In this document: positions 1 through 64,000 of the stretch, one piece after another
How the letters are laid out: every line of letters begins with the position of its first letter
How positions within the stretch are numbered: the first letter of the stretch is position 1
Virus record (IMG/VR): IMGVR_UViG_3300002839_000006
Span: 17,703 to 81,702 of that record
DNA: 64,000 nt
From: a virus
Taxonomy: Duplodnaviria; Caudoviricetes
Reading direction: 5' to 3' (one strand)
The notes under the pieces: model-generated
Seen by the model: only the letters and a program-made list of their open reading frames with translations
The model's database searches: none
Told to the model about the DNA's origin: nothing
Made by a program: the position numbers and the translations under genes

Positions 1-268
1 TATGTCCGCTTGCCACTAAATCTATTTTAGGAATCCATTGGTTGTCGGTAAATGCACTTAAATATGAAGTATTTAAATCCAAATAATACAAAGCAGCCTG
101 TTTTGTCATCCAATTAATTCCGCTGGGCATTGGAACTTTTTGATATAACCCACTGCCCTGAGCATCTGCAAAACTCACCCACTGGTCAGAAGTCAAATTA
201 CTCCATCCAATCTGAGCCTGACCAAACGAGCATAAAAACAGTAGGGTTATTAATAGTAACTTTCTCAT
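1..268 (-). CDS. Signal-peptide-bearing protein, partial (runs off the left edge)
   Basis: Manual translation from ATG 268, open to position 1: MRKLLLITLLFLCSFGQAQIGWSNLTSDQWVSFADAQGSGLYQKVPMPSGINW... It starts 2 nt after the stop of the upstream gene; Sec-type signal ending AQA|Q. Confidence 0.8.
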   Translation of the reverse strand, partial: MRKLLLITLLFLCSFGQAQIGWSNLTSDQWVSFADAQGSGLYQKVPMPSGINWMTKQAALYYLDLNTSYLSAFTDNQWIPKIDLVASGH

Positions 269-270
269 AG

Positions 271-924
271 TTAAAAGAATAAAAATCTGTGATGTTTCTT
301 AATTCCGTTTAGTTTTTCCAAATATTCAACCCTCGCTGTAAGTTCCTGAATAGCTTTAATCTCTAATCCGTGTAAGGAATAAAGATTTATAGCATCTTTT
401 TTTTCACCCATTAAAATATACCTAGAAACACTTGCTGGAATTTCATCAATGATAAATCCTAATGTTTCATTGATAGTTGGTTTAGTCTTGTAGTTAAAAT
501 CCCTTAGTTGAAATTTACTTAACTCAAATGTTGCCGAACCTGTCCAGTCTTTATGAACATTTTTTAAACTTCTGAGTGAGTTAAAACCACCCCCTGCTGC
601 TGTAATTGAACCACCTAAAACTCCGTTTCCTGTTATGTTAAAATTAGCAGGTTGGGCAGAGGTTCCATTGTTTATGAATTTATTGATACCACCTATTAAG
701 ATTACATCGGAATTTAATGTACAGGTGTTTAGGGTTTTGGTTGAAGCTAGTCCTAGAAATGCAGAATACACATTACCGTTATTGGCATTGGTTATAATCT
801 TTCCTCTTGGAATTGTCTCTCCGAAAGTAGTCACACTGTCAGCAACCCTTACATTACCCGAAGGCGTGACTTGTGCAAATGAAATTGTGCTAATAAATAG
901 CAATAATATTAAAATCTTTTTCAT
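271..924 (-). CDS. Tail fibre/spike-like protein with N-terminal signal peptide and C-terminal Peptidase_S74-like intramolecular chaperone
   Basis: Signal MKKILILLLFISTISFA|Q. C-terminus SLRSLKN...GFIIDEIP...INLYSLHGLEIKAIQELTARVEYLE resembles the S74 autocleaving chaperone ending in a coiled coil. Confidence 0.7.
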   Translation of the reverse strand: MKKILILLLFISTISFAQVTPSGNVRVADSVTTFGETIPRGKIITNANNGNVYSAFLGLASTKTLNTCTLNSDVILIGGINKFINNGTSAQPANFNITGNGVLGGSITAAGGGFNSLRSLKNVHKDWTGSATFELSKFQLRDFNYKTKPTINETLGFIIDEIPASVSRYILMGEKKDAINLYSLHGLEIKAIQELTARVEYLEKLNGIKKHHRFLFF

Positions 925-928
925 GTTA

Positions 929-2887
929 TTAATATAAGAATGAGATAGTTACGACATCATAAGCATATACAGGAAGTGTAACTTGAACTGTTGCGCCACT
1001 TACAGTATAATTTGCAGGGTCAAGTGTTGAACCATTTAGGGAAACCCTTACGCCTGTTGCATCTTTTGGTGTATTTGAAAGCGTGTTTACTTGACCTGTT
1101 GAACCACTTGCAGCTTCTGCAAATTTCTGAGTTTTGAGATGGTCGTTGTAAAGTGTAGGTTTGTTTTGAATAAAAGTACCTCCCGAAGTTGCATTCCAAT
1201 CAATATAGGCTGCCGCTAAACCTGTTGATGTTCCAGTTAATGCACCTGTAAATCCAGTTGATGTAACAGAAGTTAGTCCTGCAATAGTTGTTGCTGTTGC
1301 ACCTAATGCAATATTAGTTGAACCAATAGTAAGACTTGAATTAGTTAACCTTGCATTTGCTAAAGTTCCTGTCCATCCAACTGTTATACTTGCTGCATTT
1401 AATAGCGAAGTTGAAGCCGAACCTCCTAAAGTTAAAGTTACATTTGTATCGTCTGTTTTTGTCAAGGCATTACCTGTAATTACTGCGGCAGGTATTCTCT
1501 CCCAAATAGTACCATTGTAACTTGCGTCATCACCTACATTAAAGGCTATTCCACCTGCACCAAAATTTGTAGTACCTGCTGTTGTACACCTATAAAACCA
1601 TCCTGCCGTTCCTGTGCCATTTGCAAGTGTCGGAGTGTTCGTATTTGCATTCCATGTTCCTTTATAAACTTGACTTGTTGCTACTGCCGCCCATGTTGCA
1701 ACCCCTGAACCGTTTGTTTTTAGAAAGTATCCATCTACTGCACCTGTTGTTATAGTGATTACAGGTGTACTAATTGAGCTCGAAGCATTAAACTGACTAG
1801 CTGCAACGGTTGATGAAAAGGTGGCAACAACTCCATAAAGCATACCAGTCAAAGCCTGACCACTACCTGCTGATAGGGGGAGATAACCACCACTTACAGC
1901 AGGAGCAGCACCAATATATGATAAAACCGCAGTAGAATTAAACCTATAAACAGTTCCATCGGCAGCTTCCCCTAATATTCCATCTGTTAATCCTGATGCT
2001 TGAAGTCCTGTGAAATTACCCGCTACACCCTGCCATTGACCTGAATTATCAGCAACTCCGTGCAAAGCAAGAGCCCCAATACTATTATATGAAATAGTCT
2101 TAGCTGCTGAACCATTAAAAGTACCACCACTTGCATCACCTGAACCTGAATTGTTAAAGGTTAGGGAATTAGGAGTGTTAAAAGCAGGTAAAGCAGCACT
2201 AGTCCAAGCTGAACCATCTGAAGTTAATACGTTGCCACTTGTCGAGGGTGTTACGGCTGCAATAAAATCAGTTGTTGCCGAATTTGCAGCACTACCAAAA
2301 GTTCTGTAATTTAGTTTTGTGGCTAAAGATGAAGTTAGTCTGTCCCTACGAACATACCCATCAGTGCCTATACTGTCAGATTTATCCTTTTTTGATAATG
2401 CTTTAAAGTTGGTGTAAAACCCATAACCCGCTGTACTATCATTGCTTAGCTTGTAGCTACCTGCTGCTTGTTTATTATTAAATGTAGTCCAGTCGGCAGC
2501 ACTTAAAGCACCTCTATTAGAAGCACTTGCAGTAGGTACTTGTAGGGTAATTACAGGTGTTGTAGTTCCCGTTGCTACTGTACTACTTAAATCTGTTCCT
2601 GTTGTACCTAAGGTTAAAGCAGCTACAGAAGTTACCGTACCACCACCATTAACTAAATCTATATACCCTGCTGCCAAAGCTGTAGTTATGGTATAAGAAG
2701 AAGTCAATGCAGTATTCACCCTCCATATTTTCTTAGTTGCTACATCATAAATTTCATTCCCTACCGAGAAGTTCTGATTTAGTGCAGTAGTAGCATTGGC
2801 TATTCTTACTGAGATAATAGGTGAAGTTTGAGCGTAAATGTTAACACTCAGTAAAACTGCTATTAAAAAACTTAGTATTTTTTTCAT
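929..2887 (-). CDS. Thr/Ala/Gly-rich fibre-like protein with signal peptide
   Basis: Signal MKKILSFLIAVLLSVNIYA|Q. Contains the YKGTWNANTNTPTL...GWFY...VGD...NG..W module typical of phage tail/baseplate fibres and a C-terminal small beta domain (VSLNG...YTVSG..V). Confidence 0.65.
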   Translation of the reverse strand: MKKILSFLIAVLLSVNIYAQTSPIISVRIANATTALNQNFSVGNEIYDVATKKIWRVNTALTSSYTITTALAAGYIDLVNGGGTVTSVAALTLGTTGTDLSSTVATGTTTPVITLQVPTASASNRGALSAADWTTFNNKQAAGSYKLSNDSTAGYGFYTNFKALSKKDKSDSIGTDGYVRRDRLTSSLATKLNYRTFGSAANSATTDFIAAVTPSTSGNVLTSDGSAWTSAALPAFNTPNSLTFNNSGSGDASGGTFNGSAAKTISYNSIGALALHGVADNSGQWQGVAGNFTGLQASGLTDGILGEAADGTVYRFNSTAVLSYIGAAPAVSGGYLPLSAGSGQALTGMLYGVVATFSSTVAASQFNASSSISTPVITITTGAVDGYFLKTNGSGVATWAAVATSQVYKGTWNANTNTPTLANGTGTAGWFYRCTTAGTTNFGAGGIAFNVGDDASYNGTIWERIPAAVITGNALTKTDDTNVTLTLGGSASTSLLNAASITVGWTGTLANARLTNSSLTIGSTNIALGATATTIAGLTSVTSTGFTGALTGTSTGLAAAYIDWNATSGGTFIQNKPTLYNDHLKTQKFAEAASGSTGQVNTLSNTPKDATGVRVSLNGSTLDPANYTVSGATVQVTLPVYAYDVVTISFLY

Positions 2888-2888
2888 C

Positions 2889-4292
2889 TTAGTTCTGTAT
2901 TTTTATTTTATCGTAAGTCCTTGTATCTGCCTGTAAGGTAATTGAGGTAGTGCCTACCCCTGACCAAATATCACTCGAAATTGAATTGCCATTGTAAAAA
3001 ACGTTGGAAATATCTGTGAGTGGAAATGGGATCATAAAAGTAGTCACCCCAGAAGTTGTGACTGAGATTTCATACATTATTGAATAGGCTGTGGTTTTTA
3101 CTCTCCCCCATTGAACTCCATTTGAGATAATCCAGTCACCTACCCCATAAGTTAGTCCTGATTGAGTTCCTGCCGTGTTTACAATATAGTACCAACCTTT
3201 AGTTGTGTCTGCGTTTGGGATAGAGGGTGTATTTGTAGCTGCATTGTAAACTCCTTGATATTTGACTGCACCTATTAAAGCTGCATTCATTTGAGATAGA
3301 GGTACTTTACCATTTACGAGTGAAGCCACACCGTTTAAAGCACCCCTGTCAGAAGTATTTATTTTGCTTAATGCCTTGAAATTGGTGTAAAAGCCTTTGT
3401 CTAACACACTATCGTTAGCTGCCTTATATAAAGTGCTATCTTTGCTTCCATCTGCCTTTAGAAACTCTGTATTTAAACCGTTTTCTGCTATGAAAGTTTT
3501 CCCTCTCACATTTCCTTTTAAATAGGTGTCAGTAGTCAAATCTGTACCTATGGTTGTCGTATTCGAACCATTACCTACTCCATATGTCCCTATCACTATT
3601 TCATTCTCAATACTATCAAGTTTGGCTCTTGTGAATGCCCCTATATAAATACAGTTGTTTAAATTTCTTGCCCCAGTAATTCCATCTGTTATATGACTCC
3701 CTGCTTCTTGTCCTACTGATGTATTATAATTCCCATTCTGGTTATGATACAGAGCTGAGTATCCATTGGCAGTATTACCATTGGCATACTTAGCTGATCT
3801 TAATGCATATGCTCCAGAGCCTGTATTATTTACTCCATATATAGTTATTGAATCCAGTGCAGCTGAACCAAGTGTTGTATTGTAGTTCAAGTCACTCTTC
3901 AAACCCATTGCCCCATTGAAGAAATATCCCTGCCCTGAATTAATAGAACCTGCAATGTTTATATTAGCATTCTGAGGTACTGTTTTTTGATTCCATATAT
4001 AGAAGGTTGAACCTGTTGCTGGAGCTTTACCTGCTACCATTGCATCAACCTGTGCTTTCTTATATACAAGTAACATCACTGAATCAATATTGTGTTTCAA
4101 CTTATCCATTGAAGCAAGATCAGTCCATTTATAGGTGACTCCTTTATATATCCATACAACTGAATCTAATGTGTTATAGCCAAATGAAGGGTTACTTATA
4201 GTCTTAAAAGTTGACCCTACTGGAGGATTCTTTTGTGAAAAAGAAAACGTTACTACCAATGATAGTAATAACGTTAAAAGTATTTTCTTCAT
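2889..4292 (-). CDS. Fibre-like protein with signal peptide and trimeric-adhesin-head-like repeats
   Basis: Signal MKKILLTLLLSLVVTFSFS|Q. NTxxGxxAL repeats (NTTLGSAAL, NTGSGAYAL, NTANGYSAL, NTSVGQEA), a YQGVYNAATNTP...VGDW module and a C-terminal VFYNG beta domain. Confidence 0.65.
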   Translation of the reverse strand: MKKILLTLLLSLVVTFSFSQKNPPVGSTFKTISNPSFGYNTLDSVVWIYKGVTYKWTDLASMDKLKHNIDSVMLLVYKKAQVDAMVAGKAPATGSTFYIWNQKTVPQNANINIAGSINSGQGYFFNGAMGLKSDLNYNTTLGSAALDSITIYGVNNTGSGAYALRSAKYANGNTANGYSALYHNQNGNYNTSVGQEAGSHITDGITGARNLNNCIYIGAFTRAKLDSIENEIVIGTYGVGNGSNTTTIGTDLTTDTYLKGNVRGKTFIAENGLNTEFLKADGSKDSTLYKAANDSVLDKGFYTNFKALSKINTSDRGALNGVASLVNGKVPLSQMNAALIGAVKYQGVYNAATNTPSIPNADTTKGWYYIVNTAGTQSGLTYGVGDWIISNGVQWGRVKTTAYSIMYEISVTTSGVTTFMIPFPLTDISNVFYNGNSISSDIWSGVGTTSITLQADTRTYDKIKIQN

Positions 4293-4305
4293 ATATTAGT
4301 ATAGT

Positions 4306-4431
4306 TTAGTCTATTGTATTTCTTGTTTCAACCTTAGTCCACCCATCAGGCAAATCTTCGTATCTCAATGGATGCTTTAATTCCCATCCAATCCAAAGCC
4401 AACTTATTGCGAATATTATTAGTATTATCAT
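4306..4431 (-). CDS. Small single-pass membrane protein (41 aa)
   Basis: Manual translation MIILIIFAISWLWIGWELKHPLRYEDLPDGWTKVETRNTID*. The ATG directly abuts the upstream stop at 4432-4434. Confidence 0.55.
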   Translation of the reverse strand: MIILIIFAISWLWIGWELKHPLRYEDLPDGWTKVETRNTID

Positions 4432-6411
4432 TTAATAAGTTATTATTACCCCATTATGAAACAGGGGTGAACCATTGTGAAATACAGGACTAGCAAATGG
4501 ATGCTGATCAACCATTAGTACTACTGATGTATAAGGTTGCAAGGTCACAGATATGGCGTATTTAGTTCCTTTCACATCAATCATTGGACGACTTAATGTT
4601 ACTGTTTTTGCTGTTGTAGTGGCATTATATTCAAATTGCAAATCGTCTGTCATAGTAATTGCTTGAGGTGATTTGTGGGAATTGGCATCCTGACCTGAAT
4701 AGGCCTGCCATTGTGTAAGTGTGTAATGATATAGGGGATTACTCCACCCATTAGGCTGAAGATAAAACGTCTGATTATCATCTATTGGTCTTGCGTAATA
4801 ATTATTATCAAACGTACCCATCGTTGGAAGTGTCGCCTGTAAAGTTATTAAATTTACAACATACTGATTTGCATCTTTAGACAAAAATATATTGTTCGTA
4901 AGTAAACAATTTGTAATAGCATCATTAGTAGCATCATCCTGTGTGTAAAATTGTATCTTATTATTGTAAACAGTGTTACTAGTAATTGTGATATAACTTG
5001 CATTATGAAGCAAAATACCATTACCCGCACAATTAGCCATTGTGTTGTCCGTTATTTCTACATTTTTAGCATTGTCATCCATATAAATACCATTGGCAGG
5101 AGTGTAACTTGTACTATTGGTTCCTGCAAAAGCTCCAATCCCGTTTAATACAATATTTCCTGTTATTACGTTACCATAAGATAAACCGCCTGTATATATA
5201 CCGCCTCCATCTTGAAGAACTGTACAAAAAGTATCTATAAAGTTATTTTTTATAAGTGCGGAATCCCCTGAAAAATATATTCCATTATAGCCTGTTTTTA
5301 TGATTCTATTATATTCTATAATTAACCCCTTGTATGAATTTGCTTTCAAAATACCCACGCGACCGCTTACTCCAGTTTCACCCATTCCTGGATAAATTCC
5401 TGTATTTTGAATAGTATTATTTCTTATTGTAGAATATTCAACATCATAAATCAGATTAACGCCAGTACTATTTGAGTTTGATATGATACAATTTTCAATA
5501 GTACTATAAGGAGTACCTAATTGAATCCCTTCTATTCCACTAAAATTGACTGTGCAATTTTTTAAAATAATATCCCTCAACCCACCATATTCAGTAAGAA
5601 TAGAATATCTATTGGCGCCCGTAAACGAAAGTCCATCGATGGTAATAAACGCAGCATGAATAGTCGCCAAAACATCCTGAGAAGCTACCTGTATATTTGT
5701 TGGAATGCTTGTACTATAAACTCTTATCTTTTTAGTAGAAGGGTTGTAATACCATTCATTTTGCTGATCAAGAGTTCGGGTATCGTTTTGAATAAAAAAA
5801 CCAAAACCATCTGTTGGTGTAAAAGTACTTACGTATGGACTGTATGTTAATGTGTTTCCTGATTGAGATGTAACAAAAGATCTATCTAAAATCCATTGCA
5901 CAGTACGTACAACTACCTCTGCCCCTGTCCAGTCAGTCGTACCTGTTAAACTACTGCTTGTAATTGAGGTTTTTCCAGAATGAGATTGATACGTTAAATA
6001 TCCTCCATTAGCTGCATCAGCATTAGGATAACGCCCCATTGGAGTATTTACTCCATTTATAACAACCATATTGCAAGTTGAAAGCGTTGATACAGCTGAA
6101 GTGCTTTCCCAAATATTGCCACCTAAATTCGTCCAGGCAGTAACAGTAGTAAAACCTGTAATAATTGGATTTTCCCCCGTACCATAAGCTCCATAAATTA
6201 TTGGATGTCCTGATGTCCCTGAGTTATGGGGAATTATTGTACCGATAAATGTTTCACCACGATTAAATAAAATCTGATCATCAGGGGCAAAAGTGGCTGC
6301 GTTGACTGCTGCTATGGTAGAATAATCGCCACCACTCGCAGCGACATGGTAAACAGCTGTCTGGCCTATCAAGCTAAAGAAAATAAATAATATTGTTAGT
6401 ATCTTTTTCAT
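4432..6411 (-). CDS. Right-handed parallel beta-helix protein (pectin-lyase-like, possible depolymerase) with signal peptide
   Basis: Signal MKKILTILFIFFSLIG|Q. Repeated I.NN.I...G..GI motifs; YHV...GG...T...A...F.PDD.ILF.RG.TF start typical of Bacteroidota beta-helix proteins. Confidence 0.75.
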   Translation of the reverse strand: MKKILTILFIFFSLIGQTAVYHVAASGGDYSTIAAVNAATFAPDDQILFNRGETFIGTIIPHNSGTSGHPIIYGAYGTGENPIITGFTTVTAWTNLGGNIWESTSAVSTLSTCNMVVINGVNTPMGRYPNADAANGGYLTYQSHSGKTSITSSSLTGTTDWTGAEVVVRTVQWILDRSFVTSQSGNTLTYSPYVSTFTPTDGFGFFIQNDTRTLDQQNEWYYNPSTKKIRVYSTSIPTNIQVASQDVLATIHAAFITIDGLSFTGANRYSILTEYGGLRDIILKNCTVNFSGIEGIQLGTPYSTIENCIISNSNSTGVNLIYDVEYSTIRNNTIQNTGIYPGMGETGVSGRVGILKANSYKGLIIEYNRIIKTGYNGIYFSGDSALIKNNFIDTFCTVLQDGGGIYTGGLSYGNVITGNIVLNGIGAFAGTNSTSYTPANGIYMDDNAKNVEITDNTMANCAGNGILLHNASYITITSNTVYNNKIQFYTQDDATNDAITNCLLTNNIFLSKDANQYVVNLITLQATLPTMGTFDNNYYARPIDDNQTFYLQPNGWSNPLYHYTLTQWQAYSGQDANSHKSPQAITMTDDLQFEYNATTTAKTVTLSRPMIDVKGTKYAISVTLQPYTSVVLMVDQHPFASPVFHNGSPLFHNGVIITY

Positions 6412-6412
6412 G

Positions 6413-7600
6413 TTAATAATTTAGTATTTTTTTTACGGACACCTGATCAAAACATATTCCATTAGTATCATTAGTGACATCTACATTAGCCTGAAAATAA
6501 GGTGATATATGCGTACCGCTAGATTGAAAAATCACCGTATATAATGTCCATGATGAAGATGAAATTGTAAAAGGTGAGAATTGTGTCGAAGAGGCTTCAA
6601 ACAACGCCCCTCCAGTGGCTTTAATGTTTTTAGCATAAAAGGACAAAACGTACCAATCACCACTTGTGGTGGGTACCATCTGCCATATTTGTCCACTAAG
6701 ACCAGCAGCATTAGTTATACTTTGGCTTGAAGTTCCAGCGTATGGAGTGGCTGTGTTTTCAGAAAGATTACCGGCTATATAAGTCCAACTAGGAGCATTT
6801 CCTGCCACATACGTCCCTTCCACACTGCCATTAACTACTAATTCAGGGCCATAGAAGTAACCTGATGCAGAAACACTATCAGCAGCCCAAACAGGGCTTT
6901 TCCAGTAAGAATTAGATTTTACCCAAAGTCTTCCAGAAGTACTATCAATATATATATTTCCTGTAGCTGGTGGAGAGGCAAGAACACTTAAAGAATCAGC
7001 AAAACTACTACCATAACCTGCATGATCCAGTACATACTTAGGAGTGGCGTAACCACTACCATCAGTCTTGTTGCTATCGGCCTTTAGTGGAACCAAGCCT
7101 GATAGCTCAGTACCACTTGCAAGCGTGACCTCAATCAAGCCTACTCTGTGATTTGTAGCATATTTAGTACTGTCTTTTCTATTTAATTTTGTAAGTAAAC
7201 TATCAGATAGATTTGTTATAGTTGATTGTGCCTGATTATGTGCTGTCGGAGTTCTTGAATCGCTTAGCCTGCTATCATTCCCTACAGCAGCGGTTGAAGA
7301 AGTTGTTCCAAATCCAGGAAAAGAAACCTTTGAATTAATGCGATTTGACAAAGATATTGTATCTATTGCATTTCCTGTAGCTAAATTATAAGCTACTCCT
7401 GCTTTATAGAAAAGAAAAACACCCCCAACTATACCCGTAGAATCAATTTGTGGGCCATGTACCCCTATCTGAAAAGAGCCAATTACTTTAACAGGTCCCA
7501 TAAATAATCTATACCCTTGTTGTTTAGAACTATTGGGAAATGTAATTTGGGATATACCAAACAGTGGGAATAATAAAAATAATAGAATTAGCTTTTTCAT
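6413..7600 (-). CDS. Signal-peptide protein with C-terminal carbohydrate-binding-like jelly-roll domain
   Basis: Signal MKKLILLFLLFPLFGIS|Q. C-terminal ELVVNGSVEG...WYVLSFYAK...WTLYTVIF...CFDQVSVK resembles CBM_4_9-type domains. Confidence 0.55.
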   Translation of the reverse strand: MKKLILLFLLFPLFGISQITFPNSSKQQGYRLFMGPVKVIGSFQIGVHGPQIDSTGIVGGVFLFYKAGVAYNLATGNAIDTISLSNRINSKVSFPGFGTTSSTAAVGNDSRLSDSRTPTAHNQAQSTITNLSDSLLTKLNRKDSTKYATNHRVGLIEVTLASGTELSGLVPLKADSNKTDGSGYATPKYVLDHAGYGSSFADSLSVLASPPATGNIYIDSTSGRLWVKSNSYWKSPVWAADSVSASGYFYGPELVVNGSVEGTYVAGNAPSWTYIAGNLSENTATPYAGTSSQSITNAAGLSGQIWQMVPTTSGDWYVLSFYAKNIKATGGALFEASSTQFSPFTISSSSWTLYTVIFQSSGTHISPYFQANVDVTNDTNGICFDQVSVKKILNY

Positions 7601-7604
7601 ATCA

Positions 7605-8066
7605 CTAAAGTGTTACATTGATTTTTGCATTAACAATTTCTTCAGTTGTGCCTATAATTACGTCATAAACACTTCCGTTTAAGACATAAGCTACTGATCC
7701 TACGTTCTGTTTTACTCCCCCAAGGAATACCACAATATTACTAGGTTCTGTATTGATAGGTGGTGTAAAGTCGTTACCTGAAATAGTTGTATCACTATTA
7801 GCAACAAGGGTAGCAGTAGCTGTACATATTCCTCCTCCACTACCTGCCCCAGCACCTAACCAACTTGTATTCCAATAATTCACAAATGCTGCAACTGATG
7901 CAAACCCTGTAAGTGTACTATCTAAACAATTTCTATAATCAGTCTCTATGAATGGTGTACTCTCATCAGCGAATCTTATTCTTATGGTATTCCCACAAGT
8001 TGTCAATATAGGGTTAGCTCTGTTATATAGTATCCCATCTATCTTTCCTGTATCGAATGTGTACAT
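7605..8066 (-). CDS. Hypothetical, probably structural protein
   Basis: 153-aa ORF between the fibre cluster and the head module; beta-rich C-terminus; no signal peptide. Confidence 0.55.
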   Translation of the reverse strand: MYTFDTGKIDGILYNRANPILTTCGNTIRIRFADESTPFIETDYRNCLDSTLTGFASVAAFVNYWNTSWLGAGAGSGGGICTATATLVANSDTTISGNDFTPPINTEPSNIVVFLGGVKQNVGSVAYVLNGSVYDVIIGTTEEIVNAKINVTL

Positions 8067-8097
8067 GTTGGCCTATGTGTTGTTGTATTATCGGAAT

Positions 8098-8895
8098 TTA
8101 TTTGTTATTCACAGTATGACCTCTAACTTCTGATCTTTTAGAATCTTCATGTTGAGAAATATCTTCTGAAGTTATACCACCATATTCATTTCCATTTCTT
8201 TTAGATTTTATTCTGTATATAAAATCACCATCTTTAGTCTCAGTAACTTTTGTGACAGTACCCTTTAGATCAACCCCATTTGATTTAAATGATACTACAT
8301 TATCAATTTCATATTCTGCCTTCTTAGCTTTCTTCTCAACAGGTTTCTCTTCTTTCTTTTTCTCACTGCTTGTTCCAGCTGTTGGACCTTCTGTAGGTTC
8401 TGTCACTTTACTTTTATCTTTATTATCCCAAGTTGACATTTTATCTTTCTCACCTTCTGGTGCCTTGAATGTGTCCTGTGCTTCCTCTGACTTCCTACGC
8501 TGTAGTTCTTTATGTGCTGCCTCTCTTACTGCAGGATCAGTAGATACCTTAGTAGCATTCATTAGGGCTGCCTCGGATGCCGTCTTAGCAGCTGTCCCCA
8601 GATCTTGTGGTTGTGCTGTAGCTTTACCCTGTTCAGCTCTCTTATCAAGTGCTGCTTTAGCTTCTGGGTTCTCAGGTTTACCTGGTGCATCGCCACTTTT
8701 TACTGGCACCCATCCTGTAGCTTCTTTTCTCATTTTAACACCACTCCACTCCCTTATCTCACCCATCTGAGCTAATTTGCCTTTTATAATGTCCTCTTTC
8801 ATTTCATTGAATGTAGGTGCAAGATTTTTCTTAATTTGATCTTCTTGTTGTTGTTGTCCTTTTCTTATTTCGTCTTGGATATTCATTTTAATCAA
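8098..8895 (-). CDS. Head-associated family protein 1 (shared N-terminal module, SH3-like C-terminus)
   Basis: EDIIKGKLAQMGEIREWSGVKMRKEATGWVPVK is a divergent copy of the module found in four other proteins. Overlaps the portal stop. Confidence 0.65.
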   Translation of the reverse strand: MIKMNIQDEIRKGQQQQEDQIKKNLAPTFNEMKEDIIKGKLAQMGEIREWSGVKMRKEATGWVPVKSGDAPGKPENPEAKAALDKRAEQGKATAQPQDLGTAAKTASEAALMNATKVSTDPAVREAAHKELQRRKSEEAQDTFKAPEGEKDKMSTWDNKDKSKVTEPTEGPTAGTSSEKKKEEKPVEKKAKKAEYEIDNVVSFKSNGVDLKGTVTKVTETKDGDFIYRIKSKRNGNEYGGITSEDISQHEDSKRSEVRGHTVNNK

Positions 8896-10585
8896 TATTT
8901 ACGTTTTCTTCGATATATTTTAGACACTGCATAGTCAATGGATCGTCTTTACTCATCAGTGACTTCTTGAATGCCTGTGCTGGTGCACCTGATTGATCTT
9001 CCTGGTTGAACTTATCAAATGGATTTTGAGCACCTGCTTCTGGTTCACCTGTCATCTCATCTACTGCCTCGTTACTTCCCTGCCCACCCATCATCTTCAT
9101 TTGTTGTGCCTGTAGATAAACTGGATTCAATATAGTGTCAGTCTTTTCATTGAAAGGTCTTCCCATCTCAGCTTCAAATGCTGCTTCAAATGGCATCTGA
9201 CCTGAAGCTATCTTCTTAGCTATAAGGTCAACCAACTCCATCTCGTCCTGTGTATCAATACCAGTAAACACCAATTCATAGTCTGAATCTATCTCTGATA
9301 CCAACCACTTGGTCAATACCTTTTCCCAGAATAGGAGTATTGGCTTCAACCCTTTCTTTTTACTATGCTGTATTCTTTCTTTCTGTCCTGCCTGACCAAA
9401 TAACTGTGCTGACTTCTGGAACTGATAACCTAACTCTGAAGGATCAATAGTGAATACTGAGCATAACATAATAATAAGAAATTCCATCCATTGTTGGAAC
9501 TCCATATCCTTATTTGTTCCCTGTAAATCTATCCATTCTAAGTCTATCCCACTGAAGATCGGTAATTTATGAGAATTTCCGACACCAGCTATCATCTGTC
9601 TCCATGTCTGTCTAAAATCATTCAGAACATCCATATTGACACCACCATCCTTAATATTTATGAATCCCTTAGGGTTACTACCCTGCTTAAAGAAGTTACC
9701 GTTGTATTGCATTCCCCACAACGACCAAGTGATAATATCCAGCAGCACCTCTACCTCAGATGTACCATATCCATTCTTATCAATAGATGTGGCTTTATTG
9801 CGTTGAGCATACATCAGCTCCCAAGGATAGTAAACTATCTCCTGTTTGGTTACTGGGTTGACCATCACGTTGCTCTGGTATACCTGAGCGTACCGTGGAT
9901 ACTGGCCAAACTGTTCTGTATACTTCTGCTTAGTCTGCTCTCTGAAACGTGGATCTATCGTCTCTAATATCCTTATAGTTGAAGCATCTATTGCTGTGTG
10001 TCCTATTAATTCAAATCTTCTGTTACGTTCACATTCAGCTGCCAACTGGTCATAGGTCATTGAATCTCTTAATGCTTTGCGGGTGAAATCTGCTAAGTCA
10101 TCAGTAGTATCCCATTTACCTTTTAGTCCACCATTCTCTAAATAGTTGACTATATATTCTATTTTCTTCTTGTCTTCCCTGTTTTCTTTTTGTTTCCCAG
10201 TATCAAAAATAGATCTCTTCTTACGTATAGTATATCCCTCTGATTTATTGTCATTGGTGAAACGTAGGAAGTTCTGTACCTGGAATATTCTTGTATTTAT
10301 GATAGACCCTACAATAGGTGTATCACCTACCTTCTTCAATACATCAAATGATACTCGCTTCCGTTGTTGCTTATACCCATTAGTTGAATAGTAAGCTTCA
10401 AAAGGATCGAATACGAATGACTTGATGTCCTTCTTCTTTTTATTCTTTTCTAACTCCTGTAGATAATTTTGAGCCTTGTAGATGTCATTAACATCAGTTG
10501 ACATTAACTGCTTCTCCAGAAGGAGACTTTTCTCTATCTGGAGCTTAGCAGTTTGTTCGTCTATTTGTTCTATTTCTCTATTCAT
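8888..10585 (-). CDS. Phage portal protein (SPO1/Herelleviridae-like)
   Basis: Motifs IINTR..QV..F, RDSMTYDQ...E, IDASTIR, YG.SEVE, YNGNFFKQGS.PKG, F...WRQ...G..NS.K.P are typical of large-myovirus portals. Confidence 0.9.
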   Translation of the reverse strand: MNREIEQIDEQTAKLQIEKSLLLEKQLMSTDVNDIYKAQNYLQELEKNKKKKDIKSFVFDPFEAYYSTNGYKQQRKRVSFDVLKKVGDTPIVGSIINTRIFQVQNFLRFTNDNKSEGYTIRKKRSIFDTGKQKENREDKKKIEYIVNYLENGGLKGKWDTTDDLADFTRKALRDSMTYDQLAAECERNRRFELIGHTAIDASTIRILETIDPRFREQTKQKYTEQFGQYPRYAQVYQSNVMVNPVTKQEIVYYPWELMYAQRNKATSIDKNGYGTSEVEVLLDIITWSLWGMQYNGNFFKQGSNPKGFINIKDGGVNMDVLNDFRQTWRQMIAGVGNSHKLPIFSGIDLEWIDLQGTNKDMEFQQWMEFLIIMLCSVFTIDPSELGYQFQKSAQLFGQAGQKERIQHSKKKGLKPILLFWEKVLTKWLVSEIDSDYELVFTGIDTQDEMELVDLIAKKIASGQMPFEAAFEAEMGRPFNEKTDTILNPVYLQAQQMKMMGGQGSNEAVDEMTGEPEAGAQNPFDKFNQEDQSGAPAQAFKKSLMSKDDPLTMQCLKYIEENVNID

Positions 10586-10642
10586 AATCTATCGATATCA
10601 CTGACCATTCCTTCCTCGAAACTCGAAATTAGTGATATTCTT

Positions 10643-11194
10643 TTACGATGCTAATACAGTTACTGTGACTACATAACTCTTAGCTGCACCATTTGTTCCA
10701 GTCAATGCATAAGTTACTGGACTTGTGAAGTTGTTTGCAGTAGAAGCTGATGTTTGAGTGTCATTACCTATTTTAACAGTTGTGTTGGCTGTCTTAGTAA
10801 ACGTTGCTATCAATGATGCTGGATTAGTTCCAAAAGGTACACTCAATGTAATAGTGCCTGCAGCTTGATCAATTACAATTGCTGTTGCTGAAGGTAATGT
10901 GAATGTCAATAACTGGATAGCAAGGTTATCTACAACTGCAGCTGCTCTGTCTGTGTAGGAAGTCAGTGTCAGGTTTAATGCTACTGCTTTTGCTTTGAAC
11001 AGAGTTACTGTTGATTCCAGATAATCATGGAATAATCCTATTGCTTGTCCTGCTGAAAGTAGTCCTGGAGTTACTACTCCTGCTACTTCTGATTTAATCT
11101 CATTAATAAATAGGCGATCATTTGTACTGATGCCATTTGTCAAATAGGAAACTTTGAAGCTCTTGTCTATTGGACTAAATACGTATTGTTTCAT
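10643..11194 (-). CDS. Protein with C-terminal DUF5018/cadherin-like Ig domain (possible capsid decoration)
   Basis: LLTFTL...IDQAAGTITLSVPFGT..ASLIATFT...NNFTSPVTYAL..NG..KSYVVTVTV. Confidence 0.65.
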   Translation of the reverse strand: MKQYVFSPIDKSFKVSYLTNGISTNDRLFINEIKSEVAGVVTPGLLSAGQAIGLFHDYLESTVTLFKAKAVALNLTLTSYTDRAAAVVDNLAIQLLTFTLPSATAIVIDQAAGTITLSVPFGTNPASLIATFTKTANTTVKIGNDTQTSASTANNFTSPVTYALTGTNGAAKSYVVTVTVLAS

Positions 11195-11235
11195 TGTTTA
11201 TATGTCTTTTAAATTATTGGTTGCGGAATTATTCT

Positions 11236-12270
11236 TTACTCGTCTGAAATACCTTTATCAAAGCCCTCTTTCTCTAAATCTTCCCAACTTTTAAATATAA
11301 CAGGAGCACCTCTATTTGCTCTAAAATTTGCTCCGTCTTCATCCACACTTCTTACTTCATACTCTTTACCATCTTTATCAACAATAAAATCTCCAGCTTC
11401 AACATCGTCTAATTTATTGGTTGGATTTGTTTCTTTTTTATTTTCTACAGCATATAAATCATCATCGTCTCCAGAAGGAACTCTTCTCTCATCTTTTTTA
11501 TCTTCTTTCTTAGTCCCAAACTTCTGCCCTACTCTCCCCAACTTCATATTCTCAGGAGTGTTCATGTAGGTTCCGCCTCTTGACTTCTGGATCTCTCCCT
11601 CCTTTGGTTCATCCCAAAGTATCTGAGCAGCCCTTACAAACATAAAGTCTTCTTGTAGATGACCCCCTGCATTAGCTGAGATAACTTTAATAGGTGAGAA
11701 AGATTTGATTTCATCAGCTACTGCCTTCATGATCTTATCTTTGTTCATAGCTTTATTATTATAGCCATGTTTTGCGTTAAAATTCTTCACATTAGCGCTA
11801 TGCTCTTCAGATAATGCATCAAGCTCTTTTCTAAGAAGAACTTTCTTAGATTCTTCTGGTTCTGCTTTGATCTTATCTAAAACAACTCTTCTTTTTGCTT
11901 CGTGTTCTGTATTCAGCTTCTCGCCTTCACTAGCGTACTTGTCTCTATCACTTACTGCATCAAGTTCATCTTTATCTTTAGTCTTATTAGCTTTTACTTC
12001 AACCCAATCTTTATGGGAATTTCCTGTCTCAGACACTTTTCGCCAGATCACTCCCGAAGGCGAAGTGTGAATAGTTCCAATAGGGGATTTCTTGCCCTTT
12101 TCGATATCATTATCCAAACTCTTTGTGATCTCGTTCATGTTCTCCTCAGCAAATAGCTTTACTTGTTCGTAGGTGAATGCTTCTACCTCATTGAGTTTGA
12201 TCTTTCTGTCAAGATCGTCTTTATGGATTGTTTCCATTAAATTGTCTGTTATTGAATTAACAAAATACAT
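11236..12270 (-). CDS. Head-associated family protein 2
   Basis: DIEKGKKSPIGTIHTSPSGVIWRKVSETGNSHKDWVEVK; second internal motif EIQKSRGGTYMNTPENMKLGRVGQKFG; SH3-like C-terminus. Confidence 0.7.
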   Translation of the reverse strand: MYFVNSITDNLMETIHKDDLDRKIKLNEVEAFTYEQVKLFAEENMNEITKSLDNDIEKGKKSPIGTIHTSPSGVIWRKVSETGNSHKDWVEVKANKTKDKDELDAVSDRDKYASEGEKLNTEHEAKRRVVLDKIKAEPEESKKVLLRKELDALSEEHSANVKNFNAKHGYNNKAMNKDKIMKAVADEIKSFSPIKVISANAGGHLQEDFMFVRAAQILWDEPKEGEIQKSRGGTYMNTPENMKLGRVGQKFGTKKEDKKDERRVPSGDDDDLYAVENKKETNPTNKLDDVEAGDFIVDKDGKEYEVRSVDEDGANFRANRGAPVIFKSWEDLEKEGFDKGISDE

Positions 12271-12320
12271 TTTGAGTTTATAAAATTAAATAAATTAATT
12301 GTAAAAATAAAATTTATCAT

Positions 12321-12358
12321 AAAATAAAGAAAGGGAACCAATCCTTGACTGATTCCCC
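12321..12358 (-). terminator. Rho-independent terminator after the tmRNA coding piece
   Basis: Minus strand GGGAATCAGT-CAAGG-ATTGGTTCCC followed by TTTCTTTATTTT. Confidence 0.8.
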
Positions 12359-12683
12359 ATTCCCGAATTTAAGCTACTGCTTTCAACTCTTGAAACATTG
12401 GTATTGTTTTGCCTTTTATGGCCTAGCAACTTCTTTTTGTTATCCTCTCATATGCAATCGAAAATTCTTTATGCCCCTAGTATTAATTAATATTTGAGGG
12501 AAACAATCGTTAGTTAATCTTCCCTCGATCATGGCAACTGATCTCGTGGAGCATCTGGGATTCAAACCCAGGTCTTGCATTTAAGCCAATAATCTCACTG
12601 CTAGTATTTTTAAATAACTTTAAGCAGATCCATCTTGGAAGCCTTTGCTTTCTCACTGTGTTGTGTGATACCTACTTAATGTG
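12333..12683 (-). ncRNA. ssrA: Circularly permuted (two-piece) tmRNA
   Basis: In transcript order the acceptor piece ends ...TGCAA-GAC-CTGGG TTTGAAT CCCAG-ATGCTCC-A (12579-12547). A 69-nt intervening segment follows, then the coding piece starting GGGGCAT (12477), which pairs with ATGCTCC including the G3:U70 Ala determinant. Tag ORF 12413-12369 reads GKTIPMFQELKAVA*. Outer limits are approximate. Confidence 0.85.
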
Positions 12684-12756
12684 TATAAGCAATAGGACTC
12701 GAACCTATGATCTCTACATCCCAAATGTAGCGGGTTACCAACTCCCCTATGCCTAT
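12684..12756 (-). tRNA. tRNA-Pro (TGG)
   Basis: Acceptor ATAGGCA/TGCTTAT, D arm GGGG-AGTTGGTA-ACCC, anticodon arm CTACA-TTTGGGA-TGTAG, T arm ATAGG-TTCGAGT-CCTAT; CCA not encoded. Confidence 0.9.
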
Positions 12757-12762
12757 ATTTGT

Positions 12763-12803
12763 AAATGGAGTAGCTGATTGCTATCGTTTGTTCTACTCCA
12801 TTT
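12763..12803. repeat. 11-bp perfect inverted repeat upstream of tRNA-Pro
   Basis: AAATGGAGTAG (12763-12773) / CTACTCCATTT (12793-12803), 19-nt loop. Confidence 0.75.
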
Positions 12804-12921
12804 ATTTTTGTTCATAAATCCTGTGAATTAATTGTTCTTATTTATAAAAGCTAAACACTTTAAGAAGGCATAAAATTAAATAAAATATCTTTCACTTTTA
12901 TATTTTATTTAAAATTTATCC

Positions 12922-12944
12922 TTATTTATAATAGTTTTAACTAA
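12922..12944. promoter_or_regulatory. 23-bp palindromic site, 51 bp from TAAAATT box at 12871 (upstream of tRNA-Pro/tmRNA)
   Basis: TTATTTATAA-TAG-TTTTAACTAA. Confidence 0.6.
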
Positions 12945-13974
12945 AGAATGGGTAGAAGCAGCCCTGTGACTTAGTTATTCCTCTTTCACCTACCCAAATG
13001 TCTATAATCCAAAAACCTGTATGTGCTGAAATTCTCTTTGCCCTCATCCACTTACTTTGTTTTTCTATACACCCTGCACCGTAGCAATGTATGTTCCGTT
13101 CAAACACATATACTGCCTTGTGAACATGACCTAATAGTAGTAGACTTGGCTTCTCCCCACCTGTAAAACTTTCAACCACCTTTTGTATCCGGTAAGATGT
13201 TGCGTAGGAGGAGCTATCCTCTCCATGCCATAATTTAATTATTGCTCTCCCACCCAGATTTATATCTCCTTCATCATGACCTAAAAAAGTAGCATTAGGT
13301 AACATCTCGCATATATCTTTTACGATCAATGCACCATTGGATTTTATAAACCATCTGTCGTGGTTGCCATCTATCATATAAATTTTACCATCCCACTTAC
13401 TGAAGATGTCTACTGCCTCTCTTCTTTGTTGGTCATAACCCAGTTGGTCTAACTCGTATATCTGACCAGGTCGATTTGACATACCCTCAGTTACATCTCC
13501 TGCATGGCATATGAAATCTACTTTCTCCTTCTTAAATTCTTCAAATGCTTGGAATAGTTCTTGTTTATTGAAATACTTGCTCCCTATATGTGTATCTGCA
13601 AGTAAACCTATCCTTATATGATCACCCTCAAAGTCTACCAGTGTAGCATTCTGCTTAGCTGTTATCCCTGTACCATTTGCTATTGACTGTAGCTCGGCAG
13701 GTGTATACATCTCTGATATCTTCTTCAGTAAAGGATGCTTGTCAAGACTAAATTGACTTTCTAACATCCCTGTTTCTACTTTCTCTTCTTGTTTCTCTCT
13801 TTTCTCTCTATCATCTGACCCATTACAACCTTGATAATATTGAATGAGTTTTCTTACTCCATTCAAAGTATCCCAAACATTAGGGTTCTCTTTAAATATA
13901 AGTTTTGCTACTCCATTCTTACTTAAATCTGGATAATCTTTTAAATATTTCTTAATTATGTCTGATTTACTCAT
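12937..13974 (-). CDS. Calcineurin-like metallophosphoesterase with N-terminal extension
   Basis: DTHIGS, GDVTEG, GNHD, HG and GHVHK motifs. Confidence 0.9.
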   Translation of the reverse strand: MSKSDIIKKYLKDYPDLSKNGVAKLIFKENPNVWDTLNGVRKLIQYYQGCNGSDDREKREKQEEKVETGMLESQFSLDKHPLLKKISEMYTPAELQSIANGTGITAKQNATLVDFEGDHIRIGLLADTHIGSKYFNKQELFQAFEEFKKEKVDFICHAGDVTEGMSNRPGQIYELDQLGYDQQRREAVDIFSKWDGKIYMIDGNHDRWFIKSNGALIVKDICEMLPNATFLGHDEGDINLGGRAIIKLWHGEDSSSYATSYRIQKVVESFTGGEKPSLLLLGHVHKAVYVFERNIHCYGAGCIEKQSKWMRAKRISAHTGFWIIDIWVGERGITKSQGCFYPFFS

Positions 13975-14077
13975 TACTTTTATTTAATAATCTATCGAAA
14001 TAAACATGTCTAACAGTGTTAAATCTATTATTGGTATATTTATATTGATATACTCTTAACCTTTGTTAGACCTCATT

Positions 14078-14126
14078 AAAAACAAAAAGAGATACAGTTA
14101 CCATTGTCTATAGTCGCTGTATCTCT
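14078..14126 (-). terminator. Probable terminator (long-loop hairpin)
   Basis: AGAGATACAG (14088-14097) / CTGTATCTCT (14117-14126), followed on the minus strand by TTTTGTTTTT. Confidence 0.6.
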
Positions 14127-14223
14127 CTTAATTACTTCAGTTTCTTCATCTATTGTTGGTCTATTCCCAAAATTGATTTTATAAAATTAAATAAAATTAT
14201 TACATAACCAAAATTATTTTTAT

Positions 14224-14490
14224 TTATAGCAACTCATTCCCTTTCTTACTTAGTTTCTCATTCAATACCCTTACTGCATTGTCGTCGCCGAATATCTCTT
14301 TAAATCTGTCAATCATAACTACGACAGTTTGTATTTGTTCGTAATGAGTGCATGAAGCAATATTTCTCTCAATATATTCAAATATACTTAATAGTGTTAC
14401 AACTGGTTTAATAGGTACGTTCACTTCATCGTAAATACTGTATCCTTCAGTTATATCTCCCTTAATATGAATTGTTATCTTATCATTCAT
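14224..14490 (-). CDS. Hypothetical protein
   Basis: 88-aa ORF within a tightly packed minus-strand run. Confidence 0.55.
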   Translation of the reverse strand: MNDKITIHIKGDITEGYSIYDEVNVPIKPVVTLLSIFEYIERNIASCTHYEQIQTVVVMIDRFKEIFGDDNAVRVLNEKLSKKGNELL

Positions 14491-14622
14491 TATCTGCTCT
14501 TTTTATTTTGTTCATGTAACTCATCTTCTTTCTGTTTCTCTGCCATCTTAATAATGAACTCTTTCAACTCCCTATACTGTTTAATAGATAAACTGGATAT
14601 AGTGGCTTGCCTGTCAGGTTTA

Positions 14623-14820
14623 CTAAATAATGCTGTCATCTTCTCCCTTTCTTTTTATTTCATCATCATTACTTACACTTATCAATAGGAATACAAATAC
14701 CAGAAACATATAAATCCATACTATTTCCTTATCTGCACCCTGAAAATACAAATATACTTCCTTAATACAACAAAGTATTGCTAATGCTAAACTTATCCAT
14801 TTAATAATTATCCTTTTCAT
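14623..14820 (-). CDS. Small two-TM membrane protein
   Basis: Two hydrophobic stretches; ATGA overlap with the upstream gene. Confidence 0.6.
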   Translation of the reverse strand: MKRIIIKWISLALAILCCIKEVYLYFQGADKEIVWIYMFLVFVFLLISVSNDDEIKRKGEDDSII

Positions 14821-15020
14821 CTCTTCACTCTCTTTCTTATTAGTGTTACTGGTTTATCCACATTTAACATAAATTCTTTATTCCAACAAGCGTTTGTCTT
14901 TTCATCCCTAATTAGGATAAACTTAGTCTCAGTCACAACCAGTAGTGAATTGTCTTTGCCTTCATATGTTTTTCCACCTGATAATTGAATATCAGCTAAT
15001 CTCCAGAACTTAGTCTTCAT
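14817..15020 (-). CDS. Hypothetical protein (MKTKFW paralogue B)
   Basis: Starts MKTKFW and ends LIRKRVKR; ATGA-coupled. Confidence 0.65.
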   Translation of the reverse strand: MKTKFWRLADIQLSGGKTYEGKDNSLLVVTETKFILIRDEKTNACWNKEFMLNVDKPVTLIRKRVKR

Positions 15021-15178
15021 ACTCTTCTCTTTCTTATTAACAAGTTAGATCTTTTTAGTGTACCACAATAAAGATAAAAACCTGACTTAGCGACAACCAT
15101 TGTACTATCATCTTTAGTGTAAACTTTGTTCCCATCAAGATTACACGTTAATATCAAATTCCAAAACTTAGTTTTCAT
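15017..15178 (-). CDS. Hypothetical protein (MKTKFW paralogue A, 53 aa, absent from the ORF track)
   Basis: Manual translation MKTKFWNLILTCNLDGNKVYTKDDSTMVVAKSGFYLYCGTLKRSNLLIRKRRV*; ATGA overlaps at both ends. Confidence 0.7.
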   Translation of the reverse strand: MKTKFWNLILTCNLDGNKVYTKDDSTMVVAKSGFYLYCGTLKRSNLLIRKRRV

Positions 15179-15417
15179 GTTGTACCATTAAATAGTCGTT
15201 CCAAATCTTCATCCTCTTGATGTGGTTCATCCTTCTTTATTATTTCTTTAAAGATGTAAGAATGTTCATTGTGTTCACATCTTTTCATTCTCCCCGATAG
15301 ACTGCAAGTTGAGATTAAATAACCCTCATAATAACATCCAATACAAGAATCTATAATCTGTGTTGGAACTAATTCAAATGTCATAATTCCATCTTTCACT
15401 ATTTTATTCTTTTTCAT
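15175..15417 (-). CDS. Small Cys4 (CxxC..C..C) protein
   Basis: SCIGCYY...TCS...RC...YIFKE. Confidence 0.6.
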   Translation of the reverse strand: MKKNKIVKDGIMTFELVPTQIIDSCIGCYYEGYLISTCSLSGRMKRCEHNEHSYIFKEIIKKDEPHQEDEDLERLFNGTT

Positions 15418-15812
15418 CCTCTCTGTTCCTCCAACCGTTTTATAAATGCCTCGAAGTCCCTCTTTACTTTCCTTATAGCATTCTTTTCATTCAATGCCCA
15501 GATATATATAGCATTGGGATCATAGTCTGCCTTATGTGTTATTTCAGCTCCTAACCTTGCTTCTTTACTTTGATTTGGGTATAGGAATGGATTAATATAG
15601 TTCTTGACCTTAGCTGCCTTTACAAAGGACATAGTTGCCTTAGATTTAATTGGCACCTGATATGCTGTCCAGTCGCTTGGATTCACCCCAAATAGGATCA
15701 GTCCTGGTTTCTTTATGATGCTCTGCTTTAGGGTGTACTCTTTGTTCATCTCAGCTACAAGGTGTGTAGTGTAGTGATGAAGTACTGGTAATGGTGTCTC
15801 TAGTTCTAACAT
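15414..15812 (-). CDS. Hypothetical protein
   Basis: ORF 15414-15863; likely start at the second Met (15812), which avoids overlap with the upstream gene. Confidence 0.55.
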   Translation of the reverse strand: MLELETPLPVLHHYTTHLVAEMNKEYTLKQSIIKKPGLILFGVNPSDWTAYQVPIKSKATMSFVKAAKVKNYINPFLYPNQSKEARLGAEITHKADYDPNAIYIWALNEKNAIRKVKRDFEAFIKRLEEQRG

Positions 15813-15823
15813 TTTCTTCTCTT

Positions 15824-16135
15824 TTATTTTAAGATCCAGTAATAAAGAAATGCAAATCCCCATGCTACTAAGTATATAAATACATTAGATAGAATAGCAG
15901 TTAAAGATTCTTCAATTGCATCTTTGAACTCTTTGTTCTCTGTCTTTTTATAAGTGAACTTCAATAACTGCAGAATCAATACTACTCCTAGAATTTGAAG
16001 GAAGGAGAATTGTGTGATAAAATTCAATTGATAAAGTGTAGCAATTGAAATAATGATGTGAACTCCTAATAGGGTCACAAGTGCTGACAAAATTATTGTC
16101 AAAATAAATGCTGTTAATTGTCCTAATGATTTCAT
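15824..16135 (-). CDS. Multi-pass membrane protein
   Basis: Three hydrophobic segments; follows the promoter-like box at 16164. Confidence 0.65.
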   Translation of the reverse strand: MKSLGQLTAFILTIILSALVTLLGVHIIISIATLYQLNFITQFSFLQILGVVLILQLLKFTYKKTENKEFKDAIEESLTAILSNVFIYLVAWGFAFLYYWILK

Positions 16136-16203
16136 TTTCTCTTCTCTTTTTATTTTGAATGCTTAAAATTAAATATAATTCTGATACCTTTTATTTTTAG
16201 TGC

Positions 16204-16226
16204 TTATTTATAAACGTTTTAGTTAA
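16204..16226. promoter_or_regulatory. 23-bp palindromic site, 40 bp from TAAAATT box at 16164
   Basis: TTATTTATAA-ACG-TTTTAGTTAA. Confidence 0.55.
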
Positions 16227-16227
16227 C

Positions 16228-16464
16228 CTACATCCATCGGAATCCACAATCCTTACAAGTACAAGTCCCATAATTATCTTCTTTAGTACGATCACTCTTA
16301 CACTCAGGACACTTTTGATTTTCCTCTTCCAATTTATATTCTCTCTTCTCTTTATCTTCCAAGTACCCATTCACTTGGCTTGTACTCAATTGAAATAAAG
16401 AACGATCATTTAGCCACCTTGTATAATCATCCAACAACTCCATTGCTTCTACTTTCTTTATCAT
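16228..16464 (-). CDS. Small zinc-ribbon protein
   Basis: C-terminal CPECKS...CTCKDCG. Confidence 0.65.
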   Translation of the reverse strand: MIKKVEAMELLDDYTRWLNDRSLFQLSTSQVNGYLEDKEKREYKLEEENQKCPECKSDRTKEDNYGTCTCKDCGFRWM

Positions 16465-16616
16465 CTTGCTCTCTTTTTAGATTTACGTTTTGCTTTTAGT
16501 TTACTGAATGTTTCTTTGGCTTTGTTATGATTTACTTCAGCTTCCTTATCAGTCATACAAACTTGATTATCGTCTTTGTATCCTTTGGGACAGGTTAATT
16601 TATATGACTTCATCTA

Positions 16617-17462
16617 TTATTCTCCTTTCTGATAGTCAACAAGTATAGATACACCACTTTGTCTTAATTCAATATACTTGTCAGTGATTACATAACTAAA
16701 TGATAAGTGTCTATCAAAAATGTTTGTTATAATAGAAATTAACTTATTTTTTAGTTCTATTGTTTCATATAGAGACTTACAGCTGACTATGTCTTTACCA
16801 AATATAAGTTTACTTCCATAATCTTTCACTGATATAACTTTCTGAATTTTATACAATGAAACAATGAATCCCTTTGCTTGAATATCACTGTCTGCTTTTT
16901 GGCTCTCCTTCTTCTCTTCTTTCTTGACACGATATTTACAACCGTCCCAACTCCAAAGTGGTGTATCAGTTATCCAATTATCTTCATCGTCAAAAGTCCA
17001 TTCAATATTACTTTCACTTTTCAGTTTTCCATTCCAAGCTCTTTTAATAGTAAGTCTTCTTTGATATTCAGATTTATCTGGCAGCTCTTCTTCTTTTACT
17101 CTGTAATCACATACATCCCATTCCCAACTAGGATAGCTTTGTCCTCCTACAAAATGATAATCTAACCACTCAATCTTTGTATGATGTAGGAATCTGAATT
17201 CAATATTGCATTCTTTCCCTTTCTTTTTATTCCACTTCTCTTCAATCTTTCTTCTTCTGGTAAACTCTTCTACTGTCTGAGATACTTCCTCCTGCAGTTT
17301 ATCTAATACCCTTTGAAATTGATCGTCGATAACACATTTACAATTCATTGAAAGATCAATAGGTGGCTGGCTATTCATTAATGCTTCTGCATACGAATCC
17401 AGTTTGCTCTCTTCTTTCTCTTCTGTGATCTCAATGTTGATCCCTTTGTACTTTATTTTCAT
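16617..17462 (-). CDS. Hypothetical protein with two NIE...P.W.W..C.YRVK repeats
   Basis: SWEWDVCDYRVKEE and LWSWDGCKYRVKKEE. Confidence 0.65.
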   Translation of the reverse strand: MKIKYKGINIEITEEKEESKLDSYAEALMNSQPPIDLSMNCKCVIDDQFQRVLDKLQEEVSQTVEEFTRRRKIEEKWNKKKGKECNIEFRFLHHTKIEWLDYHFVGGQSYPSWEWDVCDYRVKEEELPDKSEYQRRLTIKRAWNGKLKSESNIEWTFDDEDNWITDTPLWSWDGCKYRVKKEEKKESQKADSDIQAKGFIVSLYKIQKVISVKDYGSKLIFGKDIVSCKSLYETIELKNKLISIITNIFDRHLSFSYVITDKYIELRQSGVSILVDYQKGE

Positions 17463-17465
17463 GGC

Positions 17466-17666
17466 TTATTTCTTTATAAAAATTGAATATCCTTTATCCC
17501 ACCACTCATTCTCTCTGTAACTCCAAAACTTAATAGAAGGTACTGAATACCCTTCTTCAGTAACAATGTTATTGTCTTGCATTGTTATCCATTCATTATC
17601 ATCAAAGTTTTCATGTGTTATCTTTTTGCCTTGTTGCATAAGATAAATTGCTTGCTCTTTTGTCAT
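17466..17666 (-). CDS. Hypothetical phage protein
   Basis: 66 aa; MT..QA...M..G.KITH..F...EWI pattern. Confidence 0.6.
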   Translation of the reverse strand: MTKEQAIYLMQQGKKITHENFDDNEWITMQDNNIVTEEGYSVPSIKFWSYRENEWWDKGYSIFIKK

Positions 17667-17755
17667 TTCATTTTCTCCTTTTTCTTTTGTCTTGTCCTAC
17701 AGGGAAAATCCTGACTCGGCGATTGATTATTAATTAGATACAGTTCTATTATATA

Positions 17756-17989
17756 TTAAGATTTTGGTAAATAGTATCGCCTTGAGAAGTAACCTGGAGT
17801 GTCAAATTCCATATTGTCACTATTTAAGAAACGAAATCCTTCGTATCCGTTGCACGTATGCAATACTTTTTGAATCATTTCACATATCCCTGCTTTATAA
17901 TCCTTTGTTGCATCATCATCTGTTCTTTCAAGTTGTTTATTTGCGTAATCCAACAACAACTGCACTGAAACTGTTTTATTTGCTGCCAT
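17756..17989 (-). CDS. Hypothetical protein
   Basis: 77 aa; first gene after the box at 18015. Confidence 0.6.
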   Translation of the reverse strand: MAANKTVSVQLLLDYANKQLERTDDDATKDYKAGICEMIQKVLHTCNGYEGFRFLNSDNMEFDTPGYFSRRYYLPKS

Positions 17990-18065
17990 GATATTCTTGT
18001 TTTAAATTATGGCTTAAAATTAATATAAAAACCATTACAAACTTAACTATTAATAAAAATAATCA

Positions 18066-18088
18066 TAATTTATAATGGTTTTAAATAA
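18066..18088. promoter_or_regulatory. 23-bp palindromic site, 51 bp from TAAAATT box at 18015
   Basis: TAATTTATAA-TGG-TTTTAAATAA. Confidence 0.65.
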
Positions 18089-18112
18089 GAAACATGGTTA
18101 ACTCATTAATTA

Positions 18113-19282
18113 TCACTTAGTCTTCTTTCCCTCTTCTAATTCGCCTTGTATCATTTTAATTAATTGCTCCCGTTTAGTCTTGACCAACTCAGCTTGTTTG
18201 AATGGTATCTCCTCATATTCTACCAGGTCATCTGTCCTCTCTGCGGGTTTAGTTGATTGGTAGGTGCTTATCTCATTCCAGTCATAGTTCCTTATTAAAT
18301 CCATAGTCTGAGGTGGCTGACCATGATTATTTAGCTTCTTAAACCCATTAAAGTCCTTATAGAAACTATTGACCAGTGATGTCATTATCATATTGGGATT
18401 CAGGTTCATCTTAGCTGCTACAAGATATACTGGTATCATATTAATAGGTATCTTCCTACTTATCTCTTGTATAGTTTGGCTTGCCTGTATAGAAGCATTA
18501 ATATCTATCTTACCATCTATAGTTAATAGGATCTGGTCACCCTTTATTTCTTTCCTTGCCTGTTCTACTATTGCCCTTATCTCCCTACTATAAGCTAATA
18601 GGTCATCTTTTTTAATGTCTGGAAGGTTTGATATATCGGTGAATAGTTTTACGAACTTAGCATGTAGCATAGCTAATGTCTCCATACGTCCCGCATCTGT
18701 AGCCAAGTAATGGTTCTTACTACTGCTTATGAACTCTGTCCTCTTCTTTTCTATTATGTCTTTATTGCGTAGGAAGAACTTATATAATGCTTGTATATCA
18801 GCCGAGTAACCCCAATCTAATACCTTCTGGTGTACCTCTTCATGTGTCATATACTTACCATACAAGTCGATAAGATCAGCCTGTCTCCACTCGTATATGT
18901 TTTTACCAGCCCTTGGTCGGATGTATTGCAACCATTTAAATTTTAGTCTTGATTTTTGGAGTTTCCTATCCATCATAACCACACATATCTCCTTCAATCT
19001 TACCAGGTCTGTCTCACATATATTTGCCTCCTTTGCTCGTTTAACGGGAACTCCATTAAGCATCATACAATCAATGTGTACTATTTCCTTATTCACCTGA
19101 TTTATAAAGCTAAAATACCTGCTTTTATCCTCTACTATCAATTTACTGATCTCTAACCACTTGATATACACCTCTTTAATATCATCAGGTGCGTCCTTCA
19201 TCTCCTCAGGAATTACCATAATAATCCCCTCGCTCCCATTAACTGTGTCAAATTCTTCCTTCTCTATATCTTCTATACTCAT
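18113..19282 (-). CDS. Hypothetical helical protein
   Basis: 389-aa ORF; no motif I can assign. Confidence 0.7.
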   Translation of the reverse strand: MSIEDIEKEEFDTVNGSEGIIMVIPEEMKDAPDDIKEVYIKWLEISKLIVEDKSRYFSFINQVNKEIVHIDCMMLNGVPVKRAKEANICETDLVRLKEICVVMMDRKLQKSRLKFKWLQYIRPRAGKNIYEWRQADLIDLYGKYMTHEEVHQKVLDWGYSADIQALYKFFLRNKDIIEKKRTEFISSSKNHYLATDAGRMETLAMLHAKFVKLFTDISNLPDIKKDDLLAYSREIRAIVEQARKEIKGDQILLTIDGKIDINASIQASQTIQEISRKIPINMIPVYLVAAKMNLNPNMIMTSLVNSFYKDFNGFKKLNNHGQPPQTMDLIRNYDWNEISTYQSTKPAERTDDLVEYEEIPFKQAELVKTKREQLIKMIQGELEEGKKTK

Positions 19283-19326
19283 CTATTATGTTTTTGACTT
19301 AGTTTATTGTGTTTTAGTTTACCCTT

Positions 19327-19833
19327 TTATTCTTTTACAGTATTTAAAATAGTTACTGCAATTGCTACTTGTTCTTCGGTTAATCCTTCCATAGAATTAC
19401 ACTGTATGAAGTGATCTTTGTGTTCTAATAACATATCTGTGTCATCATCCAATATTATATAATTCCACTCTTTCCCTATTTCTTTTCTTTTCCAATCCTT
19501 ACCATTATTTGAATGTATGTTTGTATCTATCCACTGTTTTATTTCTACTCCTCTTGGAATAGATAAATGAACACCCTTCTCAATATAGTGGTAAGCTCTT
19601 ATTGTTATCCCTATTATTCTTTTACTGAATAAGAAGCCTTTCTTGGTCATGTATTCTCTTGTCTCTTCTAAATCAGACTTTCTCCAACAAGAAGTTAATA
19701 CAATCTCAGCATCTGTAGCAGCTAAAATATCTGATAATAATTCTTGTTTTTTATCTGATAATCCCCATAATCCACCGCTGTCATCTGCTATTGCAATTAC
19801 CCCATCAATATCAAGAAATATTATCTTTCTCAT
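19327..19833 (-). CDS. HAD-superfamily phosphatase (HAD_SAK_2-like)
   Basis: IIFLDIDGV, IVLTSCWR, YIILDDD.DML, GLT motifs; start moved to MRKII (19833). Confidence 0.85.
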   Translation of the reverse strand: MRKIIFLDIDGVIAIADDSGGLWGLSDKKQELLSDILAATDAEIVLTSCWRKSDLEETREYMTKKGFLFSKRIIGITIRAYHYIEKGVHLSIPRGVEIKQWIDTNIHSNNGKDWKRKEIGKEWNYIILDDDTDMLLEHKDHFIQCNSMEGLTEEQVAIAVTILNTVKE

Positions 19834-19840
19834 CCTCTTT

Positions 19841-20077
19841 TTATTTTTCTTGTGGTTCATCAAATGGTGTGCCAAAATCACTTACCTTTGTTATCTTTAT
19901 TCCTCTTTCTACTTCTTTCTTAATGAATAGTTCTTTATACTTCTGATATTCCCTAACCCAACCAGTTAATCCACATTCCTTTAACTTCATAAAGGTTATT
20001 ATCCTATACACAGTTTCAAGCAGCTTATCTGCAGCACTTATCTGATCATTCATCTTCTTTAGTTGTTCTTCACTCAT
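19841..20077 (-). CDS. Hypothetical protein
   Basis: 78-aa ORF within the minus-strand run. Confidence 0.5.
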   Translation of the reverse strand: MSEEQLKKMNDQISAADKLLETVYRIITFMKLKECGLTGWVREYQKYKELFIKKEVERGIKITKVSDFGTPFDEPQEK

Positions 20078-20129
20078 ATTCTTTTATTTTTATTCATCTT
20101 CATCATTATCAAACAAATCAATTGAAAAT

Positions 20130-20369
20130 TCATTCACCTTCACTCTTTTCATTTTCTCTGAAATATTCCATCAAATTTGGTCCCAACTTTTCAATAGCTA
20201 TATTAATCTTTGGTCTATAACACTTTTCAAGATCATAAATCATTGATTCAATAAAACACAATACATTGTATATCTCTTCATTTGATGATTTGTTATTTAC
20301 TTTAAATCGCTTTATACTGCCTGACTCTTCAACTTCCCTAATCAGCTTTATTATTTCTTTCTTATCCAT
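20130..20369 (-). CDS. Hypothetical protein
   Basis: 79-aa ORF within the minus-strand run. Confidence 0.5.
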   Translation of the reverse strand: MDKKEIIKLIREVEESGSIKRFKVNNKSSNEEIYNVLCFIESMIYDLEKCYRPKINIAIEKLGPNLMEYFRENEKSEGE

Positions 20370-20512
20370 CTCCCTACCCTTTATTTATTTTCTCCAACTC
20401 AGCCCTTAATTCTTGATCAACCAATAGATACTCTTCATATGTAATGATATTGTTTAGATATCTAATACAATTGTACATTGTTTTAAAGTCCAACCCTATC
20501 CTCTTGAACCCA

Positions 20513-20875
20513 TTAGTTATTCTCTTCATAGTCGTATGTCTTTGGTATCATGTACGAGTTACTCTTCTCTTCTATCTCTCTTCTTAGTTCTTCTTCATAT
20601 GCCAATCTTTGTTCCAGACTTCCCTTCCCCAGATGCTCTTCCTTTAATTCAGTAGAGCCCATCTCTTTCTGTGTTTCAATGTCAAGCTGTTTCATAAGAT
20701 AAGTTTTAAATTCTAACTGCTCTGATATTCTGTTATCATAATCGTTTAAAAGATTCAATGATTCAAGAAACTCTTTATTTGGTTTCCGCTTTATAATGTT
20801 TTTACATCCATCAAATATATCTATATTTATCTCTGCTCTCCTTAATAATCTTTCTACTATTTGTCTATCTGTCAT
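20513..20875 (-). CDS. Hypothetical protein
   Basis: 120-aa ORF directly downstream of tRNA-Ile. Confidence 0.55.
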   Translation of the reverse strand: MTDRQIVERLLRRAEINIDIFDGCKNIIKRKPNKEFLESLNLLNDYDNRISEQLEFKTYLMKQLDIETQKEMGSTELKEEHLGKGSLEQRLAYEEELRREIEEKSNSYMIPKTYDYEENN

Positions 20876-20897
20876 CCCTGTTTGTTTTTAATTGTTG

Positions 20898-20971
20898 TAG
20901 TGAATAATGGACTCGAACCATTGACCTTCTGTGTATCGGACAGATACTCTAACCAACTGAGTTAATTCACT
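20898..20971 (-). tRNA. tRNA-Ile (GAT), atypical C33
   Basis: Acceptor AGTGAAT/ATTCACT, D arm ACTC-AGTTGGTTA-GAGT, anticodon arm TCTGT-CCGATAC-ACAGA, T arm AATGG-TTCGAGT-CCATT; CCA not encoded. Confidence 0.88.
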
Positions 20972-21167
20972 TCTTCTTTAATTGTTTTCTTTCCCGCTCT
21001 CTTCTTTCTCTTCTAGACTCCTTTATACCTTGTTTAAAATTACTTGCACTTATTGTTAGTGTGCTCTCTGTAATAGGTTTTATATCATCAAGATTTTGTA
21101 GAAATCCATATGGTACACCACTTTCAATATTCTCTATGGTTTCTTTAGATAGTTCTGTTTCTTTCAT
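20967..21167 (-). CDS. Hypothetical protein
   Basis: 66 aa; its stop codon lies inside the tRNA-Ile acceptor stem. Confidence 0.5.
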   Translation of the reverse strand: MKETELSKETIENIESGVPYGFLQNLDDIKPITESTLTISASNFKQGIKESRRERRERERKQLKKK

Positions 21168-21397
21168 ATTGATTTTCCTTTATAATTTTCCAAAAACTTC
21201 CTTTTCTCTTCTTCAATATCGCAACCCTTATCTCTAAGTATTACTAAGCTGCCAATTTGTATCTTAATCTTATCATCAATAGGTGGAGACATTGCAATTG
21301 CCTTCTCTCGTCCCTTCTTCCACTTTACTAATGCTTCATCAAACTTTACTGCTCCCCGAGTATCTTTCCTCCTCGACTTCCATGTTGAATCTTTCAT
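21164..21397 (-). CDS. Hypothetical protein
   Basis: 77 aa; ATGA overlap. Confidence 0.5.
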   Translation of the reverse strand: MKDSTWKSRRKDTRGAVKFDEALVKWKKGREKAIAMSPPIDDKIKIQIGSLVILRDKGCDIEEEKRKFLENYKGKSI

Positions 21398-21614
21398 TTT
21401 TCTTCTCCCTTTCTATTTTTAACCTTAGTGAATTATTTTCACTCTCTATCATTCTTAATTTAACCTCTAATTGTTTGTTGACTAACTTTGAATATTCTTC
21501 CATTATATATCTTAACATTGAACCACTCATCCCAGAATTATCTTCAGCATACTCTAAATAGTTCTGTTCTATAAATTGCCTTGCTCTTATCATTGTTTTA
21601 AACGTGTTAGACAA
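21339..21614 (-). CDS. Hypothetical coiled-coil protein
   Basis: 91 aa; overlaps the next ORF by 59 nt, so boundaries are uncertain. Confidence 0.4.
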   Translation of the reverse strand: MSNTFKTMIRARQFIEQNYLEYAEDNSGMSGSMLRYIMEEYSKLVNKQLEVKLRMIESENNSLRLKIEREKKNERFNMEVEEERYSGSSKV

Positions 21615-21700
21615 AGTATTTTTATTTCTTAATGGATTATATCACTCTTTAAATAAAATGTATTAGAACTCTTTAGAATAAGTTTCTTGCATATAAATTG

Positions 21701-21904
21701 TTATATCACCTTACTCTTATTTAGAAGATAGTTCATTATTCGTTTTACTCTACTTGTCTTTTTCTCAACAAATATAAAGTACTTTCTGTCCCTTGCCTGT
21801 TTCATACATTCTCTTCTCTTTTCAGTAGGACATACGGAAGGCTTTCTATAGAAGCAACCAGTACATGAGAATTGCTCTACTTGTTTAAGTTCTATCTGTA
21901 CCAT
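21701..21904 (-). CDS. Small Cys4 (CxxC..C..C) protein
   Basis: FSCTGCFY...VCP...ECMK...YFIFVE. Confidence 0.6.
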   Translation of the reverse strand: MVQIELKQVEQFSCTGCFYRKPSVCPTEKRRECMKQARDRKYFIFVEKKTSRVKRIMNYLLNKSKVI

Positions 21905-22169
21905 AATGCTTATCTTTACTTACCATTTCAAAAACTTCTTTCTGAACTTCTGCCAGTTTCTCCATTGTTATATCTTTATCAAAGAAGATTCTCACCTCAT
22001 ATTCATCACAATTATTTGGCATGAATAAAAAGTAATAATCTTTAGATATTGCAGATTTATCAGTCCCCTTTACTATAGCATCATATTCTGCCATATTAGT
22101 TTTAGGTGGCAGCTTTACTACTATTACTGGTTTTCTCTCACCGTTTGGGTTGATTATTGTCTTTGTCAT
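21885..22169 (-). CDS. Hypothetical protein
   Basis: Likely start MTKTII at 22169. Confidence 0.5.
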   Translation of the reverse strand: MTKTIINPNGERKPVIVVKLPPKTNMAEYDAIVKGTDKSAISKDYYFLFMPNNCDEYEVRIFFDKDITMEKLAEVQKEVFEMVSKDKHYGTDRT

Positions 22170-22173
22170 CTTA

Positions 22174-22374
22174 TCAGTTTTTTGAGAACAATGCTGCAAT
22201 GATTACAAATACTACTAAAATGAATATTCCTAAAGACAATCCAATCCACAATGGACTTAATACCCACCACCATGACCAATCAATCTGGTGAAGTAATTTA
22301 AGAACTATAAAAACAATTGTTAACAAGCCTGTGAAGCCTATTCCTGAACTTGATGATGAACTTGATCCTGACAT
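22174..22374 (-). CDS. Small membrane protein (GIGF.GLL.IVFIVLKL...IDWSWWWVLSPLW family)
   Basis: Poly-Ser N-terminus and two TM segments; a widespread phage family. Confidence 0.75.
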   Translation of the reverse strand: MSGSSSSSSSGIGFTGLLTIVFIVLKLLHQIDWSWWWVLSPLWIGLSLGIFILVVFVIIAALFSKN

Positions 22375-22379
22375 ACTCT

Positions 22380-22640
22380 TTACTTTTTATAGGTGATTTT
22401 AAGTGATTTAGGACTGTATCCTTTATTTATATAATTCTTTTTCATTACTTGTAGCAGGGCAAACGGTTTGTTCTCTTCAAGAATATTTACTGCCCTTGGT
22501 TGTAATACTGATGAACCATTAATGACTACTGACTTGTATAATATCTCTACCAGATCACCATGTGTTGGCTTCTCCTTCTTTGGTTCTATACCATGAGCTT
22601 TGTGTAGTCCAAACTCTCTTTTTTGTTTTTCAGTTACCAT
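22380..22640 (-). CDS. Hypothetical protein
   Basis: 86-aa ORF. Confidence 0.55.
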   Translation of the reverse strand: MVTEKQKREFGLHKAHGIEPKKEKPTHGDLVEILYKSVVINGSSVLQPRAVNILEENKPFALLQVMKKNYINKGYSPKSLKITYKK

Positions 22641-22642
22641 GA

Positions 22643-22816
22643 TTATTCAGAATCAGATAAATCATCATCCCCAATCCACCACGTATCCAAATCACTATTT
22701 TCAGCCTTATAATGATCAGTATATAACTGTATAATAGTTACAATAGACCCTATTTTAAACTGATGGTGACAACTATTTGCTATCACTTTTACTTTGTCTC
22801 CTACTTTGTACTTCAT
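22643..22816 (-). CDS. Small SH3/KOW-like protein (57 aa, absent from the ORF track)
   Basis: Manual translation MKYKVGDKVKVIANSCHHQFKIGSIVTIIQLYTDHYKAENSDLDTWWIGDDDLSDSE*; follows the box at 22841. Confidence 0.65.
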   Translation of the reverse strand: MKYKVGDKVKVIANSCHHQFKIGSIVTIIQLYTDHYKAENSDLDTWWIGDDDLSDSE

Positions 22817-22892
22817 CTTCTGTTCTTTTAAATTATGGCTTAAAATTAAATAAAATATTAATCACTTTTATCTTTTGTGTTAAAAATAATTC

Positions 22893-22915
22893 TTATTTAT
22901 AAAGATTATTAATTA
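22893..22915. promoter_or_regulatory. 23-bp palindromic site, 52 bp from TAAAATT box at 22841
   Basis: TTATTTATAA-AGA-TTATTAATTA. Confidence 0.6.
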
Positions 22916-23221
22916 CTTACCACATCCATCACTATCATTAAATCTTACTCTTCTAAGTTCTTCTCTTAAGAATTTAAGATAAGTTAGTCTTGCATATTCA
23001 ACAGCATCTTCTACCTTTTTAAATTCCTTAGCAGGCACTTCCATATCTCCAGAGCGCATTGGATGATCTGTTACTAACCATCTACCAATAATAGAAGACT
23101 TGAATGATTTTGTGTCTTCATCATAATACTCAACTGGTTCTGATGAACAAAATACTTGTATAGGTAAAGCTACCTTGACATCCTGAAATCCCAATTCATC
23201 TGTAACTATTTCAAACTCCAT
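22913..23221 (-). CDS. Hypothetical protein
   Basis: 102-aa ORF. Confidence 0.55.
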   Translation of the reverse strand: MEFEIVTDELGFQDVKVALPIQVFCSSEPVEYYDEDTKSFKSSIIGRWLVTDHPMRSGDMEVPAKEFKKVEDAVEYARLTYLKFLREELRRVRFNDSDGCGK

Positions 23222-23396
23222 CTTCTTTCTTCTTTTTAGAATAAATGTGTCTTACTACTTCCTTACCATTAATCATCTCTCTCTTCATACTGATATAAAG
23301 ATTATATTCTCTCTCTTTAAGAATCTTTAATATTTCAGTAGCCTGTTTCCTGTTCTGATTGTTAATAAAATCTGTACCAATTTCAAAGTTAGCCAT
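23211..23396 (-). CDS. Hypothetical protein
   Basis: 61-aa ORF. Confidence 0.5.
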   Translation of the reverse strand: MANFEIGTDFINNQNRKQATEILKILKEREYNLYISMKREMINGKEVVRHIYSKKKKEDGV

Positions 23397-23430
23397 TAAT
23401 AAGATTTAAGTCTTAAACCAAAATTTAATA

Positions 23431-26013
23431 TTAAGAACATTTGCTCCAACCGCAGCTTTTGCAGGTGTTACAACCGTCGGTGTGAGTCAATTCTCCTCCG
23501 CATTCAGGGCAGACTCCTTTTTCTTGTTTTATATAATTCTTTAATACCCTTGAAACTACCTTATCAAAGGAAGTTACTATAGCATATGATTCAATATCTT
23601 CTATTATCCATTTAGGATCAATATGATGCCGTAACATCATAGAATACTTACGTGTACTTACCTGATCTATATTATCTATAAGATCAATGATATTTGGAAT
23701 AGTATATGCCTTATCAGAATCAGGATCATTACCTACTAACTTATATATCCTACTCTTTATCTTAGTTACTGTCCCTTTAGTTATCTTAGTAGGGAATAGA
23801 TGATTAGCTACCTCAGGGAATGCAAACACTTCGAAAGGCTTCCCGTTGTACTTACCTACCAATAGCATCCAATTCTGTTTTAGAGCTGTCTTATGGTATA
23901 TATCACACTCCAACTTCTCAGGTCTTTTAACTGCATCAATATAATTAAACTCCTTAGTAGGTTCTGTTTGTGATACCAATATCCCTGACCTGCTTCCTTC
24001 TCTATATATTGTCATACCCTTACAACCTGACTCGTATGCAGCAAGATATATTTGGTTAACTGTTTCAACAGTTGTATTCTCTGGTATGTTGCAAGTGGCT
24101 GATATTGAATGGTCTACCCACTTTTGTATGCTTCCTTGCATCTTAACTTTATTAACCCAATTAACATCGTCAGAAGTTGCCTTGTAGTAGGGGGACTTAG
24201 TTATAAGTAGGTCTAACTCTTCCCGAGTATACATGTCAAGTGGCTTCTTGAAGTCCAAATTAAATAGTTCTGGACTTGTTTTATACCAGTTCACATCATA
24301 CCACTCTTCAAACTTGTGGTGGAAAACATTATACTCAACAAACATTTCACCCTGTTCATCAGTGAAAGTTGCAAGAGCTTTATCGGTTGTTCTCCTTCTC
24401 CTTTTATAATATATTTTGAAGCAAGGTTCTACCCCTGAAGTAGTTTGGGTCATTAAAGAAACTGTACCTGCAGGTGCTATAGTGAGATTAGCAATATTCC
24501 TTCTCCCTGATTCTTTATATAGGCTACTTATAGTTATTGAATCTTGATTTATCTCATTCATTACTCTTTGTATGAATGGATTGTGCTTCTCTGCTTCTTC
24601 TGACCAATCCTTAAAACAACCTCTTTCACTTGCCATTACTATGGATGACATGTATGAGTTGACTGCTAAAGTTTTGTGCACGTTGGTTGAGAATTCAATA
24701 GCTCCTTCTGAACCATATACAAAATTCATAGCAGCCAACATATCTCCCTCTCCAGTTATACCTAACCCTGTTCTACGTCCCTCTACTGCTTGTTGTCTTA
24801 TCTTTCTCCAGAGGTTCATCTCAACAGACTTTATATTATCTGACTCTGGATCATTTGCTATTTTATCTGTTATCTTATCTATCTTTTCTATTTCAAGATC
24901 AACAAGATCATCCATCAACCTTTGCGCTATCCTAACGTGTTGTTCAAATTGATGATAATTAAATGCACAGTTATCTTGAAATGGGTTTATAACATATGAA
25001 TAAAGGTTTAAAAGGAGTAGTCTACAACTGTCGTATCTTGCCAAACTCAATTCAGAACATGGGTTAACACCTACTGTTTCGAACTGTTCATAACAATCTG
25101 CAGGGGACTCTGTGATAATTTTATCCCAAAACAAAATTCCTGGTTCTGCTGATTTCCAAGAATTATACATTAACTTATCCCACAGTTTCTTTGCCTTTAT
25201 TTTCTTTACATAAACTATATCCCCTCTATGACTAAACTCATCATTGTAAAACATATGCTCTTCAAGTTTGTCATATTCCATTCTTGACCTATCAGTATAT
25301 CCAGATATATCATAACCAATTGGAAATGTTTGGTAGAAATCAGCATCTCCCTTCACTGCATCCATAAACTCATCAGTAATACGTAAAGATATGTTAGCAT
25401 CATTTATATTGCCACCCTCCAACTTGGAATCAATAAACCTTTCTGCATCTGGATGTTGACATGACATACTCAACATTAATGCCCCTCTTCTGTCACCCTG
25501 CCTTACTTCCTTGGTTGAATTAGAATACCTCTGTGCATATAATATTGACCCTGCCATATCAGATAGTACCGAGTTATTTGCCATTGAACCATTAGGTCTC
25601 AGATGTGATAAATCGTGTCCTACTCCACCCCTTCTCTTTGCTATCTGTACTTGTTCCTCATCTGCTCTCATTATTGAACCGTAGGAGTCACCGTTCTCCC
25701 CTATAACAAAACAATTAGACAGAGAGATAATAAGATTATCATTCCCTATACCTGTCATTGGACTGCCTTGTGGTACTATATACTTGAAGTCTTTGAATAG
25801 TTGGTAAATCTCTTCTTCTGAAATAGGGTGGGGATAATTCTTTTCTATCCTTGCAAATTCTTTCGCTAAACGTCGATGTATATCGTCAGGTGTTGATTCT
25901 AAAATATTTCCATGTTTGTCCTTCATAAAATATTTATCAATACAAACCTGGGAAGCTAAATTGTCTCCTTTAAAATATTCTAAAACTTTGGGTAGTATTT
26001 CTTCTTTAGTCAT
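23431..26013 (-). CDS. nrdJ: Class II (adenosylcobalamin-dependent) ribonucleotide reductase
   Basis: SLSNCFVI, RRGGVG.DLS.LRP, RRGALM, NPCSEL, TIAPAGT.S; C-terminal zinc ribbon CPECG...C..CGWSKC; no class I beta subunit nearby. Confidence 0.92.
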   Translation of the reverse strand: MTKEEILPKVLEYFKGDNLASQVCIDKYFMKDKHGNILESTPDDIHRRLAKEFARIEKNYPHPISEEEIYQLFKDFKYIVPQGSPMTGIGNDNLIISLSNCFVIGENGDSYGSIMRADEEQVQIAKRRGGVGHDLSHLRPNGSMANNSVLSDMAGSILYAQRYSNSTKEVRQGDRRGALMLSMSCQHPDAERFIDSKLEGGNINDANISLRITDEFMDAVKGDADFYQTFPIGYDISGYTDRSRMEYDKLEEHMFYNDEFSHRGDIVYVKKIKAKKLWDKLMYNSWKSAEPGILFWDKIITESPADCYEQFETVGVNPCSELSLARYDSCRLLLLNLYSYVINPFQDNCAFNYHQFEQHVRIAQRLMDDLVDLEIEKIDKITDKIANDPESDNIKSVEMNLWRKIRQQAVEGRRTGLGITGEGDMLAAMNFVYGSEGAIEFSTNVHKTLAVNSYMSSIVMASERGCFKDWSEEAEKHNPFIQRVMNEINQDSITISSLYKESGRRNIANLTIAPAGTVSLMTQTTSGVEPCFKIYYKRRRRTTDKALATFTDEQGEMFVEYNVFHHKFEEWYDVNWYKTSPELFNLDFKKPLDMYTREELDLLITKSPYYKATSDDVNWVNKVKMQGSIQKWVDHSISATCNIPENTTVETVNQIYLAAYESGCKGMTIYREGSRSGILVSQTEPTKEFNYIDAVKRPEKLECDIYHKTALKQNWMLLVGKYNGKPFEVFAFPEVANHLFPTKITKGTVTKIKSRIYKLVGNDPDSDKAYTIPNIIDLIDNIDQVSTRKYSMMLRHHIDPKWIIEDIESYAIVTSFDKVVSRVLKNYIKQEKGVCPECGGELTHTDGCNTCKSCGWSKCS

Positions 26014-26015
26014 TC

Positions 26016-26477
26016 TTAGTTTTCTATTGGTTCAAACACTTCGACAGTTCTTATTCCATGATATATATCTTCATAATGAGGATATTTAATATTGATATTC
26101 ATTGGATTAGGATCATGAACAATATTAAAATCTTTATCTACAACTACAGCATGTAATATACCACTCAACTCTCCATTGGTGTTATATTTAGGACTACACA
26201 CTGTCGCATAAAATAAACCATTCACCCCATTAAACTCTTTTAATCTGTCAAGAGATGAATCTTTATGTGTCTTATCCCACATAATAGGGTTATAGAGTAC
26301 TGTCTTCCATTTATAACCCTTTGAAGCGAAATATTCTTCAAATTTCTCCCACCATTCTGTTCCTAATTCAACAAACGGTGGAACATTCTCATATTCCTCA
26401 TCAAACATACTTGCAATAGATGACTGCATACAATCTCCATGTCCAATGTCTACTATTCTTTGATATACTTTCTTCAT
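26016..26477 (-). CDS. Hypothetical phage protein (possible papain-like fold)
   Basis: GDCMQSSIAS...HAVVV...IVHDPNP: Cys/His/Asp spacing. Confidence 0.55.
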   Translation of the reverse strand: MKKVYQRIVDIGHGDCMQSSIASMFDEEYENVPPFVELGTEWWEKFEEYFASKGYKWKTVLYNPIMWDKTHKDSSLDRLKEFNGVNGLFYATVCSPKYNTNGELSGILHAVVVDKDFNIVHDPNPMNINIKYPHYEDIYHGIRTVEVFEPIEN

Positions 26478-26479
26478 TC

Positions 26480-26824
26480 TTAGTTCTGGTCTATCTTAGT
26501 TAATTTTTCTGAGTCTGTTATCCATATTACTGGCATACTTTGTGGTGCTACCTCTAACTGTATTGAATTTCTGTTCATGAAGTACTTCTTGCTGAATCCA
26601 CTGTACATCCTACATAATTTATCTACCAACTCTTGGAACTTATCTGATGTCATACCAACAATAATAGGTTGTAGTTTATACTCTGCATCGACCTCTTTTA
26701 TATGCTGTATCTGTGCCTGTAGATGTTCTTTAAGTGTTGCATCGCTTGGGAGATACTCTTGGAATGGTTCAAAGTCTGTTACATCCTTCCTATATCCCTT
26801 ACTATCATCTATGTAGTATTTCAT
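26480..26824 (-). CDS. Hypothetical protein
   Basis: 114-aa ORF. Confidence 0.55.
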   Translation of the reverse strand: MKYYIDDSKGYRKDVTDFEPFQEYLPSDATLKEHLQAQIQHIKEVDAEYKLQPIIVGMTSDKFQELVDKLCRMYSGFSKKYFMNRNSIQLEVAPQSMPVIWITDSEKLTKIDQN

Positions 26825-26827
26825 TCC

Positions 26828-27280
26828 TTATTTGAATTTATTGTTTATAGAATCCCGATATTTGTTTATCTTTTCCTTAAAATTCAAAAAGAATTCTTTA
26901 CTTGTTTCATTCAATATACGAATAGTATTCTCAGTATCTTTAATTATTTCATCTACATTGGGATCATTATGCACATTAACAATCTCTTTTCTTTTTCTTT
27001 CCACTAATTTTTGTATCTCATCTTCAGTGTAAAGAACACCTGCTTCATTCAATAGGTATCTTACCCTCTTCTCTGTTTCTTTAATAGTAGGTGGAACAAA
27101 CTCTTTTACTTTCTTCCATACGTTACCATTTTTGTCGTCTTTCAACATACTACAAATAGAATGTGTTAAATCTCCACATCTTTCTACACCATGTAAATCA
27201 CATAATGAACAAGGATGATTTATGAGTTCATACTCTTCTTTCCCTATCTTTATTTTTAAATTATTAATCAAAAGCTTCAT
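26828..27280 (-). CDS. Protein with N-terminal Cys4 domain
   Basis: Start MKLLINN at 27280 (ATGA overlap with the groEL stop); PCSLCDL...RC...IC. Confidence 0.6.
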   Translation of the reverse strand: MKLLINNLKIKIGKEEYELINHPCSLCDLHGVERCGDLTHSICSMLKDDKNGNVWKKVKEFVPPTIKETEKRVRYLLNEAGVLYTEDEIQKLVERKRKEIVNVHNDPNVDEIIKDTENTIRILNETSKEFFLNFKEKINKYRDSINNKFK

Positions 27281-28887
27281 TCCTTCTCTCCTTTTTCTTT
27301 TATGTTGTATACTACACATTCTGTAGTAAGTAGTAGACCTGCTACACTGGCTGCGTTCTCCAGAGCAACCCGAGTTACCTTAGTAGGATCAATCACCCCT
27401 GTGTCAAAGAACAATTCATATTCTTCTGTGGCTACATTATAACCATGATCGATCACAAGTTCATTTGGGACGTTGATAACATTGTTAAGAATCACATCTT
27501 CTGGTAGTCCTGCATTACGCATTATCTGTCGGAAGGGTTCCTCTATGGCTTTCTTTATAATTGATACACCGAGTTTCTCATCCTCATTCTTTACTTTGAC
27601 ATCTTCAAGAACTTTGATACATCTCAGTAAAGCAACACCACCACCAGGAACTATACCTTCAGTTATGGCAGCCCTTGTAGCATTAAGTGCATCGTCGAAA
27701 CGATCCTTACGCTCCTTCATATCAACCTCTGATGTTCCACCTACATATATTACTGCTACACCCCCTGCCATCTTAGCAAGACGTTCCTTGAACCGTTCTT
27801 CATCATATGGACTTGGTGCATGATCAATCTGTGATCTTATTTCTTCTACCCTCTTTTTTATTTCTTCTTTATTACCTTCACCACCTATAATAGTAGTACT
27901 GTTTGCTGAAATGATAGCCTTAGTTGCCGAACCTAATTGGTCGATGTTGATATCTTCTAACATCATCCCGAGGTTATCGTCTACCACTGTTCCACCTGTT
28001 AGTACTGCAATATCTGACATAGAGTCCTTACGACTTGAACCATATCCAGGAGCCTTCACTGCGCAAACTAATACATTACCCTTAACCTTATTTATGATAA
28101 GTATTTGTAGTGCTGTACTATCTATCTCGTCAGTTAGAATAAGTAATGGTCTCTTCAATTCCATACTTATTTCCAATGCCCTAATAAGCTCTTGTGCTAA
28201 TGAGATTCTCTTATTGTTAAGTAGGATTAAAGGCTTGTCTAAGACAGCTTCATTCCTTGATTGATCAGTTATGAAATAGGGGGATAAGAATCCCTTAGGA
28301 AACTGCATACCTTCTACTACTGATAACTCAGTTTCATATCCAGAAGCTTCTTCAATCGAAATTACGCCATCTTTTGAAACTTTCTTAATTGCCTCTGATA
28401 TATTTTTACCTATTTCCTCATCACCGTTTGCTGATATAGTGGCTACCCTTGCCATATCATCCAAATCAGTTAGTGGCTTAGAAATCTCTTTCAACTTCTC
28501 TACTACTACCTTTACTGCTTTATCTATTCCTCTTTTCAAATCCATTGGACTGGCACCTGAATTAAGGTGTTTCAATCCTGTAGTGAATATGATTTGAGCA
28601 AGTACTGTAGCAGTGGTTGTACCGTCTCCCGCATCTGAATTTGTTCGGTGTGCCACGGACTTGATCAATCTTGCCCCCATGTTTTCTATAGGATCATAAA
28701 GATCAATACTTCTCGCTACGGAGACGCCATCTTTTGTTATAATTGGTTCACCTCCATATTGTTCTATAATTACATTTCTACCCTTAGCTCCCAAAGTTAC
28801 TTTGACAGCATCAGAAACTTTTATGATGCCTGCCTTTAGTCTTTGTCTGGCATCATCTTGAAACAAAATATCTTGTGATTGATTCAT
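27277..28887 (-). CDS. groEL: Chaperonin GroEL (phage-encoded)
   Basis: VTLGAKGRNV, ITKDGVSVA, AGDGTTTATVLA, GIVPGGGVALLR, GVIDPTKVTR; lacks the GGM tail. Confidence 0.97.
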   Translation of the reverse strand: MNQSQDILFQDDARQRLKAGIIKVSDAVKVTLGAKGRNVIIEQYGGEPIITKDGVSVARSIDLYDPIENMGARLIKSVAHRTNSDAGDGTTTATVLAQIIFTTGLKHLNSGASPMDLKRGIDKAVKVVVEKLKEISKPLTDLDDMARVATISANGDEEIGKNISEAIKKVSKDGVISIEEASGYETELSVVEGMQFPKGFLSPYFITDQSRNEAVLDKPLILLNNKRISLAQELIRALEISMELKRPLLILTDEIDSTALQILIINKVKGNVLVCAVKAPGYGSSRKDSMSDIAVLTGGTVVDDNLGMMLEDINIDQLGSATKAIISANSTTIIGGEGNKEEIKKRVEEIRSQIDHAPSPYDEERFKERLAKMAGGVAVIYVGGTSEVDMKERKDRFDDALNATRAAITEGIVPGGGVALLRCIKVLEDVKVKNEDEKLGVSIIKKAIEEPFRQIMRNAGLPEDVILNNVINVPNELVIDHGYNVATEEYELFFDTGVIDPTKVTRVALENAASVAGLLLTTECVVYNIKEKGEKE

Positions 28888-29054
28888 ATATAAAATTAGT
28901 TGTTTTAGTTTAAAATCTGTCTTTCCAGATTGCCAGTCCTGATGTAATTAACTGTTTAATTTTAACTCTCTTCCGAGAACAAGTGCAGCACCAATTTCGC
29001 ATTACACCCTAAGTATCAGACAGGAACACTTTTTAGAATTACCACACCTGCTGT

Positions 29055-29360
29055 TTATTTCTTCTTTACTTCTGGTTTCTTTGGTGCATTTGGATTTACA
29101 ATATTAATCATTTTACCATTTGGAATATTCAGGTAATTTATGACACTTTCAAATAAAACAGAATCTGCATACGTTCCTGATTTGTCTTTAGGTCTGAATT
29201 TTCCAGATACTATCTTAATAGCTGCATCTATGCTTTGTGGTAACGCAGTTGTTTGATACACCTGTATACTGTCAGGTTGTTTCTGCTGTTGTGGTTGAAC
29301 CTGTGCTAATGAGATTAAACTCATTGCGAGTAATACTAATAAAATTGATACTTTTCTCAT
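29055..29360 (-). CDS. Small secreted protein
   Basis: Signal MRKVSILLVLLAMSLISLA|Q. Confidence 0.65.
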   Translation of the reverse strand: MRKVSILLVLLAMSLISLAQVQPQQQKQPDSIQVYQTTALPQSIDAAIKIVSGKFRPKDKSGTYADSVLFESVINYLNIPNGKMINIVNPNAPKKPEVKKK

Positions 29361-29370
29361 TTTTCTGCTT

Positions 29371-29736
29371 TTATCTACTTATATAAATTGTTGCTTCTGG
29401 ATACTCAATACATGCATTCAAATACTCTTCAACGAATGGAACAAAGTTCTCATACATACCCCATCCATTGTCTGAATTGAATTTCTTATAGATTTCTGGT
29501 TCTTCTTTTAGTCTCTTTAAACCTTCTGTTAATGGTTCAATCAACTGCTTAGCAGTAGTTATATCTACTTCTTCAGGTCTCCAAAGTGCATAATAAATTC
29601 CTGCCTTTGAAGCCATCTCACCAAGATTGTGAGTAATATTTGAAGTGAATACTTGTTCATCTTCATACTCAACTTCGCCACATTTTGCACATTTATGCAA
29701 TGCTACTTTGTCATACAAACTTACATCTAAACTCAT
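29371..29736 (-). CDS. Conserved phage hypothetical protein
   Basis: MSLDVSL...NITHNLGEMA..AGIY.ALWRP...NGWG.YE pattern. Confidence 0.7.
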   Translation of the reverse strand: MSLDVSLYDKVALHKCAKCGEVEYEDEQVFTSNITHNLGEMASKAGIYYALWRPEEVDITTAKQLIEPLTEGLKRLKEEPEIYKKFNSDNGWGMYENFVPFVEEYLNACIEYPEATIYISR

Positions 29737-29738
29737 GA

Positions 29739-30209
29739 TTAATTATATTTGTCGATTAAATATTCTTTCTGATCTTTATACGATGCTAAAAAATCTGCAA
29801 CATAATTTCCGATTTCTTGTTCTGAATTACCCTTCTGGTGTCCTCTTACATGATTGAACTTCAACTTTAGTAGTGGTCTTATCTCAATCTCTTTGAGTAT
29901 TGCTCTCCACATATCGGTATTTGCTACGCCATTAAAATCTGTCATCTGCCATCTTACCAGCCTCTTCTCTGTAAATGTTTTGATAATATACTCTGAGTCG
30001 CTAAAAATCTCTGCTTTGATAGGTTGGTCCTTACTGAGTGTCTGAAGCGCCATGTGAAGTGCTCTGCCTTCCATTCTGCTTATTGTGGTGTCTTTATAAC
30101 CTGCTTGGAAATAGTGTTCTGTTTCTCCTTCAAGTATATATACACCTGCACCACCCATCCTTGTTTTGTGGTAAGTTGATCCGTCAACGAAAATTTTTAC
30201 TTCTTGCAT
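29739..30209 (-). CDS. rnhA: Ribonuclease HI
   Basis: IFVDGS, TISRME..A, IFSDSEY, N.DMW, HVRGH, N.VADFLA. Confidence 0.92.
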   Translation of the reverse strand: MQEVKIFVDGSTYHKTRMGGAGVYILEGETEHYFQAGYKDTTISRMEGRALHMALQTLSKDQPIKAEIFSDSEYIIKTFTEKRLVRWQMTDFNGVANTDMWRAILKEIEIRPLLKLKFNHVRGHQKGNSEQEIGNYVADFLASYKDQKEYLIDKYN

Positions 30210-30628
30210 TACTCTTCTAATTTCTCTTCAAAGTGAGTAATCGACTTAATAAAATCTGGATCAAGTTTTACTTCTTCACGATCAACATCCTCATAACCAT
30301 CTCCATCACTTATCTTAGACCACTCGGTGGTTACGATTTCTGTATAAGTGACTTTTGTTCCATCCCTACGTTCAACCTTCTTGTTCTTCAGTCTGCCTAT
30401 GATGTGTACCACGTCTCCTTTGTGTAGGAGCTCAACTGCATTGTGGCATATACTGTTCCACATGATTATGTTGTGGAAGTTCTTGTCGACTTTCCTCTCT
30501 CCTATGTTGCCGTAGAAGTCTCTTGTCTTCAAAGAAAATTGGACTGACTTCTTGTTATTTGGAAATTCCTTTTCTACTGGATCATTGGCTACATAGCCGA
30601 GCATTATTACTAGATTTGTTGTTTGCAT
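30209..30628 (-). CDS. ssb: Bacterial-type single-stranded DNA-binding protein
   Basis: N.V.MLG.V..DP, FSL.T, FHNI..W, KGD.V.I.GRL, YTEIV. Confidence 0.88.
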   Translation of the reverse strand: MQTTNLVIMLGYVANDPVEKEFPNNKKSVQFSLKTRDFYGNIGERKVDKNFHNIIMWNSICHNAVELLHKGDVVHIIGRLKNKKVERRDGTKVTYTEIVTTEWSKISDGDGYEDVDREEVKLDPDFIKSITHFEEKLEE

Positions 30629-30637
30629 GTTCTATTC

Positions 30638-30847
30638 TTAGTTCAAATTTAGATTATATGGCAGTGGAATATACACTGATTTTTTAATAAAATCGTATTT
30701 ACTTGTAATATCAACAGAATATCTCACCTTAAATCCATTACAATATTTGCATATATTACTGGAAGTTACCCATCTATTCAATTTATTATCAAATATCTGG
30801 GATGTCCCCTTTCCATTACATGGTAAGCACTTACTAATATTTGCCAT
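30638..30847 (-). CDS. Small DnaJ-type zinc-finger protein
   Basis: CLPCNGKG...CKYCNG. Confidence 0.6.
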   Translation of the reverse strand: MANISKCLPCNGKGTSQIFDNKLNRWVTSSNICKYCNGFKVRYSVDITSKYDFIKKSVYIPLPYNLNLN

Positions 30848-31005
30848 TACTTTATTTTTTCAAATATAATATTATTTTCTTGATTCCTCAATGTTTTTGA
30901 ATGATCATTTTTCCCTAAACTTATTTGAGTGGGTATTATATTAAAAGCCTTGCATTTTAATAAACCGATATAATTATCACAGTTTAAACATCTTAAATTT
31001 TGCAT
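30847..31005 (-). CDS. Small Cys/His protein coupled to the zincin effector (52 aa, absent from the ORF track)
   Basis: Manual translation MQNLRCLNCDNYIGLLKCKAFNIIPTQISLGKNDHSKTLRNQENNIIFEKIK*; TAATG overlaps at both ends. Confidence 0.7.
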   Translation of the reverse strand: MQNLRCLNCDNYIGLLKCKAFNIIPTQISLGKNDHSKTLRNQENNIIFEKIK

Positions 31006-31970
31006 TACGCGAGTATTTTATTTTGTTTCTCGATAAGTCTTATCATTACAGCATCTTTTAATTTTTTATTTCTATAAAGAGCATTTGATTCTGCCCAAAA
31101 TTCGTTATATTCTGTCATGGCATAGTCGGTATATAATTTTTTAAGTGACACGTCAACCATTACTTCAGAATATCTTTTTGCTATTTCCTTGTTAATTTTA
31201 CTTTTTATTATTCTTGAATCAGCCTGTACTGCGTGTGTCCATTCATGCTCAATGACGTATTTTATTCTTTCTTCGTATGTCTCTGCATATTGAGAAGATG
31301 AAAAATATTCAGGTGATTCTCTTAACGCTTTCTGATATTCATGGAGTCTGTTTTTTAATTTCGGAATATCGCTATCCCATCCTAAATCTTTGTACTCCTT
31401 TATTTCTTTTTCAATATCAGATATATTTCTATTTATCCTAACATAGTTTGATGTGTTTTTATCAAACCCATTTTTGATTTCTTTTGTGTTTATACTCAAC
31501 TCGGCATCATCCCTTATTGCTAAAACGCCACCTTCAGTCCATGTCTTATTTAAGTACTCAAACTTTTTAAGCGTTATTCCTGTTTCTTTTTTTAACACAA
31601 TTAGCTCTTTATTTATAGTATTAATGTCATGTAACGTGAACCCATCAGCGTTTACAGATTTTGATATTGAATTATTCAAAATGAAATCTTCTGCTTTTAT
31701 CATGTTACCCGAAGGAACAAATTCAACTGTATTAATCTTCAATTCTGCCTTTGGATATTCTTTCTTCTCCTCAACTTTTGGCTTGTCTTCTTTTATCACC
31801 TGCCAGTCATTATTTGAGTCACCAGTGTCTGATATCTTCTTGTACTGTTTGTCTCCATAAGTTCTGATAGTTCCAATAGGTAGCTTTCTTCCCTTCTCTA
31901 TGTAGGAGTTGTCCACTCTTTCTCTTTGTGATGTGAATTCGTCCTGTATGTCCTTATGAATGTCAGTCAT
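31005..31970 (-). CDS. Head-associated family protein 3 with C-terminal zincin (HExxH) domain
   Basis: N-terminal YIEKGRKLPIGTIRTYGDKQYKKISDTGDSNNDWQVIK; C-terminal VIEHEWTH...YAMTEYNEFWAE. Confidence 0.75.
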   Translation of the reverse strand: MTDIHKDIQDEFTSQRERVDNSYIEKGRKLPIGTIRTYGDKQYKKISDTGDSNNDWQVIKEDKPKVEEKKEYPKAELKINTVEFVPSGNMIKAEDFILNNSISKSVNADGFTLHDINTINKELIVLKKETGITLKKFEYLNKTWTEGGVLAIRDDAELSINTKEIKNGFDKNTSNYVRINRNISDIEKEIKEYKDLGWDSDIPKLKNRLHEYQKALRESPEYFSSSQYAETYEERIKYVIEHEWTHAVQADSRIIKSKINKEIAKRYSEVMVDVSLKKLYTDYAMTEYNEFWAESNALYRNKKLKDAVMIRLIEKQNKILA

Positions 31971-31974
31971 CTTA

Positions 31975-32226
31975 TTAATTTAAACTCTGATTACAATCTT
32001 TACAAGGGTTCTCTTCATCTTCATAAAACTCTTCACATAATCTAAGATATTCTGTTTTGGCTACGTCTAAGATACCAATACCTTCATAAGTATTGTAGGA
32101 TCCAAAGATAGTTGCTTGAACAGCTATAAATTCTGCCATGTCAGCTTTCTCTCCTTTTGGTGTTTCTTGAATTGTCTTCTGTATGAAATCAGAGACCTTA
32201 TCTTTTAAACTTTTCTTTTCTGCCAT
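31975..32226 (-). CDS. Hypothetical protein
   Basis: 83-aa ORF. Confidence 0.55.
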   Translation of the reverse strand: MAEKKSLKDKVSDFIQKTIQETPKGEKADMAEFIAVQATIFGSYNTYEGIGILDVAKTEYLRLCEEFYEDEENPCKDCNQSLN

Positions 32227-32229
32227 ATT

Positions 32230-32658
32230 CTATTTTATTAATTCGTTTACGATTGAATTGATAGCTTGATAATCCTTTACACGGTTGTGAGCCTTCTTGT
32301 GATTGATAACTGACATCACCGTACCATATTTGATATAATTCATGTAGACAAAAGGACGTGTAAATTTCTCAACTACAAATGCATTGAATTTAACTCCTTT
32401 GTACATGAAATCAAATCTTGAACCTTCACTATAGTTTTTACATTCACTTGGTGAACCAATTGAAAGAAAAGCTAATCCTATAAGTACATTTGTGTTTGAC
32501 TTCTCAACTTCTATATCAATATCAGTGATAGGGAGATCAAAACCACCACACATAACTAATGCCATTGAACCACCTACGATGAAGTCTTTTACAAGATTAT
32601 TTCTAAAATCTATGATGACTTCTTCTAACTCTTGAAACTTTAACTGTCTTTCTTCCAT
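32230..32658 (-). CDS. Pol-beta-type nucleotidyltransferase-like protein
   Basis: IVGGS.AL...DIDI motif. Confidence 0.65.
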   Translation of the reverse strand: MEERQLKFQELEEVIIDFRNNLVKDFIVGGSMALVMCGGFDLPITDIDIEVEKSNTNVLIGLAFLSIGSPSECKNYSEGSRFDFMYKGVKFNAFVVEKFTRPFVYMNYIKYGTVMSVINHKKAHNRVKDYQAINSIVNELIK

Positions 32659-32735
32659 TTTCTTCTCGTTTTTGAATTATACCGTAAAATTAAATAAAAT
32701 TTCAATACAAACCATTTTTATTATAAAATAACTCT

Positions 32736-32758
32736 TAATTTATAATCGTTTTAAATAA
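32736..32758. promoter_or_regulatory. 23-bp palindromic site, 51 bp from TAAAATT box at 32685
   Basis: TAATTTATAA-TCG-TTTTAAATAA. Confidence 0.65.
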
Positions 32759-34457
32759 ATTCCTCAATCAAGTCTTGCATATACTTCTGAGTATAAACCT
32801 CTTGATGTGCATTTACTTGGTCTGTCACCTTTCTCTTTTTAAGTAGCATCTTCCACATTTTATCGTCTATTGAACAGTTACCCAATAAATAATAAATACT
32901 CATCTTGTGTTCCTGACCATCACGATCTATACGAGAAGTTAACTGGTCGACGTCCGTCCAACGCCATGGTAATTCATATACCATCATATTGGAACATATG
33001 AATTGCAGTCCATCTACACCTACACCACCTGTGAGCATATTCATGAATAGTATACGTTTGCTATTCACTTGGAAGTCATCTACTATCTCTTGTCTCTTCT
33101 TAGGGTTGACATCTCCGATAAGGTGATCACATTTATATTTCTTGGATAGGAGTTTGATATTCTCAACATACAACCCTGCTACCACTAATTTCTCCGTAGA
33201 GGACTCTAAGAAGTCATCCAACCACTCAATCAACTCATTCATCTTGCCATCGGCAGAAAGTTTCCTGAGGGTATTTATAAGGACTAATTGCTCAGCATTC
33301 TCTGCACTATCAGCTTTCAATTGCCCTTGCTTTCTTCTTATGTAGGAGATCAAATCAACTTCTGCTGATTTATATTCTTTCTCGTTACTTATATCTACAT
33401 TCAATATAGTTTCTTCCATGTCAGGAAGCTCAGTTAATACCTCTCTCTTTTGTACCCGGAAATAACATTGTTGTCTTAGTTTCTGATTTAGTTCAAGTGT
33501 GTTTGTCGCACCTGAAGTATCTATCCCATATTGGGTCTCTGTTGCTCCGCAGTATCTATATACAAAGTCTCTCCAATTACCAAATATAGAATCGAATTGG
33601 CTTATTATTCCGAGTGGTGTTATGATCTCTACAGGTCTGTTCATAATAGCAGTCCCTGTAAGTAGGAACCTGTAGTCTATCTTCTTTGAGAGCTTCTTAA
33701 TAGCCTTTGTTCTTATTGCTGTGTTATTCTTTAGATATTGTGATTCATCAGCTATAAAACTCTTAAATAGGAGTCCATCCATCTGCTCGTACTTGTAGAT
33801 TATCTTCTCTTTTTCCTCATCTTTTACTTTCTCAATGATCTTCTTACCTACAGCATTGTAAGTCATAATCAATACGTCAGCAGTGAAATCTGAGTCTTTG
33901 TTCTCTATTACTGATACCGATCTATTTGGGTTCACCCTCTTCCATTGTTTCTCCCAATTATACTTCACTGATGAGGGGACTACTGCTACGCAGGGAAATA
34001 GGTTCTCAAGCTCTATAGTGAATATAGTGGTGAATGTTTTGCCTGTTCCTTGCTCAGAGCCATTTATACATCTCTTGCTTATCAGATTGTATGCTATCCC
34101 TCTTATTTGATATGGTCTGGGATACAATAGTAATTGTTTAGATTGTTGTAAGGCTTCTAATTGTTCATTCAGTGATGGTATCCTTTGGTCTAACACCGTC
34201 TCTATATCATTTAATAGGATTATGTCGTTCTCTGGTGAACCTGTGTTAGACACGCTTAAATTAACTAATTCATATTTCTCAATAAGAGCTTTTACTTGTG
34301 TAGAAGAAGAAAAAGAAATAGGGGCATCCCAACACTTCTTATCCATATCATACTTCCTACCCACTATCTCTTTCACATCTGATATGAAATCTGAATTATA
34401 TCTGGTAGTGAAGTATATTCTCTCATTCTTTATTATGTAGGAGCCAAGTGAACTCAT
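32751..34457 (-). CDS. SNF2/SMARCAL1-like helicase with N-terminal HARP-like domain
   Basis: EQGTGKT, IADESQ, LLTGTAIMNRP, GGVGVDGLQ, DQ..SRI.R.GQ; likely start MSSLGSY at 34457. Confidence 0.9.
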   Translation of the reverse strand: MSSLGSYIIKNERIYFTTRYNSDFISDVKEIVGRKYDMDKKCWDAPISFSSSTQVKALIEKYELVNLSVSNTGSPENDIILLNDIETVLDQRIPSLNEQLEALQQSKQLLLYPRPYQIRGIAYNLISKRCINGSEQGTGKTFTTIFTIELENLFPCVAVVPSSVKYNWEKQWKRVNPNRSVSVIENKDSDFTADVLIMTYNAVGKKIIEKVKDEEKEKIIYKYEQMDGLLFKSFIADESQYLKNNTAIRTKAIKKLSKKIDYRFLLTGTAIMNRPVEIITPLGIISQFDSIFGNWRDFVYRYCGATETQYGIDTSGATNTLELNQKLRQQCYFRVQKREVLTELPDMEETILNVDISNEKEYKSAEVDLISYIRRKQGQLKADSAENAEQLVLINTLRKLSADGKMNELIEWLDDFLESSTEKLVVAGLYVENIKLLSKKYKCDHLIGDVNPKKRQEIVDDFQVNSKRILFMNMLTGGVGVDGLQFICSNMMVYELPWRWTDVDQLTSRIDRDGQEHKMSIYYLLGNCSIDDKMWKMLLKKRKVTDQVNAHQEVYTQKYMQDLIEEFI

Positions 34458-34494
34458 AATGTCGAAATTTAATGTTAAAAATAAAAAGATTTGT

Positions 34495-34667
34495 ACCGAC
34501 ATTTTTTGTCGGTCTACTTCCTACCCTTTAACTTATACTATAGAATATATAAATAATATATAATAATAATATAAGCATATATCCTAATAGTCTCTTATAT
34601 GGGGTATTTTGTATATTATAATACCTAATTAGTAGATTATAGGGGCAAATTAATCTATTATAAGGGG
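34495..34667. repeat. Iteron-like direct repeats, AT-rich tract and inverted repeat (candidate replication origin)
   Basis: AATAGTCTCTTATATGGGG (34586-34604), AATTAGTAGATTATAGGGG (34627-34645), AATTAATCTATTATAAGGGG (34648-34667); AT-rich tract ~34535-34580; ACCGACA-TTTTT-TGTCGGT (34495-34513). Confidence 0.55.
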
Positions 34668-34678
34668 TAATTAATATA

Positions 34679-35062
34679 TTAATTGCCAAACTCTTTCTTA
34701 AGTTCATCAAAAACTGACTTTCTATACTCTTTAGACTCATCAGTAAGAAAGACCTTTACATGATTAATAGTAATGTATCTCTTATCAACTTCTTTCGGAG
34801 AATGAGACTTATAAGAATAAGTAACATCAATATATTTAAGATCCCTCAACTTACTTAGAATTTGACTGACCCTACTCTTACTTAACCCCATAAAATCAGC
34901 CAGCCATGCATTAGAAGCAAAGAACCCAAATTTTGTTTTACTGAAAGAATTTATTTCTGCCAGAACAAACTTCTCAGCTATTAATAAATCTTCTGCATTC
35001 CATATAGCAGCTGGAATCCAAATCCCTACAAATCCTCTTTCATTATTTTTTATTTCTTCCAT
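34679..35062 (-). CDS. Short winged-HTH replication-initiator-like protein
   Basis: GFVGIWIP..IW...L...EKF.LAEI.SF...FASN..LA.F.GLS..RVSQI.SKL...YI, the typical N-terminus of phage O/DnaD-like initiators. Confidence 0.75.
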   Translation of the reverse strand: MEEIKNNERGFVGIWIPAAIWNAEDLLIAEKFVLAEINSFSKTKFGFFASNAWLADFMGLSKSRVSQILSKLRDLKYIDVTYSYKSHSPKEVDKRYITINHVKVFLTDESKEYRKSVFDELKKEFGN

Positions 35063-35081
35063 TTTTATTTAAATAAAGTCA

Positions 35082-35672
35082 TTAATTCTCGTCTTTTAAT
35101 ATTTTTAAATAGTTATCTTCATTAGTCCAACAAAGATCATTTAAAGGAACATTTTTTAATCTCTCATCACGTTTTTTACGCTTTTCATCATCTATAATTT
35201 TTTGTTTTTCCCACCTGTGTTGATCTTCAATAGAACTACAACTTGATTTATGACTATAATAAGATCTTATAAAAACAATTCCTTTAGAATCAACATAAGG
35301 GATATCACCTATAAAAACAACATTGAAACTTCTACCATGAACATTATTTCTGTATAAACCATCAAATGGTAAAAATCTTAAATTAGAAGATATCATTCTG
35401 TTGTATTTAGGTCTAAGAAAGAAAATTAAATATGATTCAAAGAATAGTGCTCTTTTCTTATTAACCTTTCTAATAAATATTTTATTGAAAATTTTGTTAC
35501 TTGAAATGTGATCAACAAGCCTATGATTTACTTTAAAAGTCTGACCTACATAAACTATATCTTCATCATTTACTAGTAAATAAATAAAATATTGCCCTGG
35601 ACAATCTATAAAGAATTCCTCTTTAGGGTTGATTTCAATGAATTTCTTTAAATTAATTTTACTGATGTTCAT
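35082..35672 (-). CDS. GIY-YIG nuclease-domain protein
   Basis: FIYLL...IVYVGQT...RL.DH...E..LI..L.PKYN. Confidence 0.8.
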   Translation of the reverse strand: MNISKINLKKFIEINPKEEFFIDCPGQYFIYLLVNDEDIVYVGQTFKVNHRLVDHISSNKIFNKIFIRKVNKKRALFFESYLIFFLRPKYNRMISSNLRFLPFDGLYRNNVHGRSFNVVFIGDIPYVDSKGIVFIRSYYSHKSSCSSIEDQHRWEKQKIIDDEKRKKRDERLKNVPLNDLCWTNEDNYLKILKDEN

Positions 35673-35809
35673 GTTTGATATTTTTAATTTATGTCACTAA
35701 ATAAAAACCTAAAGGGTAATCGAGACGTGTGACACCGAAGTCGAAAGAGAGCTACTCCTGTCCCCTGAAAGGAATTATAAAATTAATATAAATTTTTGAA
35801 TAATTAAAA

Positions 35810-36127
35810 TTACTTCTTTTCCGCCTCTTTTCTTTGTCTTAGATATCCAACTATATCTGAAATGTCCCAGCCATCTCTATCATCTTCAAATATAGATGAG
35901 AAGTCGATATAGGAATTATCGCATCCCATATCATCTCCAGCAGGACTATGTTCAAGCATGGCAGACACTTCTTCAAACTTGTCTTCTTTAATAAGTTCTA
36001 CTACTGTTTCTAGAATTTCAAGTGCTGCTTCTTTGCACTTTTCAAATTGAATCTTATAGATTTCTTTCTCTGAGACTCCGAATTGTTTCAGATATCTCTG
36101 CGTTTCTTCTTCAAATATTTTGTCCAT
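35810..36127 (-). CDS. Hypothetical protein
   Basis: 105-aa ORF. Confidence 0.55.
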   Translation of the reverse strand: MDKIFEEETQRYLKQFGVSEKEIYKIQFEKCKEAALEILETVVELIKEDKFEEVSAMLEHSPAGDDMGCDNSYIDFSSIFEDDRDGWDISDIVGYLRQRKEAEKK

Positions 36128-36133
36128 CGCTTT

Positions 36134-36454
36134 TTATTTTTTAACAGGTTTTTCAGTTTTATACTTCCCGATTATATGGCTTCCAAATGGTGTATCTTGA
36201 AAATCAAGTAGTGAGTATTTGTCAATATTTTTAGGTCTGTGCTCCATGATCATATCTATCACGCTGTTTGGTGACTTATATTTTCTGTAAACAACACCAT
36301 TTCTTTGCATTGATCTAATCTCTTCTTGATCGCAAGCATTCATCCACATTGTTGAAGTCTTTGGCTGGTAACAAACATAAACGGGATTAAGAAAACTGTG
36401 TGTAGATGAGAACTCAATATAATTATCTCCATATTGTATCTGGACGTAACTCAT
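36134..36454 (-). CDS. Hypothetical protein
   Basis: 106-aa ORF. Confidence 0.55.
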   Translation of the reverse strand: MSYVQIQYGDNYIEFSSTHSFLNPVYVCYQPKTSTMWMNACDQEEIRSMQRNGVVYRKYKSPNSVIDMIMEHRPKNIDKYSLLDFQDTPFGSHIIGKYKTEKPVKK

Positions 36455-36456
36455 TT

Positions 36457-38445
36457 CTATATCTTTTTAAATTGTTCGATAGTCATTATCTTACACCCTA
36501 CTTCTCTTGCTTTGACAGTCTTGGATGATTTTGAATTGAGATCTAAAACAACTAAATAAGTTGTGTTTTTAGATACACTGCTTACTATTTGACCACCCTG
36601 TGCAGTTATTTCATCCTCTAATTTTTTGTCACGCACTCCGGAAAAGCAGAAACTTAGATTCGCATATTTATTGCCTCTAACAACTTTTTCTGGTGTAGTG
36701 ATATAACTTATAGGGATAGAAGTTTCCATGTGGGAGAACTTATCTAAACCATTGAGATAACATTGCGCTGTGGTGTCTGATACTCCTTTTATTTTTATAA
36801 GATCATAGGAGTTGACTTCACCAAAAACATACTTAGTTTCATCCAATATCAGTTGAGCAGTCTTTTCGCCTATACCACCTTCAAATACATCACATGCATA
36901 CATCAGTCTTGCAAGTGGAACACCTGTTGACTTTAGTTTTTCAAACTGAGAAATAATAGTTTCAGCTGAAGTTTCACCTAACCCTGGGATGATAGAATAT
37001 TGGAGCCTGTCCATATTTAAAATAGAATAAGGAGAAGTATAATCATTATTGAAAAGTGTCTGAATAGTTGGTCTTCCCATTTCTTCTATCTCTAAGGCAG
37101 TGAAGAAGTGTTCTAGTTTTGATACCAGCATCTGTTCGCAATCAGGATTAGAACAAATTAGTTCAACTTTATTTTCATCCCATTGCATTAATTCACCACA
37201 GGAAGGACAATAACCAATAGCTTCGTTAAAGCATATTAAGTTTGGATTAGCTCCTACTACCGCTTCAATTGCGATACAAGTTGATTTATAATGACTTTCA
37301 TATAATTTCTGATCTTTGTATTCTGACTTAATAGGTAATTTGATACCTTCAACTTTTACTATCTTCGGTATTATCTCCCCAGATTTCTTTACTGTGATAT
37401 TTACTCTATCACAAAGACACATATCAAGAAGAAATTTAGCATTATAAAAAGAAGCCTGTTTCACTTCTGTACCATTTATGATGACTGGTTCAAATGTTAC
37501 TACACCCTTCAGTTTACCTTGTTTTGAGATAGTAAAATTATGACCAGTGATGACAGTATTAAACTCTTCTACCCACTTGTCAAGTTTCAATGCTCTTGCA
37601 TATGCAGGGTTACCATTCAGTTCCCTACCGAGTTTGTTCCTTAAAGTGAATCTGTCAATATCAATAACAAGACCATCAATAGGATAAACCTTGTTATTTT
37701 CTTCATAAAATGCATCAAGAAATTCTTCTGTGAGATCTCCAAGTTCAATTACTGAATATTCAACGTTTGAACCGTATTCATCTTCTAAAACATTAAGTTG
37801 GTTGTGTTTATTACCAAATTCTTCAATACCGTCAAATATACTGTATCTTACAAAATCAATGTAGGAGAGTTCTCCAGTGGCATCATCCATATTTAGAAGA
37901 CCTGACACTGTAGCATTGTTTAACTTGTAAACAGTTCCCCTTGGTGAAATCTTACCTTTGAAATGTTTATCCCAATTTTTTCTACTAATGATTGCTTCAC
38001 CTACAGTGACTTCGTCAGAAACAGGTTTCATCTCAATAAGATTGAAATGTTTATCACAATCTTGGCCATATTCACCATCACCTCTTGTAGAGTAGGACTG
38101 GTTTCTACAATCGTTGAGAATAGAGATACCATTGTATTTAGGAGTGATGACAATCAATTCATCATCTTTGCAGCCAAGTGAGGATAACCAGTCTTTGATC
38201 TCTTGAACAGATTTACACTTGTTCATTGACATCATAGGGATAGCCAATTTACGCATCCTTGGGTTAGACTTAACTGTTTCGATGATACCCTTTTTGAATA
38301 TAGGGTTGGTTGGATCAATCTCTTTTAGTTTGTCCAGTAGGAGATCATATTCTTGATCTGTGACTTGTTGGTTACCTGCTCGGTATTCTTCATTTAGGTA
38401 AGTGATCTCACCTACTAGTTCCGAAATTTGATTTGTGTCTTTCAT
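36457..38445 (-). CDS. ligA: NAD-dependent DNA ligase
   Basis: Y..G...V.D.EYD, PM.SM.K, K-Y-N-G adenylation motif, STRGDG..G.D, IDGLVI, V.KSGEIIPKI, Zn finger CPSCG...C...C, C-terminal BRCT (FCFSG, VSK.T.YLV). Confidence 0.93.
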   Translation of the reverse strand: MKDTNQISELVGEITYLNEEYRAGNQQVTDQEYDLLLDKLKEIDPTNPIFKKGIIETVKSNPRMRKLAIPMMSMNKCKSVQEIKDWLSSLGCKDDELIVITPKYNGISILNDCRNQSYSTRGDGEYGQDCDKHFNLIEMKPVSDEVTVGEAIISRKNWDKHFKGKISPRGTVYKLNNATVSGLLNMDDATGELSYIDFVRYSIFDGIEEFGNKHNQLNVLEDEYGSNVEYSVIELGDLTEEFLDAFYEENNKVYPIDGLVIDIDRFTLRNKLGRELNGNPAYARALKLDKWVEEFNTVITGHNFTISKQGKLKGVVTFEPVIINGTEVKQASFYNAKFLLDMCLCDRVNITVKKSGEIIPKIVKVEGIKLPIKSEYKDQKLYESHYKSTCIAIEAVVGANPNLICFNEAIGYCPSCGELMQWDENKVELICSNPDCEQMLVSKLEHFFTALEIEEMGRPTIQTLFNNDYTSPYSILNMDRLQYSIIPGLGETSAETIISQFEKLKSTGVPLARLMYACDVFEGGIGEKTAQLILDETKYVFGEVNSYDLIKIKGVSDTTAQCYLNGLDKFSHMETSIPISYITTPEKVVRGNKYANLSFCFSGVRDKKLEDEITAQGGQIVSSVSKNTTYLVVLDLNSKSSKTVKAREVGCKIMTIEQFKKI

Positions 38446-38448
38446 TTG

Positions 38449-38760
38449 TTATTTCTTTTTATTTATTCCCAAAGTATTGTTATCAAGATCATAACCGAAC
38501 TTTTTAGCTTCATCTTTTAATGGACTATAGTGATGATGATTATCACATTCTTTCCATAGTTTTTCAATTCTTTCAAAAATAACTTCTTTTGGTTCATCAA
38601 TTAATTCAATAGTAACTTTGAATTTTCTAACTGAAACGTCACCATTAAAACAAGATGCATTTTCTTTTTTAAATTGATTTAGATAATAAGATGAACCAAG
38701 TAGGTTTTGAAATGTTTCAAATTCTAACTTTGTTTTAATTTCTTTTTGTTTAGTTTTCAT
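38449..38760 (-). CDS. Hypothetical protein
   Basis: Likely start MKTKQK at 38760. Confidence 0.55.
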   Translation of the reverse strand: MKTKQKEIKTKLEFETFQNLLGSSYYLNQFKKENASCFNGDVSVRKFKVTIELIDEPKEVIFERIEKLWKECDNHHHYSPLKDEAKKFGYDLDNNTLGINKKK

Positions 38761-38971
38761 CTTCCAACTCTCCGTAAATTTTATCTTCTTCAATTTGAAT
38801 GTAGTGAGCAACTGCTTCTCTACTTGAATGTAAAGAGCCATCAATAATTCCAAAAATAAACTGTCTTACACTTCCGGCAGTGATCTTTGGTTTAATGTCT
38901 GAACTTGTTTCTTTAAGGTATGCCTTGATACCTTTAAGTTCTTCCTCTGTTAAGCTGAATGAGATTTTCAT
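38750..38971 (-). CDS. Hypothetical protein
   Basis: Likely start MKISFS at 38971 (ATGA overlap). Confidence 0.5.
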   Translation of the reverse strand: MKISFSLTEEELKGIKAYLKETSSDIKPKITAGSVRQFIFGIIDGSLHSSREAVAHYIQIEEDKIYGELEDEN

Positions 38972-39111
38972 TTGTTGTTTCCTTTCATTATGTTTTCGTT
39001 CTTGTTCCAAAAGTGTAGAGTGACATCGATAAACATCAGTACTGCTACAAATAATAAGACAGCAACTATATCTGTATTGTTGTCTGCCCAAGTGAATAGG
39101 TTGTGTATCAT
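38968..39111 (-). CDS. Small membrane protein (47 aa, absent from the ORF track)
   Basis: Manual translation MIHNLFTWADNNTDIVAVLLFVAVLMFIDVTLHFWNKNENIMKGNNK*. Confidence 0.5.
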   Translation of the reverse strand: MIHNLFTWADNNTDIVAVLLFVAVLMFIDVTLHFWNKNENIMKGNNK

Positions 39112-39117
39112 GATTGA

Positions 39118-39408
39118 TTAAAGATTAAAAGTTTCAACAAGTAAATCTTCAAAGTTTGAATCAGTAGGGATATCATTAATAAGTTCAGGATAAAATTCAT
39201 TAAAATAATTCCAAAAAGTATCAACCCCCCACTCGCCTTCCCCTTCACATCCGTCACAGTCAACATTCATTGTTTTATTGGTGCTTCTTAGTGCATATCT
39301 TACAATTCTCTTGATAGGGAATTTCTTTTCAATATCTGAATTCAAATAGACGATTTCATTATTATCTAGGATATTCCCTGCTTTGTCCTTTAATGTTATT
39401 GTTGCCAT
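39118..39408 (-). CDS. Hypothetical protein
   Basis: 96 aa; first gene after the box at 39446. Confidence 0.6.
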   Translation of the reverse strand: MATITLKDKAGNILDNNEIVYLNSDIEKKFPIKRIVRYALRSTNKTMNVDCDGCEGEGEWGVDTFWNYFNEFYPELINDIPTDSNFEDLLVETFNL

Positions 39409-39496
39409 GATGTTTAATTTTAAATTGTTTGAATTAATTATGCCATAAAATTAATATAAATATCGTTAGTTCTTATATCTTAATTAAAAATAAACT

Positions 39497-39519
39497 TAAT
39501 TTATAAACATTATAAATAA
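39497..39519. promoter_or_regulatory. 23-bp palindromic site, 51 bp from TAAAATT box at 39446
   Basis: TAATTTATAA-ACA-TTATAAATAA (9/10 symmetric). Confidence 0.7.
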
Positions 39520-39546
39520 TACTGATTGATTATTAAGTAGTTAACT

Positions 39547-39569
39547 TTATTTAAAAGAGTTATAAATAA
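39547..39569. promoter_or_regulatory. Second tandem 23-bp palindromic site, 50 bp from the first
   Basis: TTATTTAAAA-GAG-TTATAAATAA. Confidence 0.6.
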
Positions 39570-39572
39570 AAT

Positions 39573-39604
39573 AAAAGCCTATAATCTGGGAGAAAATAGG
39601 CTTT
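39573..39604 (-). terminator. Probable terminator
   Basis: AAAGCCTAT...ATAGGCTTT hairpin followed on the minus strand by TATTTTATTT. Confidence 0.55.
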
Positions 39605-39626
39605 AAAAAGTAACTAATAGACTATG

Positions 39627-40085
39627 TTAGAAGTTCTGCATCATCTTATAGGAAGCAACTTTGTGGTACATTTTGGCATTGCATTTCTCAAACTTGACTT
39701 TGTTGATCTTAGCAAATGCTCCACGCACCTCATCTCTGGTATATGATTTATCAAAATAGAGACGATTATTGTTCTCCAGACAAGTAACAACCCAGTCACC
39801 ATCTGCAGGGATACATTTGGGCAGAAGAACTTGAACACAATCACAATGCTTACACTCGGTAACCTGATCCCTCTTATCAGCTGCAGATTCTGTAGTTACA
39901 TATAACCTGCTGTGATCATATTCTGTTCGCCAACAGTTCTTAAGAATAAGTTGAGATATAGCATTAGAAATAGGTAGTAAATCATCTGCTGTGGCATTGA
40001 ATTCCTTTCTTATCTCTCTGAAAGTGACTCTACCTTTACCAATGATGAATTCTTCAATTTTCATTTCAAACATTTTGTAATCCAT
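39627..40085 (-). CDS. Hypothetical protein (N-terminal wHTH-like)
   Basis: 152-aa ORF. Confidence 0.55.
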   Translation of the reverse strand: MDYKMFEMKIEEFIIGKGRVTFREIRKEFNATADDLLPISNAISQLILKNCWRTEYDHSRLYVTTESAADKRDQVTECKHCDCVQVLLPKCIPADGDWVVTCLENNNRLYFDKSYTRDEVRGAFAKINKVKFEKCNAKMYHKVASYKMMQNF

Positions 40086-40115
40086 AGTGATGACTGTTTT
40101 AAATAGGTGTTAACA

Positions 40116-40149
40116 AAATAAAAGGGAGAGACCACAATGACCTCTCCCC
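40116..40149 (-). terminator. Rho-independent terminator
   Basis: Minus strand GGGGAGAGGTC-ATTGT-GGTCTCTCCC then TTTTATTTT. Confidence 0.8.
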
Positions 40150-40158
40150 GATTATAAA

Positions 40159-41148
40159 TTACTTCAATAATAATAATTGATTGAAAACTCTCTGTGCTGC
40201 TATGGATTCATCACCACCTAAGTTGATGCCAGCCATCTTCCTGTCTTCTGACTTGTAAGTCTTAACATTCTGGAAGTAGGAAGTAACACCATTATAAAGG
40301 TGTAGTGCTGAACCACGATGCAGATCTTGACCAGGAGCAGTCTCTATTGCCCTGAAAACGTCATCTAAGGTATTTCTCTTACGTGTTGAGATGCCATCAA
40401 CAGTATTCATCATCTCTATTTCTTCTGCCGTTAGAAACGTGTTATGGATTATATTCTTGGCTACTGTTTCATTCAGTTGAAACTTGACAAGATGATTGAG
40501 GATCTCTTCAAACTCAGCATTATATTTGTAGGAGAGATCAAGTAACTTAGCACCTTCTTTAAGCCTGTCCGACATATTAGCTGTGTGCTTCAGATTGATT
40601 CTGTTGGTGGCACCTTTAAAAGAGGCATTGAGTGTATTGTTACAGACAACTCTTACATCGGTGAAATATAAGGAAAGAGCACCACCTGCATGTGAGTTGG
40701 TGAATACTAAGAACTTCTCAATGATGTCATCTGAACCATTTATTCTCATATAACCTGGAAGTTTAGCAGTAACGAAAGTAGTCTCGCCTTTGCCAAGTGC
40801 TCCAGCAGTTTCATATATGATGTCTGACTTGGCATTCACCAGTGAGTCCATATATTTGAATGCCTCTATGTTCTGCATCACAGTGTATTTGGATTGTGCT
40901 ACTGAATAAAGGATGTCATGATTGTCGGTTCTAATTAAAGAGAAAGAAGAAGTAGGGATGAACTCATCATTGATATTGACAAAGTTTGGTATTTTCTCAA
41001 CCTGATAATCGAGGTGAGCTATTTTAAGAACTTCATCTGAGTTCTTTGCTGTTTCAACTACTTGACCTAAATTGTGCCAAGCCTTTTGTTTGAGGAGATA
41101 CAATGATGCTTCTCCTGTTTTTGAATCGATTGCTAAATTGTGTGCCAT
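40159..41148 (-). CDS. DUF932-family phage/plasmid protein (TIGR03299-like)
   Basis: MAHN...AWH.LG.V, Y.V.QN..AF, YETAG.L..G...F..AKLP, NSH.G, VRVVC.NTL, HT motifs. Confidence 0.88.
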   Translation of the reverse strand: MAHNLAIDSKTGEASLYLLKQKAWHNLGQVVETAKNSDEVLKIAHLDYQVEKIPNFVNINDEFIPTSSFSLIRTDNHDILYSVAQSKYTVMQNIEAFKYMDSLVNAKSDIIYETAGALGKGETTFVTAKLPGYMRINGSDDIIEKFLVFTNSHAGGALSLYFTDVRVVCNNTLNASFKGATNRINLKHTANMSDRLKEGAKLLDLSYKYNAEFEEILNHLVKFQLNETVAKNIIHNTFLTAEEIEMMNTVDGISTRKRNTLDDVFRAIETAPGQDLHRGSALHLYNGVTSYFQNVKTYKSEDRKMAGINLGGDESIAAQRVFNQLLLLK

Positions 41149-41172
41149 GATTACGAAATATTAAGTGAATGA

Positions 41173-41418
41173 TTAATTAGTTTCTGATAAAATAACAATT
41201 TCCAAGTCTTCATTAAAGAAATATTCATCACGACAATCAAAATCATTGTAAGCTACAAGAGGGTGATCATCATCTTTATATTTCTTTTGAACAATATATT
41301 CAATATCATTAAATTCAAATATGTCATTTTTATGTAAATCTTTTATAGTTGCCATAACGAAATTATTAGTATTTGCTTCTTTTTCTGTTTTTACCCTGAT
41401 CTGATTCTGGATCTTCAA
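41173..41418 (-). CDS. Hypothetical protein
   Basis: 81-aa ORF; the true start may be the internal MATIK. Confidence 0.5.
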   Translation of the reverse strand: MKIQNQIRVKTEKEANTNNFVMATIKDLHKNDIFEFNDIEYIVQKKYKDDDHPLVAYNDFDCRDEYFFNEDLEIVILSETN

Positions 41419-41713
41419 TCTCTTCTTTTGTTAATTCTGGAATAGATGTGAATGCATTCCAGAGACGTTTTATGAAGTTGAATATTGCTTTCATGATTAA
41501 TAGTGTAAGAGGTGTTCTAACTGTAAAGCATTTAATGATAATAGGTAAATTCCATATCCTATTGCAAGAACTGCAAGTGCAAGAATTGTTGCTACTGTTT
41601 CAGGATGATTTTGAGTAAAATTTTTCATGATTAATGGTTTTTAATTATGCCATAAAATTAATATAAAAAACATTAGATCTTATATCTTATTTAATTATTT
41701 TTAAGAAAAACCT

Positions 41714-41736
41714 TAATTTATAACGATTATAAATAA
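41714..41736. promoter_or_regulatory. 23-bp palindromic site, 61 bp from TAAAATT box at 41653
   Basis: TAATTTATAA-CGA-TTATAAATAA (9/10 symmetric). Confidence 0.7.
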
Positions 41737-41803
41737 TAATCTAAACAAAGAAAGCATTAATCCGTTAAGAATCAATGCAATAATTAAAGAAATACGAAAT
41801 ATA

Positions 41804-42112
41804 TTAATTTATCTTAATCCAACGAAATCCATTAAAAGTAAATTTGATTGAGACAAGTTCATTGATTTTTGATAGGATAGCTATCTCTCCTGAGTTATCA
41901 AAACCATGAGAGTACCCTCCAAGTGAAGTTAAGATACCAGAAAGGTCTTTACCGGAGACTGTGTTATCATAAATATGGTTGGAATGATTTGCTGGTGAAA
42001 ATGAGTCCAGCAAATATGTGTACCATTCTTCTTCCACATCGTTTCTGACTATTAATATGCTTTTACCAGATATTTCTGAGATATAGGATAATGTATTAGC
42101 ATTTTTAAGCAT
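41804..42112 (-). CDS. Hypothetical protein
   Basis: 102-aa ORF. Confidence 0.5.
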   Translation of the reverse strand: MLKNANTLSYISEISGKSILIVRNDVEEEWYTYLLDSFSPANHSNHIYDNTVSGKDLSGILTSLGGYSHGFDNSGEIAILSKINELVSIKFTFNGFRWIKIN

Positions 42113-42440
42113 GTCTGTTTTGATTAAATTTTTCTTTGATTTCGTTTATCATATCATTACGCTTGGAAGCAACTGCTTCTTTGTCGAATTGTTTAAAGTG
42201 CTTCTTTGCCCTCTTTTTAAGCTCAACTTTCTTATCAGATTCAGATAGGGATTTGAACCTCCCTGCAGACACAGCTATATCTTTAATCTCAATAGGTTCT
42301 AACAAGGTTTCAAGTGTAGAATGGCATAATATACAGTTATCGACTTTGGCTTTAAGAGAGCCATTTATATTAACGTATCTGACATCTGAGATATAAACAG
42401 TGTAGGAGCAGTCTGGATTAGTGCATTTGAATTGAGGCAT
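42105..42440 (-). CDS. Zinc-ribbon protein
   Basis: MP.FKC...C...CILC. Confidence 0.6.
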   Translation of the reverse strand: MPQFKCTNPDCSYTVYISDVRYVNINGSLKAKVDNCILCHSTLETLLEPIEIKDIAVSAGRFKSLSESDKKVELKKRAKKHFKQFDKEAVASKRNDMINEIKEKFNQNRHA

Positions 42441-42442
42441 GG

Positions 42443-42970
42443 TTAGTTCTTAAAGTTTCTGTAACAATAATAGGCTAGTAAACATGAATCCACGAGATTA
42501 TCGTCGTTCTTCTTACATTTAGGTGTTCTTCTAAAATCAAGTGTAGGGAAGAGTCTCTTAGCAGCCATTTCAGACATGAGCTTTGTATCGTTAACCATAG
42601 TAAGTCCAGAACCTGAAGGTTTTTTTTGAACAGGAATACCTTCCCAAAGAAGTTTTTGCCACTTCTTGGGTGCCACACGAGTGAAAGAAATTCTGTTAGC
42701 AACTAAGATAGCGTTCACTATACCAACAACATAGCCAAAATTAAACGTCGACTTCGAACTCGAGCCGAAAACGCTGTGCAGATCTTCGATAACACAGTGA
42801 ATTATTTCATATTCAGACTTTAGTGATTTAATTAGTCCATCCAAAACAAGTTCATCAATTTCATTACCAATCTTAGGTAAGGGGATAAACTCATATGTTT
42901 TAAGAGTATCATCATAAATAGTGATAAAACCCTGTTTCCCGATATCTATGCCCGCATATATTTTATTCAT
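42443..42970 (-). CDS. RuvC-like Holliday junction resolvase
   Basis: AGIDIG, VIEDLH, STFNFG, V.P.KWQK, N..DS.L.A. Confidence 0.85.
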   Translation of the reverse strand: MNKIYAGIDIGKQGFITIYDDTLKTYEFIPLPKIGNEIDELVLDGLIKSLKSEYEIIHCVIEDLHSVFGSSSKSTFNFGYVVGIVNAILVANRISFTRVAPKKWQKLLWEGIPVQKKPSGSGLTMVNDTKLMSEMAAKRLFPTLDFRRTPKCKKNDDNLVDSCLLAYYCYRNFKN

Positions 42971-43304
42971 CTTTCAGTTCTATGTTGTAAATACCTTTAC
43001 TTATTGAATATAGGTTACTATAACCAGGTTTTACATCACAAGTGATCCAAGGATAACGTCTTGGGTAAGGTAGTATGTCACCTTCATGATATGGCAGAGG
43101 TGTTCTGATGACTTCTGTCCAAGGTAGAATAGTAGGTTGAGGGATAATATTTGGTGACCAATTAACTATTGTAGAAGTCTCAAGAGTATATTCTTTCCAC
43201 TTATCATCTGGTAGTAATTGAGTAAGTAGATTGACTAAATCCTCAAGTTTTACATTCTCTGATAGGGTAATGGTTTTCTTTTCTGTATCAAGTTGTAGTT
43301 TCAT
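42963..43304 (-). CDS. Hypothetical protein
   Basis: 113-aa ORF. Confidence 0.55.
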   Translation of the reverse strand: MKLQLDTEKKTITLSENVKLEDLVNLLTQLLPDDKWKEYTLETSTIVNWSPNIIPQPTILPWTEVIRTPLPYHEGDILPYPRRYPWITCDVKPGYSNLYSISKGIYNIELKDE

Positions 43305-43327
43305 GCTATAAAATTAATATTTATTTT

Positions 43328-43681
43328 TTAATTATTAAAAGGTGTTATTGATATGTCAAGGTAGAATAGTTTATCTTCGTGGAAATTCCAATACCCTCCA
43401 CGATTAAGATTTATTACATAAGAGTGCCTGTTTCCTGGTAATATACTATACATATATTGTTCTTTTGTATTACGAACTAATCCTGTAAGATGAAGATCTA
43501 AAGCCTGTATTAATTCAAATTCATCTTTAGGATCATCAACCCATGGGATAGCAATTAAATCAAGGTCTCTATTCATACTACCATGTAGTACTAAATTATA
43601 CCCAAATTCTTTAGCTATTATTTTTATATCTTCAAAAATAAAAGAATAGAAGCTTGGTTTTACATGAATTGGTTTATCCAT
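43328..43681 (-). CDS. Minimal nucleotidyltransferase-like protein
   Basis: GY.L..HGS..RDLDLIA.PW. Confidence 0.65.
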   Translation of the reverse strand: MDKPIHVKPSFYSFIFEDIKIIAKEFGYNLVLHGSMNRDLDLIAIPWVDDPKDEFELIQALDLHLTGLVRNTKEQYMYSILPGNRHSYVINLNRGGYWNFHEDKLFYLDISITPFNN

Positions 43682-45699
43682 TAGTTAATATATTGTATAG
43701 AAGATACTCTGTTCTCTTTGGTGACTTTCAGCACCTGACATCCATATTGGTTATGTGGGACATGAGTAGTAATAAGGACATTCTTCTTTAATTCTAAATA
43801 GGAGTCTGTTAGTAATTTAATTCCAAGTCCATCTGACGAGTTAAAAATTTCGTCCAATGAAAGGAATGATAAGCCACCATATTTATGTGTAGAATTAATA
43901 GCGTGAGAAACACAATCTATCATAGCAGCTTCTAAGCGATCGTGCTCACCTCCAGAGAATGTACCAATACTATGCGCTTCGCCATCCCTTATAACTGTAG
44001 CAGTAATCTTATCTGAAAGAGTACCGTCACTTTTAATTTTATATCCCGACAGTTCTACTCTCAAATCCGAGTGTATATCGAATAGGAACTTGTTGGCATA
44101 ACCTTCGAGGATTTTGAGTGTCTTAGCACTGAGGAACTGGATAAACTCTTTAAAGGTAAAGCTCCACTTCTTAATCTCAAATATTTCATCATTGATAATA
44201 GAAGACTCTGTTTCAATTTGCTTGATTTTATTGTTACACGAAATTATATTCTCTTTGATAGAAGCAATTCGTGCTTTGTTATCAAACTTATCAACAGTTA
44301 CAGTTACTTTAGAAAGTTCAAGTTCTTCGATCTTAGCTTTGCAGTCTTTAATATAAGACTTGGTAGTCTCATTCTTATCTTTACATAGTTGTATGTTATT
44401 CTCCAGTGACCCTTTTTCTCTTTCCAGATTAATAATAGAATTTTGGATGTTTCTCTTCTGAGTTCTCAATTCATTCTCTTCAGTTTCTATAACCACCCTG
44501 TCCCTACGTAAATTCCTTAGTGTAGGATCAAAAGCTTCAATAGTTACCTTAACTTCAGCCAATGACTTATTAAGTTCCTCTAAGATAGCCGAAGTCTGTT
44601 TATGAGCTACTTTCTCCTCTTCAATATCAATGTCTTCTTTACCTACAATAAACTGGTGTTGACACTTAGGACATGTAACTGATCCTCTGATGTTGAGATC
44701 AATCTCGGTAAGTATCTGGGAGACTTCTGAATAGTCCTTAGATAAGGTTGATTTCTTTAGTTCATACTTCTCCTTCTCTTCCTTAGTTTGGACAACCTTA
44801 TCATCAACCGCTTTAAACCTTGTTTCGAAGTCAGTGGTATCCTTGTTTAGCTTCTGGATTTCCAGGTTGGCTTTCTGTAGGGATGATAATTGATCGAGTA
44901 ACTTGTCTTCGTAAGTAGTGATGAGAGTAATATTGTCTAATACTTTCTTATCAAAATTACCGATTTTTTCACCTTCATCAATTATTAAATAGTCAATTCT
45001 TCTAATTTCATTCTCAACTAATTCTTTCTTATCAGTGGTAAGTTCAATATTGAGATTTTCTTCATGGACTTTAATCATACCAAATATCTCATTCTTCTCA
45101 TCGTTCTTTTTTAGTAACACTTTCTCTTTCTCTTCAGTCTCTTTGATGATGTCTTTATCAATACCATCTATAATAGAAGAGTTGGAAAAGCGACCTATTA
45201 GCTGGACAAGTTGAGTATTAGAAGCATCAAAGAATGATTTATACTTGAACTTAGAAAGTATGAAGAAGTTTTGTAAGTCCTCTGCAGAAATACCTATCCA
45301 ATCTATGATACTTTTATCGATTTCTCTTACCATATTATCCTCAAAAGCATATTTGATTATGCCATTAATAGATAGTTGAGATTGACCACCATTCTTGACA
45401 GAAATGATTCTCTCAATAAGCATGGTTTCTTTACGTATAGGACAGTGAATAGTAAGAGAAACATTTGATTGAGTCTCTCCCCACATGACAAGTTCTTTAT
45501 CATTAGCTTTCTTGGAAGTGGTATGTAAGAGGCACATCTCAATGACTGACACCATTACGGACTTCCCGCTCCCGTTGGATTCCTGCCCGGTATCACTCTT
45601 ATTCTCACCAAGTATAAGCACAGGCTCTCCGCTTAGGAAAGTGTATTCAAGTTCTTGAAAGGACTGGAAGTTTTTGGCTGTTATCGAAATTAATTCCAT
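43681..45699 (-). CDS. SbcC/Rad50/gp46-like SMC ATPase
   Basis: Walker A G.N...ESNGSGKS, coiled coil with CPKC zinc hook, signature FSGGE, Walker B LSLDE. Confidence 0.92.
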   Translation of the reverse strand: MELISITAKNFQSFQELEYTFLSGEPVLILGENKSDTGQESNGSGKSVMVSVIEMCLLHTTSKKANDKELVMWGETQSNVSLTIHCPIRKETMLIERIISVKNGGQSQLSINGIIKYAFEDNMVREIDKSIIDWIGISAEDLQNFFILSKFKYKSFFDASNTQLVQLIGRFSNSSIIDGIDKDIIKETEEKEKVLLKKNDEKNEIFGMIKVHEENLNIELTTDKKELVENEIRRIDYLIIDEGEKIGNFDKKVLDNITLITTYEDKLLDQLSSLQKANLEIQKLNKDTTDFETRFKAVDDKVVQTKEEKEKYELKKSTLSKDYSEVSQILTEIDLNIRGSVTCPKCQHQFIVGKEDIDIEEEKVAHKQTSAILEELNKSLAEVKVTIEAFDPTLRNLRRDRVVIETEENELRTQKRNIQNSIINLEREKGSLENNIQLCKDKNETTKSYIKDCKAKIEELELSKVTVTVDKFDNKARIASIKENIISCNNKIKQIETESSIINDEIFEIKKWSFTFKEFIQFLSAKTLKILEGYANKFLFDIHSDLRVELSGYKIKSDGTLSDKITATVIRDGEAHSIGTFSGGEHDRLEAAMIDCVSHAINSTHKYGGLSFLSLDEIFNSSDGLGIKLLTDSYLELKKNVLITTHVPHNQYGCQVLKVTKENRVSSIQYIN

Positions 45700-46464
45700 T
45701 TATATTTGATTTAAAGGATTATTAGGCGATTTGCATCTAGGACCATGATATCTTATCATATTACTAGCGTTTTTGCTTTCAAGCCCACAGTATTCACAAG
45801 TTATAACTTTTCTTCTGGTCCAAGCCTCTTTATAGCGCTGACACGCTTCGGGGCTCTTCTTTGTCCCTTTGAGAGGGTTACCAAATTCTTCAAATCTTTT
45901 TCTTTTAGATTCTTTAATCTGATCCATTTTTTCTTTTGAATGCGTTTTGCCAAAGAAAGGATTATTTTCGCCAGCAAATCTTCCCGTCATGGCATTATGT
46001 TGTTTCAACTTTGACTCTTCTGATCTGGTTGTTCCAAAGAGTGGGTTGTCTTTACCTAGTTTATGAACACCATACATGGGATTTAATTCTCCAGTTCTTC
46101 CAAACATTGGATTATTTTCCCCTGAAATATCTGGACGGTTCAATTTCATCTTTTCTTTAGAATCTTCTCTATGTTTATACCCAACTTTCTGTCCAGTGCC
46201 TTTGATATGGACATTATAACCCACTAAAGGATTAGTGCAATCTAATTCAACTTGCCAAAATTTTTCTTTACTCGATAAATCTTCATAATTGCAATATTCT
46301 AATACAATGCGGACAAAATTTTCTTTCCCTAGATCTTTAATTGCTTTTTTAAATTTAGCTCCACCGCCTAAGTATTTATCGTTTAGATTATTGGTAGAAT
46401 GATGACCAACGTATATCAACCCATTTATTAAACAAGTTACTTTATAAATAAAATGATATTTCAT
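45700..46464 (-). CDS. Free-standing GIY-YIG homing endonuclease with NUMOD3 repeats
   Basis: FIYKVT..ING.IYVG.H...YLG.G; repeated GENNP(M/F)FG..(H/R)S.E.K; C-terminal C..C...H..C. Confidence 0.88.
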
Positions 46465-47459
46465 AATTCGAGTTGTTTTTTTACTCTAACTTCTATTTCA
46501 GATAATAGTTCGTCGTTGTCATTCAAAAGATCTTTAACTTTTTCAGATCCCTGACCCAACTTGATATCTCCCTCAGCAGAGGGATAACTAAACCAACTTC
46601 CAGATTTTTTTATAATTGTTAATTCCACAGCTAAGTCAATTAACTCTGACAATCTATCAATCCCTTTTGAAAATACAATATCAAATTCTGCAGTTCTAAG
46701 TGGTGGAGCTACTTTGTTTTTTACAACTTTAACTCTAACATGATTAGAAACTGATTCGTCGCCAATCTTGTTTGTAGCGAGTCTTCTTATATCAAGTCTC
46801 TGAGAAGCATAGAACTTTAATGCGTTTCCACCTGTTGTGACTTCTCCAGAACCCCATGTAATTCCGATATTTTGACGAATCTGATTTATAAAGATAACTA
46901 TAGTGTGTGTCTTATTAACACAACCTACAAGCTTTCTCATTGCCTGTCCCATCAGTCTTGCATGAAGACCCATCTTAGAGTCCCCCATCTCCCCATCAAT
47001 CTCAGCTTTGGGAACTAATGCTGCTACTGAATCAATAACAATAATGTCAATCTCACCAGTTCTTATCAGGGTCTCTGTAATTTCAAGTGCCTGCTCTCCA
47101 TTATCTGGTTGGCAGAATAGGAATGCTTCCTTTGAAAGATCAACTCCTAAGTTCTTAGCATACACTTTATCAAAAGCATTTTCGGCATCAATATAGGCAG
47201 CTACGCCTCCATTCTTATGCACTTCTGCAATAGCATGTAGAGCTAAAGTTGACTTTCCACTTGATTCTGGACCATAGATTTCAATGATTCTTCCCTTTGG
47301 GAAACCTCCGCCCAGAGCATAATCAAGTCCCAAGGAGCCAGTAGAAGAAAATTCAACTCCTTCTACATTCTCTTCAAAGTTTACGATACTTCCTCGTCCG
47401 AATTTCTTCTCAATACTGTCAATAGCAGTAGAGATTATTTTCTGTGCTTTTTCATCCAT
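46461..47459 (-). CDS. recA: Recombinase RecA
   Basis: [58 protein letters not shown]. Confidence 0.97.
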
Positions 47460-48505
47460 TATACTGCTAATTTCTTTTGTAAGTAAATTACTCCCTTATC
47501 ATAGTCCTTTTCTTTTTCCTTGCAGAACTCAGCAAATTCATCTATGATGTTGGTGCTGTTGAATTCTTTGATTTCTTGTTCTGCATATTCAATAGTGTCC
47601 TCGATTTCTTTTACCTTAATAGATACTGATATACCAAGTGCGCCAAGTTCCTCTTTGTTGATTGATTTTACTTTATCGGTAGAGCCAATCAGTTCGAACC
47701 TGATATTCTTGTCACTATTTGAATGTGTTTTGATAAGTGTATTAAAATCAGTCTTTGATATAGTGTCCAAGTTGATAGTGATCTTCTCAAATTCTTTGAA
47801 GTCAGATTTAACAAGCTCAGTAGAGCAGTCGTCATATACAACTGTGAAGCCTTTTTCTGGATTCTCGCCAAAGTTGTTTTGTTGAATAGAAGGTATATGA
47901 AAGACGTTGACTCCTACCTGTTGTGCATTATGATAGTGACCGAGAAGTACTAGATCCCATTCTCTAAAGTCGCCTACTGATATGTTACAAGCAACTTTGG
48001 AACCATCGTTGTTGACTGATCCATTCATAGCAATATGAGAAAGGAATATGTTTTTTTTGCCTTTTCGCATTAATGATACTTCTGGAAGAGTTAATTTCTT
48101 ATATTTCTCCAACCAAAGATTTTCTTTAAAATAAGGTAAAAGACAAAAATTCACATCTTCAATTGCAAAATCCATTGATTCGCTTACTAAGTGAAAATAA
48201 GGGTGATGTTTGTAAGGAATTAAATAACTCTTGGCACTTGTATAAAAATTTTTGTCATGATTTCCGGGTATAGCAATGAGTTGAATCTGATATTCTTCAA
48301 ATATTTCAAGTATCTCACTTAATGAAGCAAGTGTCTCCTGTTGTTGCCCTGTTCTGCTCTCAAATATATCCCCTAAACAGAATACTGTTTTAACTCCTAA
48401 TTCTTGAGCTAATTCACATTTCTGGGTAATGAGGAACTTGAGTTGTTTAATGTTATCTTGTTTCAGGTGCCAATCTGTCGAAATGATTGTAATAGGATGT
48501 TTCAT
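47459..48505 (-). CDS. SbcD/Mre11/gp47-like nuclease
   Basis: TDWH, LGDIF, PGNHD, LSH, LGHYH. Confidence 0.9.
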
Positions 48506-48514
48506 AATAATTGT

Positions 48515-48712
48515 TTATTCTATTATTTTTATTCCATTTTCATCAGAAACAAAATTATATCCATTTTTATCTCTAAACGATAAGACATTTTTGACTGTAG
48601 AATCATTCCGATATTTATGTGGAGCTGATTCTATAGCATTTATATATTTCTTATATCGTTTAACATCTTCTTTTATATCGCTACGAGTTATTTCTTTTGT
48701 TTCTTTGTTCAT
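48515..48712 (-). CDS. Hypothetical protein
   Basis: 65-aa ORF. Confidence 0.45.
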   Translation of the reverse strand: MNKETKEITRSDIKEDVKRYKKYINAIESAPHKYRNDSTVKNVLSFRDKNGYNFVSDENGIKIIE

Positions 48713-48721
48713 AATGAAGAT

Positions 48722-48754
48722 TAAAATTAAGGGAGAGTTGTTCTACCTCTCCCT
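48722..48754 (-). terminator. Probable terminator
   Basis: Minus strand AGGGAGAG-GTAGAACAA-CTCTCCCT then TAATTTT. Confidence 0.65.
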
Positions 48755-48771
48755 TTGTGTTTGCGAAATGT

Positions 48772-50169
48772 CTATCCTCTACGTTTTCTTAATGCAGCTA
48801 TCTGAGCAGCCAGTTCATCGTTCTCAGGAACATTGACTACAGATTTAGGTTCAGGTTTCACTTCTTCTTTCTTTACCTCTTTTGCAGCAATATCCTGATA
48901 TGCTTTCTCTACTTTTTGAGTAGCTTGCTCTTCAAGTTTCTCTTCTGATTGATCAAGATCAAAAGGTAATTCTTCACCTTGTTGTACTAAATCATACCAT
49001 ACTATTAGGTCTTCCTTAGAAAGTTCAGGTAATGAATAATCAGCACCATAATTCTCAGCAATGTATTCTTTGATGATACGTTTCATAGCTGGAACAGGTG
49101 TAGAGCTTACTGGAGAAGCATTATTAGTAGGAGCAGGAACATTAGTGTTGGAAGCAGGAGCAGGTTTGTTAGATTTAGTCTCTGCAGGTTTCTCTTTAAT
49201 CATCTCACCTACTTCTTTCTCATCTCTACTTTTATATTCAGGGACAAGTTTTTTAAGTTCAGTAAGTTTCTCAAGGAACTCTTCATTCTCAAAGATCTCA
49301 AACTTGTATTGCTTATCAAATCTCTGTAGACCATCTAAAGCAAGACTGAAGTCCCTGGTAGTATAGACATCTTTGTAAAGCTCAGCAAGTGTTTCTTTAG
49401 TTAGAAATTCAATTAATTGGTCATCGTTAAGCTGTGTCCTCTTGAAGAAGTCATCCCAGGATTCTTTCTTAGTAGGAAGTTCACAAGACACATTATATTC
49501 CATCTTATCTTTATCGTTCTTCTCTTTGATAATAATAAGTGGATATCCCTCATCGGGTGCAGTAAAGATATCAGGAATAATCTCAGCATCATCATCTGCT
49601 TGTGCTACTGATACTTTCTTCATATCATCTAAGATAGAAGGGTAAAGTTCAAGACGTCCAAGCTCACCCTTTGAGTTCCATACATAGCATACGTATGTCA
49701 CAGAGGGTTTGATGCCCCAGTTCCACTTCTTGTCTTTACCTCTCCATCCTGTGATAGGCGATAAGAACTTTGATCTCTCATCTTTATCTTGGATCTCATC
49801 GGTAGCTCTCTTGTTGACGAACTCAATGTAGAGCAGGATAGGGTCACTCTGAAGTGTAGTAGAATGTTGGGTAGCTATGAAGATGTTTTTCCTCTTCATC
49901 TCTTTCTTGCCAGTCTCTTTGCCATCATTGTCAATCTCGGAAACTTCACACTCTAAGATGACTGTTGACTTAGCACGATAGGCTGGCTCATTTGTGTTGT
50001 GTGATGGAGCAATGCGAAATACGTTCTTGCCATCCTCGATGTTGAAGAATCCTGCTCGTCCCGAGTAATTGCCGGACTGAGGGATAGCAGCCTCTGCTCT
50101 CTTCTCCTCTTCCTTGATTGAATTGATCGTCCCACCTTGGAACCTATTTCTGTTAAAAACTTCTGCCAT
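48772..50169 (-). CDS. Phage gp32-like single-stranded DNA-binding protein (probable)
   Basis: FF.I.DG.N.FRI.P, DPI..Y, P..GY.LII.K...Y.V pattern, long acidic/low-complexity tail, and position between SbcD and the UvsY-like gene. Confidence 0.6.
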   Translation of the reverse strand: MAEVFNRNRFQGGTINSIKEEEKRAEAAIPQSGNYSGRAGFFNIEDGKNVFRIAPSHNTNEPAYRAKSTVILECEVSEIDNDGKETGKKEMKRKNIFIATQHSTTLQSDPILLYIEFVNKRATDEIQDKDERSKFLSPITGWRGKDKKWNWGIKPSVTYVCYVWNSKGELGRLELYPSILDDMKKVSVAQADDDAEIIPDIFTAPDEGYPLIIIKEKNDKDKMEYNVSCELPTKKESWDDFFKRTQLNDDQLIEFLTKETLAELYKDVYTTRDFSLALDGLQRFDKQYKFEIFENEEFLEKLTELKKLVPEYKSRDEKEVGEMIKEKPAETKSNKPAPASNTNVPAPTNNASPVSSTPVPAMKRIIKEYIAENYGADYSLPELSKEDLIVWYDLVQQGEELPFDLDQSEEKLEEQATQKVEKAYQDIAAKEVKKEEVKPEPKSVVNVPENDELAAQIAALRKRRG

Positions 50170-50223
50170 TTTAATTATATTAAATTGTTTATTAATTATA
50201 TTTGTTTACTCGTCTGAGTCTCT

Positions 50224-50430
50224 TTATTCGCTAATATCCCAATCTTCTAGTGCGCCTTGCATTATTTTAGATATACTGATTTCTGGATTTTCTTGTGCTT
50301 CATATAAAGCCATAAGAACGACTTCTACGGTTAGACCGTATTTCAATGCAATATTTAATGCATTCATAACAGCGCTTCCATCTTCATCTGTTTGTTCTGA
50401 ACTTCTTTCTTTTATTGTCATTTTATTCAA
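50224..50430 (-). CDS. Hypothetical protein
   Basis: 68-aa ORF. Confidence 0.5.
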   Translation of the reverse strand: MNKMTIKERSSEQTDEDGSAVMNALNIALKYGLTVEVVLMALYEAQENPEISISKIMQGALEDWDISE

Positions 50431-50971
50431 GTGTTACTTTCTTAATCATTATACCATTAACTGATCCCTCAATTATCTCATTGCAAAAATCAGCAGGGGT
50501 AGTAGGTTTCATTATGACTGATAGCTTCTTATCCTTAGATTGTATTGACCAATATAGGGAATCCATGAAAGCAAGATTCTTCTGTGCTTCTATCACTCCC
50601 TTTTTCTTATTCTGGTAGGCTATATCAAGCAATATAGCTGATTTGAGTGACTCCTCTGTAAGTTTTATAGAAGTCTCACCAATACCATCGGGTATAGTAA
50701 ACTTCCCCGAGTTAATATTTGCTTCCCTACGGTACTGTTTTGCAAGGTTAGCTTCATATATATCACACTCAAGTTTCTTATGTGAATAAGCTGCTTCAGT
50801 TTCTGCCTTTAGAATACCTATACGATTGAGGAGTGCTGATACTGTGACTATCTCTCCAAAGAGATTATCATATTGGATAGATGTCAGTTCATCAACATCT
50901 ATTTCTTCATCAAAATCACCGAATGAAAGAATCACTGCTTTACCCCCGAAGGGAACTACTACTTTGCTCAT
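50423..50971 (-). CDS. UvsY-like recombination mediator (probable)
   Basis: Helical protein with LTE...KS.I..D..Y...K...I.A......L....K...L pattern, located beside the SSB/RecA genes. Confidence 0.5.
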   Translation of the reverse strand: MSKVVVPFGGKAVILSFGDFDEEIDVDELTSIQYDNLFGEIVTVSALLNRIGILKAETEAAYSHKKLECDIYEANLAKQYRREANINSGKFTIPDGIGETSIKLTEESLKSAILLDIAYQNKKKGVIEAQKNLAFMDSLYWSIQSKDKKLSVIMKPTTPADFCNEIIEGSVNGIMIKKVTLE

Positions 50972-51125
50972 TTTTTCTATTTTTATACCTGCTCCAATAA
51001 TCGATGGCTATGTCTTTCATAGCTATCTCAATTAGAACTGCTGATTCTGGGAATTTGTTTTTGAACGTATCCCAGTCTATTCCTTTATTAAGATACTTTT
51101 GAACTTTACTTTCTAAATCTTTCAT
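50940..51125 (-). CDS. Hypothetical protein
   Basis: 61 aa; first gene after the box at 51145. Confidence 0.45.
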   Translation of the reverse strand: MKDLESKVQKYLNKGIDWDTFKNKFPESAVLIEIAMKDIAIDYWSRYKNRKNEQSSSSLRG

Positions 51126-51194
51126 TTAAATTATTTTTACGATGTAAAATTACAAATTAAATCCTTACGAAAATATAAATTTTATACTTCTAGA

Positions 51195-51217
51195 TTATTT
51201 ATATAGAGTATAAACTA
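51195..51217. promoter_or_regulatory. Degenerate 23-bp palindromic site, 50 bp from TAAAATT box at 51145
   Basis: TTATTTATAT-AGA-GTATAAACTA. Confidence 0.45.
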
Positions 51218-51232
51218 TCGCTTAAGACGAAG

Positions 51233-51949
51233 TTAATAAGTTATATCGTCAAATAAGATAGAGATTCTATTCTGGAACTCTTTCAATAGAGGTCTCATCA
51301 GTTCTTGCATCTGTGGATGAGCAGCGTTGGCAGTTCTTTGTCTGAATATTTCTCTCCACTCCCGGATATTGGCTGACATATTAATCTCAGTCTTTAGAGA
51401 GTTAGGTAATACTGCTCTAGCCTGCTGAGGAGTCCAGCCAGTATTAACCATCATTTTATAAGAACTTTCACATTGATCTAATGCAACTAAAAATGAATTA
51501 AGCTTAGTGTCTTCTTTCATTTGTTCATTTGACACCATTATCTCCATTTTTGATACGTCGCAATAGTCGCCATCCCACCAGACATATTGTCCTTCTGGAA
51601 TATTTAGCCAACATGGAATGATAAAAGTAACTTCCCCATTACTGAACTTATCATCTGTATAATTGCAGAATCTTGTGCTTTCTTGAGCAAAAGAAGCTAA
51701 TCTATGCCGAACTAATTCATGTGATACGCCTCTGTCGCAGACAAATTTGACTGTAATCATTCCACCGAATTCAAGCATGGCATTATGTCCTCTAGCCATT
51801 AAAACATTCTTGATAAGTTTTTCAGCAGAACCAGGAGCTATTCTATCTTCTGACTTATAACAGGTTCTTGCTGCTAGTTCAATTTGATTCAGAATCTGTT
51901 CTCCATTAATAGGAGTGATGATCTCGAAATATGGTTTTATTAGTCTCAT
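51233..51949 (-). CDS. thyX: Flavin-dependent thymidylate synthase
   Basis: GH.A.LE, DRGVSHELVRHR.ASFAQESTR, QQAR.VLP, N.REW..I..QR, AHPQM. Confidence 0.93.
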   Translation of the reverse strand: MRLIKPYFEIITPINGEQILNQIELAARTCYKSEDRIAPGSAEKLIKNVLMARGHNAMLEFGGMITVKFVCDRGVSHELVRHRLASFAQESTRFCNYTDDKFSNGEVTFIIPCWLNIPEGQYVWWDGDYCDVSKMEIMVSNEQMKEDTKLNSFLVALDQCESSYKMMVNTGWTPQQARAVLPNSLKTEINMSANIREWREIFRQRTANAAHPQMQELMRPLLKEFQNRISILFDDITY

Positions 51950-52275
51950 TCTTTTATGTAGTAGATTGGTTTATTATAAACATCTGCTAGAGTCAATTCT
52001 CCAGCAATTCCTTGACTATTTCTAACTCTCTCCTCGCCCTGATTCTTCATTATGACTACGGCCAATTGGTCGCACCACTCGATAAATGATTCATCGAAAG
52101 TCTTCCAGTACTGCCATCCTTTGGGAAGATCTCCCGATAAAGCAATGGGATGAGTGTGCGAGATGGGAGAGAAGACGATGTGACCCTCTAGCATGAGTTC
52201 TGCTGCGATCTTATTGGCTACTGAGAAGCTCTCCTCTTCGAAGCCACTATAGGGTATTGCTAGATAGATCTTCAT
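51946..52275 (-). CDS. DUF1937 / nucleoside-deoxyribosyltransferase-like protein
   Basis: IYLA.PYS...A..L...G..VFSPISH.H...W...D..F...CD...S.G...E. Confidence 0.75.
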   Translation of the reverse strand: MKIYLAIPYSGFEEESFSVANKIAAELMLEGHIVFSPISHTHPIALSGDLPKGWQYWKTFDESFIEWCDQLAVVIMKNQGEERVRNSQGIAGELTLADVYNKPIYYIKE

Positions 52276-52595
52276 ATTCCCTCTTTCTTTGATTTGATAT
52301 AGCCAGCCATCAATATCGAGTAGTTTGCGAGGTCCAACAATGTGTCCTCGATCTTCTCGTCTGCTACGTTAAGCACGCCCTGCTGGACGAACGAATTGAC
52401 TCGAGACACCTTATCCATCATCCGAGTCAGGAAGCCCTGTTCTGCGGACGCTATACCGATATTCTCGACCAGCTTGAAATTGGCGAAACAGTCGTCCTTG
52501 CTGAAGCCAGCATAGTCGTGATTCTTGGACGCCACGATAGATTTGAGTTTATCTAAACACTCTTGGTGATAGGTTAGAAATTCTTGATTTGTCAT
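52272..52595 (-). CDS. DUF1599 / nucleotide-modification-associated domain 1 protein
   Basis: KNHDY...NF...RM.DK..R...E..EDTL.DLANY.I. Confidence 0.8.
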   Translation of the reverse strand: MTNQEFLTYHQECLDKLKSIVASKNHDYAGFSKDDCFANFKLVENIGIASAEQGFLTRMMDKVSRVNSFVQQGVLNVADEKIEDTLLDLANYSILMAGYIKSKKEGI

Positions 52596-52599
52596 ATAT

Positions 52600-55500
52600 T
52601 TATTTTAAGATTACTAATTCGCTGTTGTCCCAGAACTTGCATGCGTTCTCTTTCTTGTAGGTGTCGAGTTTGATCATCCCTGTGAGCAGTAGGATGTTGC
52701 CCTCCTGTCCTATCAGCTCGATGCCAGATTTTGTGAGCTGCTGATACTGGCAGGGAAATATAGACACCCAGATGAATGTGTAGTTGCTCTCAATCCTGAT
52801 CGAGCAGTATTTGCCACTCTTCTTGGATGTCCGCTCAATCACCTCTACTATGTAGCCGCCTATCGAGTAGTAGATGTTACTTAGCGACTCTGACTGCCAC
52901 TCATCCTGATCGAGATACTTTCCATCTGTCAGATACTTGTCGCACATAGTCTTGTAGTCGAAGAATGCTATGCCAGTCAGCCTCTTCTGCCTGAGGTCCC
53001 ACCACCAGTCATCGGAGATGTCCTTCTCGCTCAGCGTCATGAGATCCTTCTCGGCATCTATCTTAGTCTTCTTCTCAGTCCGGTAGAAGTCTATCAGTCG
53101 CTTGCGCTTGAGAGAGTCCTCTATCTCCTCGACCTTGTCGAATGCACCTGAGAATATGAGATTCTCTACATGAGTCTTGTTGACCTTGCTGCCCTTGAAA
53201 GTGTGCCTGCTCAGGAACTCCTCGAAGCTGAAATATGGTCCATTCTCATCCCTATCTTTCATGATCTGCTCAGCAGCAACTCCACCGACTGACTTGATGC
53301 TCGTGAGCGCCCAGTAGATGGTGTTCTTCTTGAAGTTCGAAGTCATATCGAACAGCGACTCATTGATGTCGGGTGGAGATATCTTTATGGCTCCAGTGGC
53401 ATGGATCTCAGATATGAAATCAGCTACCAATTCATCTTTAGCAAACTTGAATGCTGTGGTCCAGAATTCGATTGGGTGATTGACCTTAAACCACTGACTA
53501 ATATACCCAGTTATCGCATAGGCAGCCGCATGGCTGGCATTAAACCCGTAACCCGCAAACGCTTCTAGCTTATCCCAGATCTTTTCTGCAACACTTGCTT
53601 CGCATCCATTTGCTACAGCTCCCAAAACAAATTTATCATGATAGATATAGAACTGATCTCTAAACTGTTTCTTTCCCCTGCCAAGCATCACTTTTCTCAT
53701 CATGTCTGCCTCAACTAAAGTGAATCCGCCAAGTACCTGAGCAGCCCTCATTGTCTGTTCTTGGTAGATATATAGACCGTAAGTCTTTTTAGTCACACTT
53801 TCAAGCATATAGTCGTATTCAGGCTCTTTCATACCCCATTTAATCATCACAAAGTCATTGTGAGCATTAGATTTCATGGCGCCAGGACGATATAATGCAT
53901 TGGTTGCGCTGAGCTCTTCCATCGAATCAGGCTTCAATTCTTTAGTATATTTCTTCAGTCCCTGAGTCCCGAACTGGAACACATCAGAGTTCCACCCCTT
54001 TCCAAAGTACCTATATACAGCATCGTCATCTAATGGTATCTTCTTGAAGTCGATCTTTATCCCCTTGTTCTCCTCTATGAGCTTTATGCAGCTGGCGAAC
54101 TTATCCAATTGTTGAATACCTAATATATCTTCTTTTAAGAATCCTGCTTTGTCCAGCTGAATGCCCTCCCACTCGCTGACGAGCAGCTCCTCTCCATCTT
54201 TAGATAGGACCTTCTTGACTGGGAACCAGTGATAGATGTCCTTGTCTGCTGGAGTGATGATGGTGGCGCATGCATGGACTGATCCAGATCTAGGCTGCAT
54301 CAGACACAATTTAGCGTCGTGAACTATGTCTGGATTGCGCATCACAAAGTCCTTCAGTTTCTGAGACTTAGATGCAAGATGGAATATCTCAGACCAATCG
54401 GTGCCGTCCTTCTCTCCCTCTCCGAGTATGCTTGTCATCATCTTGACCTCCTGAATAGGAATGTTGCTACGTTTTGCAAGGTCTGTGAATATCATCTTCA
54501 GTTTCAGGTTGCCGTATGTCCCTACAGAGCACACCTGATCGTATCCGAATCTCTGCTCCATATAGTGCTTTACCTCATCCCTTCTCAGTCCCTCAAAGTC
54601 TGAGTCAATGTCAGGGATTGATTTCTTGACCCTATTCTCATTCAAGAACCTCTCGAACAGGAGGTCGTACTCGAATGGATCGATGTTGGTTATCCCCAAT
54701 AGGTATGCGATGAGACTTCCAGCAGATGATCCTCGGCCATATCCGACTAATATGTTCTGTTTGCCGCACCAGTCTATGATATCCCATAGGATGAGGAAGT
54801 AATCAATCAGATTCTGGCCCTTCATGATGACTGAATACTCTATCTCAATCCTGTCCAGATATTTCTCTCTGTCCTCGTCCGAGCATTTCTCATCCATCCC
54901 CTCGCCTATGAGGCCCCAGAATAGGTCTATCTTATCCTTATACTTCGTTAACTGCTCCTCTGTTAGTACATAGTCAGGCAGATAGAAGTGCTCTGTATCG
55001 ATCTGGAAGTTGCAGATCTCAGACAGTGTGTTGGCATTCTTGATGGCTTTTGATGCTATATCGTAGAACGACTCATCCTCTGTAGAGAATAACAGCTCTA
55101 ACTCTGCCAGATAGTCATCGGCGTCTTTGAAATACTGGTTGGATGACTCATACTCCCTGACTCCAGATATCCCATTCAGCGTCTTCTTTATGTGGCTGTG
55201 ATCCCTATCTAGGTAGAATGCATCGCATATGAATATCGGCTTCAGGCTGCCATCTCTGACAAACGCCTTTAGATTCAGAAGATACTCCTGATCTTTGGAC
55301 TGATCATTATATATGACAGTATCCAGCTGATAGTACTTCATGTAGCTCCTCATCCTGCCCAATTTATCATATGATCCACTCTTTGGATCTACGATCACTA
55401 TCACATCCTCCAAGAGCTCTATGAACCTATCCTCGTATATGAACTTGTTGTTGATGACATTGACCTCTTTGTTGATCATCAGTAGGTTGGTCCAGCCAGT

Positions 55501-56040
55501 CTCTGACTTTGCGAAGCACTTGATATCCTGCTTGTAATCTTCGCCCTTCCTGACGACAGTGTAAGTCGCTCCAAGTATCGGCTTGATATCGAGGTTCTTG
55601 CACTCAATCTGAAACTTGAGAGCTCCAGCCAATGTGTTCTTCTCTATGATGCCGAGAGATTTGACTCCCAAGAACTTTGCTTTAGCGCACCAGTCCTCAT
55701 AGATTCTAGAGCCATTGAGTATCTCATACGCCCCTCTGACTCCAAGAAAAGCATCAGTCTCTATCTCTCTCTTCGACTGGCCAATATATCTGAGCTCTTT
55801 GAATGTCGGTTTATCCTTGTCTGCTTTGTTTATGTAGTAGTAGTCCCCACCGAATCTAAATGCATAATTGTCGCAGTCTGTATCATCTGCTTGTAGATGC
55901 AGGTCATCATCGAATAGCCTGCCAGTGGAGTCTGGCCAGATGAACTCGAAAGTCTGATCTGCTATCTTGAACTTGCTCTTGATCTCGAGAGTCTCATAGT
56001 CCAGCTTGTTGTCCTCTAGATGTCTTATCAGTTTCTCCAT
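52600..56040 (-). CDS. dnaE: DNA polymerase III alpha subunit (phage DnaE)
   Basis: GRGSSAGSLIAYLLGIT..DP, FERFLN, PDIDSDF, K.DILG, GVFQF-like VFQFG, IYQEQ, YGFN.SHA.AY; start moved to MEKLIRH (56040). Confidence 0.95.
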   Translation of the reverse strand: MEKLIRHLEDNKLDYETLEIKSKFKIADQTFEFIWPDSTGRLFDDDLHLQADDTDCDNYAFRFGGDYYYINKADKDKPTFKELRYIGQSKREIETDAFLGVRGAYEILNGSRIYEDWCAKAKFLGVKSLGIIEKNTLAGALKFQIECKNLDIKPILGATYTVVRKGEDYKQDIKCFAKSETGWTNLLMINKEVNVINNKFIYEDRFIELLEDVIVIVDPKSGSYDKLGRMRSYMKYYQLDTVIYNDQSKDQEYLLNLKAFVRDGSLKPIFICDAFYLDRDHSHIKKTLNGISGVREYESSNQYFKDADDYLAELELLFSTEDESFYDIASKAIKNANTLSEICNFQIDTEHFYLPDYVLTEEQLTKYKDKIDLFWGLIGEGMDEKCSDEDREKYLDRIEIEYSVIMKGQNLIDYFLILWDIIDWCGKQNILVGYGRGSSAGSLIAYLLGITNIDPFEYDLLFERFLNENRVKKSIPDIDSDFEGLRRDEVKHYMEQRFGYDQVCSVGTYGNLKLKMIFTDLAKRSNIPIQEVKMMTSILGEGEKDGTDWSEIFHLASKSQKLKDFVMRNPDIVHDAKLCLMQPRSGSVHACATIITPADKDIYHWFPVKKVLSKDGEELLVSEWEGIQLDKAGFLKEDILGIQQLDKFASCIKLIEENKGIKIDFKKIPLDDDAVYRYFGKGWNSDVFQFGTQGLKKYTKELKPDSMEELSATNALYRPGAMKSNAHNDFVMIKWGMKEPEYDYMLESVTKKTYGLYIYQEQTMRAAQVLGGFTLVEADMMRKVMLGRGKKQFRDQFYIYHDKFVLGAVANGCEASVAEKIWDKLEAFAGYGFNASHAAAYAITGYISQWFKVNHPIEFWTTAFKFAKDELVADFISEIHATGAIKISPPDINESLFDMTSNFKKNTIYWALTSIKSVGGVAAEQIMKDRDENGPYFSFEEFLSRHTFKGSKVNKTHVENLIFSGAFDKVEEIEDSLKRKRLIDFYRTEKKTKIDAEKDLMTLSEKDISDDWWWDLRQKRLTGIAFFDYKTMCDKYLTDGKYLDQDEWQSESLSNIYYSIGGYIVEVIERTSKKSGKYCSIRIESNYTFIWVSIFPCQYQQLTKSGIELIGQEGNILLLTGMIKLDTYKKENACKFWDNSELVILK

Positions 56041-56041
56041 C

Positions 56042-56899
56042 CTATAGATATAGATGAAAGTTTCCAACAAATACTGCAACTCGATAATCATCAACGCCCT
56101 CAATAGCTTTTATGACTTCGAGAGACATGAGAGCGAATATCTCGCAGTCCATCTCCACTTTATCAATGTCCTGAGACCTCTGGTAGACTGTGGTGAATAG
56201 GATGTCGTCTTTGATCTGGAACTGAATAGATACTGTGCAGTTTGGCAATGGATCGCTCTGATCGAACTGAATGATCGCCTGTCGACTCGTATTGTCTCTC
56301 TCAAGTCGCTTTATGGCGTCTCTTAGAGCAGTTCTATACATGATCAACTTATCCTTCACATAGGGAAGTCTATCATCTGTGATGCGCCAGAATACGTTGG
56401 AGAAGAAATGATACGAGTGGTTCAGTATCTCTTTGACTCTACAACCAACAGTGACTCTCTCGACTCCGCATAATTCTAGATACTTTCTCATTCCCTCTAC
56501 GAACACATCTCCCGTCTCAATCTTTGAGAGATAGGATGAGATCTCTTTGTCTTCTGGCTTGACATCATTATTCCTGCATATGAAGACATCTGCTGATTCG
56601 CAAGCATAGCTCCCTAGTCCAGGATACCCTATGACTGAGTCCTTCATAACATCTACATCTTCAGTGAAAGATGCTACGAAAGCTTTTATTCTCTTTGCCT
56701 TCACATTCTGCATCCCCAAACTCTCAATCTCTCCTGCCAGAGTATTCTCATCTATGTCCCTTAAGTCATTGAGAGTAGGAAACGTCCTGAAGAACTCTCT
56801 CATCATCTTCTTGACTTGCACTCCAGTAGTCTGGTTGAGCAGGATGCAGCAGACGAGCATCTTCCATGGCTCGCGCCTGTATATGTCTTGTATCATCAT
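56042..56899 (-). CDS. Fusion of an MBD4-like HhH-GPD glycosylase (N) and a compact thymidylate-synthase-like domain (C)
   Basis: N: PWKMLVCCILLNQT...FP...LG....KAK.I...PGLG.YA..S..F...PED. C: SRQAII...PNCT...QFQI...VYQRSQD...D...GNFHLY. Confidence 0.8.
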   Translation of the reverse strand: MMIQDIYRREPWKMLVCCILLNQTTGVQVKKMMREFFRTFPTLNDLRDIDENTLAGEIESLGMQNVKAKRIKAFVASFTEDVDVMKDSVIGYPGLGSYACESADVFICRNNDVKPEDKEISSYLSKIETGDVFVEGMRKYLELCGVERVTVGCRVKEILNHSYHFFSNVFWRITDDRLPYVKDKLIMYRTALRDAIKRLERDNTSRQAIIQFDQSDPLPNCTVSIQFQIKDDILFTTVYQRSQDIDKVEMDCEIFALMSLEVIKAIEGVDDYRVAVFVGNFHLYL

Positions 56900-57780
56900 A
56901 TCTTATCACCTCCTATGTAGTATGAGCCCTTATACTTCTCGCAGTCGAGCATGAGCTCCTGCTTAGTCTTATCGTGTAATGTCCACTCATCTGTATATCC
57001 CTCGATAGCGTGATCCTCATCTCGTTTGAAGATGCAGTTTGCGGCGTACCCCTTTCTAAGATGCAGGCACTTGCCATTGTCATCGTGCGACACGAAATAG
57101 GACGCCATGTATGGGAATTTATCTACTATCAGATTCCTCATCTGCTCAGCCATGGCATTCATCTCTGGGTGCTCCTCTTGGGAGTCGGTACGCTTGCCAT
57201 AGATCGACAGTAGGGTGGGCAGAGCGACTGCTACGTATATCCAAGAAGGTATCGTCTTAGGGAGGCAGAACCTTGCGTCAGTGTTTGCTATCTCTCCAGA
57301 GTCGAGCATGTCGGCGTACAGCCTCTTTCCCTGTTGGACCCATTCTTCGTATCGTTTGAGCATGTCGGGTAGCTTGGTGAATGCCCTCGGGACAAGCACA
57401 TCTGAGTGCCTAAAATCCTTCACAGCCTGTGACTGCTGCATGTATGCTATGCCTATCCTGTTCCTGACTAGGGCGTGCGTTCCGTGCAGGGAGAGTCCCT
57501 TGACTATGAAGCAGAACTGAGGGTGCTCCATGCCCTGGCCGAGTATCTTTCCCGAGAATAGGTCATTGACCACTTCGTCCCTGTCTTCTGGAGTAGCATT
57601 GTCGTAGAAGTTCTCAAACCAAGATGCCTGGCTCATGTTCACGAATACTCGTTTCAATCTCTCTGGATCTGGCCAGTCGATCATGTCCACTTGGACTGCA
57701 GATAGGTTGTCGATGAACTTAGTCTTCGGTATCTCTCCTTGTTTAATCTCAAACATTCTCTTTATCTTCTCTATTTTCAT
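56896..57780 (-). CDS. Divergent ThyX-like flavoprotein
   Basis: MEH..F.F...G.S...TH.LVRNR.G..Y.QQSQA, DAR.CLP, R......PE...MA..M: ThyX layout with the RHR and S.R motifs altered. Confidence 0.75.
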   Translation of the reverse strand: MKIEKIKRMFEIKQGEIPKTKFIDNLSAVQVDMIDWPDPERLKRVFVNMSQASWFENFYDNATPEDRDEVVNDLFSGKILGQGMEHPQFCFIVKGLSLHGTHALVRNRIGIAYMQQSQAVKDFRHSDVLVPRAFTKLPDMLKRYEEWVQQGKRLYADMLDSGEIANTDARFCLPKTIPSWIYVAVALPTLLSIYGKRTDSQEEHPEMNAMAEQMRNLIVDKFPYMASYFVSHDDNGKCLHLRKGYAANCIFKRDEDHAIEGYTDEWTLHDKTKQELMLDCEKYKGSYYIGGDKI

Positions 57781-57782
57781 TT

Positions 57783-59024
57783 TTACTGCTGTTTTTGTTT
57801 CTCATATCTCTCTGTGACTTTCTTTGATTTCATCTCGAATAACTCAATGAACTTCTGGGGAGTTATGTCCCACATCAGGCAGATGTTGACGAAGTACTTG
57901 AACGCATCTATGAGCTCTTCGGATAATAGATCTATGTCCACCGTCTTCTTCGGCTTGTGCTGCTTGTAGTTAATCTCATTCATCACTTCGGATAGCTCTA
58001 TGATCATGGCTGTGAAGTAGTCCTTCGTGAGCGATTCCCTCTGATGAGTCTCGGTCAGGCTGTTGAAGTCCACGAAATTGGAAGTGAATCTCTTCTGCAT
58101 GTTCCAGATGTTGGACATATCGAATGATGATAGAGCCTTCTCAATGACATCCTGCTGCTTGAATGAGTGGTCCCAAGTGGCGAACCTGCCCACAAACTCC
58201 ACTCTGTTAGGAGGTATGTTATTGCTGTCAGAGAATATGAGTCCATCGATCTCGTGATAGAAGTCCAACACTGCTGCTCCAGTAGGGAGATGCTCTACGC
58301 AGTCCTCTTGAGATAGCCTCCCTGAGAACTCATATAGGAATGCGTCAGACTGGTCCCTCCTACGCTTTGATATTCTGGTGTACTTGACATCTGCGTCCAC
58401 AAAATAAGCGAGGTCGAACTTCTCTTTCGAGAGGCAATCAGGTAGCTTATCGCACAATAGGAAGGTTATCGTCTCAGATTTCAGCTCCTCGGTCCTCTGC
58501 TGGTAGTACATGCCCCAGAATGCTCTGGCGCTGATAGTCGAGACCAGCTTGTCATATTTGTATCGAGTGTCGTGAGTGATGATCTCTGTCTCAGTTATCT
58601 TGATGACCGTCTCATTTATGACCTCTACTCCCTCTCTCAGTCTGGATAGGATGTCCTGGAACGATACTTCGAAGACTGAGATGAAGTTGTCGCTGGTGCT
58701 GAGCGAGAGGTCTTTAGCGTCGAACTCAGGGTCGTTGAGCTTCTTCGATATGAACTTCTTCTTGTCCTCTATCGTGAGCTTTGTCAATATCTTGTCAGAC
58801 TTGACATATTTTATGAGCTGCGTCTTCTTTACTATTGGGAGCTTGAGGTCCTCGAGCAGCCTCTCGGTGAATGGAGTGGCGTGTAGGTAGAATATGTTCT
58901 CGAAGAATTTGTTGTTGAGCTTGCCCCCGATATCTGGGGATATGATCGTGAAATCTCTGTTGTAGTAAGCGTATATTAGGCCGCTTATGCCTGCGCCGAG
59001 GATATAGTTATCTCTCACTCTCAT
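57783..59024 (-). CDS. Fusion of an FAD-dependent oxidoreductase (Glf/amine-oxidase-like) and an all-alpha dUTPase/dCTPase-like domain
   Basis: N: ILGAGISGL...IGG, LVSTI, VGRFATW.H....DVI. C: ELSEV.NE..YKQHK...EELID..KY. Confidence 0.75.
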   Translation of the reverse strand: MRVRDNYILGAGISGLIYAYYNRDFTIISPDIGGKLNNKFFENIFYLHATPFTERLLEDLKLPIVKKTQLIKYVKSDKILTKLTIEDKKKFISKKLNDPEFDAKDLSLSTSDNFISVFEVSFQDILSRLREGVEVINETVIKITETEIITHDTRYKYDKLVSTISARAFWGMYYQQRTEELKSETITFLLCDKLPDCLSKEKFDLAYFVDADVKYTRISKRRRDQSDAFLYEFSGRLSQEDCVEHLPTGAAVLDFYHEIDGLIFSDSNNIPPNRVEFVGRFATWDHSFKQQDVIEKALSSFDMSNIWNMQKRFTSNFVDFNSLTETHQRESLTKDYFTAMIIELSEVMNEINYKQHKPKKTVDIDLLSEELIDAFKYFVNICLMWDITPQKFIELFEMKSKKVTERYEKQKQQ

Positions 59025-59325
59025 CTTTCAGAATCTTTGCTATTATGAATATTGCATAGTTTGCGCAATCGATGGCTGAGTCCAGAGCCACCTCTCTGTT
59101 GATTATCTGCTCTTGTCCGCTCTCCATGCTCATCTGGAGCTTGAATCGCTTCATCTTGTTGAGCACCTGATAGTAGAGGAACATATAGTCGTCTCCGAGA
59201 TAGGTGTCTCCATACTGATCTGCTCTATCTGCTCTGGTGATGAGCACTCTATCGAGAGCATCTAGGAACTCCTGGCCCAGTTTGGATGAGTCAGGAGTCA
59301 CCGTGATCTGATTTACTTCTGGCAT
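59008..59325 (-). CDS. Second DUF1599/Nmad1-like protein
   Basis: R..QYGD...NK.KR...E..LDS.ID.ANYAI. Confidence 0.65.
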   Translation of the reverse strand: MPEVNQITVTPDSSKLGQEFLDALDRVLITRADRADQYGDTYLGDDYMFLYYQVLNKMKRFKLQMSMESGQEQIINREVALDSAIDCANYAIFIIAKILKDESER

Positions 59326-60149
59326 TTAGATGCCTCTTTCATGAAGTGTCCCAAGCCCTCTACTTTGATGGACAGCCAGTACTTGCCCTTATCAGTCTTG
59401 ACAGATACAACTTTGCCCTTCAGCTCCTGATTAGAAGCCAGCTTGGAGTTCTTGGCAGATGTGAATGTCACATCATCGCCCTTGGCGAAAATACATGCAA
59501 GCATGTCATCTGACGATGCTGCAGGAGCTTTCTTGTCTTTGGCAATGTTCTTATCAGCCTCTTTCGTCTTGATGACTGGAGCGTCTGCTTTTGCGATCTT
59601 CATGGATGCTGGAGGCAGCGAGGTACGAGTAGATGTTTTTACTTCAATAGGGGCAACTTCTTGCTCTTCTACCTGTTCTACTTCCTGTTCTTCAACTGAT
59701 GGCTGCTCAAGGAGCTCAGCGAGCACTGCCTTCTTTGATTCTTTCTTTACTTCCTCAACTTGCTCCTGAGGAACTTCTTTCTTCTTCATATTGCTTTTAG
59801 ATTTTGCGTTCTTGTCCAATTCGACGTCCATAGTGTGGAACATCTTTACTTTTTCGCTTCCGTCCAGCAGAGCATACGCATACTGGTCGTCCTCGATTGA
59901 TTTGAATTTTGTAATTGTGCCAGGGAACCACTTGCCCCCTACCCTGAAATTTGCCCTGTCATCTGCTGCGATGATATCGCTGTTGCGATCAGTGTATTCA
60001 TCAGATGCTGGCGTTGCAGCCTGAGCTACTTTGATCTTCTCGATTAATTTAACTTTATCCATTATTCCTGTTTTTGTTATTCCTAATAGTGTTGCTTCTT
60101 TCCCCAACTGGATGGTGGTCATGTTTCTCAATTCTCTGTCAGTTCTCAT
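59313..60149 (-). CDS. Hypothetical protein with short N-terminal helical motif and two SH3-like domains
   Basis: LR.M...QL...A..LGI...K..LI; beta-rich domains separated by an E/K/A/P linker. Confidence 0.6.
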   Translation of the reverse strand: MRTDRELRNMTTIQLGKEATLLGITKTGIMDKVKLIEKIKVAQAATPASDEYTDRNSDIIAADDRANFRVGGKWFPGTITKFKSIEDDQYAYALLDGSEKVKMFHTMDVELDKNAKSKSNMKKKEVPQEQVEEVKKESKKAVLAELLEQPSVEEQEVEQVEEQEVAPIEVKTSTRTSLPPASMKIAKADAPVIKTKEADKNIAKDKKAPAASSDDMLACIFAKGDDVTFTSAKNSKLASNQELKGKVVSVKTDKGKYWLSIKVEGLGHFMKEASKCQK

Positions 60150-60228
60150 GGTTGATATCTTATAGTTGTGACTCTGTAAAAGTATAACATTTATACTTCT
60201 ATTTTACAAATGATATAAAATAAAAGTG

Positions 60229-60251
60229 AAATTTGTAAAGATTATAGATAA
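60229..60251. promoter_or_regulatory. Degenerate 23-bp palindromic site, 52 bp from TAAAAGT variant box at 60177
   Basis: AAATTTGTAA-AGA-TTATAGATAA; lies upstream of the base-modification operon. Confidence 0.45.
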
Positions 60252-60256
60252 TAGTT

Positions 60257-60282
60257 GAAATGAGCAGAAGAGTATCTGCTCA
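60257..60282 (-). terminator. Probable terminator
   Basis: TGAGCAGA-6nt-TCTGCTCA (60261-60282) followed by TTTC on the minus strand. Confidence 0.55.
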
Positions 60283-60377
60283 TGTGACGTTCAGTATCAA
60301 ATGCTTTTTAGGTAAGACAAAACCTTCACGAAGTTCTTTGAATTTTACGAGCATATTGCGAAATTGGGTTTGATTAT

Positions 60378-61637
60378 TTATTTAATATCTCCATTCTTAT
60401 CCCACCCTTTATCTCCTTCAAGATTATTATCAGGAGTTTTGGTTTTAAGAATGTCTTGATATCTGATTTTGAATTTCTTTGCTACTTCTTTAGCTGCCTT
60501 GATACTGCATTGATTAGATGACATTGCAGCAAATGTTTTATAAAGAGATTTCTTACGATCTCTAAATTCCCTGTTAGCTTCTTCAAGTGAATTGTCTTCC
60601 TTCTTCTCTTCTACTGGTTTTACTTCTTCTTTCTTGGGTTCAGGCTTAGCTTTACTATCAGCTAATAATGCAATGAATCTTTTAACTCTTAAATCATTAT
60701 ATTTAACTCTCAACTCATCAATTTTATCTTTAGCTTTCACTCCTTCACTTGTCATAAAATAATCATAATCACTCTTAATATTTTTTGCTTTAAATTCTTT
60801 ATCTAATGCGTTAATTTTATTTAATAAAACAATTTCTTCCTTGGGAACTTCAACTTTGAATTCTTCTTCTTTCTTGGGTTCAGACTTAGCATACCTAGAC
60901 TGTTTTTCTTGAATTAATGAACGCAACATTTTTGAAGCTGAAGCATTAAGAATTGTATGTCTGGATATAGAAGTAAGGGTGTCTAAACGATATTTTAAAT
61001 CTCTATCTGAAAGTTCTGAAACTTTTTCATGTTCTGAATTATCTATAGAAGATATTAATTCCCTTTTCATATAAAATTCATCTTTCTCTTCTTTACTTTT
61101 CTCTTCCTTCTCATCAAACTTCTTCAGATAGTCTGGACTAAATGACTTTACTTCACCATCAGGAAGTTTAACTTTAATAAAAGTAGGTTGACTAATCAAA
61201 TCTGTTTTCTCTTCCCCAACTACTTCTAATGTTTTTCCTTTTAAATCAGATAAAGACACTAGATTAATATCATCGCCTAATTTAACCTTATCTCCAACTT
61301 TAAAATCATATGTAGGTTTCTCTTCAGGAGCAGTTCTAGCAGCCCAATCAATTTTCTTAGGTTCTTCTTTCTTTTCTTCAGTCTTAGGTGTTTCAGGATG
61401 ATCTTTGTCACCTTTCTTAACTCTTACCCAGTCTTTATGGCCATCGCCAGTGTCTGTCATCTTCTTCCATGTCCCGGCTGAGTTCACGTGGATCGTCCCG
61501 ATGGGAGATTTCTTAGCCTTCTCGATATCAGTCTCTACTCTCTTCACAAGATCGGGAGTGGCCTCACTGCCATAAAAAGATTTTAGTATCTCTTTCTGTT
61601 GTTCTTGTGCTTTGCGGATGTCGTCTTCTATGCTCAT
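60378..61637 (-). CDS. Head-associated family protein 4
   Basis: DIEKAKKSPIGTIHVNSAGTWKKMTDTGDGHKDWVRVK; KOW/SH3-like domain; EPKKEE linkers. Confidence 0.7.
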   Translation of the reverse strand: MSIEDDIRKAQEQQKEILKSFYGSEATPDLVKRVETDIEKAKKSPIGTIHVNSAGTWKKMTDTGDGHKDWVRVKKGDKDHPETPKTEEKKEEPKKIDWAARTAPEEKPTYDFKVGDKVKLGDDINLVSLSDLKGKTLEVVGEEKTDLISQPTFIKVKLPDGEVKSFSPDYLKKFDEKEEKSKEEKDEFYMKRELISSIDNSEHEKVSELSDRDLKYRLDTLTSISRHTILNASASKMLRSLIQEKQSRYAKSEPKKEEEFKVEVPKEEIVLLNKINALDKEFKAKNIKSDYDYFMTSEGVKAKDKIDELRVKYNDLRVKRFIALLADSKAKPEPKKEEVKPVEEKKEDNSLEEANREFRDRKKSLYKTFAAMSSNQCSIKAAKEVAKKFKIRYQDILKTKTPDNNLEGDKGWDKNGDIK

Positions 61638-61681
61638 TTTGTTGAATATTTTGTAGCGTTAAAATTATTAATTAAAATTCA

Positions 61682-61858
61682 TTACACTTCGTTTACATCA
61701 ATGTTTTTCTTTTTATCAGGCCAGCTTTTACTAATAAGTTTAGTGGGATTAATTTTACTCAACTTTAATAGAGCTTTCTTTTTGGCTTCAGTTTTATTTT
61801 TGGCAAAAAGTTTAATTGTAACAGTTTCCAATTCAATATCAATTTCAAATGGTTTCAT
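61682..61858 (-). CDS. Small basic protein (58 aa, absent from the ORF track)
   Basis: Manual translation MKPFEIDIELETVTIKLFAKNKTEAKKKALLKLSKINPTKLISKSWPDKKKNIDVNEV*; follows the box at 61882. Confidence 0.6.
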   Translation of the reverse strand: MKPFEIDIELETVTIKLFAKNKTEAKKKALLKLSKINPTKLISKSWPDKKKNIDVNEV

Positions 61859-61931
61859 GATCTTCTCTTTTTAATTTGCCATAAAATTAATAATTAAACT
61901 GATACGAAAAATATAAATCTTATATTTCTCA

Positions 61932-61954
61932 TAATTTATAATCGTTATTGATTA
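61932..61954. promoter_or_regulatory. 23-bp palindromic site, 50 bp from TAAAATT box at 61882
   Basis: TAATTTATAA-TCG-TTATTGATTA. Confidence 0.55.
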
Positions 61955-62452
61955 GATGTCCCAATCGACCAACGAGTCAGTCAGTATTCTAGATACATAG
62001 GAGTAATTGAACTGCTCCAATTCTCCCTTTACTTTTACTGTGACGCTATTATCTGAGAACATATTCTTAATGACGGGCAGGTCGAGATATTCACTGTCGA
62101 GTTTGATCCTCACTTTCACTCCCTCTCGGAAGAAATAGATTGAGTCCCAACGTCCCATTATAGACTTTGACTTCTCATCTCTATACTCAAAATTAGGGAG
62201 GCCATACTCAGCAAAAAACTCTCTGATACATCGTTCTTTTGTGCTGTTGCTGTTGAAGATAGAAGGCAAGTTATTCTTCTCACTTATCTTCTCAATCTTG
62301 TCCCTCTTGCAGATACAATAGTTCTTATACTTCTCTGAGAAAGGTTTCGGGTAGATCTTCGAACGTACATAATAGGAGATGAATTCTTGTTGAAGTACAG
62401 AATAGAAGTCTATTAACGAAAGATCCCTTGACTTGGTTACTGGTTGTTCCAT
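61952..62452 (-). CDS. Hypothetical protein
   Basis: 166-aa ORF. Confidence 0.65.
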   Translation of the reverse strand: MEQPVTKSRDLSLIDFYSVLQQEFISYYVRSKIYPKPFSEKYKNYCICKRDKIEKISEKNNLPSIFNSNSTKERCIREFFAEYGLPNFEYRDEKSKSIMGRWDSIYFFREGVKVRIKLDSEYLDLPVIKNMFSDNSVTVKVKGELEQFNYSYVSRILTDSLVDWDI

Positions 62453-62480
62453 TTTATTTATCTATGTTCGTCTAATCATT

Positions 62481-63992
62481 TTATTTATATTTTATCAATA
62501 GTTTCTTATTCATCACATCATCAGTGAATCCTCCTATTGTTTTTCTATAATCTTCACGCCAAAAGAAAGGCATTCCTCCATCATCTCCATTAGACATTAG
62601 TTCGTAGAATTTCTTAAGCCAATTTCTTTTGTCTTCCATACTTATATCTGAATGAATTCTTACCTTACGACCTTGCTCATCTTTAGTAAACTGATTATAT
62701 TTTTTAGCAAGTAAAACTAGTCCAGAGGGTAATGCATTATGCTTAACTTCAACTTCTGACTCAGCAAGCCATTTATTAGCTAATATATCTATGTAATAAT
62801 CGCCAAGATTATCAATATCACTTGGATTTAATGAAGCGCGATATCTAGGACCATCCCCTCTATGATAACCACCCACAAGATTGTTTAATCTATTATCAAA
62901 TTTACAAGGCAAAACTTTTATTTCTCTACCTGCCTTTTTCAACGCTGCGTTAAAAGAATCTGCTTCCTTTATAGAACTTACAAAAATGCTATCAACATCA
63001 TCTATAGACAGCTTCCCATATATTTGAGCTTCCATATATGAAGAAACAGATGCTTCTGTAAATTCATCAATATTTTTAGCTTCATTTATTTTATTCCACA
63101 TATCTGAGTTAGGATCATTATTATTAATGCCCCAAATGAGTTTATCATCTACATCATTTAATTTAGTAGGGGGCGCTACAGAAGTTAAATCTATTTGACC
63201 TTTATACGAGATAGAACCATTATCATTGAACGAATCTCCCAAAGTAATACTAGTTCTATCTTTGACAGCAGATGTCTTAAATTTTACATATGCATTTCCA
63301 TAATTTCCTTCGGAGATAGGTTCATAACTCATCTCTTCTTTTGAAGAAATAAATCCGTATTTTGGAAAATTATCTGCTTCGCTTGAATTAGCTTCTGTAT
63401 CTATGCCAAAAATAAACTTCTCTTTCAGCGTTCTCTCTTCTCCAATCGTTTTAAAAGACCCTTTTCCCGTTTCAAGACTATTTTTAAATGCGTCTGATTT
63501 ATTAATAATCTCTCTAATAAGCGTTCCACTCTTAATAGCCATATAAACGGCACTGTCATTAATAAAACTTTTTAATTTTTTCTCTAAATTCTCTTTGCCT
63601 CCTAATTTATCATATAGTTCATTTTGATCTTTAAATTTTCCTTTTGATGTTTTTTGAAACATTTCTGATGTCGTCAGATTCTCCCTAGCAATATTAAAAT
63701 TTTTCGGGAAACTCTCATTCATTTTAATTTTCTCTGATTTTAATTCTGATTTTGAACACTCTTCCTTCTCTTCGATTTTAGATTCAGACTTAACTTTTTT
63801 CTCCAAAACCCAATCCTTGTGACCATTACCAGTATCAGATACTTTGACCCAAGTTCCTTGTTTATTAACGTGAATAGCTCCAATAGGAGACTTCTTTCCC
63901 TTTTCGATATCAATATTGATCGTAAACGACTTCGCGATCCACTCTCTCTGTAAATTAATACCCTCTTGAATCGATTTAAAAATATCTTCCAT
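62481..63992 (-). CDS. Head-associated family protein 5 with DUF3626-like (possible ADP-ribosyltransferase-fold) domain
   Basis: N-terminal DIEKGKKSPIGAIHVNKQGTWVKVSDTGNGHKDWVLEK; internal PKYGF...YG...F...VKDRTSIT.GDS...YMEAQIYG.L...DV..I. Confidence 0.7.
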   Translation of the reverse strand: MEDIFKSIQEGINLQREWIAKSFTINIDIEKGKKSPIGAIHVNKQGTWVKVSDTGNGHKDWVLEKKVKSESKIEEKEECSKSELKSEKIKMNESFPKNFNIARENLTTSEMFQKTSKGKFKDQNELYDKLGGKENLEKKLKSFINDSAVYMAIKSGTLIREIINKSDAFKNSLETGKGSFKTIGEERTLKEKFIFGIDTEANSSEADNFPKYGFISSKEEMSYEPISEGNYGNAYVKFKTSAVKDRTSITLGDSFNDNGSISYKGQIDLTSVAPPTKLNDVDDKLIWGINNNDPNSDMWNKINEAKNIDEFTEASVSSYMEAQIYGKLSIDDVDSIFVSSIKEADSFNAALKKAGREIKVLPCKFDNRLNNLVGGYHRGDGPRYRASLNPSDIDNLGDYYIDILANKWLAESEVEVKHNALPSGLVLLAKKYNQFTKDEQGRKVRIHSDISMEDKRNWLKKFYELMSNGDDGGMPFFWREDYRKTIGGFTDDVMNKKLLIKYK

Positions 63993-64000
63993 CTAAATTG

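What the first reader, a model, noticed from the sequence alone, without database searches (positions are those of the whole stretch)
1..7600. Six fibre/spike-like proteins in one operon all carry cleavable Sec signal peptides
Seen: ORFs at 1-268, 271-924, 929-2887, 2889-4292, 4432-6411 and 6413-7600 all begin M(K/R)K-hydrophobic core-small residue|Q. Their bodies look like virion fibres (S74-type chaperone, WNA.TNTP module, beta-helix, CBM-like domain), and they sit in one operon next to the portal. Established: tailed-phage fibres normally fold and assemble in the cytoplasm and lack signal peptides. Inference: either these fibres are exported and added to virions in the periplasm or at lysis, or they are displayed on the infected cell (adhesion, receptor masking or superinfection exclusion). 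I see no obvious T9SS C-terminal domain or lipobox.
Basis: partly seen in the sequence, partly recalled or inferred. Interest (0 to 1): 0.78.

Follow-up and report, generated by a model that had tools for sequence, protein, structure and literature searches.

The report
Phage fibre genes carrying export signals
An uncultured phage of Bacteroidota puts its host's own secretion signal on six neighbouring tail-fibre-like and sugar-cutting proteins. These probably mature outside the cytoplasm where tailed-phage particles are built, a route I found described in no paper.

Summary
Six tightly packed minus-strand genes lie between the portal and the lysis cassette. Each starts with M(K/R)K, a hydrophobic core and a small residue followed by Gln, the Bacteroidota Sec/signal-peptidase-I "Q-rule" leader. 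Only two other ORFs of about 110 in the 81.7-kb contig have such a leader.

Relatives of all six keep a leader. For the N-terminal module of f2 and f3, 141 of 145 cluster representatives are leader-like and 140 have a Q-rule site. No T9SS sorting domain or lipobox is present. f4 and f6 are enriched in the periplasmic O-glycosylation motif.

f5 is not a fibre. Residues 76-635 are identical, apart from one Tyr/Phe change, to a bacterial T9SS-secreted beta-helix enzyme. The stretch of that gene that could be compared at DNA level is also identical, and it lies in an exopolysaccharide locus.

Similar runs of leader-bearing genes, most beside lysis genes, recur in unrelated uncultured phages. They also occur in cultured Cellulophaga phages phi18:3 and phiSM, whose records call these proteins virion components by mass spectrometry.

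Export is well supported. Whether the proteins join virions at lysis or act on the envelope is unresolved.

This scan has found the same phenomenon before on other DNA. I found no paper describing it.

The parts
1..268 (-). f1: 5' part of a 424-aa gene that runs off the window (contig 16696-17970). Leader MRKLLLITLLFLCSFGQAQ. It is the last leader-bearing gene before the lysis cassette.
   Evidence: A homologue in L212 (46% identity over residues 1-422) keeps a nearly identical leader and the same position before the holin and endolysin genes. No Pfam, PHROG or NCBIfam family.
271..924 (-). f2: 217 aa. Leader (A17|Q18), a conserved 'type A' N-domain of about 55 aa, and a C-terminal region resembling the ends of tail proteins (possible S74-type chaperone).
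   Evidence: PHROG tail families, E 5.6e-6. Seven of the nine database relatives keep a leader; one is truncated at the N-terminus and one has a different N-terminal region. In the AF2 model, residues 1-15 form a helix and residues 22-80 a compact domain with pLDDT 72-86. That domain resembles CBM5/12 weakly (Z 3.3-4.7). S74 assignment is weak.
929..2887 (-). f3: 652 aa. Leader (A19|Q20), type A N-domain, and fibre modules including the WNA.TNTP module.
   Evidence: (phrog_13892, E 2.2e-14). P0005, P0046 and P0051 share the leader and the mature N-terminus.
2889..4292 (-). f4: 467 aa. Leader (S19|Q20), a second conserved N-domain ('type B'), the WNA.TNTP module, and a small C-terminal domain shared with leader-bearing proteins of other phages.
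   Evidence: its N-terminus matches the leader-bearing L021 596-aa and L100 1919-aa proteins. The O-glycosylation motif occurs 7 times against 1.8 expected (z 4.1).
4432..6411 (-). f5: 659 aa. Leader, then a right-handed beta-helix enzyme. Residues 76-635 are identical, apart from one Tyr/Phe change, to a bacterial T9SS-secreted enzyme whose 5' end lies in an exopolysaccharide locus. The fibronectin repeats and T9SS sorting domain are replaced by a tail of about 25 aa.
   Evidence: 92% identity overall, with the core identical but for one residue. One search shows a sharp DNA junction at about nt 226, with about 150 of 150 nt identical after it. Searches show the neighbouring Poly_export, Wzz-kinase and Bac_transf genes. 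One search finds no sorting domain in f5.
6413..7600 (-). f6: 395 aa. Leader (S17|Q18), a fibre motif at residues 96-145, and a possible CBM_4_9-like C-terminal half.
   Evidence: (phrog_1197, E 2.6e-9). The O-glycosylation motif occurs 7 times against 1.3 expected (z 4.9). The partial homologue in L018 is a leader-bearing 398-aa protein inside a run of leader-bearing genes before lysis genes.
7605..8066 (-). Leaderless 153-aa protein directly upstream of the six. Candidate virion-side adaptor (inference only).
   Evidence: Its N-terminal half is conserved in portal relatives L003, L004, L007 and L008. Its C-terminal half matches the 113-aa gene that precedes the two leader-bearing genes of relative G001.
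8888..10585 (-). Portal protein. Context: start of the gene run that contains the six.
   Evidence: Pfam Phage_portal E 1.2e-20 and phrog_12 E 3.1e-34.

Best explanation
The six genes form an exported receptor-binding and depolymerase cassette.

Proposed route:
1. Each protein is made late, together with the portal operon.
2. It is taken across the inner membrane by the host Sec system.
3. Signal peptidase I cuts it so that Gln becomes the new N-terminus. By the Q-rule this Gln is expected to cyclise to pyroglutamate.
4. It folds, and the fibres trimerise, in the periplasm. f4 and f6 probably also receive the host's O-glycan there.
5. With no T9SS sorting domain and no lipobox, the proteins stay in the periplasm until the adjacent holin and endolysin open the envelope.
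6. They then meet the finished particles. The fibre-like members (f2, f3, f4, f6, perhaps f1) most likely dock onto the virion, possibly through the leaderless 153-aa protein encoded just upstream.
7. f5 is a copy of the host's own exopolysaccharide-locus enzyme and has no added N-terminal adaptor domain. It may act as a free depolymerase in the periplasm and after release.

Shown here: the leaders, their conservation, the motif enrichment, the host identity of f5's body, and the recurrent arrangement of leader-bearing genes, mostly beside lysis genes.
Inferred: actual export, processing and glycosylation, and above all attachment to virions.
For: Leaders are real and specific.
- They sit on the six genes and only two other ORFs of about 110. 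Genes are packed 1-4 nt apart.
- 22 of 27 leader-flagged large proteins in this and related phage loci have a [small]-Q site at positions 16-25, against 9 of 173 leaderless proteins.
- The Q-rule is specific to Sec/SPI substrates of Bacteroidota (PMC5837995, PMC10653852).

Leaders are conserved by property, not by sequence.
- A profile of the leader plus type A domain finds 576 cluster representatives. In nearly all of the top 145 the match starts at residue 1; 141 of the 145 are leader-like and 140 have a Q-rule site.
- Relatives of f1, f4, f5 and f6 also carry leaders.

Periplasmic signature.
- The motif D[ST][AILVMT] (PMC8550257, PMC12871550) is enriched in f4 (z 4.1), f6 (z 4.9), the 201-aa membrane protein of the lysis cassette (z 9.9) and a small leader-bearing ORF (z 4.7).
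- About 70 other proteins of the contig show 57 motifs against 55.9 expected.
- Leader-bearing proteins of other phage loci show 106 against 52.8 (z 7.6).

f5.
- Its body is identical to that of a protein with fibronectin repeats and Por_Secre_tail, which is necessarily a Sec substrate.
- The 5' end of that gene lies in a bacterial polysaccharide export locus, and is identical at DNA level after a sharp junction.

Recurrent cassette. G001, L019, L039, L100, L102, L212, L017 and L018 all have runs of leader-bearing genes next to lysis genes. L052 and L021 have such runs directly after the tail tip genes, with no lysis genes in the DNA held.

Virion association in cultured analogues.
- Cellulophaga phage phi18:3 gp085-087 and phiSM gp08 have Q-rule leaders and lie directly upstream of lysis genes.
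- Their records annotate them as structural or tail proteins 'based on experimental MS/MS proteomics analysis'.
Against: - No experiment bears on this phage.
- SignalP was not available.
- The cultured analogues share no detectable sequence similarity with f1-f6. MS detection in purified virions does not prove specific attachment.
- phiSM gp09, the leader-bearing 'pectate lyase', is not flagged as found by MS.
- Attachment at lysis would be unprecedented for tailed phages.
- Motif enrichment is absent in f1, f2, f3 and f5, and in the type A family as a whole (291 observed against 346.5 expected).
- In relative G001 a complete leaderless baseplate and fibre module exists, so the leader-bearing set may be dispensable for particle building in this lineage.
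- L039, L052 and L102 all carry type A proteins but share no leaderless protein in the DNA held, so no common virion partner is visible.
- One of 401 Bacteroidota genomes has two type A genes in a neighbourhood that does not look like a phage.
Confidence: 0.5

Rival explanations
1. The proteins are exported but never join virions. They act on the envelope of the infected (or lysogenic) cell, or as free proteins after lysis. Possible roles are masking or destroying the phage's own receptor (superinfection exclusion, or protecting progeny from debris), degrading exopolysaccharide, or adhesion in the manner of surface fibres.
For: - f5 has the body of the host's own polysaccharide-locus enzyme and no added N-terminal adaptor domain.
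- Relative G001 has a separate leaderless baseplate and fibre module, and its leader-bearing genes lie beside the lysis cassette, apart from it. In phi3:1 the baseplate genes checked also lack leaders.
- Bdellovibrio MAT fibres have the same layout: signal peptide, a conserved N-domain straight after it, a trimeric fibre with or without S74, and a variable tip. They work on a cell surface (PMC10769870).
- The fibre modules also occur in giant leader-bearing cellular proteins.
- Type A genes occur in a chromosomal neighbourhood that does not look like a phage.
- The type A domain weakly resembles carbohydrate-binding CBM5/12 folds.
- phiSM gp09 is not MS-flagged.
Against: - phi18:3 gp085-087 and phiSM gp08 are recorded as virion proteins by MS/MS.
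- In L052, L021 and L102 the leader-bearing genes follow the tail tip genes directly, and no other fibre-like gene is seen in the DNA held.
- With no T9SS domain or lipobox there is no known way to the cell surface.
- The pattern of a conserved N-domain with swapped C-terminal halves is the classic signature of virion-attached fibres.
Confidence: 0.33
2. The leaders are not used for export. The proteins stay in the cytoplasm and assemble on the tail in the ordinary way. The hydrophobic N-terminus would serve as a structural or membrane-tethering segment, or be removed by a phage protease.
For: - All known tailed-phage fibres assemble in the cytoplasm (established knowledge).
- The P. gingivalis prophage paper suggests that some predicted 'signal peptides' on capsid proteins are in fact prohead-protease substrates (PMC10367356).
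Against: - A structural helix has no reason to end in [small]-Q at a fixed distance in 140 of 145 relatives while its own sequence drifts freely.
- Periplasm-specific glycosylation motifs are enriched in f4 and f6.
- f5's body is that of a bacterial enzyme that folds after export.
Confidence: 0.12
3. Artefact: wrong start codons, or chance hydrophobic N-termini.
For: None beyond the absence of a proper predictor run. Ribosome-binding sites are weak in Bacteroidota, so starts cannot be confirmed that way.
Against: - Spacers of 1-4 nt place each ATG right after the previous stop codon.
- The next in-frame ATG in f3 is several hundred codons downstream (read from the translation).
- The leader is present in relatives from independent contigs.
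- There are six in a row, against two elsewhere in about 110 ORFs.
Confidence: 0.02

Closest known systems
Leader-bearing virion proteins of cultured Cellulophaga phages: phi18:3 gp085-gp087 (NC_021794) and phiSM gp08 / phi3:1 gp8-gp9 (KC821616, KC821630)
   Same: - Large proteins with Bacteroidota Q-rule leaders, encoded in a row directly upstream of the lysis cassette.
- In the myoviruses phiSM and phi3:1 the gene order matches this contig: portal, small structural protein, leader-bearing genes, lysis genes, prohead protease, capsid, sheath.
- The records list gp085-087 and phiSM gp08 as structural or tail proteins from MS/MS.
   Different: - No detectable sequence similarity to f1-f6.
- The portals belong to different Pfam families.
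- There are two or three such genes there, against six here.
- The record annotations shown do not mention the leaders, and I found no paper discussing them. The paper describing those phages could not be read here.
Bdellovibrio bacteriovorus MAT (mosaic adhesive trimer) fibres (PMC10769870)
   Same: Signal peptide, a conserved beta-rich N-domain directly after it, a phage-tail-fibre-like trimeric shaft, S74 and non-S74 subfamilies, and swappable C-terminal tips. This shows that such fibres can fold after export.
   Different: - They are encoded by a predatory bacterium, not a phage, and are displayed on its own surface.
- Their N-domain is about 130 aa, against about 55 aa here.
- Sequence relationship was not tested.
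Q-rule signal-peptide genes of unknown function in Porphyromonas gingivalis prophages (PMC10367356)
   Same: Phage-encoded proteins whose predicted leaders obey the Bacteroidetes Q-rule. The authors read this as adaptation to the host's general secretion system.
   Different: Those five genes are not described as fibre-like or as a cassette. The term 'tail fiber' does not occur in the paper.
Bacteroidota T9SS-secreted right-handed beta-helix enzymes encoded in polysaccharide loci (for example P0281 and the L166 gene)
   Same: f5 residues 76-635 are identical to P0281 apart from one Tyr/Phe change. About 150 nt of DNA after the 5' junction are identical to the 5' end of that gene in L204.
   Different: f5 has a phage-type leader and N-terminal cap. 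It lacks the fibronectin repeats and the Por_Secre_tail domain.
Small phage-encoded exported exclusion proteins such as T5 Llp and lambda Lom (from my own knowledge, not checked here)
   Same: Phage genes with signal peptides that lie beside receptor-binding genes and act at the envelope.
   Different: Those are single small lipoproteins or outer-membrane proteins, not sets of large fibre-like proteins.

Membership tests
Sec / signal peptidase I substrates of Bacteroidota (Q-rule) | Positively charged n-region, a hydrophobic h-region of 10-15 residues, and small residues at -1 and -3 | tested here: met
   All six meet this. f5 is the least canonical (LIG|QTA). A dedicated predictor such as SignalP was not available.
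Sec / signal peptidase I substrates of Bacteroidota (Q-rule) | Gln at +1 after the cleavage site | tested here: met
   Six of six here. 22 of 27 leader-flagged proteins in phage loci, against 9 of 173 controls. 140 of 145 type A family representatives.
Sec / signal peptidase I substrates of Bacteroidota (Q-rule) | Actual export, cleavage and pyroglutamate formation | not testable with these tools
   Needs N-terminal proteomics or cell fractionation.
Lipoproteins (signal peptidase II) | Lipobox with Cys at +1 | tested here: not met
   None of the six has [LVI][ASTVI][GAS]C. The Cys13 of f1 is preceded by Leu (read).
T9SS cargo | C-terminal sorting domain (Por_Secre_tail PF18962 / TIGR04183, or the type B domain TIGR04131) | tested here: not met
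   No hit at E <= 1 in NCBIfam or E <= 0.01 in Pfam for any of the six. f5's bacterial twin has the domain, and f5 has lost it.
Phage tail fibre / receptor-binding proteins | Sequence membership in tail-protein families | tested here: met
   PHROG tail families match f2, f3, f4 and f6. f5 is a beta-helix enzyme. f1 has no match.
Phage tail fibre / receptor-binding proteins | Presence in the virion | not testable with these tools
   Only by analogy: the records of phi18:3 gp085-087 and phiSM gp08 cite MS/MS.
Peptidase S74 intramolecular chaperone (f2) | Match to PF13884 with the catalytic Ser-Lys dyad | tested here: inconclusive
   f2 itself has no Pfam hit at E <= 1. Two relatives hit PF13884 at 0.017 and one hits MYRF_ICA at 0.0025. 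PHROG matches fall on the C-terminal ends of tail proteins. There is no PDB sequence match, and the AF2 model is poor in this region.
Substrates of the Bacteroidota general O-glycosylation system | Exported protein carrying D-(S/T)-(A/I/L/V/M/T) motifs above chance | tested here: inconclusive
   Met for f4 (7 against 1.8) and f6 (7 against 1.3). Not met for f1, f2, f3 and f5. The type A family as a whole is not enriched, while leader-bearing proteins of other phage loci are.
Bdellovibrio MAT-type exported fibres | Signal peptide followed directly by a conserved N-domain, then a trimeric fibre with swappable tips | tested here: met
   The architecture is met for f2, f3 and f4. Homology to the MAT N-domain was not tested, so this is likeness of design, not membership.

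The most novel reading that the evidence does not exclude
Many tailed phages of Bacteroidota build their host-recognition gear outside the cytoplasm. Fibres and spikes would be Sec-exported, trimmed to a pyroglutamate N-terminus, and partly given the host's O-glycan. They would be stored in the periplasm and snapped onto finished particles in the seconds between holin triggering and envelope rupture. If so, lysis and the last assembly step are coupled, and the virion carries host-type modifications.
Probability: 0.35. Interest if true: 0.88.

Novelty: new variant of a known kind. Interest (0 to 1): 0.7.

Why it matters
Textbook assembly of tailed phages takes place entirely in the cytoplasm. 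A widespread class of receptor-binding proteins that must pass through the periplasm would have several consequences:
- It would add a new assembly step.
- It would tie particle completion to lysis.
- It would let phages decorate their fibres with host glycans and protease-resistant N-termini.
- It would change how such proteins should be expressed for host-range work or depolymerase use: with the leader, in a Bacteroidota host.

It also gives a sequence rule for assigning uncultured phages to Bacteroidota hosts. The f5 case shows a phage swapping in the body of its host's own polysaccharide-locus enzyme. That is a very direct route to a matching depolymerase.

Cultured Cellulophaga phages with the same arrangement make the question testable now.

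Tried and rejected
- **Repeated 5' DNA box as a recombination signal:** rejected. Only ATGAAAAAG is shared.
- **Close cultured relatives:** none. Searches of the phage collection gave no megablast hit, no hit for f5, only Gordonia minor tail proteins through single modules for f3 and f6, and nothing for the type A domain even at E 10.
- **f3 in genomes of portal relatives:** none found. f4 gave no viral relative with a single-protein scan.
- **Bacterial genomes:** f3's C-terminal domain was not found in 185,579 species genomes.
- **T9SS sorting domains, lipoboxes:** not found.
- **Fold of the type A domain:** only weak matches (best Z 4.7), with CBM5/12 chitin-binding domains recurring. I treat this as a lead.
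- **Shared leaderless partner protein across phages with type A fibres:** none seen in the DNA held.
- **Promoter and terminator scan of 1-13000:** counts close to those of shuffled sequence.
- **Atlas search for f1:** nothing.
- **Literature:** eight full-text searches found no paper on leader-bearing tail fibres (among them). The paper describing the Cellulophaga phages is not held.
Contexts of database proteins, including P0281's own contig, could not be fetched directly.

Full report
**Setting.** The window is bases 17703-81702 of an 81.7-kb linear IMG/VR virus contig, estimated 74% complete. Nearly all genes are on the minus strand.

In the direction of transcription the order is as follows:
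- portal (8888-10585)
- a charged 265-aa protein
- a 153-aa protein
- the six genes of the finding
- one small convergent plus-strand ORF
- a lysis cassette with two membrane proteins (one matching a PHROG holin family), a 201-aa N-terminally anchored protein and an endolysin (phrog_7, E 1.6e-36)
- a minor head protein, a homing endonuclease and a Nudix-zincin protein
- prohead protease, scaffold and major capsid protein
- neck genes
- the start of a probable sheath gene at the contig end

The baseplate is not on the contig.

**Observation.** The six ORFs are real and packed 1-4 nt apart, apart from one 139-nt gap. The first is 424 aa once the contig is read beyond the window.

Each starts with M(K/R)K, then 11-15 hydrophobic residues, then a small residue and Gln. 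I scanned all ORFs of the contig for a basic start, a hydrophobic window and no acidic residue. Only these six, a 132-aa plus-strand ORF just downstream, and a 101-aa ORF at 29055-29360 have classic leaders. The other hits are membrane proteins, mostly in the lysis cassette. The nucleotide sequences of the six 5' ends share only ATGAAAAAG. The likeness is therefore one of properties, as expected of signal peptides, and not a repeated DNA element.

**Are they fibre-like?** PHROG tail families match f2, f3, f4 and f6. f5 is a right-handed beta-helix protein. The S74 chaperone call for f2 and the CBM call for f6 are weak. f1 is unannotated.

The central WNA.TNTP module of f3 and f4 is very common. 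f3 finds 4,550 proteins, and 111 of the top 119 other hits have ordinary leaderless fibre N-termini. The same modules also occur in giant leader-bearing cellular proteins of several phyla.

- Seven of the nine database relatives of f2 keep a leader, and so do the related L039 and L052 proteins. The leader sequence drifts while the next 55 or so residues are well conserved and the C-terminal halves are swapped.
- f3 and proteins of unrelated phage contigs share this 'type A' N-domain.
- A profile of leader plus domain, run against 1.84 billion cluster representatives, finds 576 proteins (263 at E <= 1e-10) of 71-1825 aa. In nearly all of the top 145 the match begins at residue 1. Of the 145, 141 are leader-like and 140 have a [small]-Q site, mostly at 18|19 or 19|20.
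- No Pfam or NCBIfam model covers the domain.
- f4 shares a second N-domain with leader-bearing proteins in L021, L100 and L212.
- f1's homologue in L212 has a nearly identical leader and the same place before the lysis genes.
- f6's partial homologue in L018 is leader-bearing.
- Phage copies of f5 in L163-L165 are leader-bearing and about 660 aa long.

Across the phage loci, 22 of 27 leader-flagged large proteins have the Q-rule site, against 9 of 173 leaderless ones. The Q-rule is described as specific to Sec/SPI substrates of Bacteroidota (PMC5837995, PMC10653852).

**Other marks of export.** No T9SS sorting domain or lipobox is present.

The Bacteroidota O-glycosylation motif D[ST][AILVMT] is added in the periplasm (PMC8550257, PMC12871550). 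Its counts are:
- f4: 7 against 1.8 expected
- f6: 7 against 1.3
- the 201-aa lysis-cassette membrane protein: 8 against 0.6
- the small ORF at 29055: 2 against 0.2
- f1, f2, f3 and f5: not enriched
- the remaining proteins of the contig: 57 against 55.9

Leaderless f3 homologues are depleted (2.6 per 1000 residues). The type A family sits at 5.0 per 1000. Leader-bearing proteins of other phage loci reach 9.6 per 1000 (z 7.6). This supports export for some members but not uniformly.

**f5 is a host enzyme body on a phage frame.** Its homologues form a very large Bacteroidota family, and many listed members carry Por_Secre_tail.

P0281 is a 1028-aa protein with fibronectin repeats and a T9SS domain. 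It is identical to f5 over residues 76-635 apart from one Tyr/Phe change. The first 75 residues are much less similar, and the C-termini differ completely.

The 5' end of the P0281 gene lies at the end of metagenome contig Ga0209538_1001040. It sits downstream of Poly_export, Wzz-type kinase and Bac_transf genes. A 68%-identical orthologue lies beside GT4 glycosyltransferases.

The DNA alignment shows a sharp junction at about nt 226 of f5. Identity is roughly 60% before it and about 150 of 150 nt after it.

So the phage's own beta-helix gene very recently recombined with the host's exopolysaccharide-locus enzyme. The phage gene kept its phage-type leader and N-terminal cap. It also kept a short phage-specific tail in place of the fibronectin repeats and the sorting domain. 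The bacterial enzyme must cross the inner membrane to reach the T9SS. This fits a body that folds outside the cytoplasm. f5 has no added N-terminal adaptor domain.

**The arrangement recurs.** In a scan of viral contigs with the f3 family, the fibre gene had a leader in 6 of 79 loci, and there the leader-bearing genes cluster.
- L052 has a siphovirus-type tail module followed by three leader-bearing genes.
- L021 has TMP, Dit and a Tal-like protein, followed by leader-bearing genes, one with strong tail-fibre PHROG matches.
- L039 and L100 are temperate, with integrases.
- L102 has five leader-bearing genes between the tail tip genes and the lysis genes.
- L017, L018 and L212 show the same pattern.

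Among relatives by portal:
- G001 has two leader-bearing genes directly before its holin and endolysin, and a separate leaderless baseplate and fibre module.
- G003 has leaderless fibres before its lysis genes.

In G001, therefore, the leader-bearing set lies beside the lysis cassette and apart from the baseplate. G000's own baseplate is missing from the contig, so I infer the same for it.

**Cultured analogues.** The lead came from earlier notes of this scan, and I checked it.
- Cellulophaga phage phi18:3 gp085, gp086 and gp087 (547, 785 and 559 aa) have Q-rule leaders. They lie directly upstream of the lysis genes. The record annotates them as virion structural, structural and tail protein 'based on experimental MS/MS proteomics analysis'.
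- The myoviruses phiSM and phi3:1 have the same order as this contig: portal, gp7, gp8 (leader; phiSM gp08 is structural by MS/MS), gp9 (leader, 'pectate lyase', not MS-flagged), lysis genes, protease, capsid, sheath and baseplate. The baseplate genes checked have no leaders.

None of these proteins is detectably similar in sequence to f1-f6.

**Closest design elsewhere.** In Bdellovibrio MAT fibres a conserved N-domain follows the signal peptide directly. They have S74 and non-S74 forms and swappable tips, and they sit on the predator's surface (PMC10769870).

The nearest published remark on phages is five unknown-function Q-rule genes in P. gingivalis prophages (PMC10367356). I found no paper on leader-bearing tail fibres.

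**Reading.**
- Export is well supported (about 0.85).
- The fate after export is open. The MS/MS annotations, the position after the tail tip genes in L052, L021 and L102, and the conserved-N/variable-C pattern favour attachment to particles once the envelope opens.
- Other evidence favours an envelope or free-enzyme role for at least some members. This includes f5's design, the separate baseplate fibres of G001, the lack of a shared virion partner, the MAT parallel, and a pair of type A genes in a chromosomal neighbourhood that does not look like a phage.
- A mixed cassette is my best guess.

This scan has reported the same phenomenon on other DNA several times.

Noticed in passing
L002:16291-16689 (+), about 1 kb beyond the window start: A 132-aa plus-strand ORF convergent with f1. 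It has a classic Q-rule leader (MKKIILITALVLVAMSLSAQ|V) and matches no family. It looks like a moron between the fibre cassette and the lysis genes.
   Followed up: partly
L002:14546-15151 (-): A 201-aa lysis-cassette protein with an N-terminal membrane anchor. It carries 8 copies of the O-glycosylation motif, mostly DTI, against 0.6 expected (z 9.9). It may be a glycosylated spanin-like protein. A homologue sits in the lysis cassette of L212.
   Followed up: partly
window 29055-29360 (-): A 101-aa ORF among replication genes with a Q-rule leader (MRKVSILLVLLAMSLISLAQ|V), a Gln/Pro-rich start and 2 glycosylation motifs against 0.2 expected.
   Followed up: no
L092 (IMGVR_UViG_3300037156_000269, 175-kb contig, GC 51%): Several adjacent large fibre-like proteins carry leaders ending in AMA|AG or FA|IG, with no Gln at +1. 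Leader-bearing fibre clusters may therefore not be limited to Bacteroidota phages.
   Followed up: no
L105, L107, L112, L113, L124, L131, L133 (genome contigs): Giant proteins of 1,700-3,600 aa in MAGs of candidate phyla (Patescibacteria and others) carry the same TKTDDTN and WNA.TNTP fibre modules. Several have leader or anchor N-termini. This suggests module exchange between phage fibres and cell-surface fibrils.
   Followed up: no
L156 (G317:C34), genes at 14769-15230 and 13206-14495 (-): The only one of 401 Bacteroidota genomes with true type A domain genes has two in tandem. They lie beside SusC/SusD-like and ECF sigma-like genes (judged from ORF sizes and N-termini only), with no phage genes within 10 kb.
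   Followed up: partly
window 7605-8066 and L136:11559-11900: The 153-aa protein is a mosaic. Its N-terminal half follows the phage backbone. Its C-terminal half is shared with the 113-aa gene that precedes the leader-bearing genes of relative G001.
   Followed up: partly
L002:12187-12942 (-) and window 45700-46464 (-): Two ORFs with similar N-termini that look like GIY-YIG homing endonucleases (judged by eye). One interrupts the head module.
   Followed up: no

Follow-up and report, generated by a model that had tools for sequence, protein, structure and literature searches.

Five proteins encoded in the window, the 64,000-nucleotide stretch of viral DNA analysed here, have in common an acidic leader helix and, behind it, a ~35–40-aa module that opens with D-I-E/I-K-G/A. 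On balance, we lean towards reading them as paralogous head cargo of a Bacteroidota-type myovirus with Herelleviridae-like head genes, in which the leader would be trimmed and the effectors ejected with the DNA. We infer from homology, domain partners, gene neighbourhood, payload folds and motif statistics that head incorporation, cleavage and ejection probably take place. In the proposed layout, the acidic leader helix (26–58 aa among the five proteins) would end at the site (D/E)-[IL]-x-K↓[G/A/S] (the arrow marks the predicted cut), followed by a basic three-stranded beta module of ~30 aa and a variable payload, one payload having the predicted fold of a SopF-like ADP-ribosyltransferase (ART) and another being a candidate zincin. 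The leader, with or without the module, would recruit the protein to the prohead as it assembles; the prohead protease would then remove this leader at a motif shared with propeptide trimming of the major capsid protein (MCP) and with scaffold degradation, and the mature module–payload proteins would remain in the head and exit together with the DNA when the phage infects. Where related phages have the cassette between domains of large polyvalent proteins, these would be polyproteins that are cleaved in the head to give separate effectors.

All five ORFs lie on the minus strand, each at the coordinates given in a first-pass annotation made from the sequence alone. The features are as follows.

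8098 to 8886, minus strand: member 1, 262 aa when counted from the ATG at 8886, with short-form module, second conserved motif and variable C-terminus.
8782 to 8886, minus strand: member 1 acidic leader, residues 1–35, ending D-I-I-K↓G, predicted P1 Lys35.
8698 to 8793, minus strand: member 1 module, residues 32–63, short form, ...GEIREWSGVKMRKEATGWVPVK; outside-only HMM E 4.7e-17.
8455 to 8592, minus strand: member 1 second conserved motif, residues 99–144, AAK-ASE-AL-NATK-S-DP-VREAAHKEL-RRK-EEAQ-TFKAPE.
8888 to 10585, minus strand: portal protein, between members 1 and 2 (phrog_12, E 3e-34; 31% identical to the CP-51 portal).
11236 to 12270, minus strand: member 2, 344 aa, two genes upstream of the portal.
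11992 to 12108, minus strand: member 2 module, residues 55–93, long form, predicted cut after Lys58.
31005 to 31970, minus strand: member 3, 321 aa, with leader, module and zincin-like payload.
31791 to 31904, minus strand: member 3 module, residues 23–60, predicted cut after Lys26.
31233 to 31247, minus strand: member 3 HEWTH (HExxH) motif, residues 242–246.
60378 to 61637, minus strand: member 4, 419 aa, with leader, module and long Lys/Glu-rich payload.
61416 to 61529, minus strand: member 4 module, residues 37–74, predicted cut after Lys40.
62481 to 63992, minus strand: member 5, 503 aa, with leader, module and ADP-ribosyltransferase-like payload.
63798 to 63911, minus strand: member 5 module, residues 28–65, predicted cut after Lys31.
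62487 to 63554, minus strand: member 5 payload, residues 147–502, predicted DUF3626/SopF-like ART fold, homologous to a MuF-fusion C-terminal domain.

The common core proposed in the first-pass annotation proved real. An HMM of the four long-form cores matched only those four, each at E ~1e-27, among the 665 six-frame ORFs of the 81.7-kb contig, with no further ORF below E 0.1. Member 1 aligned in register with member 4 over its first 77 residues (8098–8886 against 60378–61637; BLASTP E 7e-5), and an outside-only HMM, built from 13 unrelated database members, matched member 1 at E 4.7e-17 and members 2–4 (11236–12270, 31005–31970 and 60378–61637) only at 1.6e-4 to 1.3e-3. The copy at 8098–8895, taken earlier for the most divergent, thus represents the short form that is common in the family, whereas the four near-identical copies are a long-form variant with an inserted S-x-TGN-x-x-KDW loop. 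The proteins are Lys- and Glu-rich, which might have produced a spurious likeness; such similarity by chance or composition, to which we give next to no credence, was refuted by the four-core HMM, the outside-only HMM and the 149 database relatives, in which K, G and W positions are invariant.

The leaders aligned across the members as M-x-I-x-D-x-I-x-K-x-Q ... I-x-K-S-F, in agreement with the leader pattern of the first-pass annotation. They were acidic (pI 4.4–5.1), and the module left after the predicted cut was basic (pI 8.3–10.1) and rich in aromatic residues. The AF2 model of member 4 placed a helix at residues 28–42, ending DIEKAK, before three short strands, at medium confidence (pLDDT 66). 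No Pfam or PHROG family matched the module, and in a profile search of the PDB the lowest E was 0.13.

Each module opened with the motif [ILVFM]-x-K↓[GAS] in best-consensus form, where all five leaders end. This motif was overrepresented in scaffolds of this clade and of the Herelleviridae phage CP-51 (68 observed against 10 expected) and in their proteases. In this phage it was enriched in the putative scaffold (11 against 1.6), in the 845-aa NUDIX-zincin protein (11 against 3.5) and in the protease (5 against 1.7), but not in the pooled non-head proteins (86 against 82). The enrichment was replicated in four related scaffolds (10–12 against ~1.7), six proteases and CP-51; pooled z was 19 and 15, and neither the reversed motif nor R, E, D or Q at P1 was enriched. 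The MCP carried one N-terminal site, K22-A23, at the propeptide junction, which was invariant in six MCPs despite their differing propeptide lengths. Motif sites clustered between Pfam domains, but some fell inside folded domains, such as two in the Kinase-PolyVal domain of locus L006, so that part of the matches must be spurious. These counts suggest that [ILVFM]-x-K↓[GAS] acts as a prohead-protease code would in this clade. That D-I-E-K-G is so strictly conserved could also have a structural reason, as a helix cap before a beta hairpin, instead of marking a cleavage site. Cleavage after Lys by SPO1/A511/Twort-like (Herelleviridae) proteases, which the first-pass annotation took as established, found no confirmation in the accessible literature.

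An exhaustive profile search with the module, of the kind that annotation had proposed, returned 149 proteins and yielded a catalogue of payload and partner domains. The opening motif lay within the first 70 residues in 112 of 147 relatives, and about three quarters carried the module N-terminally. In the remainder it was internal in polyvalent proteins, beside domains of the NUDIX, Kinase-PolyVal, ART, Zeta-toxin, ParB and helicase types; one protein could contain as many as 5 copies, as did the 1780-aa ORF of L037. Among 56 long relatives, the co-resident domains were NUDIX (7), DUF5661 (7), Kinase-PolyVal (5), ART-PolyVal (4) and ADPrib_exo_Tox (4), together with Zeta_toxin, ParB, SNF2/ResIII, UvrD, RelA_SpoT, LPD1 and RadC; proteins sharing the module included those with PF18762, PF18760 and PF18796 domains, and in L006 NUDIX, Kinase-PolyVal, module and ART occurred in a single 1105-aa protein. 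The window proteins are solo forms, each with the module and at most one recognisable payload, not two to fifteen domains; the genome's own true polyvalent protein is the NUDIX-zincin ORF (G000 9610–12147). The module is more than an N-terminal tag. Because it is also internal and repeated in large polyvalent proteins, the module looks like a processing-plus-retained-domain cassette, and because a cut at EK↓G would remove only the leader and leave the beta part on the payload, "tag" and "cleavage module" are two separate pieces.

The internal repeats and the concentration of motif sites between Pfam domains would also be explained if the cassette were only a polyprotein processing signal and linker, cut by the prohead protease or a different one, with another element (MuF-like, DUF5661 or the payloads) targeting the head, so that some window proteins may never enter it. 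DUF5661 accompanies the module in 7 of the 56 long relatives, and in this genome one DUF5661 protein adjoins the protease; both fit that explanation. We consider it unlikely, as a bare cut site needs neither a conserved 30-aa beta module after it nor a conserved leader before it, and about three quarters of the modules sit right at the N-terminus, leaving nothing for such a cut to separate. Within the head-cargo reading, we propose only tentatively, and with some doubt, that leader, D-I-E-K↓G and beta module form a portable and self-sufficient capsid-loading and processing signal of Herelleviridae-type heads, that polyvalent proteins are polyproteins cut at each cassette in the capsid, and that the basic module tethers effectors to the DNA for co-ejection.

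The gene neighbourhood pointed to the head. In L006 and in MA9V-3, the sole cultured carrier of the module, the module genes lay within a cluster of portal, MuF-like, protease, scaffold and MCP genes, and the same held for 11 of the other 17 viral loci, often with several of the genes in tandem or directly upstream of the protease. Searches with comparable patterns gave 17 viral loci, whereas 596 Gb of bacterial genomes yielded a single locus. A putative prohead protease is encoded at G000 8346–9170, outside the window. The genome also encodes a separate solo MuF-like protein (phrog_115, E 7.5e-6; no Pfam match), and the module is therefore not simply a MuF replacement.

In the window, one family gene directly follows the portal gene, one lies two genes before it, and the other three are placed among replication and nucleotide-metabolism genes, just as the first-pass annotation described. 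The position of these three of the five among replication genes, and not head genes, counts against the head-cargo reading. It would suit unpackaged cytoplasmic proteins, linked to head genes through late co-expression only, in which the module serves as a small, basic beta domain that binds nucleic acid or protein, as would the module's basic, aromatic-rich composition and three-stranded sheet and the two of the 149 profile matches that are probably HNH_3 endonucleases (P0046 and P0131). We regard this as improbable in view of the conserved location beside portal and protease, the co-residence with domains predicted to be virion-delivered, the fusion of the member 5 payload to MuF elsewhere, and the match of the opening motif to that of the MCP and scaffold sites.

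Member 1 probably starts at the ATG at 8886, one base past the portal stop codon, and its place is kept in relatives: in L013–L017 and L021 the orthologues follow the portal immediately or at a short distance; a P0002-like gene occupies the place of member 2 in L014. The N-terminal ~143 aa of the member 1 orthologues were almost invariant and their C-termini unrelated. The second conserved motif recurs downstream of the module in polyvalent proteins, and its region in member 1 gave a weak HEAT_2 Pfam match. A structural family of assembly or portal-accessory factors, with member 1 scaffold-like or portal-associated and its paralogues as duplicates with decorated C-termini, would account for this position, for a member 1 N-terminal region of 143 aa far more conserved than any payload, and for the largely low-complexity, Lys- and Glu-rich sequences of members 1 and 4. 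Its probability appears low to us, given the predicted ART fold of member 5 and the candidate zincin of member 3, polyvalent partners that are enzymes acting on host molecules, and the presence of a separate scaffold candidate.

The payloads were examined for the domains named in the first-pass annotation. The HExxH motif was present in member 3 as HEWTH. This candidate zincin payload had no Pfam match; its structural neighbours in the ESM Atlas were C-terminal portions from MuF-family and Phage_min_cap2 clusters, together with metalloprotease, LPD1, Peptidase_Mx and M90 clusters (TM 0.52–0.56 for the metalloprotease, Peptidase_Mx and M90 clusters). SH3/KOW-like domains gave no matches in Pfam and further payload searches. 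In member 5, residues 147–502 matched the C-terminal half of P0178 (BLASTP E 5e-54, 35% identity), which has Phage_Mu_F at 156–239; P0177 and P0173 likewise carry Phage_Mu_F. The member 5 model had pLDDT above 85 across most of residues 95–503, and Foldseek with its payload returned SopF-NAD (7dn9, also 7dn8; probability 1.00, E 3e-5), then OspC3/CopC and DarT, at 10–12% identity to SopF and TM 0.45 at best. PF12294 (DUF3626) scored 23.7 bits in member 5, under its gathering cut-off of 27, and 29.1 and 40.3 bits in the homologues P0156 and P0172, which exceed it. The predicted structure of the member 5 payload is thus a SopF-like ADP-ribosyltransferase fold, and the likeness to DUF3626 was borne out by this fold and by the weak Pfam match. 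The earlier idea of a constant head-directed module with interchangeable effectors gained support from four computational lines, independent of one another: the domain partners, head-gene context, MuF-fused payload and opening motif; the notion of an N-terminal tag only was not retained.

The T4 prohead-protease motif is L/I-x-E. In SPN3US, the cleavage motif is A-x-E and propeptide-bearing ejection proteins trimmed by the protease form paralogue families, and T4 uses propeptide targeting (PMC10052503). In the T4 and SPN3US/phiKZ systems, propeptides end in the protease motif, scaffold and protease are cut at many sites, and T4 Alt is an ART effector loaded into the head (PMC10052503, PMC5512222). 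Like the T4 CTS proteins (IPs, Alt) and the SPN3US/phiKZ ejection proteins, the window family would combine an N-terminal leader ending in a candidate protease motif with paralogous cargo and a predicted ART effector. Unlike them, it has a predicted hydrophobic-x-K↓small motif, a protease of Herelleviridae-like lineage, and a conserved beta module predicted to stay on the mature protein.

MuF is SPP1 gp7 or Mu gp30. MuF-effector fusions also join a constant head-associated N-terminal part to swappable C-terminal effectors, and the payload of member 5 is itself MuF-fused in other phages; however, the module has a tenth of the size of MuF, the solo MuF-like gene is separate in this phage, and Phage_Mu_F (PF04233) had no match in the five proteins at E<=0.1. 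SopF carries DUF3626 (PMC6682159). SopF-NAD was the best structural match to the member 5 payload, ahead of other ART folds, and the setting here is a phage and not that of a type III effector. Polyvalent proteins, known from phages and conjugative elements, are predicted to be packaged and delivered with DNA (Iyer, Burroughs, Anand, de Souza, Aravind 2017, PMC5512222). The module shares polypeptides with their signature domains there described (Kinase-PolyVal, ART-PolyVal, LPD1 etc.) and is likewise encoded beside virion genes, whereas the window proteins are solo, with one payload each, and scattered along the genome. The module was matched by none of the PolyVal or LPD models of Pfam, and a link to a prohead-protease motif was not found in the searched parts of PMC5512222. 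The effector-cargo concept has published precedents in polyvalent proteins, in MuF-effector fusions, in T4 CTS/Alt and in SPN3US E proteins, and because it matches the T4, SPN3US and MuF systems, it is not a new principle.

To our knowledge, head entry of polyvalent and other effectors is known for only a few models (T4 CTS, MuF, P1 Dar). If the head-cargo reading is true, a short cassette and a readable protease code would make head cargo predictable from sequence in a large clade of uncultured Bacteroidota phages, including gut phages, would explain the maturation of giant polyvalent proteins, and would provide a compact tag with which foreign proteins could be loaded into capsids. The cassette also marks out dozens of payloads that belong to no known family as candidate early-acting effectors.

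The five proteins that the first-pass annotation had grouped by a shared core all translated cleanly. Like every gene discussed here they lie on the minus strand, the window being strand-uniform; the surrounding IMG/VR contig is 81,702 bp long and judged 74% complete, and a 114-kb contig encodes identical proteins.

Module genes and portal gene in the window.
8098–8886, minus: member 1, probable start at the ATG 1 base past the portal stop
8888–10585, minus: portal (phrog_12), with members 1 and 2 on either side
11236–12270, minus: member 2
31005–31970, minus: member 3
60378–61637, minus: member 4
62481–63992, minus: member 5

Four members shared the pattern D/Y-I-E-K-G/A-K/R-K-x-P-I-G-T/A-I-H/R ... 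S/T-D/E-T-G-N/D-x-x-K/N-D-W-V/Q-x-x-K, and an HMM of these long-form cores matched exactly those four among 665 six-frame ORFs of the whole contig (each E ~1e-27), with no further ORF below E 0.1. Member 1 lacks the TGN--KD loop and aligned in register with member 4 over 77 N-terminal residues (E 7e-5). To avoid circularity, an outside-only HMM was built from 13 database members; it matched member 1 at E 4.7e-17 and three of the remaining four members at 1.6e-4 to 1.3e-3. All five members are therefore homologous, as originally claimed, and member 1, taken earlier for the divergent copy, represents a short form that is common in the family. The reported likeness of the leaders also held, these aligning as M-x-I-x-D-x-I-x-K-x-Q ... 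I-x-K-S-F. A possible sixth cargo protein with such a leader lies outside the window, in the preceding part of the contig (L012, 2578–3576, minus). The leader of this 332-aa ORF is comparable (M-D-F-Q-Q-K-I-R-E-E-Q ... I-I-K-A ... E-I-E-K-G-G), but the small motif behind it is another one, G-G-K-I-I-G-R-T-K-S-G-Q-P-I-Y, and the ORF was not matched by the module HMMs (E 2.5).

No Pfam or PHROGs family covers the module, the ESM Atlas gave no usable match, and no solved structure matches, the best PDB hit of module profile A4 being the non-significant BCL7B (E 0.13). This weak likeness to the human BCL7B N-terminus (9uxa_L; K-D-D-I-K-K ... K-W-V-P-V) is probably due to chance. The AF2 model, of medium confidence (pLDDT 66), placed two helices ahead of a three-stranded sheet, with DIEKAK at the end of the second helix. 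Among 50,697 deposited phages, megablast and tblastn with the module returned nothing but Chryseobacterium phage MA9V-3, and a word-index protein search gave one relative only, so that an exhaustive profile search was needed. Over 1.84 billion representative proteins, it produced 149 matches at E<=1e-3. The motif lay inside the first 70 residues in 112 of 147 matches; in the rest, proteins of 700–2500 aa, it was internal and sometimes repeated. Pfam domains sharing a protein with the module in the 56 long matches were NUDIX, DUF5661, Kinase-PolyVal, ART-PolyVal, ADPrib_exo_Tox, Zeta_toxin, ParB, SNF2/ResIII, UvrD, RelA_SpoT, LPD1 and RadC; payloads of mid-sized members were mostly without a Pfam family. 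One 1105-aa protein (locus L006) carries NUDIX, Kinase-PolyVal, module and ART in that order. These partners are the repertoire of the polyvalent proteins of Iyer et al. 2017, predicted by the authors to be packaged and delivered with DNA (PMC5512222). In polyvalent proteins the cassette would serve as an inter-domain unit.

DUF5661 was rejected as an identity for the module, being a distinct domain of 65 aa at another place in the proteins that contain both. Five module copies occur in a 1780-aa ORF (L037, 2250–7589) of a 103-kb viral contig; this ORF is flanked by ORFs of 930 and >1800 aa. Two of the 149 matches, P0046 and P0131, were matched only through a T-G-N-x-x-x-D-W-like stretch, which makes a false positive or a very remote relationship likely; we infer that this pair probably corresponds to the two HNH_3 endonucleases among the matches.

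Neighbour annotation confirmed that two members flank the portal and that members 3–5 lie among replication-type genes (RNR, GroEL, helicase, ligase, SbcCD, UvsX, DnaE-type polymerase and ThyX-like). The remaining head genes occupy the 17.7 kb preceding the window.

Order of genes in L012 (minus strand).
First: MuF-like gene, weakly supported
Second: homing endonuclease
Third: 845-aa polyvalent protein, NUDIX and two HExxH (9610–12147)
Fourth: DUF5661 protein
Fifth: head-maturation protease (8346–9170; phrog_1028, E 7e-38)
Sixth: 285-aa acidic scaffold candidate
Seventh: major capsid protein, MCP (5878–7368; phrog_752, E 1e-62)

Support for the MuF-like protein, of 304 aa, is limited to a phrog_115 match (E 7.5e-6) and a C-x-x-C ... 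HPYCRC motif typical of the family; Pfam did not confirm it. In the 845-aa protein a ~45-aa linker (I-x-K-A-x-x-L-G-I ... N-H-K-Y-I/L-x-K-E ... K-W-x-Y-x-Y) occurs twice; the L006 protease (10991–12082) has it as its C-terminal extension (36% identity), and it may represent another type of small beta cassette.

Locus searches used tighter subgroup alignments (A5, A6, A8). In five related contigs the gene next to the portal on its downstream side, or one only a short way behind it, is a member 1 orthologue, with ~143 N-terminal residues almost invariant and C-termini mutually unrelated. Of 17 further viral loci, 11 have their module genes in among the portal, MuF-like, protease, scaffold and MCP genes, frequently as tandem pairs or triplets; alternatively, a polyvalent protein with the module stood immediately upstream of the protease. 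MA9V-3 (PV245944), the only cultured carrier, has two module ORFs just ahead of its MuF-like gene; its module proteins are of 148 aa (97075–97521) and 520 aa (95271–96833). Comparable search patterns gave 17 loci in viruses vs a single one in 596 Gb of bacterial genomes. Two less likely readings draw on gene position: the place of member 1 behind the portal would also suit a structural assembly factor, against which the enzyme-like payloads of members 3 and 5 speak, and members 3–5 among replication genes would suit a cytoplasmic binding domain, against which the conserved placement beside portal and protease speaks. Five near-identical viral contigs (L023, L025, L026, L027, L029) encode a 277-aa module protein at ~7932–8762 in each, whose neighbours have no detectable similarity to the head genes of this phage.

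A K|[ASG]-type protease code was assessed from observed and expected counts of [ILVFM]-x-K-[GAS].

Counts of [ILVFM]-x-K-[GAS].
Scaffold candidate: 11 observed, 1.6 expected
845-aa polyvalent protein: 11 observed, 3.5 expected
Protease: 5 observed, 1.7 expected
Non-head proteins of the genome, pooled: 86 observed, 82 expected

The excess recurred in four related scaffolds (10–12 vs ~1.7 each), in six related proteases, and in Bacillus phage CP-51 (scaffold 13 vs 1.4 expected, protease 9 vs 1.45); pooled z reached 19 in the scaffolds and 15 in the proteases. Portals and MuF-like proteins showed no excess, nor did the reversed motif or motifs with R, E, D or Q in the P1 position. A single N-terminal site was present in each MCP, abutting a conserved A--AG-QTGRD block on its upstream side, and K22 and A23 are invariant in six MCPs despite propeptides of differing length and sequence. 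The scaffold sites follow (D/E)-(E/D)-[IL]-x-K|[S/G/A], of which the module opening D-I-E-K-G/A is the best-fitting form, and the predicted cut would take off the acidic leader (pI 4.4–5.1) and expose the basic module (pI 8.3–10.1). A less likely reading, a processing-only linker, would suit the internal copies in large proteins; the conserved beta module and the N-terminal position in most matches speak against it. The behaviour of the K|small motif, seen here in motif statistics, parallels the A-x-E code of SPN3US gp245, which trims N-terminal propeptides of ejection proteins and also cuts several sites within long propeptides (PMC10052503). Experimental proof of Lys-specific cleavage by Herelleviridae-type proteases was not found in the accessible literature, and complex prediction for MCP, scaffold and leader-module returned 'no answer' (score 0.00), speaking neither for nor against binding. 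Cargo leaders may imitate the MCP propeptide, whose first residues, M-F-D-I-H-D, closely resemble leader sequence of member 3 (M-T-D-I-H-K-D-I, 31893–31970) and member 2 (internal M-E-T-I-H-K-D-D, 12097–12270).

The payloads differ. The model of member 5 was of high confidence over residues 95–503, and its best PDB structure match was SopF with NAD (probability 1.00), followed by OspC3/CopC and DarT, all NAD-using ART folds. Together with a weak DUF3626 match, this upheld the DUF3626-like payload claimed earlier, SopF being the DUF3626 prototype (PMC6682159); homologues of member 5 match DRAT and DUF3626. Several payload homologues are 725–740 aa long with Phage_Mu_F as the N-terminal half, and residues 147–502 of member 5 matched the C-terminus of one such protein, P0178, at E 5e-54; what the cassette carries here is therefore an effector that some phages attach to MuF instead. 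The HExxH noted for one payload was found in member 3 as HEWTH, with C-terminal parts of MuF-family clusters and metalloprotease clusters among its structural neighbours. Payload searches identified nothing for members 1, 2 and 4, and PDB sequence searches gave no match for members 2, 3, 4 and the protease. In member 2, S-R-G-G-T-Y-M-N-T-P-E-N-M-K-L-G-R-V-G-Q-K-F-G (residues ~228–250) directly follows an I-Q-K|S site; N-x-x-L-G-R-V-G-like peptides recur in large phage proteins.

With slightly better than even confidence, we read the members as a family of head-loaded, protease-trimmed effectors, probably ejected, each of which would consist of a leader, a protease site and a retained beta module ahead of its payload. 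The basis is homology, gene context, fold and motif statistics; beyond these, we infer. This is the best-supported reading and agrees with the head module with interchangeable effectors first proposed. The principle is an established one, with T4 CTS/Alt, SPN3US E proteins, MuF fusions and polyvalent proteins as examples. What is new is the module itself, its tie to the hydrophobic-x-K|small code, and its use on five separate genes in one genome.

Portal, protease and MCP are 28–31% identical to their counterparts in CP-51 (Herelleviridae). The closest portals come from a fecal phage, Chryseobacterium phage MA9V-3 and Bacteroides DAC phages, which points to a probable host among the Bacteroidota. 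No promoter motif specific to a gene class emerged from a k-mer comparison of upstream regions. Homing endonucleases (phrog_314) are encoded by two paralogous genes, one separating SbcC from UvsX (window 45700–46464) and the other separating the MuF-like gene from that of the polyvalent protein (L012 12187–12942). The phage also encodes its own GroEL (window 27277–28887; phrog_5725, E 2e-163).

Follow-up and report, generated by a model that had tools for sequence, protein, structure and literature searches.

Two-piece tmRNAs, the products of circularly permuted ssrA genes, are textbook knowledge for three bacterial lineages and are also known in marine phages. The locus described here raises the question of whether a phage gene of much more compact design encodes such an RNA, whether this RNA is likely to work, and where the gene may have come from. 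The stretch of DNA that was analysed, referred to as the window throughout, comprises 64,000 nt (positions 17,703-81,702) of IMG/VR record IMGVR_UViG_3300002839_000006; coordinates given below without an accession or contig name refer to this stretch. Judged from its sequence, the minus-strand segment 12626-12322 is a circularly permuted (two-piece) tmRNA gene, and very probably a working circularly permuted ssrA. By the same kind of evidence, it is the most divergent member seen of a small family of pseudoknot-free phage tmRNAs. The family is already partly annotated: the gene of phage MA9V-3 is labelled in GenBank, and crAss-like examples appear in a published supplementary table.

Detection of a permuted tmRNA gene

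The original prediction of a circularly permuted tmRNA was made from the letters alone and named ARAGORN and covariance models as ways to check it. Run with default settings, ARAGORN finds no tmRNA at the locus, but version 1.2.41 with thresholds at 95% (-ps) returns a single permuted tmRNA, whose domains are the same and whose tag is GKTIPMFQELKAVA. Setting the thresholds at 60% produces a spurious second call, absent at 95%. The outcome with covariance models was similarly divided. The permuted tmRNA model RF04321 (tmRNA_permuted) aligns end to end over 12594-12369, finishing on the UAA stop codon, but its score of 25.4 bits lies below the gathering cut-off of 47; no tmRNA family reaches its Rfam gathering cut-off at this locus. 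The E-value of the RF04321 match is 0.0036 for a 701-nt search and 9.8e-5 for the whole 81.7-kb record. The alpha, beta and cyano models (RF01849, RF01850 and RF01851) give no match in the 701-nt search of the window locus at E up to 10, and in a search by E-value threshold no Rfam family besides the permuted-tmRNA model fits the candidate.

A covariance model, R1, was built from seven sequences representing five other lineages, with the window copy excluded. Apart from the acceptor stem and the T arm, the only structure supplied to the model was five pairs in the inner P2 helix. R1 matches 12626-12400 at 68.9 bits (E 1e-12), the runner-up in the 64 kb scoring 11 bits. RF04321, ARAGORN at relaxed thresholds and R1 all agree on a permuted tmRNA, and they concur on its boundaries and tag. 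Neither ARAGORN nor Rfam calls a tRNA over the candidate, which is therefore not an ordinary tRNA, as had been claimed.

The other family members that were tested (see below) score 50-69 bits with RF04321, above the cut-off, the window copy being the lowest. With the beta_tmRNA model, the relatives give only partial matches (27-43 bits; cut-off 84). R1 also assigns 35-73 bits to alpha-like tmRNAs, that is, scores as high as that of the window copy. Since the model fails to separate the Gly-tag family from alpha-like tmRNAs, assignment to the family rests on shared traits and not on score. As the window copy shows, default ARAGORN settings and Rfam cut-offs miss divergent members.

Anatomy of the locus

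All features described in this section lie on the minus strand. They follow one another in the permuted order: T arm and 3′ acceptor strand, spacer, 5′ acceptor strand, P2 and tag. Each of the elements originally claimed (T arm, acceptor strands, spacer, helices, ATAAAA and terminator) was found where it had been placed.

Directly upstream of the tmRNA gene is a gene for tRNA-Pro(UGG) (12683-12756), identified by ARAGORN and by Rfam model RF00005 (65.6 bits). No promoter could be recognised between the two genes. A search upstream of the tmRNA gene for sigma-70-type and Bacteroidota-type (TAnnTTTG) promoters returned none, the TAnnTTTG sequence not being enriched in the window. The tRNA and the tmRNA may be co-transcribed, in which case the acceptor piece would owe its 5′ end to 3′ processing of the tRNA. 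Ending 11 nt before tRNA-Pro is a hairpin of 33 nt (GGAGTAG...CTACTCC) with ATTT after it (12757-12800), which could represent either the terminator of the upstream gene or a processing signal of the tRNA-tmRNA unit.

From its putative 5′ end, the acceptor piece begins with a domain (12605-12682) predicted to form a self-contained branched hairpin (about 12620-12680). The motif at its start, TTAAGTAGG, is common to the relative L035. No significant complementarity or pairing was found between this domain and the 3′ tail of the coding piece. It is followed by the acceptor-piece strand of the P2 rod (12575-12604) which, in duplex and cofold predictions, contributes CTAGCA (12604-12599) to an outer helix, intervening segments to middle helices and ATGCAA (12580-12575) to an inner helix. 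The 3′ half of the tRNA-like domain (12547-12574), defined by the RF04321 and R1 alignments, comprises the sequence GAC, the T arm (12571-12555), the acceptor 3′ strand ATGCTCC (12554-12548) and the discriminator A at 12547. In the T arm, a stem of 5 bp (CTGGG, 12571-12567, with CCCAG, 12559-12555) closes the 7-nt loop UUUGAAU (TTTGAAT, 12566-12560), which has U in place of C at its third position. The discriminator is followed by CGA, hence CCA is not encoded.

The intervening spacer (69 nt; 12546-12478) contains two hairpins and would be expected to be removed during maturation of the two pieces. Spacers in the relatives measure 60-71 nt and are unrelated in sequence. On the other side of the spacer, the 5′ half of the tRNA-like domain (12458-12477) carries the acceptor strand GGGGCAU (12477-12471), a D-loop analogue, AAAGAAUU, and the conserved UUCGA; the succession of GGGGCAU, 8 nt and UUCGA has the consensus spacing of the RF04321 and R1 alignments. 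The acceptor stem is 7 bp long and includes G3:U70 (G12475 with U12550). All 12 pairs of the acceptor and T stems are canonical. The alanine identity features, G3:U70 and discriminator A73, are both present, and the G:U pair is invariant in 11 of 11 family sequences.

The coding-piece strand of the P2 rod (38 nt; 12420-12457) stands at the place that PK1 occupies in other tmRNAs and extends from UUGCAU (12457-12452), the partner of ATGCAA in the inner helix, to UGCUAG (12428-12423), the partner of CTAGCA in the outer one. The resume context and tag frame occupy 12369-12419. AUAAAA (12419-12414) precedes a frame (GGC...GCU UAA, 12413-12369) of 14 codons plus TAA that encodes GKTIPMFQELKAVA. The frame is intact, its context is A-rich and the end of the tag is hydrophobic. 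The tag ends in AVA instead of the usual AA; VA endings are also found in L126, L053 and several alpha-like phage tmRNAs. The coding piece ends with an intrinsic terminator (12322-12358), a 12-bp hairpin (12358-12332) followed by a U run, which also appears in the folds.

Folding and covariation

When the 358-nt precursor is folded without constraints, the T arm and the inner P2 helix appear, as does the acceptor stem with the two spacer hairpins inside it; in the centroid structure, CTAGCA is paired with TGCTAG as well. The fold has a z-score of -3.2, and none of 100 shuffled sequences folds equally well.

A model-based alignment of 11 distinct sequences has 98.9% of its cells paired and shows changes on both sides in 9 of 17 pairs, figures to be read with the bias of an alignment fitted to the structure. 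None of 500 shuffles reaches any of the measures, and partners slid out of register pair at about 50%. The slid controls and the raw helices argue that the covariation signal is real. Compensatory changes in the window copy itself affect acceptor pairs 5-7, T-stem pairs 1-2 and the inner P2 helix. MAFFT combined with RNAalifold alone yielded only the T arm and the acceptor stem and shifted the window sequence by one column, which the model-based alignment corrected.

The outer P2 helix provides a further case. All six lineages have a 6-bp helix at the equivalent position, one strand being 23-27 nt upstream of the (G/A)GAC in front of the T arm and the other 23-29 nt downstream of UUCGA; its sequence differs from lineage to lineage: CTAGCA/TGCTAG in the window, and ATATAC/GTATAT, TTCGTC/GACGAA, TTGTAT/GTGCAG, ATGTTT/AAACAT and ATTGAC/GTCAAT in the others. 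Pairing between the upstream and downstream strands averages -18.4 kcal/mol for cognate partners against -12.2 kcal/mol for 30 non-cognate combinations. For the window, the cognate P2 duplex has -17.4 kcal/mol and the best non-cognate one -13.3 kcal/mol, with 7 of 500 shuffles doing as well. The two helices by which the pieces had been predicted to pair correspond to the inner and outer helices of this rod, which covary in the six lineages. Covariation in homologues, on which the prediction had been made to depend, extends to the T arm, the acceptor stem and both P2 helices.

In a set of 47 distinct tRNA-like domains, a U at the C56 position of the T loop is always accompanied by GA, without GG, in the D-loop analogue (4 of 4 U56 lineages), whereas domains with C56 have GG in 42 cases and GA in one. 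From these sequences, the G19:C56 tertiary pair looks like having been switched to A:U in the U56 lineages. The matching of U56 by a D-loop GA fits a tertiary pair that has been kept, and speaks against simple decay of the window copy.

Relatives of the window copy

A search with RF04321 of the whole records of portal relatives revealed a permuted tmRNA in phage MA9V-3 (64.7 bits). The gene (PV245944.1, 22766-23124) carries the GenBank label "transfer-messenger RNA SsrA" and specifies the tag GNVIDINKYVAKLEVAA. Further members were found by pattern scans on the shared anatomy. The family extends to MA9V-3, the crAss-like phage cr53_1 plus about 15 IMG/VR contigs, and four further uncultured lineages. 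The tag is GKTISISNAPVRQAA in L035 and L045 (IMG/VR) and in the metagenome contig L125, GNTQSLRMVA in L126, GNNYQMKAAA in L134 and L141, and GNTSYV[MT]DYT[GS]IAA in the crAss-like group that includes RefSeq cr53_1. The cr53_1 tmRNA (NC_055889.1, about 93.1-93.3 kb) has no annotation and was detected only by ARAGORN -ps. Other crAss-like phages, among them cr10_1, cr50_1 and cr114_1, are listed as "Permuted" in Table S1 of the Melnitz paper (PMC9004378).

In a further IMG/VR contig (L053:8861-9073), the tag read by eye, GKVV...RDVA, corresponds to GKVVAFGQPQLRDVA and lies at the conserved distance after UUUCGA. ARAGORN reports this tag as APIKLFLDLG, unlike the frame read here; automatic tag calls in the family can err. 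The complete 96-kb phage behind L045 has a GKTI tag and no homologue of the window's portal protein, from which it follows that the tmRNA gene sits in unrelated phages. The crAss-like contig L131 also carries a Hatchet ribozyme (1312-1460, 86.5 bits) and a RAGATH-9 RNA (2886-3047, 137 bits), 1.5-3 kb upstream of its permuted tmRNA.

A compact RNA predicted to lack pseudoknots

We refer to these genes as compact Gly-tag permuted tmRNAs of Bacteroidota phages, a grouping made here and not a curated family. In its eight distinct sequences, the resume codon lies 59-64 nt from G1, CCA is not encoded, the tag starts with Gly and a terminator comes directly after the tag. The same scans yielded 64 other distinct phage two-piece tmRNAs, which have the resume codon at 82 nt or more (median 85), CCA encoded in 63 of the 64, and tags mostly starting with Ala. 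In 94 Bacteroidota one-piece tmRNAs, selected for Gly-start tags, the resume codon is at about 95 nt and CCA is mostly not encoded. The window copy shows the traits of the grouping: an offset of 64 nt, CGA after the discriminator, GGC as resume codon and a terminator after the tag.

The distance from UUUCGA to AUAAA is exactly 38 nt in four lineages; L134 and the crAss-like group have 35-36 nt. According to duplex prediction, this stretch forms a long, interrupted rod with the acceptor piece in every lineage. In the window, there are 44 nt between UUCGA and the resume codon, the majority of them paired in P2. With so short a stretch taken up by the rod, there is no room for PK1. The original prediction of a compact RNA without PK1 thus agrees with a resume codon 64 nt from G1 and with 38 nt between UUCGA and AUAAAA that are largely used by the rod. 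The stop codon is followed by 10 nt and then the terminator, hence PK2 is absent too. The window tmRNA is predicted to be free of any pseudoknot, the P2 rod running straight to the resume codon. In E. coli, tagging survives replacement of PK1 by a hairpin (PMC3968760), which makes a pseudoknot-free tmRNA credible. In a phage lineage tied to Bacteroidota, an RNA stripped of every pseudoknot would be a natural experiment on which parts of tmRNA can be dispensed with. At approximately 290 nt in two pieces, the design would be the smallest natural one among tag-encoding tmRNAs to our knowledge.

Phage one-piece tmRNAs of just 225 nt, whose tags read GNSQNAFALAA and GNTQATFALAA, are found at positions 1071-1297 of IMG/VR contig L122 and at the matching sites in L123 and L124. 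At the 5′ end they have the layout of the permuted RNAs (GGGG, 8 nt, TTTCGA, 38 nt, ATAAAC, GGC), and they lack an encoded CCA. These RNAs may be unpermuted relatives of the family that are poor in pseudoknots.

The phage and its neighbourhood

The gene had been ascribed to a phage, and the virus record (81.7 kb, estimated to be 74% complete) does hold the corresponding genes: the neighbours, all on the minus strand, encode the portal, tail proteins, a metallophosphoesterase and ribonucleotide reductase. By portal protein, the nearest relatives are a human-faecal phage contig (47%), Chryseobacterium phage MA9V-3 (34.6%) and Bacteroides DAC phages (34%), with SPO1-like phages of Bacillota next. 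Because the portal neighbours are phages of Chryseobacterium and Bacteroides, the host is probably a member of the Bacteroidota.

Neither SmpB (PF01668) nor an integrase is present in the 81.7-kb record at its estimated completeness. A blastn search with the locus and 12 kb around it found no match in 50,697 phage records, and the downstream neighbour, a protein of 344 aa, has no relatives in IMG/VR. In six phage contigs with a related phosphoesterase, no tRNA or tmRNA lies within 3 kb of that gene, and RF04321 found nothing in five whole records of such contigs. Within the window, the segment 52000-60000 has a G+C content of 45-47% compared to about 33% elsewhere; this block holds a 1167-aa ORF (52600-56103) and its neighbours.

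A search of IMG/VR with the exact T-arm motif of the window turned up solely tRNA-Ala genes and one orphan fragment. The latter (L006:517-580, in a 33.9-kb IMG/VR contig) consists of a T arm plus an acceptor strand with CCA at its end; two terminators come after it. There, ARAGORN recognises neither a tRNA nor a tmRNA, and RF00023 scores just 15 bits. The fragment may be an attachment-site remnant or a very divergent tmRNA. Among large uncultured phages, ROOL RNAs (150-153 bits) were seen within tRNA arrays at L005:1566-2177 and L007:9306-9917, and partial OLE-like matches (103-106 bits; model positions 439-592) at L002:4169-4320, L004:4198-4349 and L007:614-765. The phages bearing these RNAs have the window's T-arm motif in tRNA-Ala, and the same loci give weak one-piece tmRNA matches of 25-27 bits.

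Origin of the family

A 24-nt motif spanning the inner P2 strand and the T arm is common to MA9V-3, L126 and L134. It was matched in at least 120 species genomes; among the 80 genomes listed with it, 77 bear Bacteroidota names. In 110 of the at least 120 genomes, the match falls in a standard tmRNA of about 397 nt, mostly without encoded CCA and with tags such as GENNYALAA, GNTQYAMAA and GNTSYAMAA. A Bacteroidota ancestry of the family is suggested by the Gly resume codon, GNT-type tags, the sequence UUUGAC in cr53_1 and L134, the missing CCA and the host phylum.

Identity over the tRNA-like domain separates Bacteroidota and alpha-like sets weakly, and the window and L035 not at all. The median identity of the window domain is 0.61 to both sets, the Bacteroidota set having been chosen by the family motif and being biased for this reason. 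In view of this weak separation, and of R1 scoring alpha-like tmRNAs equally, an independent origin is treated as plausible only. That the permutation arose independently of the alpha, beta and cyano ones appears about as probable as that it did not.

The statement, made with the prediction, that Bacteroidota typically carry the one-piece form is matched by counts of 24,380 standard versus 48 permuted genes (PMC11915505, Table S2). The tmRNA database of 2025, which counts these 48 genes in Bacteroidota assemblies, also counts 79 phage sequences (PMC11915505). Phage two-piece tmRNAs have already been published (PMC9004378); a literature search found no paper describing a Bacteroidota-linked, pseudoknot-free two-piece lineage.

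Proposed function and alternative explanations

From the anatomy, homology and covariation described above, we infer how the RNA would be processed, charged and used for tagging, and how the phage would benefit. Following the known two-piece pathway, a single transcript, possibly beginning at the upstream tRNA-Pro, would be cut by host RNase P on the 5′ side of G12477 and by a tRNA 3′-end enzyme after A12547, with the host CCA-adding enzyme supplying CCA. The products would be two pieces, the acceptor piece measuring about 139 nt and the coding piece about 153 nt, joined by the 7-bp acceptor stem and the interrupted P2 rod. The host AlaRS would charge the RNA by way of G3:U70 and A73. With EF-Tu and SmpB, both presumably from the host, it would enter ribosomes stalled on broken mRNAs, and translation would switch to the GGC-start frame, appending (A)GKTIPMFQELKAVA. 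A likely gain for the phage would be that ribosomes stay available at a time when nucleases of host and phage are generating non-stop mRNAs. The AVA ending, replacing LAA, may alter the fate of the tagged proteins.

The window copy has atypical residues: AGAC for GGAC, UUCGAU for UUCGAC or UUUGAC, the U56 T loop and the AVA tag end. These oddities at conserved sites, together with the lowest RF04321 score of the family (25.4 against 50-69 bits), could be taken to indicate a decayed or repurposed copy, transcribed but not tagging, that might act as a decoy tying up host SmpB or AlaRS and so damp trans-translation. There is a parallel in phage DS6A, a tmRNA fragment of which, devoid of coding frame, is reported to inhibit the host tmRNA, according to a citation in PMC11915505. 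However, all helices are intact and the changes specific to the window are compensated, including U56, which is matched in the D-loop analogue. The 14-codon frame, the stop codon and the resume context are intact as well, and the VA ending recurs in L126, L053 and alpha-like phage tmRNAs. We regard loss of tagging as unlikely.

Far less probable is that the locus represents the 3′ fragment of a tRNA-Ala or tmRNA gene, for instance an attachment site, with GGGGCAT and the frame present by chance. In favour of this explanation, other phages have the T-arm and acceptor motif in identical form in their tRNA-Ala genes, as does the orphan fragment of L006; the explanation is nonetheless close to excluded: the record lacks an integrase, the precursor folds with a z-score of -3.2, and the remaining elements (5′ strand, UUCGA spacing, two nested P2 helices, resume context, tag and terminator) stand in register, with an R1 E-value of 1e-12. 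It is just as hard to believe that the transcript is some other tRNA-like RNA (a Y-RNA-like or split-tRNA module) devoid of messenger function, since the permuted-tmRNA model is the only Rfam model to match and the relatives have the tag frame and its context in common.

Besides the preferred reading of the window gene as a working permuted ssrA, a broader one can be offered tentatively, with somewhat less than even confidence. The Gly-tag family would represent a fourth, independent ssrA permutation, derived from the Bacteroidota one-piece gene or from a pseudoknot-poor one-piece phage derivative of the L122-L124 kind. Its RNAs would function without pseudoknots, and the phage tags (AVA in this case) would give rescued proteins a fate unlike that conferred by the host ALAA tag. 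The family is represented among the crAss-like phages, for which the highest abundance of any phage family in the human gut has been reported (PMC6235969). In view of this, one may ask why lytic phages should carry a ribosome-rescue RNA and a tag of their own.

Comparison with known tmRNAs

The two-piece tmRNAs of Alphaproteobacteria, of a betaproteobacterial group and of Cyanobacteria, and those of marine phages such as Melnitz, resemble the window RNA in being permuted, in consisting of an acceptor and a coding piece and in having the same tRNA-like domain (RF01849-RF01851, RF04321; PMC3985003, PMC9004378). For these two-piece RNAs and the window RNA alike, maturation by RNase P and tRNA 3′-end enzymes is presumed. 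In contrast to the window RNA, two-piece tmRNAs known to date typically retain both PK1 and PK2 (PMC3985003). The one-piece tmRNA of Bacteroidota (RF00023, about 397 nt) shares with the window the Gly resume codon and the lack of an encoded CCA, but it is a single piece with four pseudoknots, and about 95 nt lie between its 5′ end and the resume codon. The tRNA-like domain of the window is no closer to this RNA than to alpha-like phage tmRNAs.

Within the family, cr53_1 and the crAss-like group resemble the window in architecture, in the combination of a U56 T loop with GA in the D-loop analogue and in not encoding CCA. Their resume codon is 60 nt from the 5′ end and the tag, GNTSYVMDYTGIAA, starts with Gly. 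Unlike the window, cr53_1 has UUUGAC, as in Bacteroidota one-piece tmRNAs, and a strong 5′ hairpin, and belongs to another phage order (Crassvirales). The L035, L045 and L125 genes resemble the window in their tags, which start with GKTI (the first 11 nt of the frame being identical in L035), in the 38-nt geometry and in the motif TTAAGTAGG at the start of the acceptor piece. L053 also has a tag starting with GK, ending in DVA where the window has AVA. Outside the conserved cores, these GK-tag relatives cannot be aligned with the window.

MA9V-3 is the nearest cultured relative of the window by portal protein (34.6% identity). The two tmRNAs differ in their detection, MA9V-3 scoring 64.7 bits with RF04321 (25.4 bits for the window) and being found by default ARAGORN, which misses the window copy. 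They also differ in the tRNA-like domain, which in MA9V-3 has a Bacteroidota-type GGAC, the T loop UUCGAUC and the acceptor strand GGGGGUG, and in the tag (GNVIDINKYVAKLEVAA in MA9V-3). The two genes have in common the order of their parts, a spacer of 60-69 nt, the lack of an encoded CCA, 38 nt from UUUCGA to AUAAA with no room for PK1, a Gly resume codon and a tag of 14-17 residues with the terminator directly after it.
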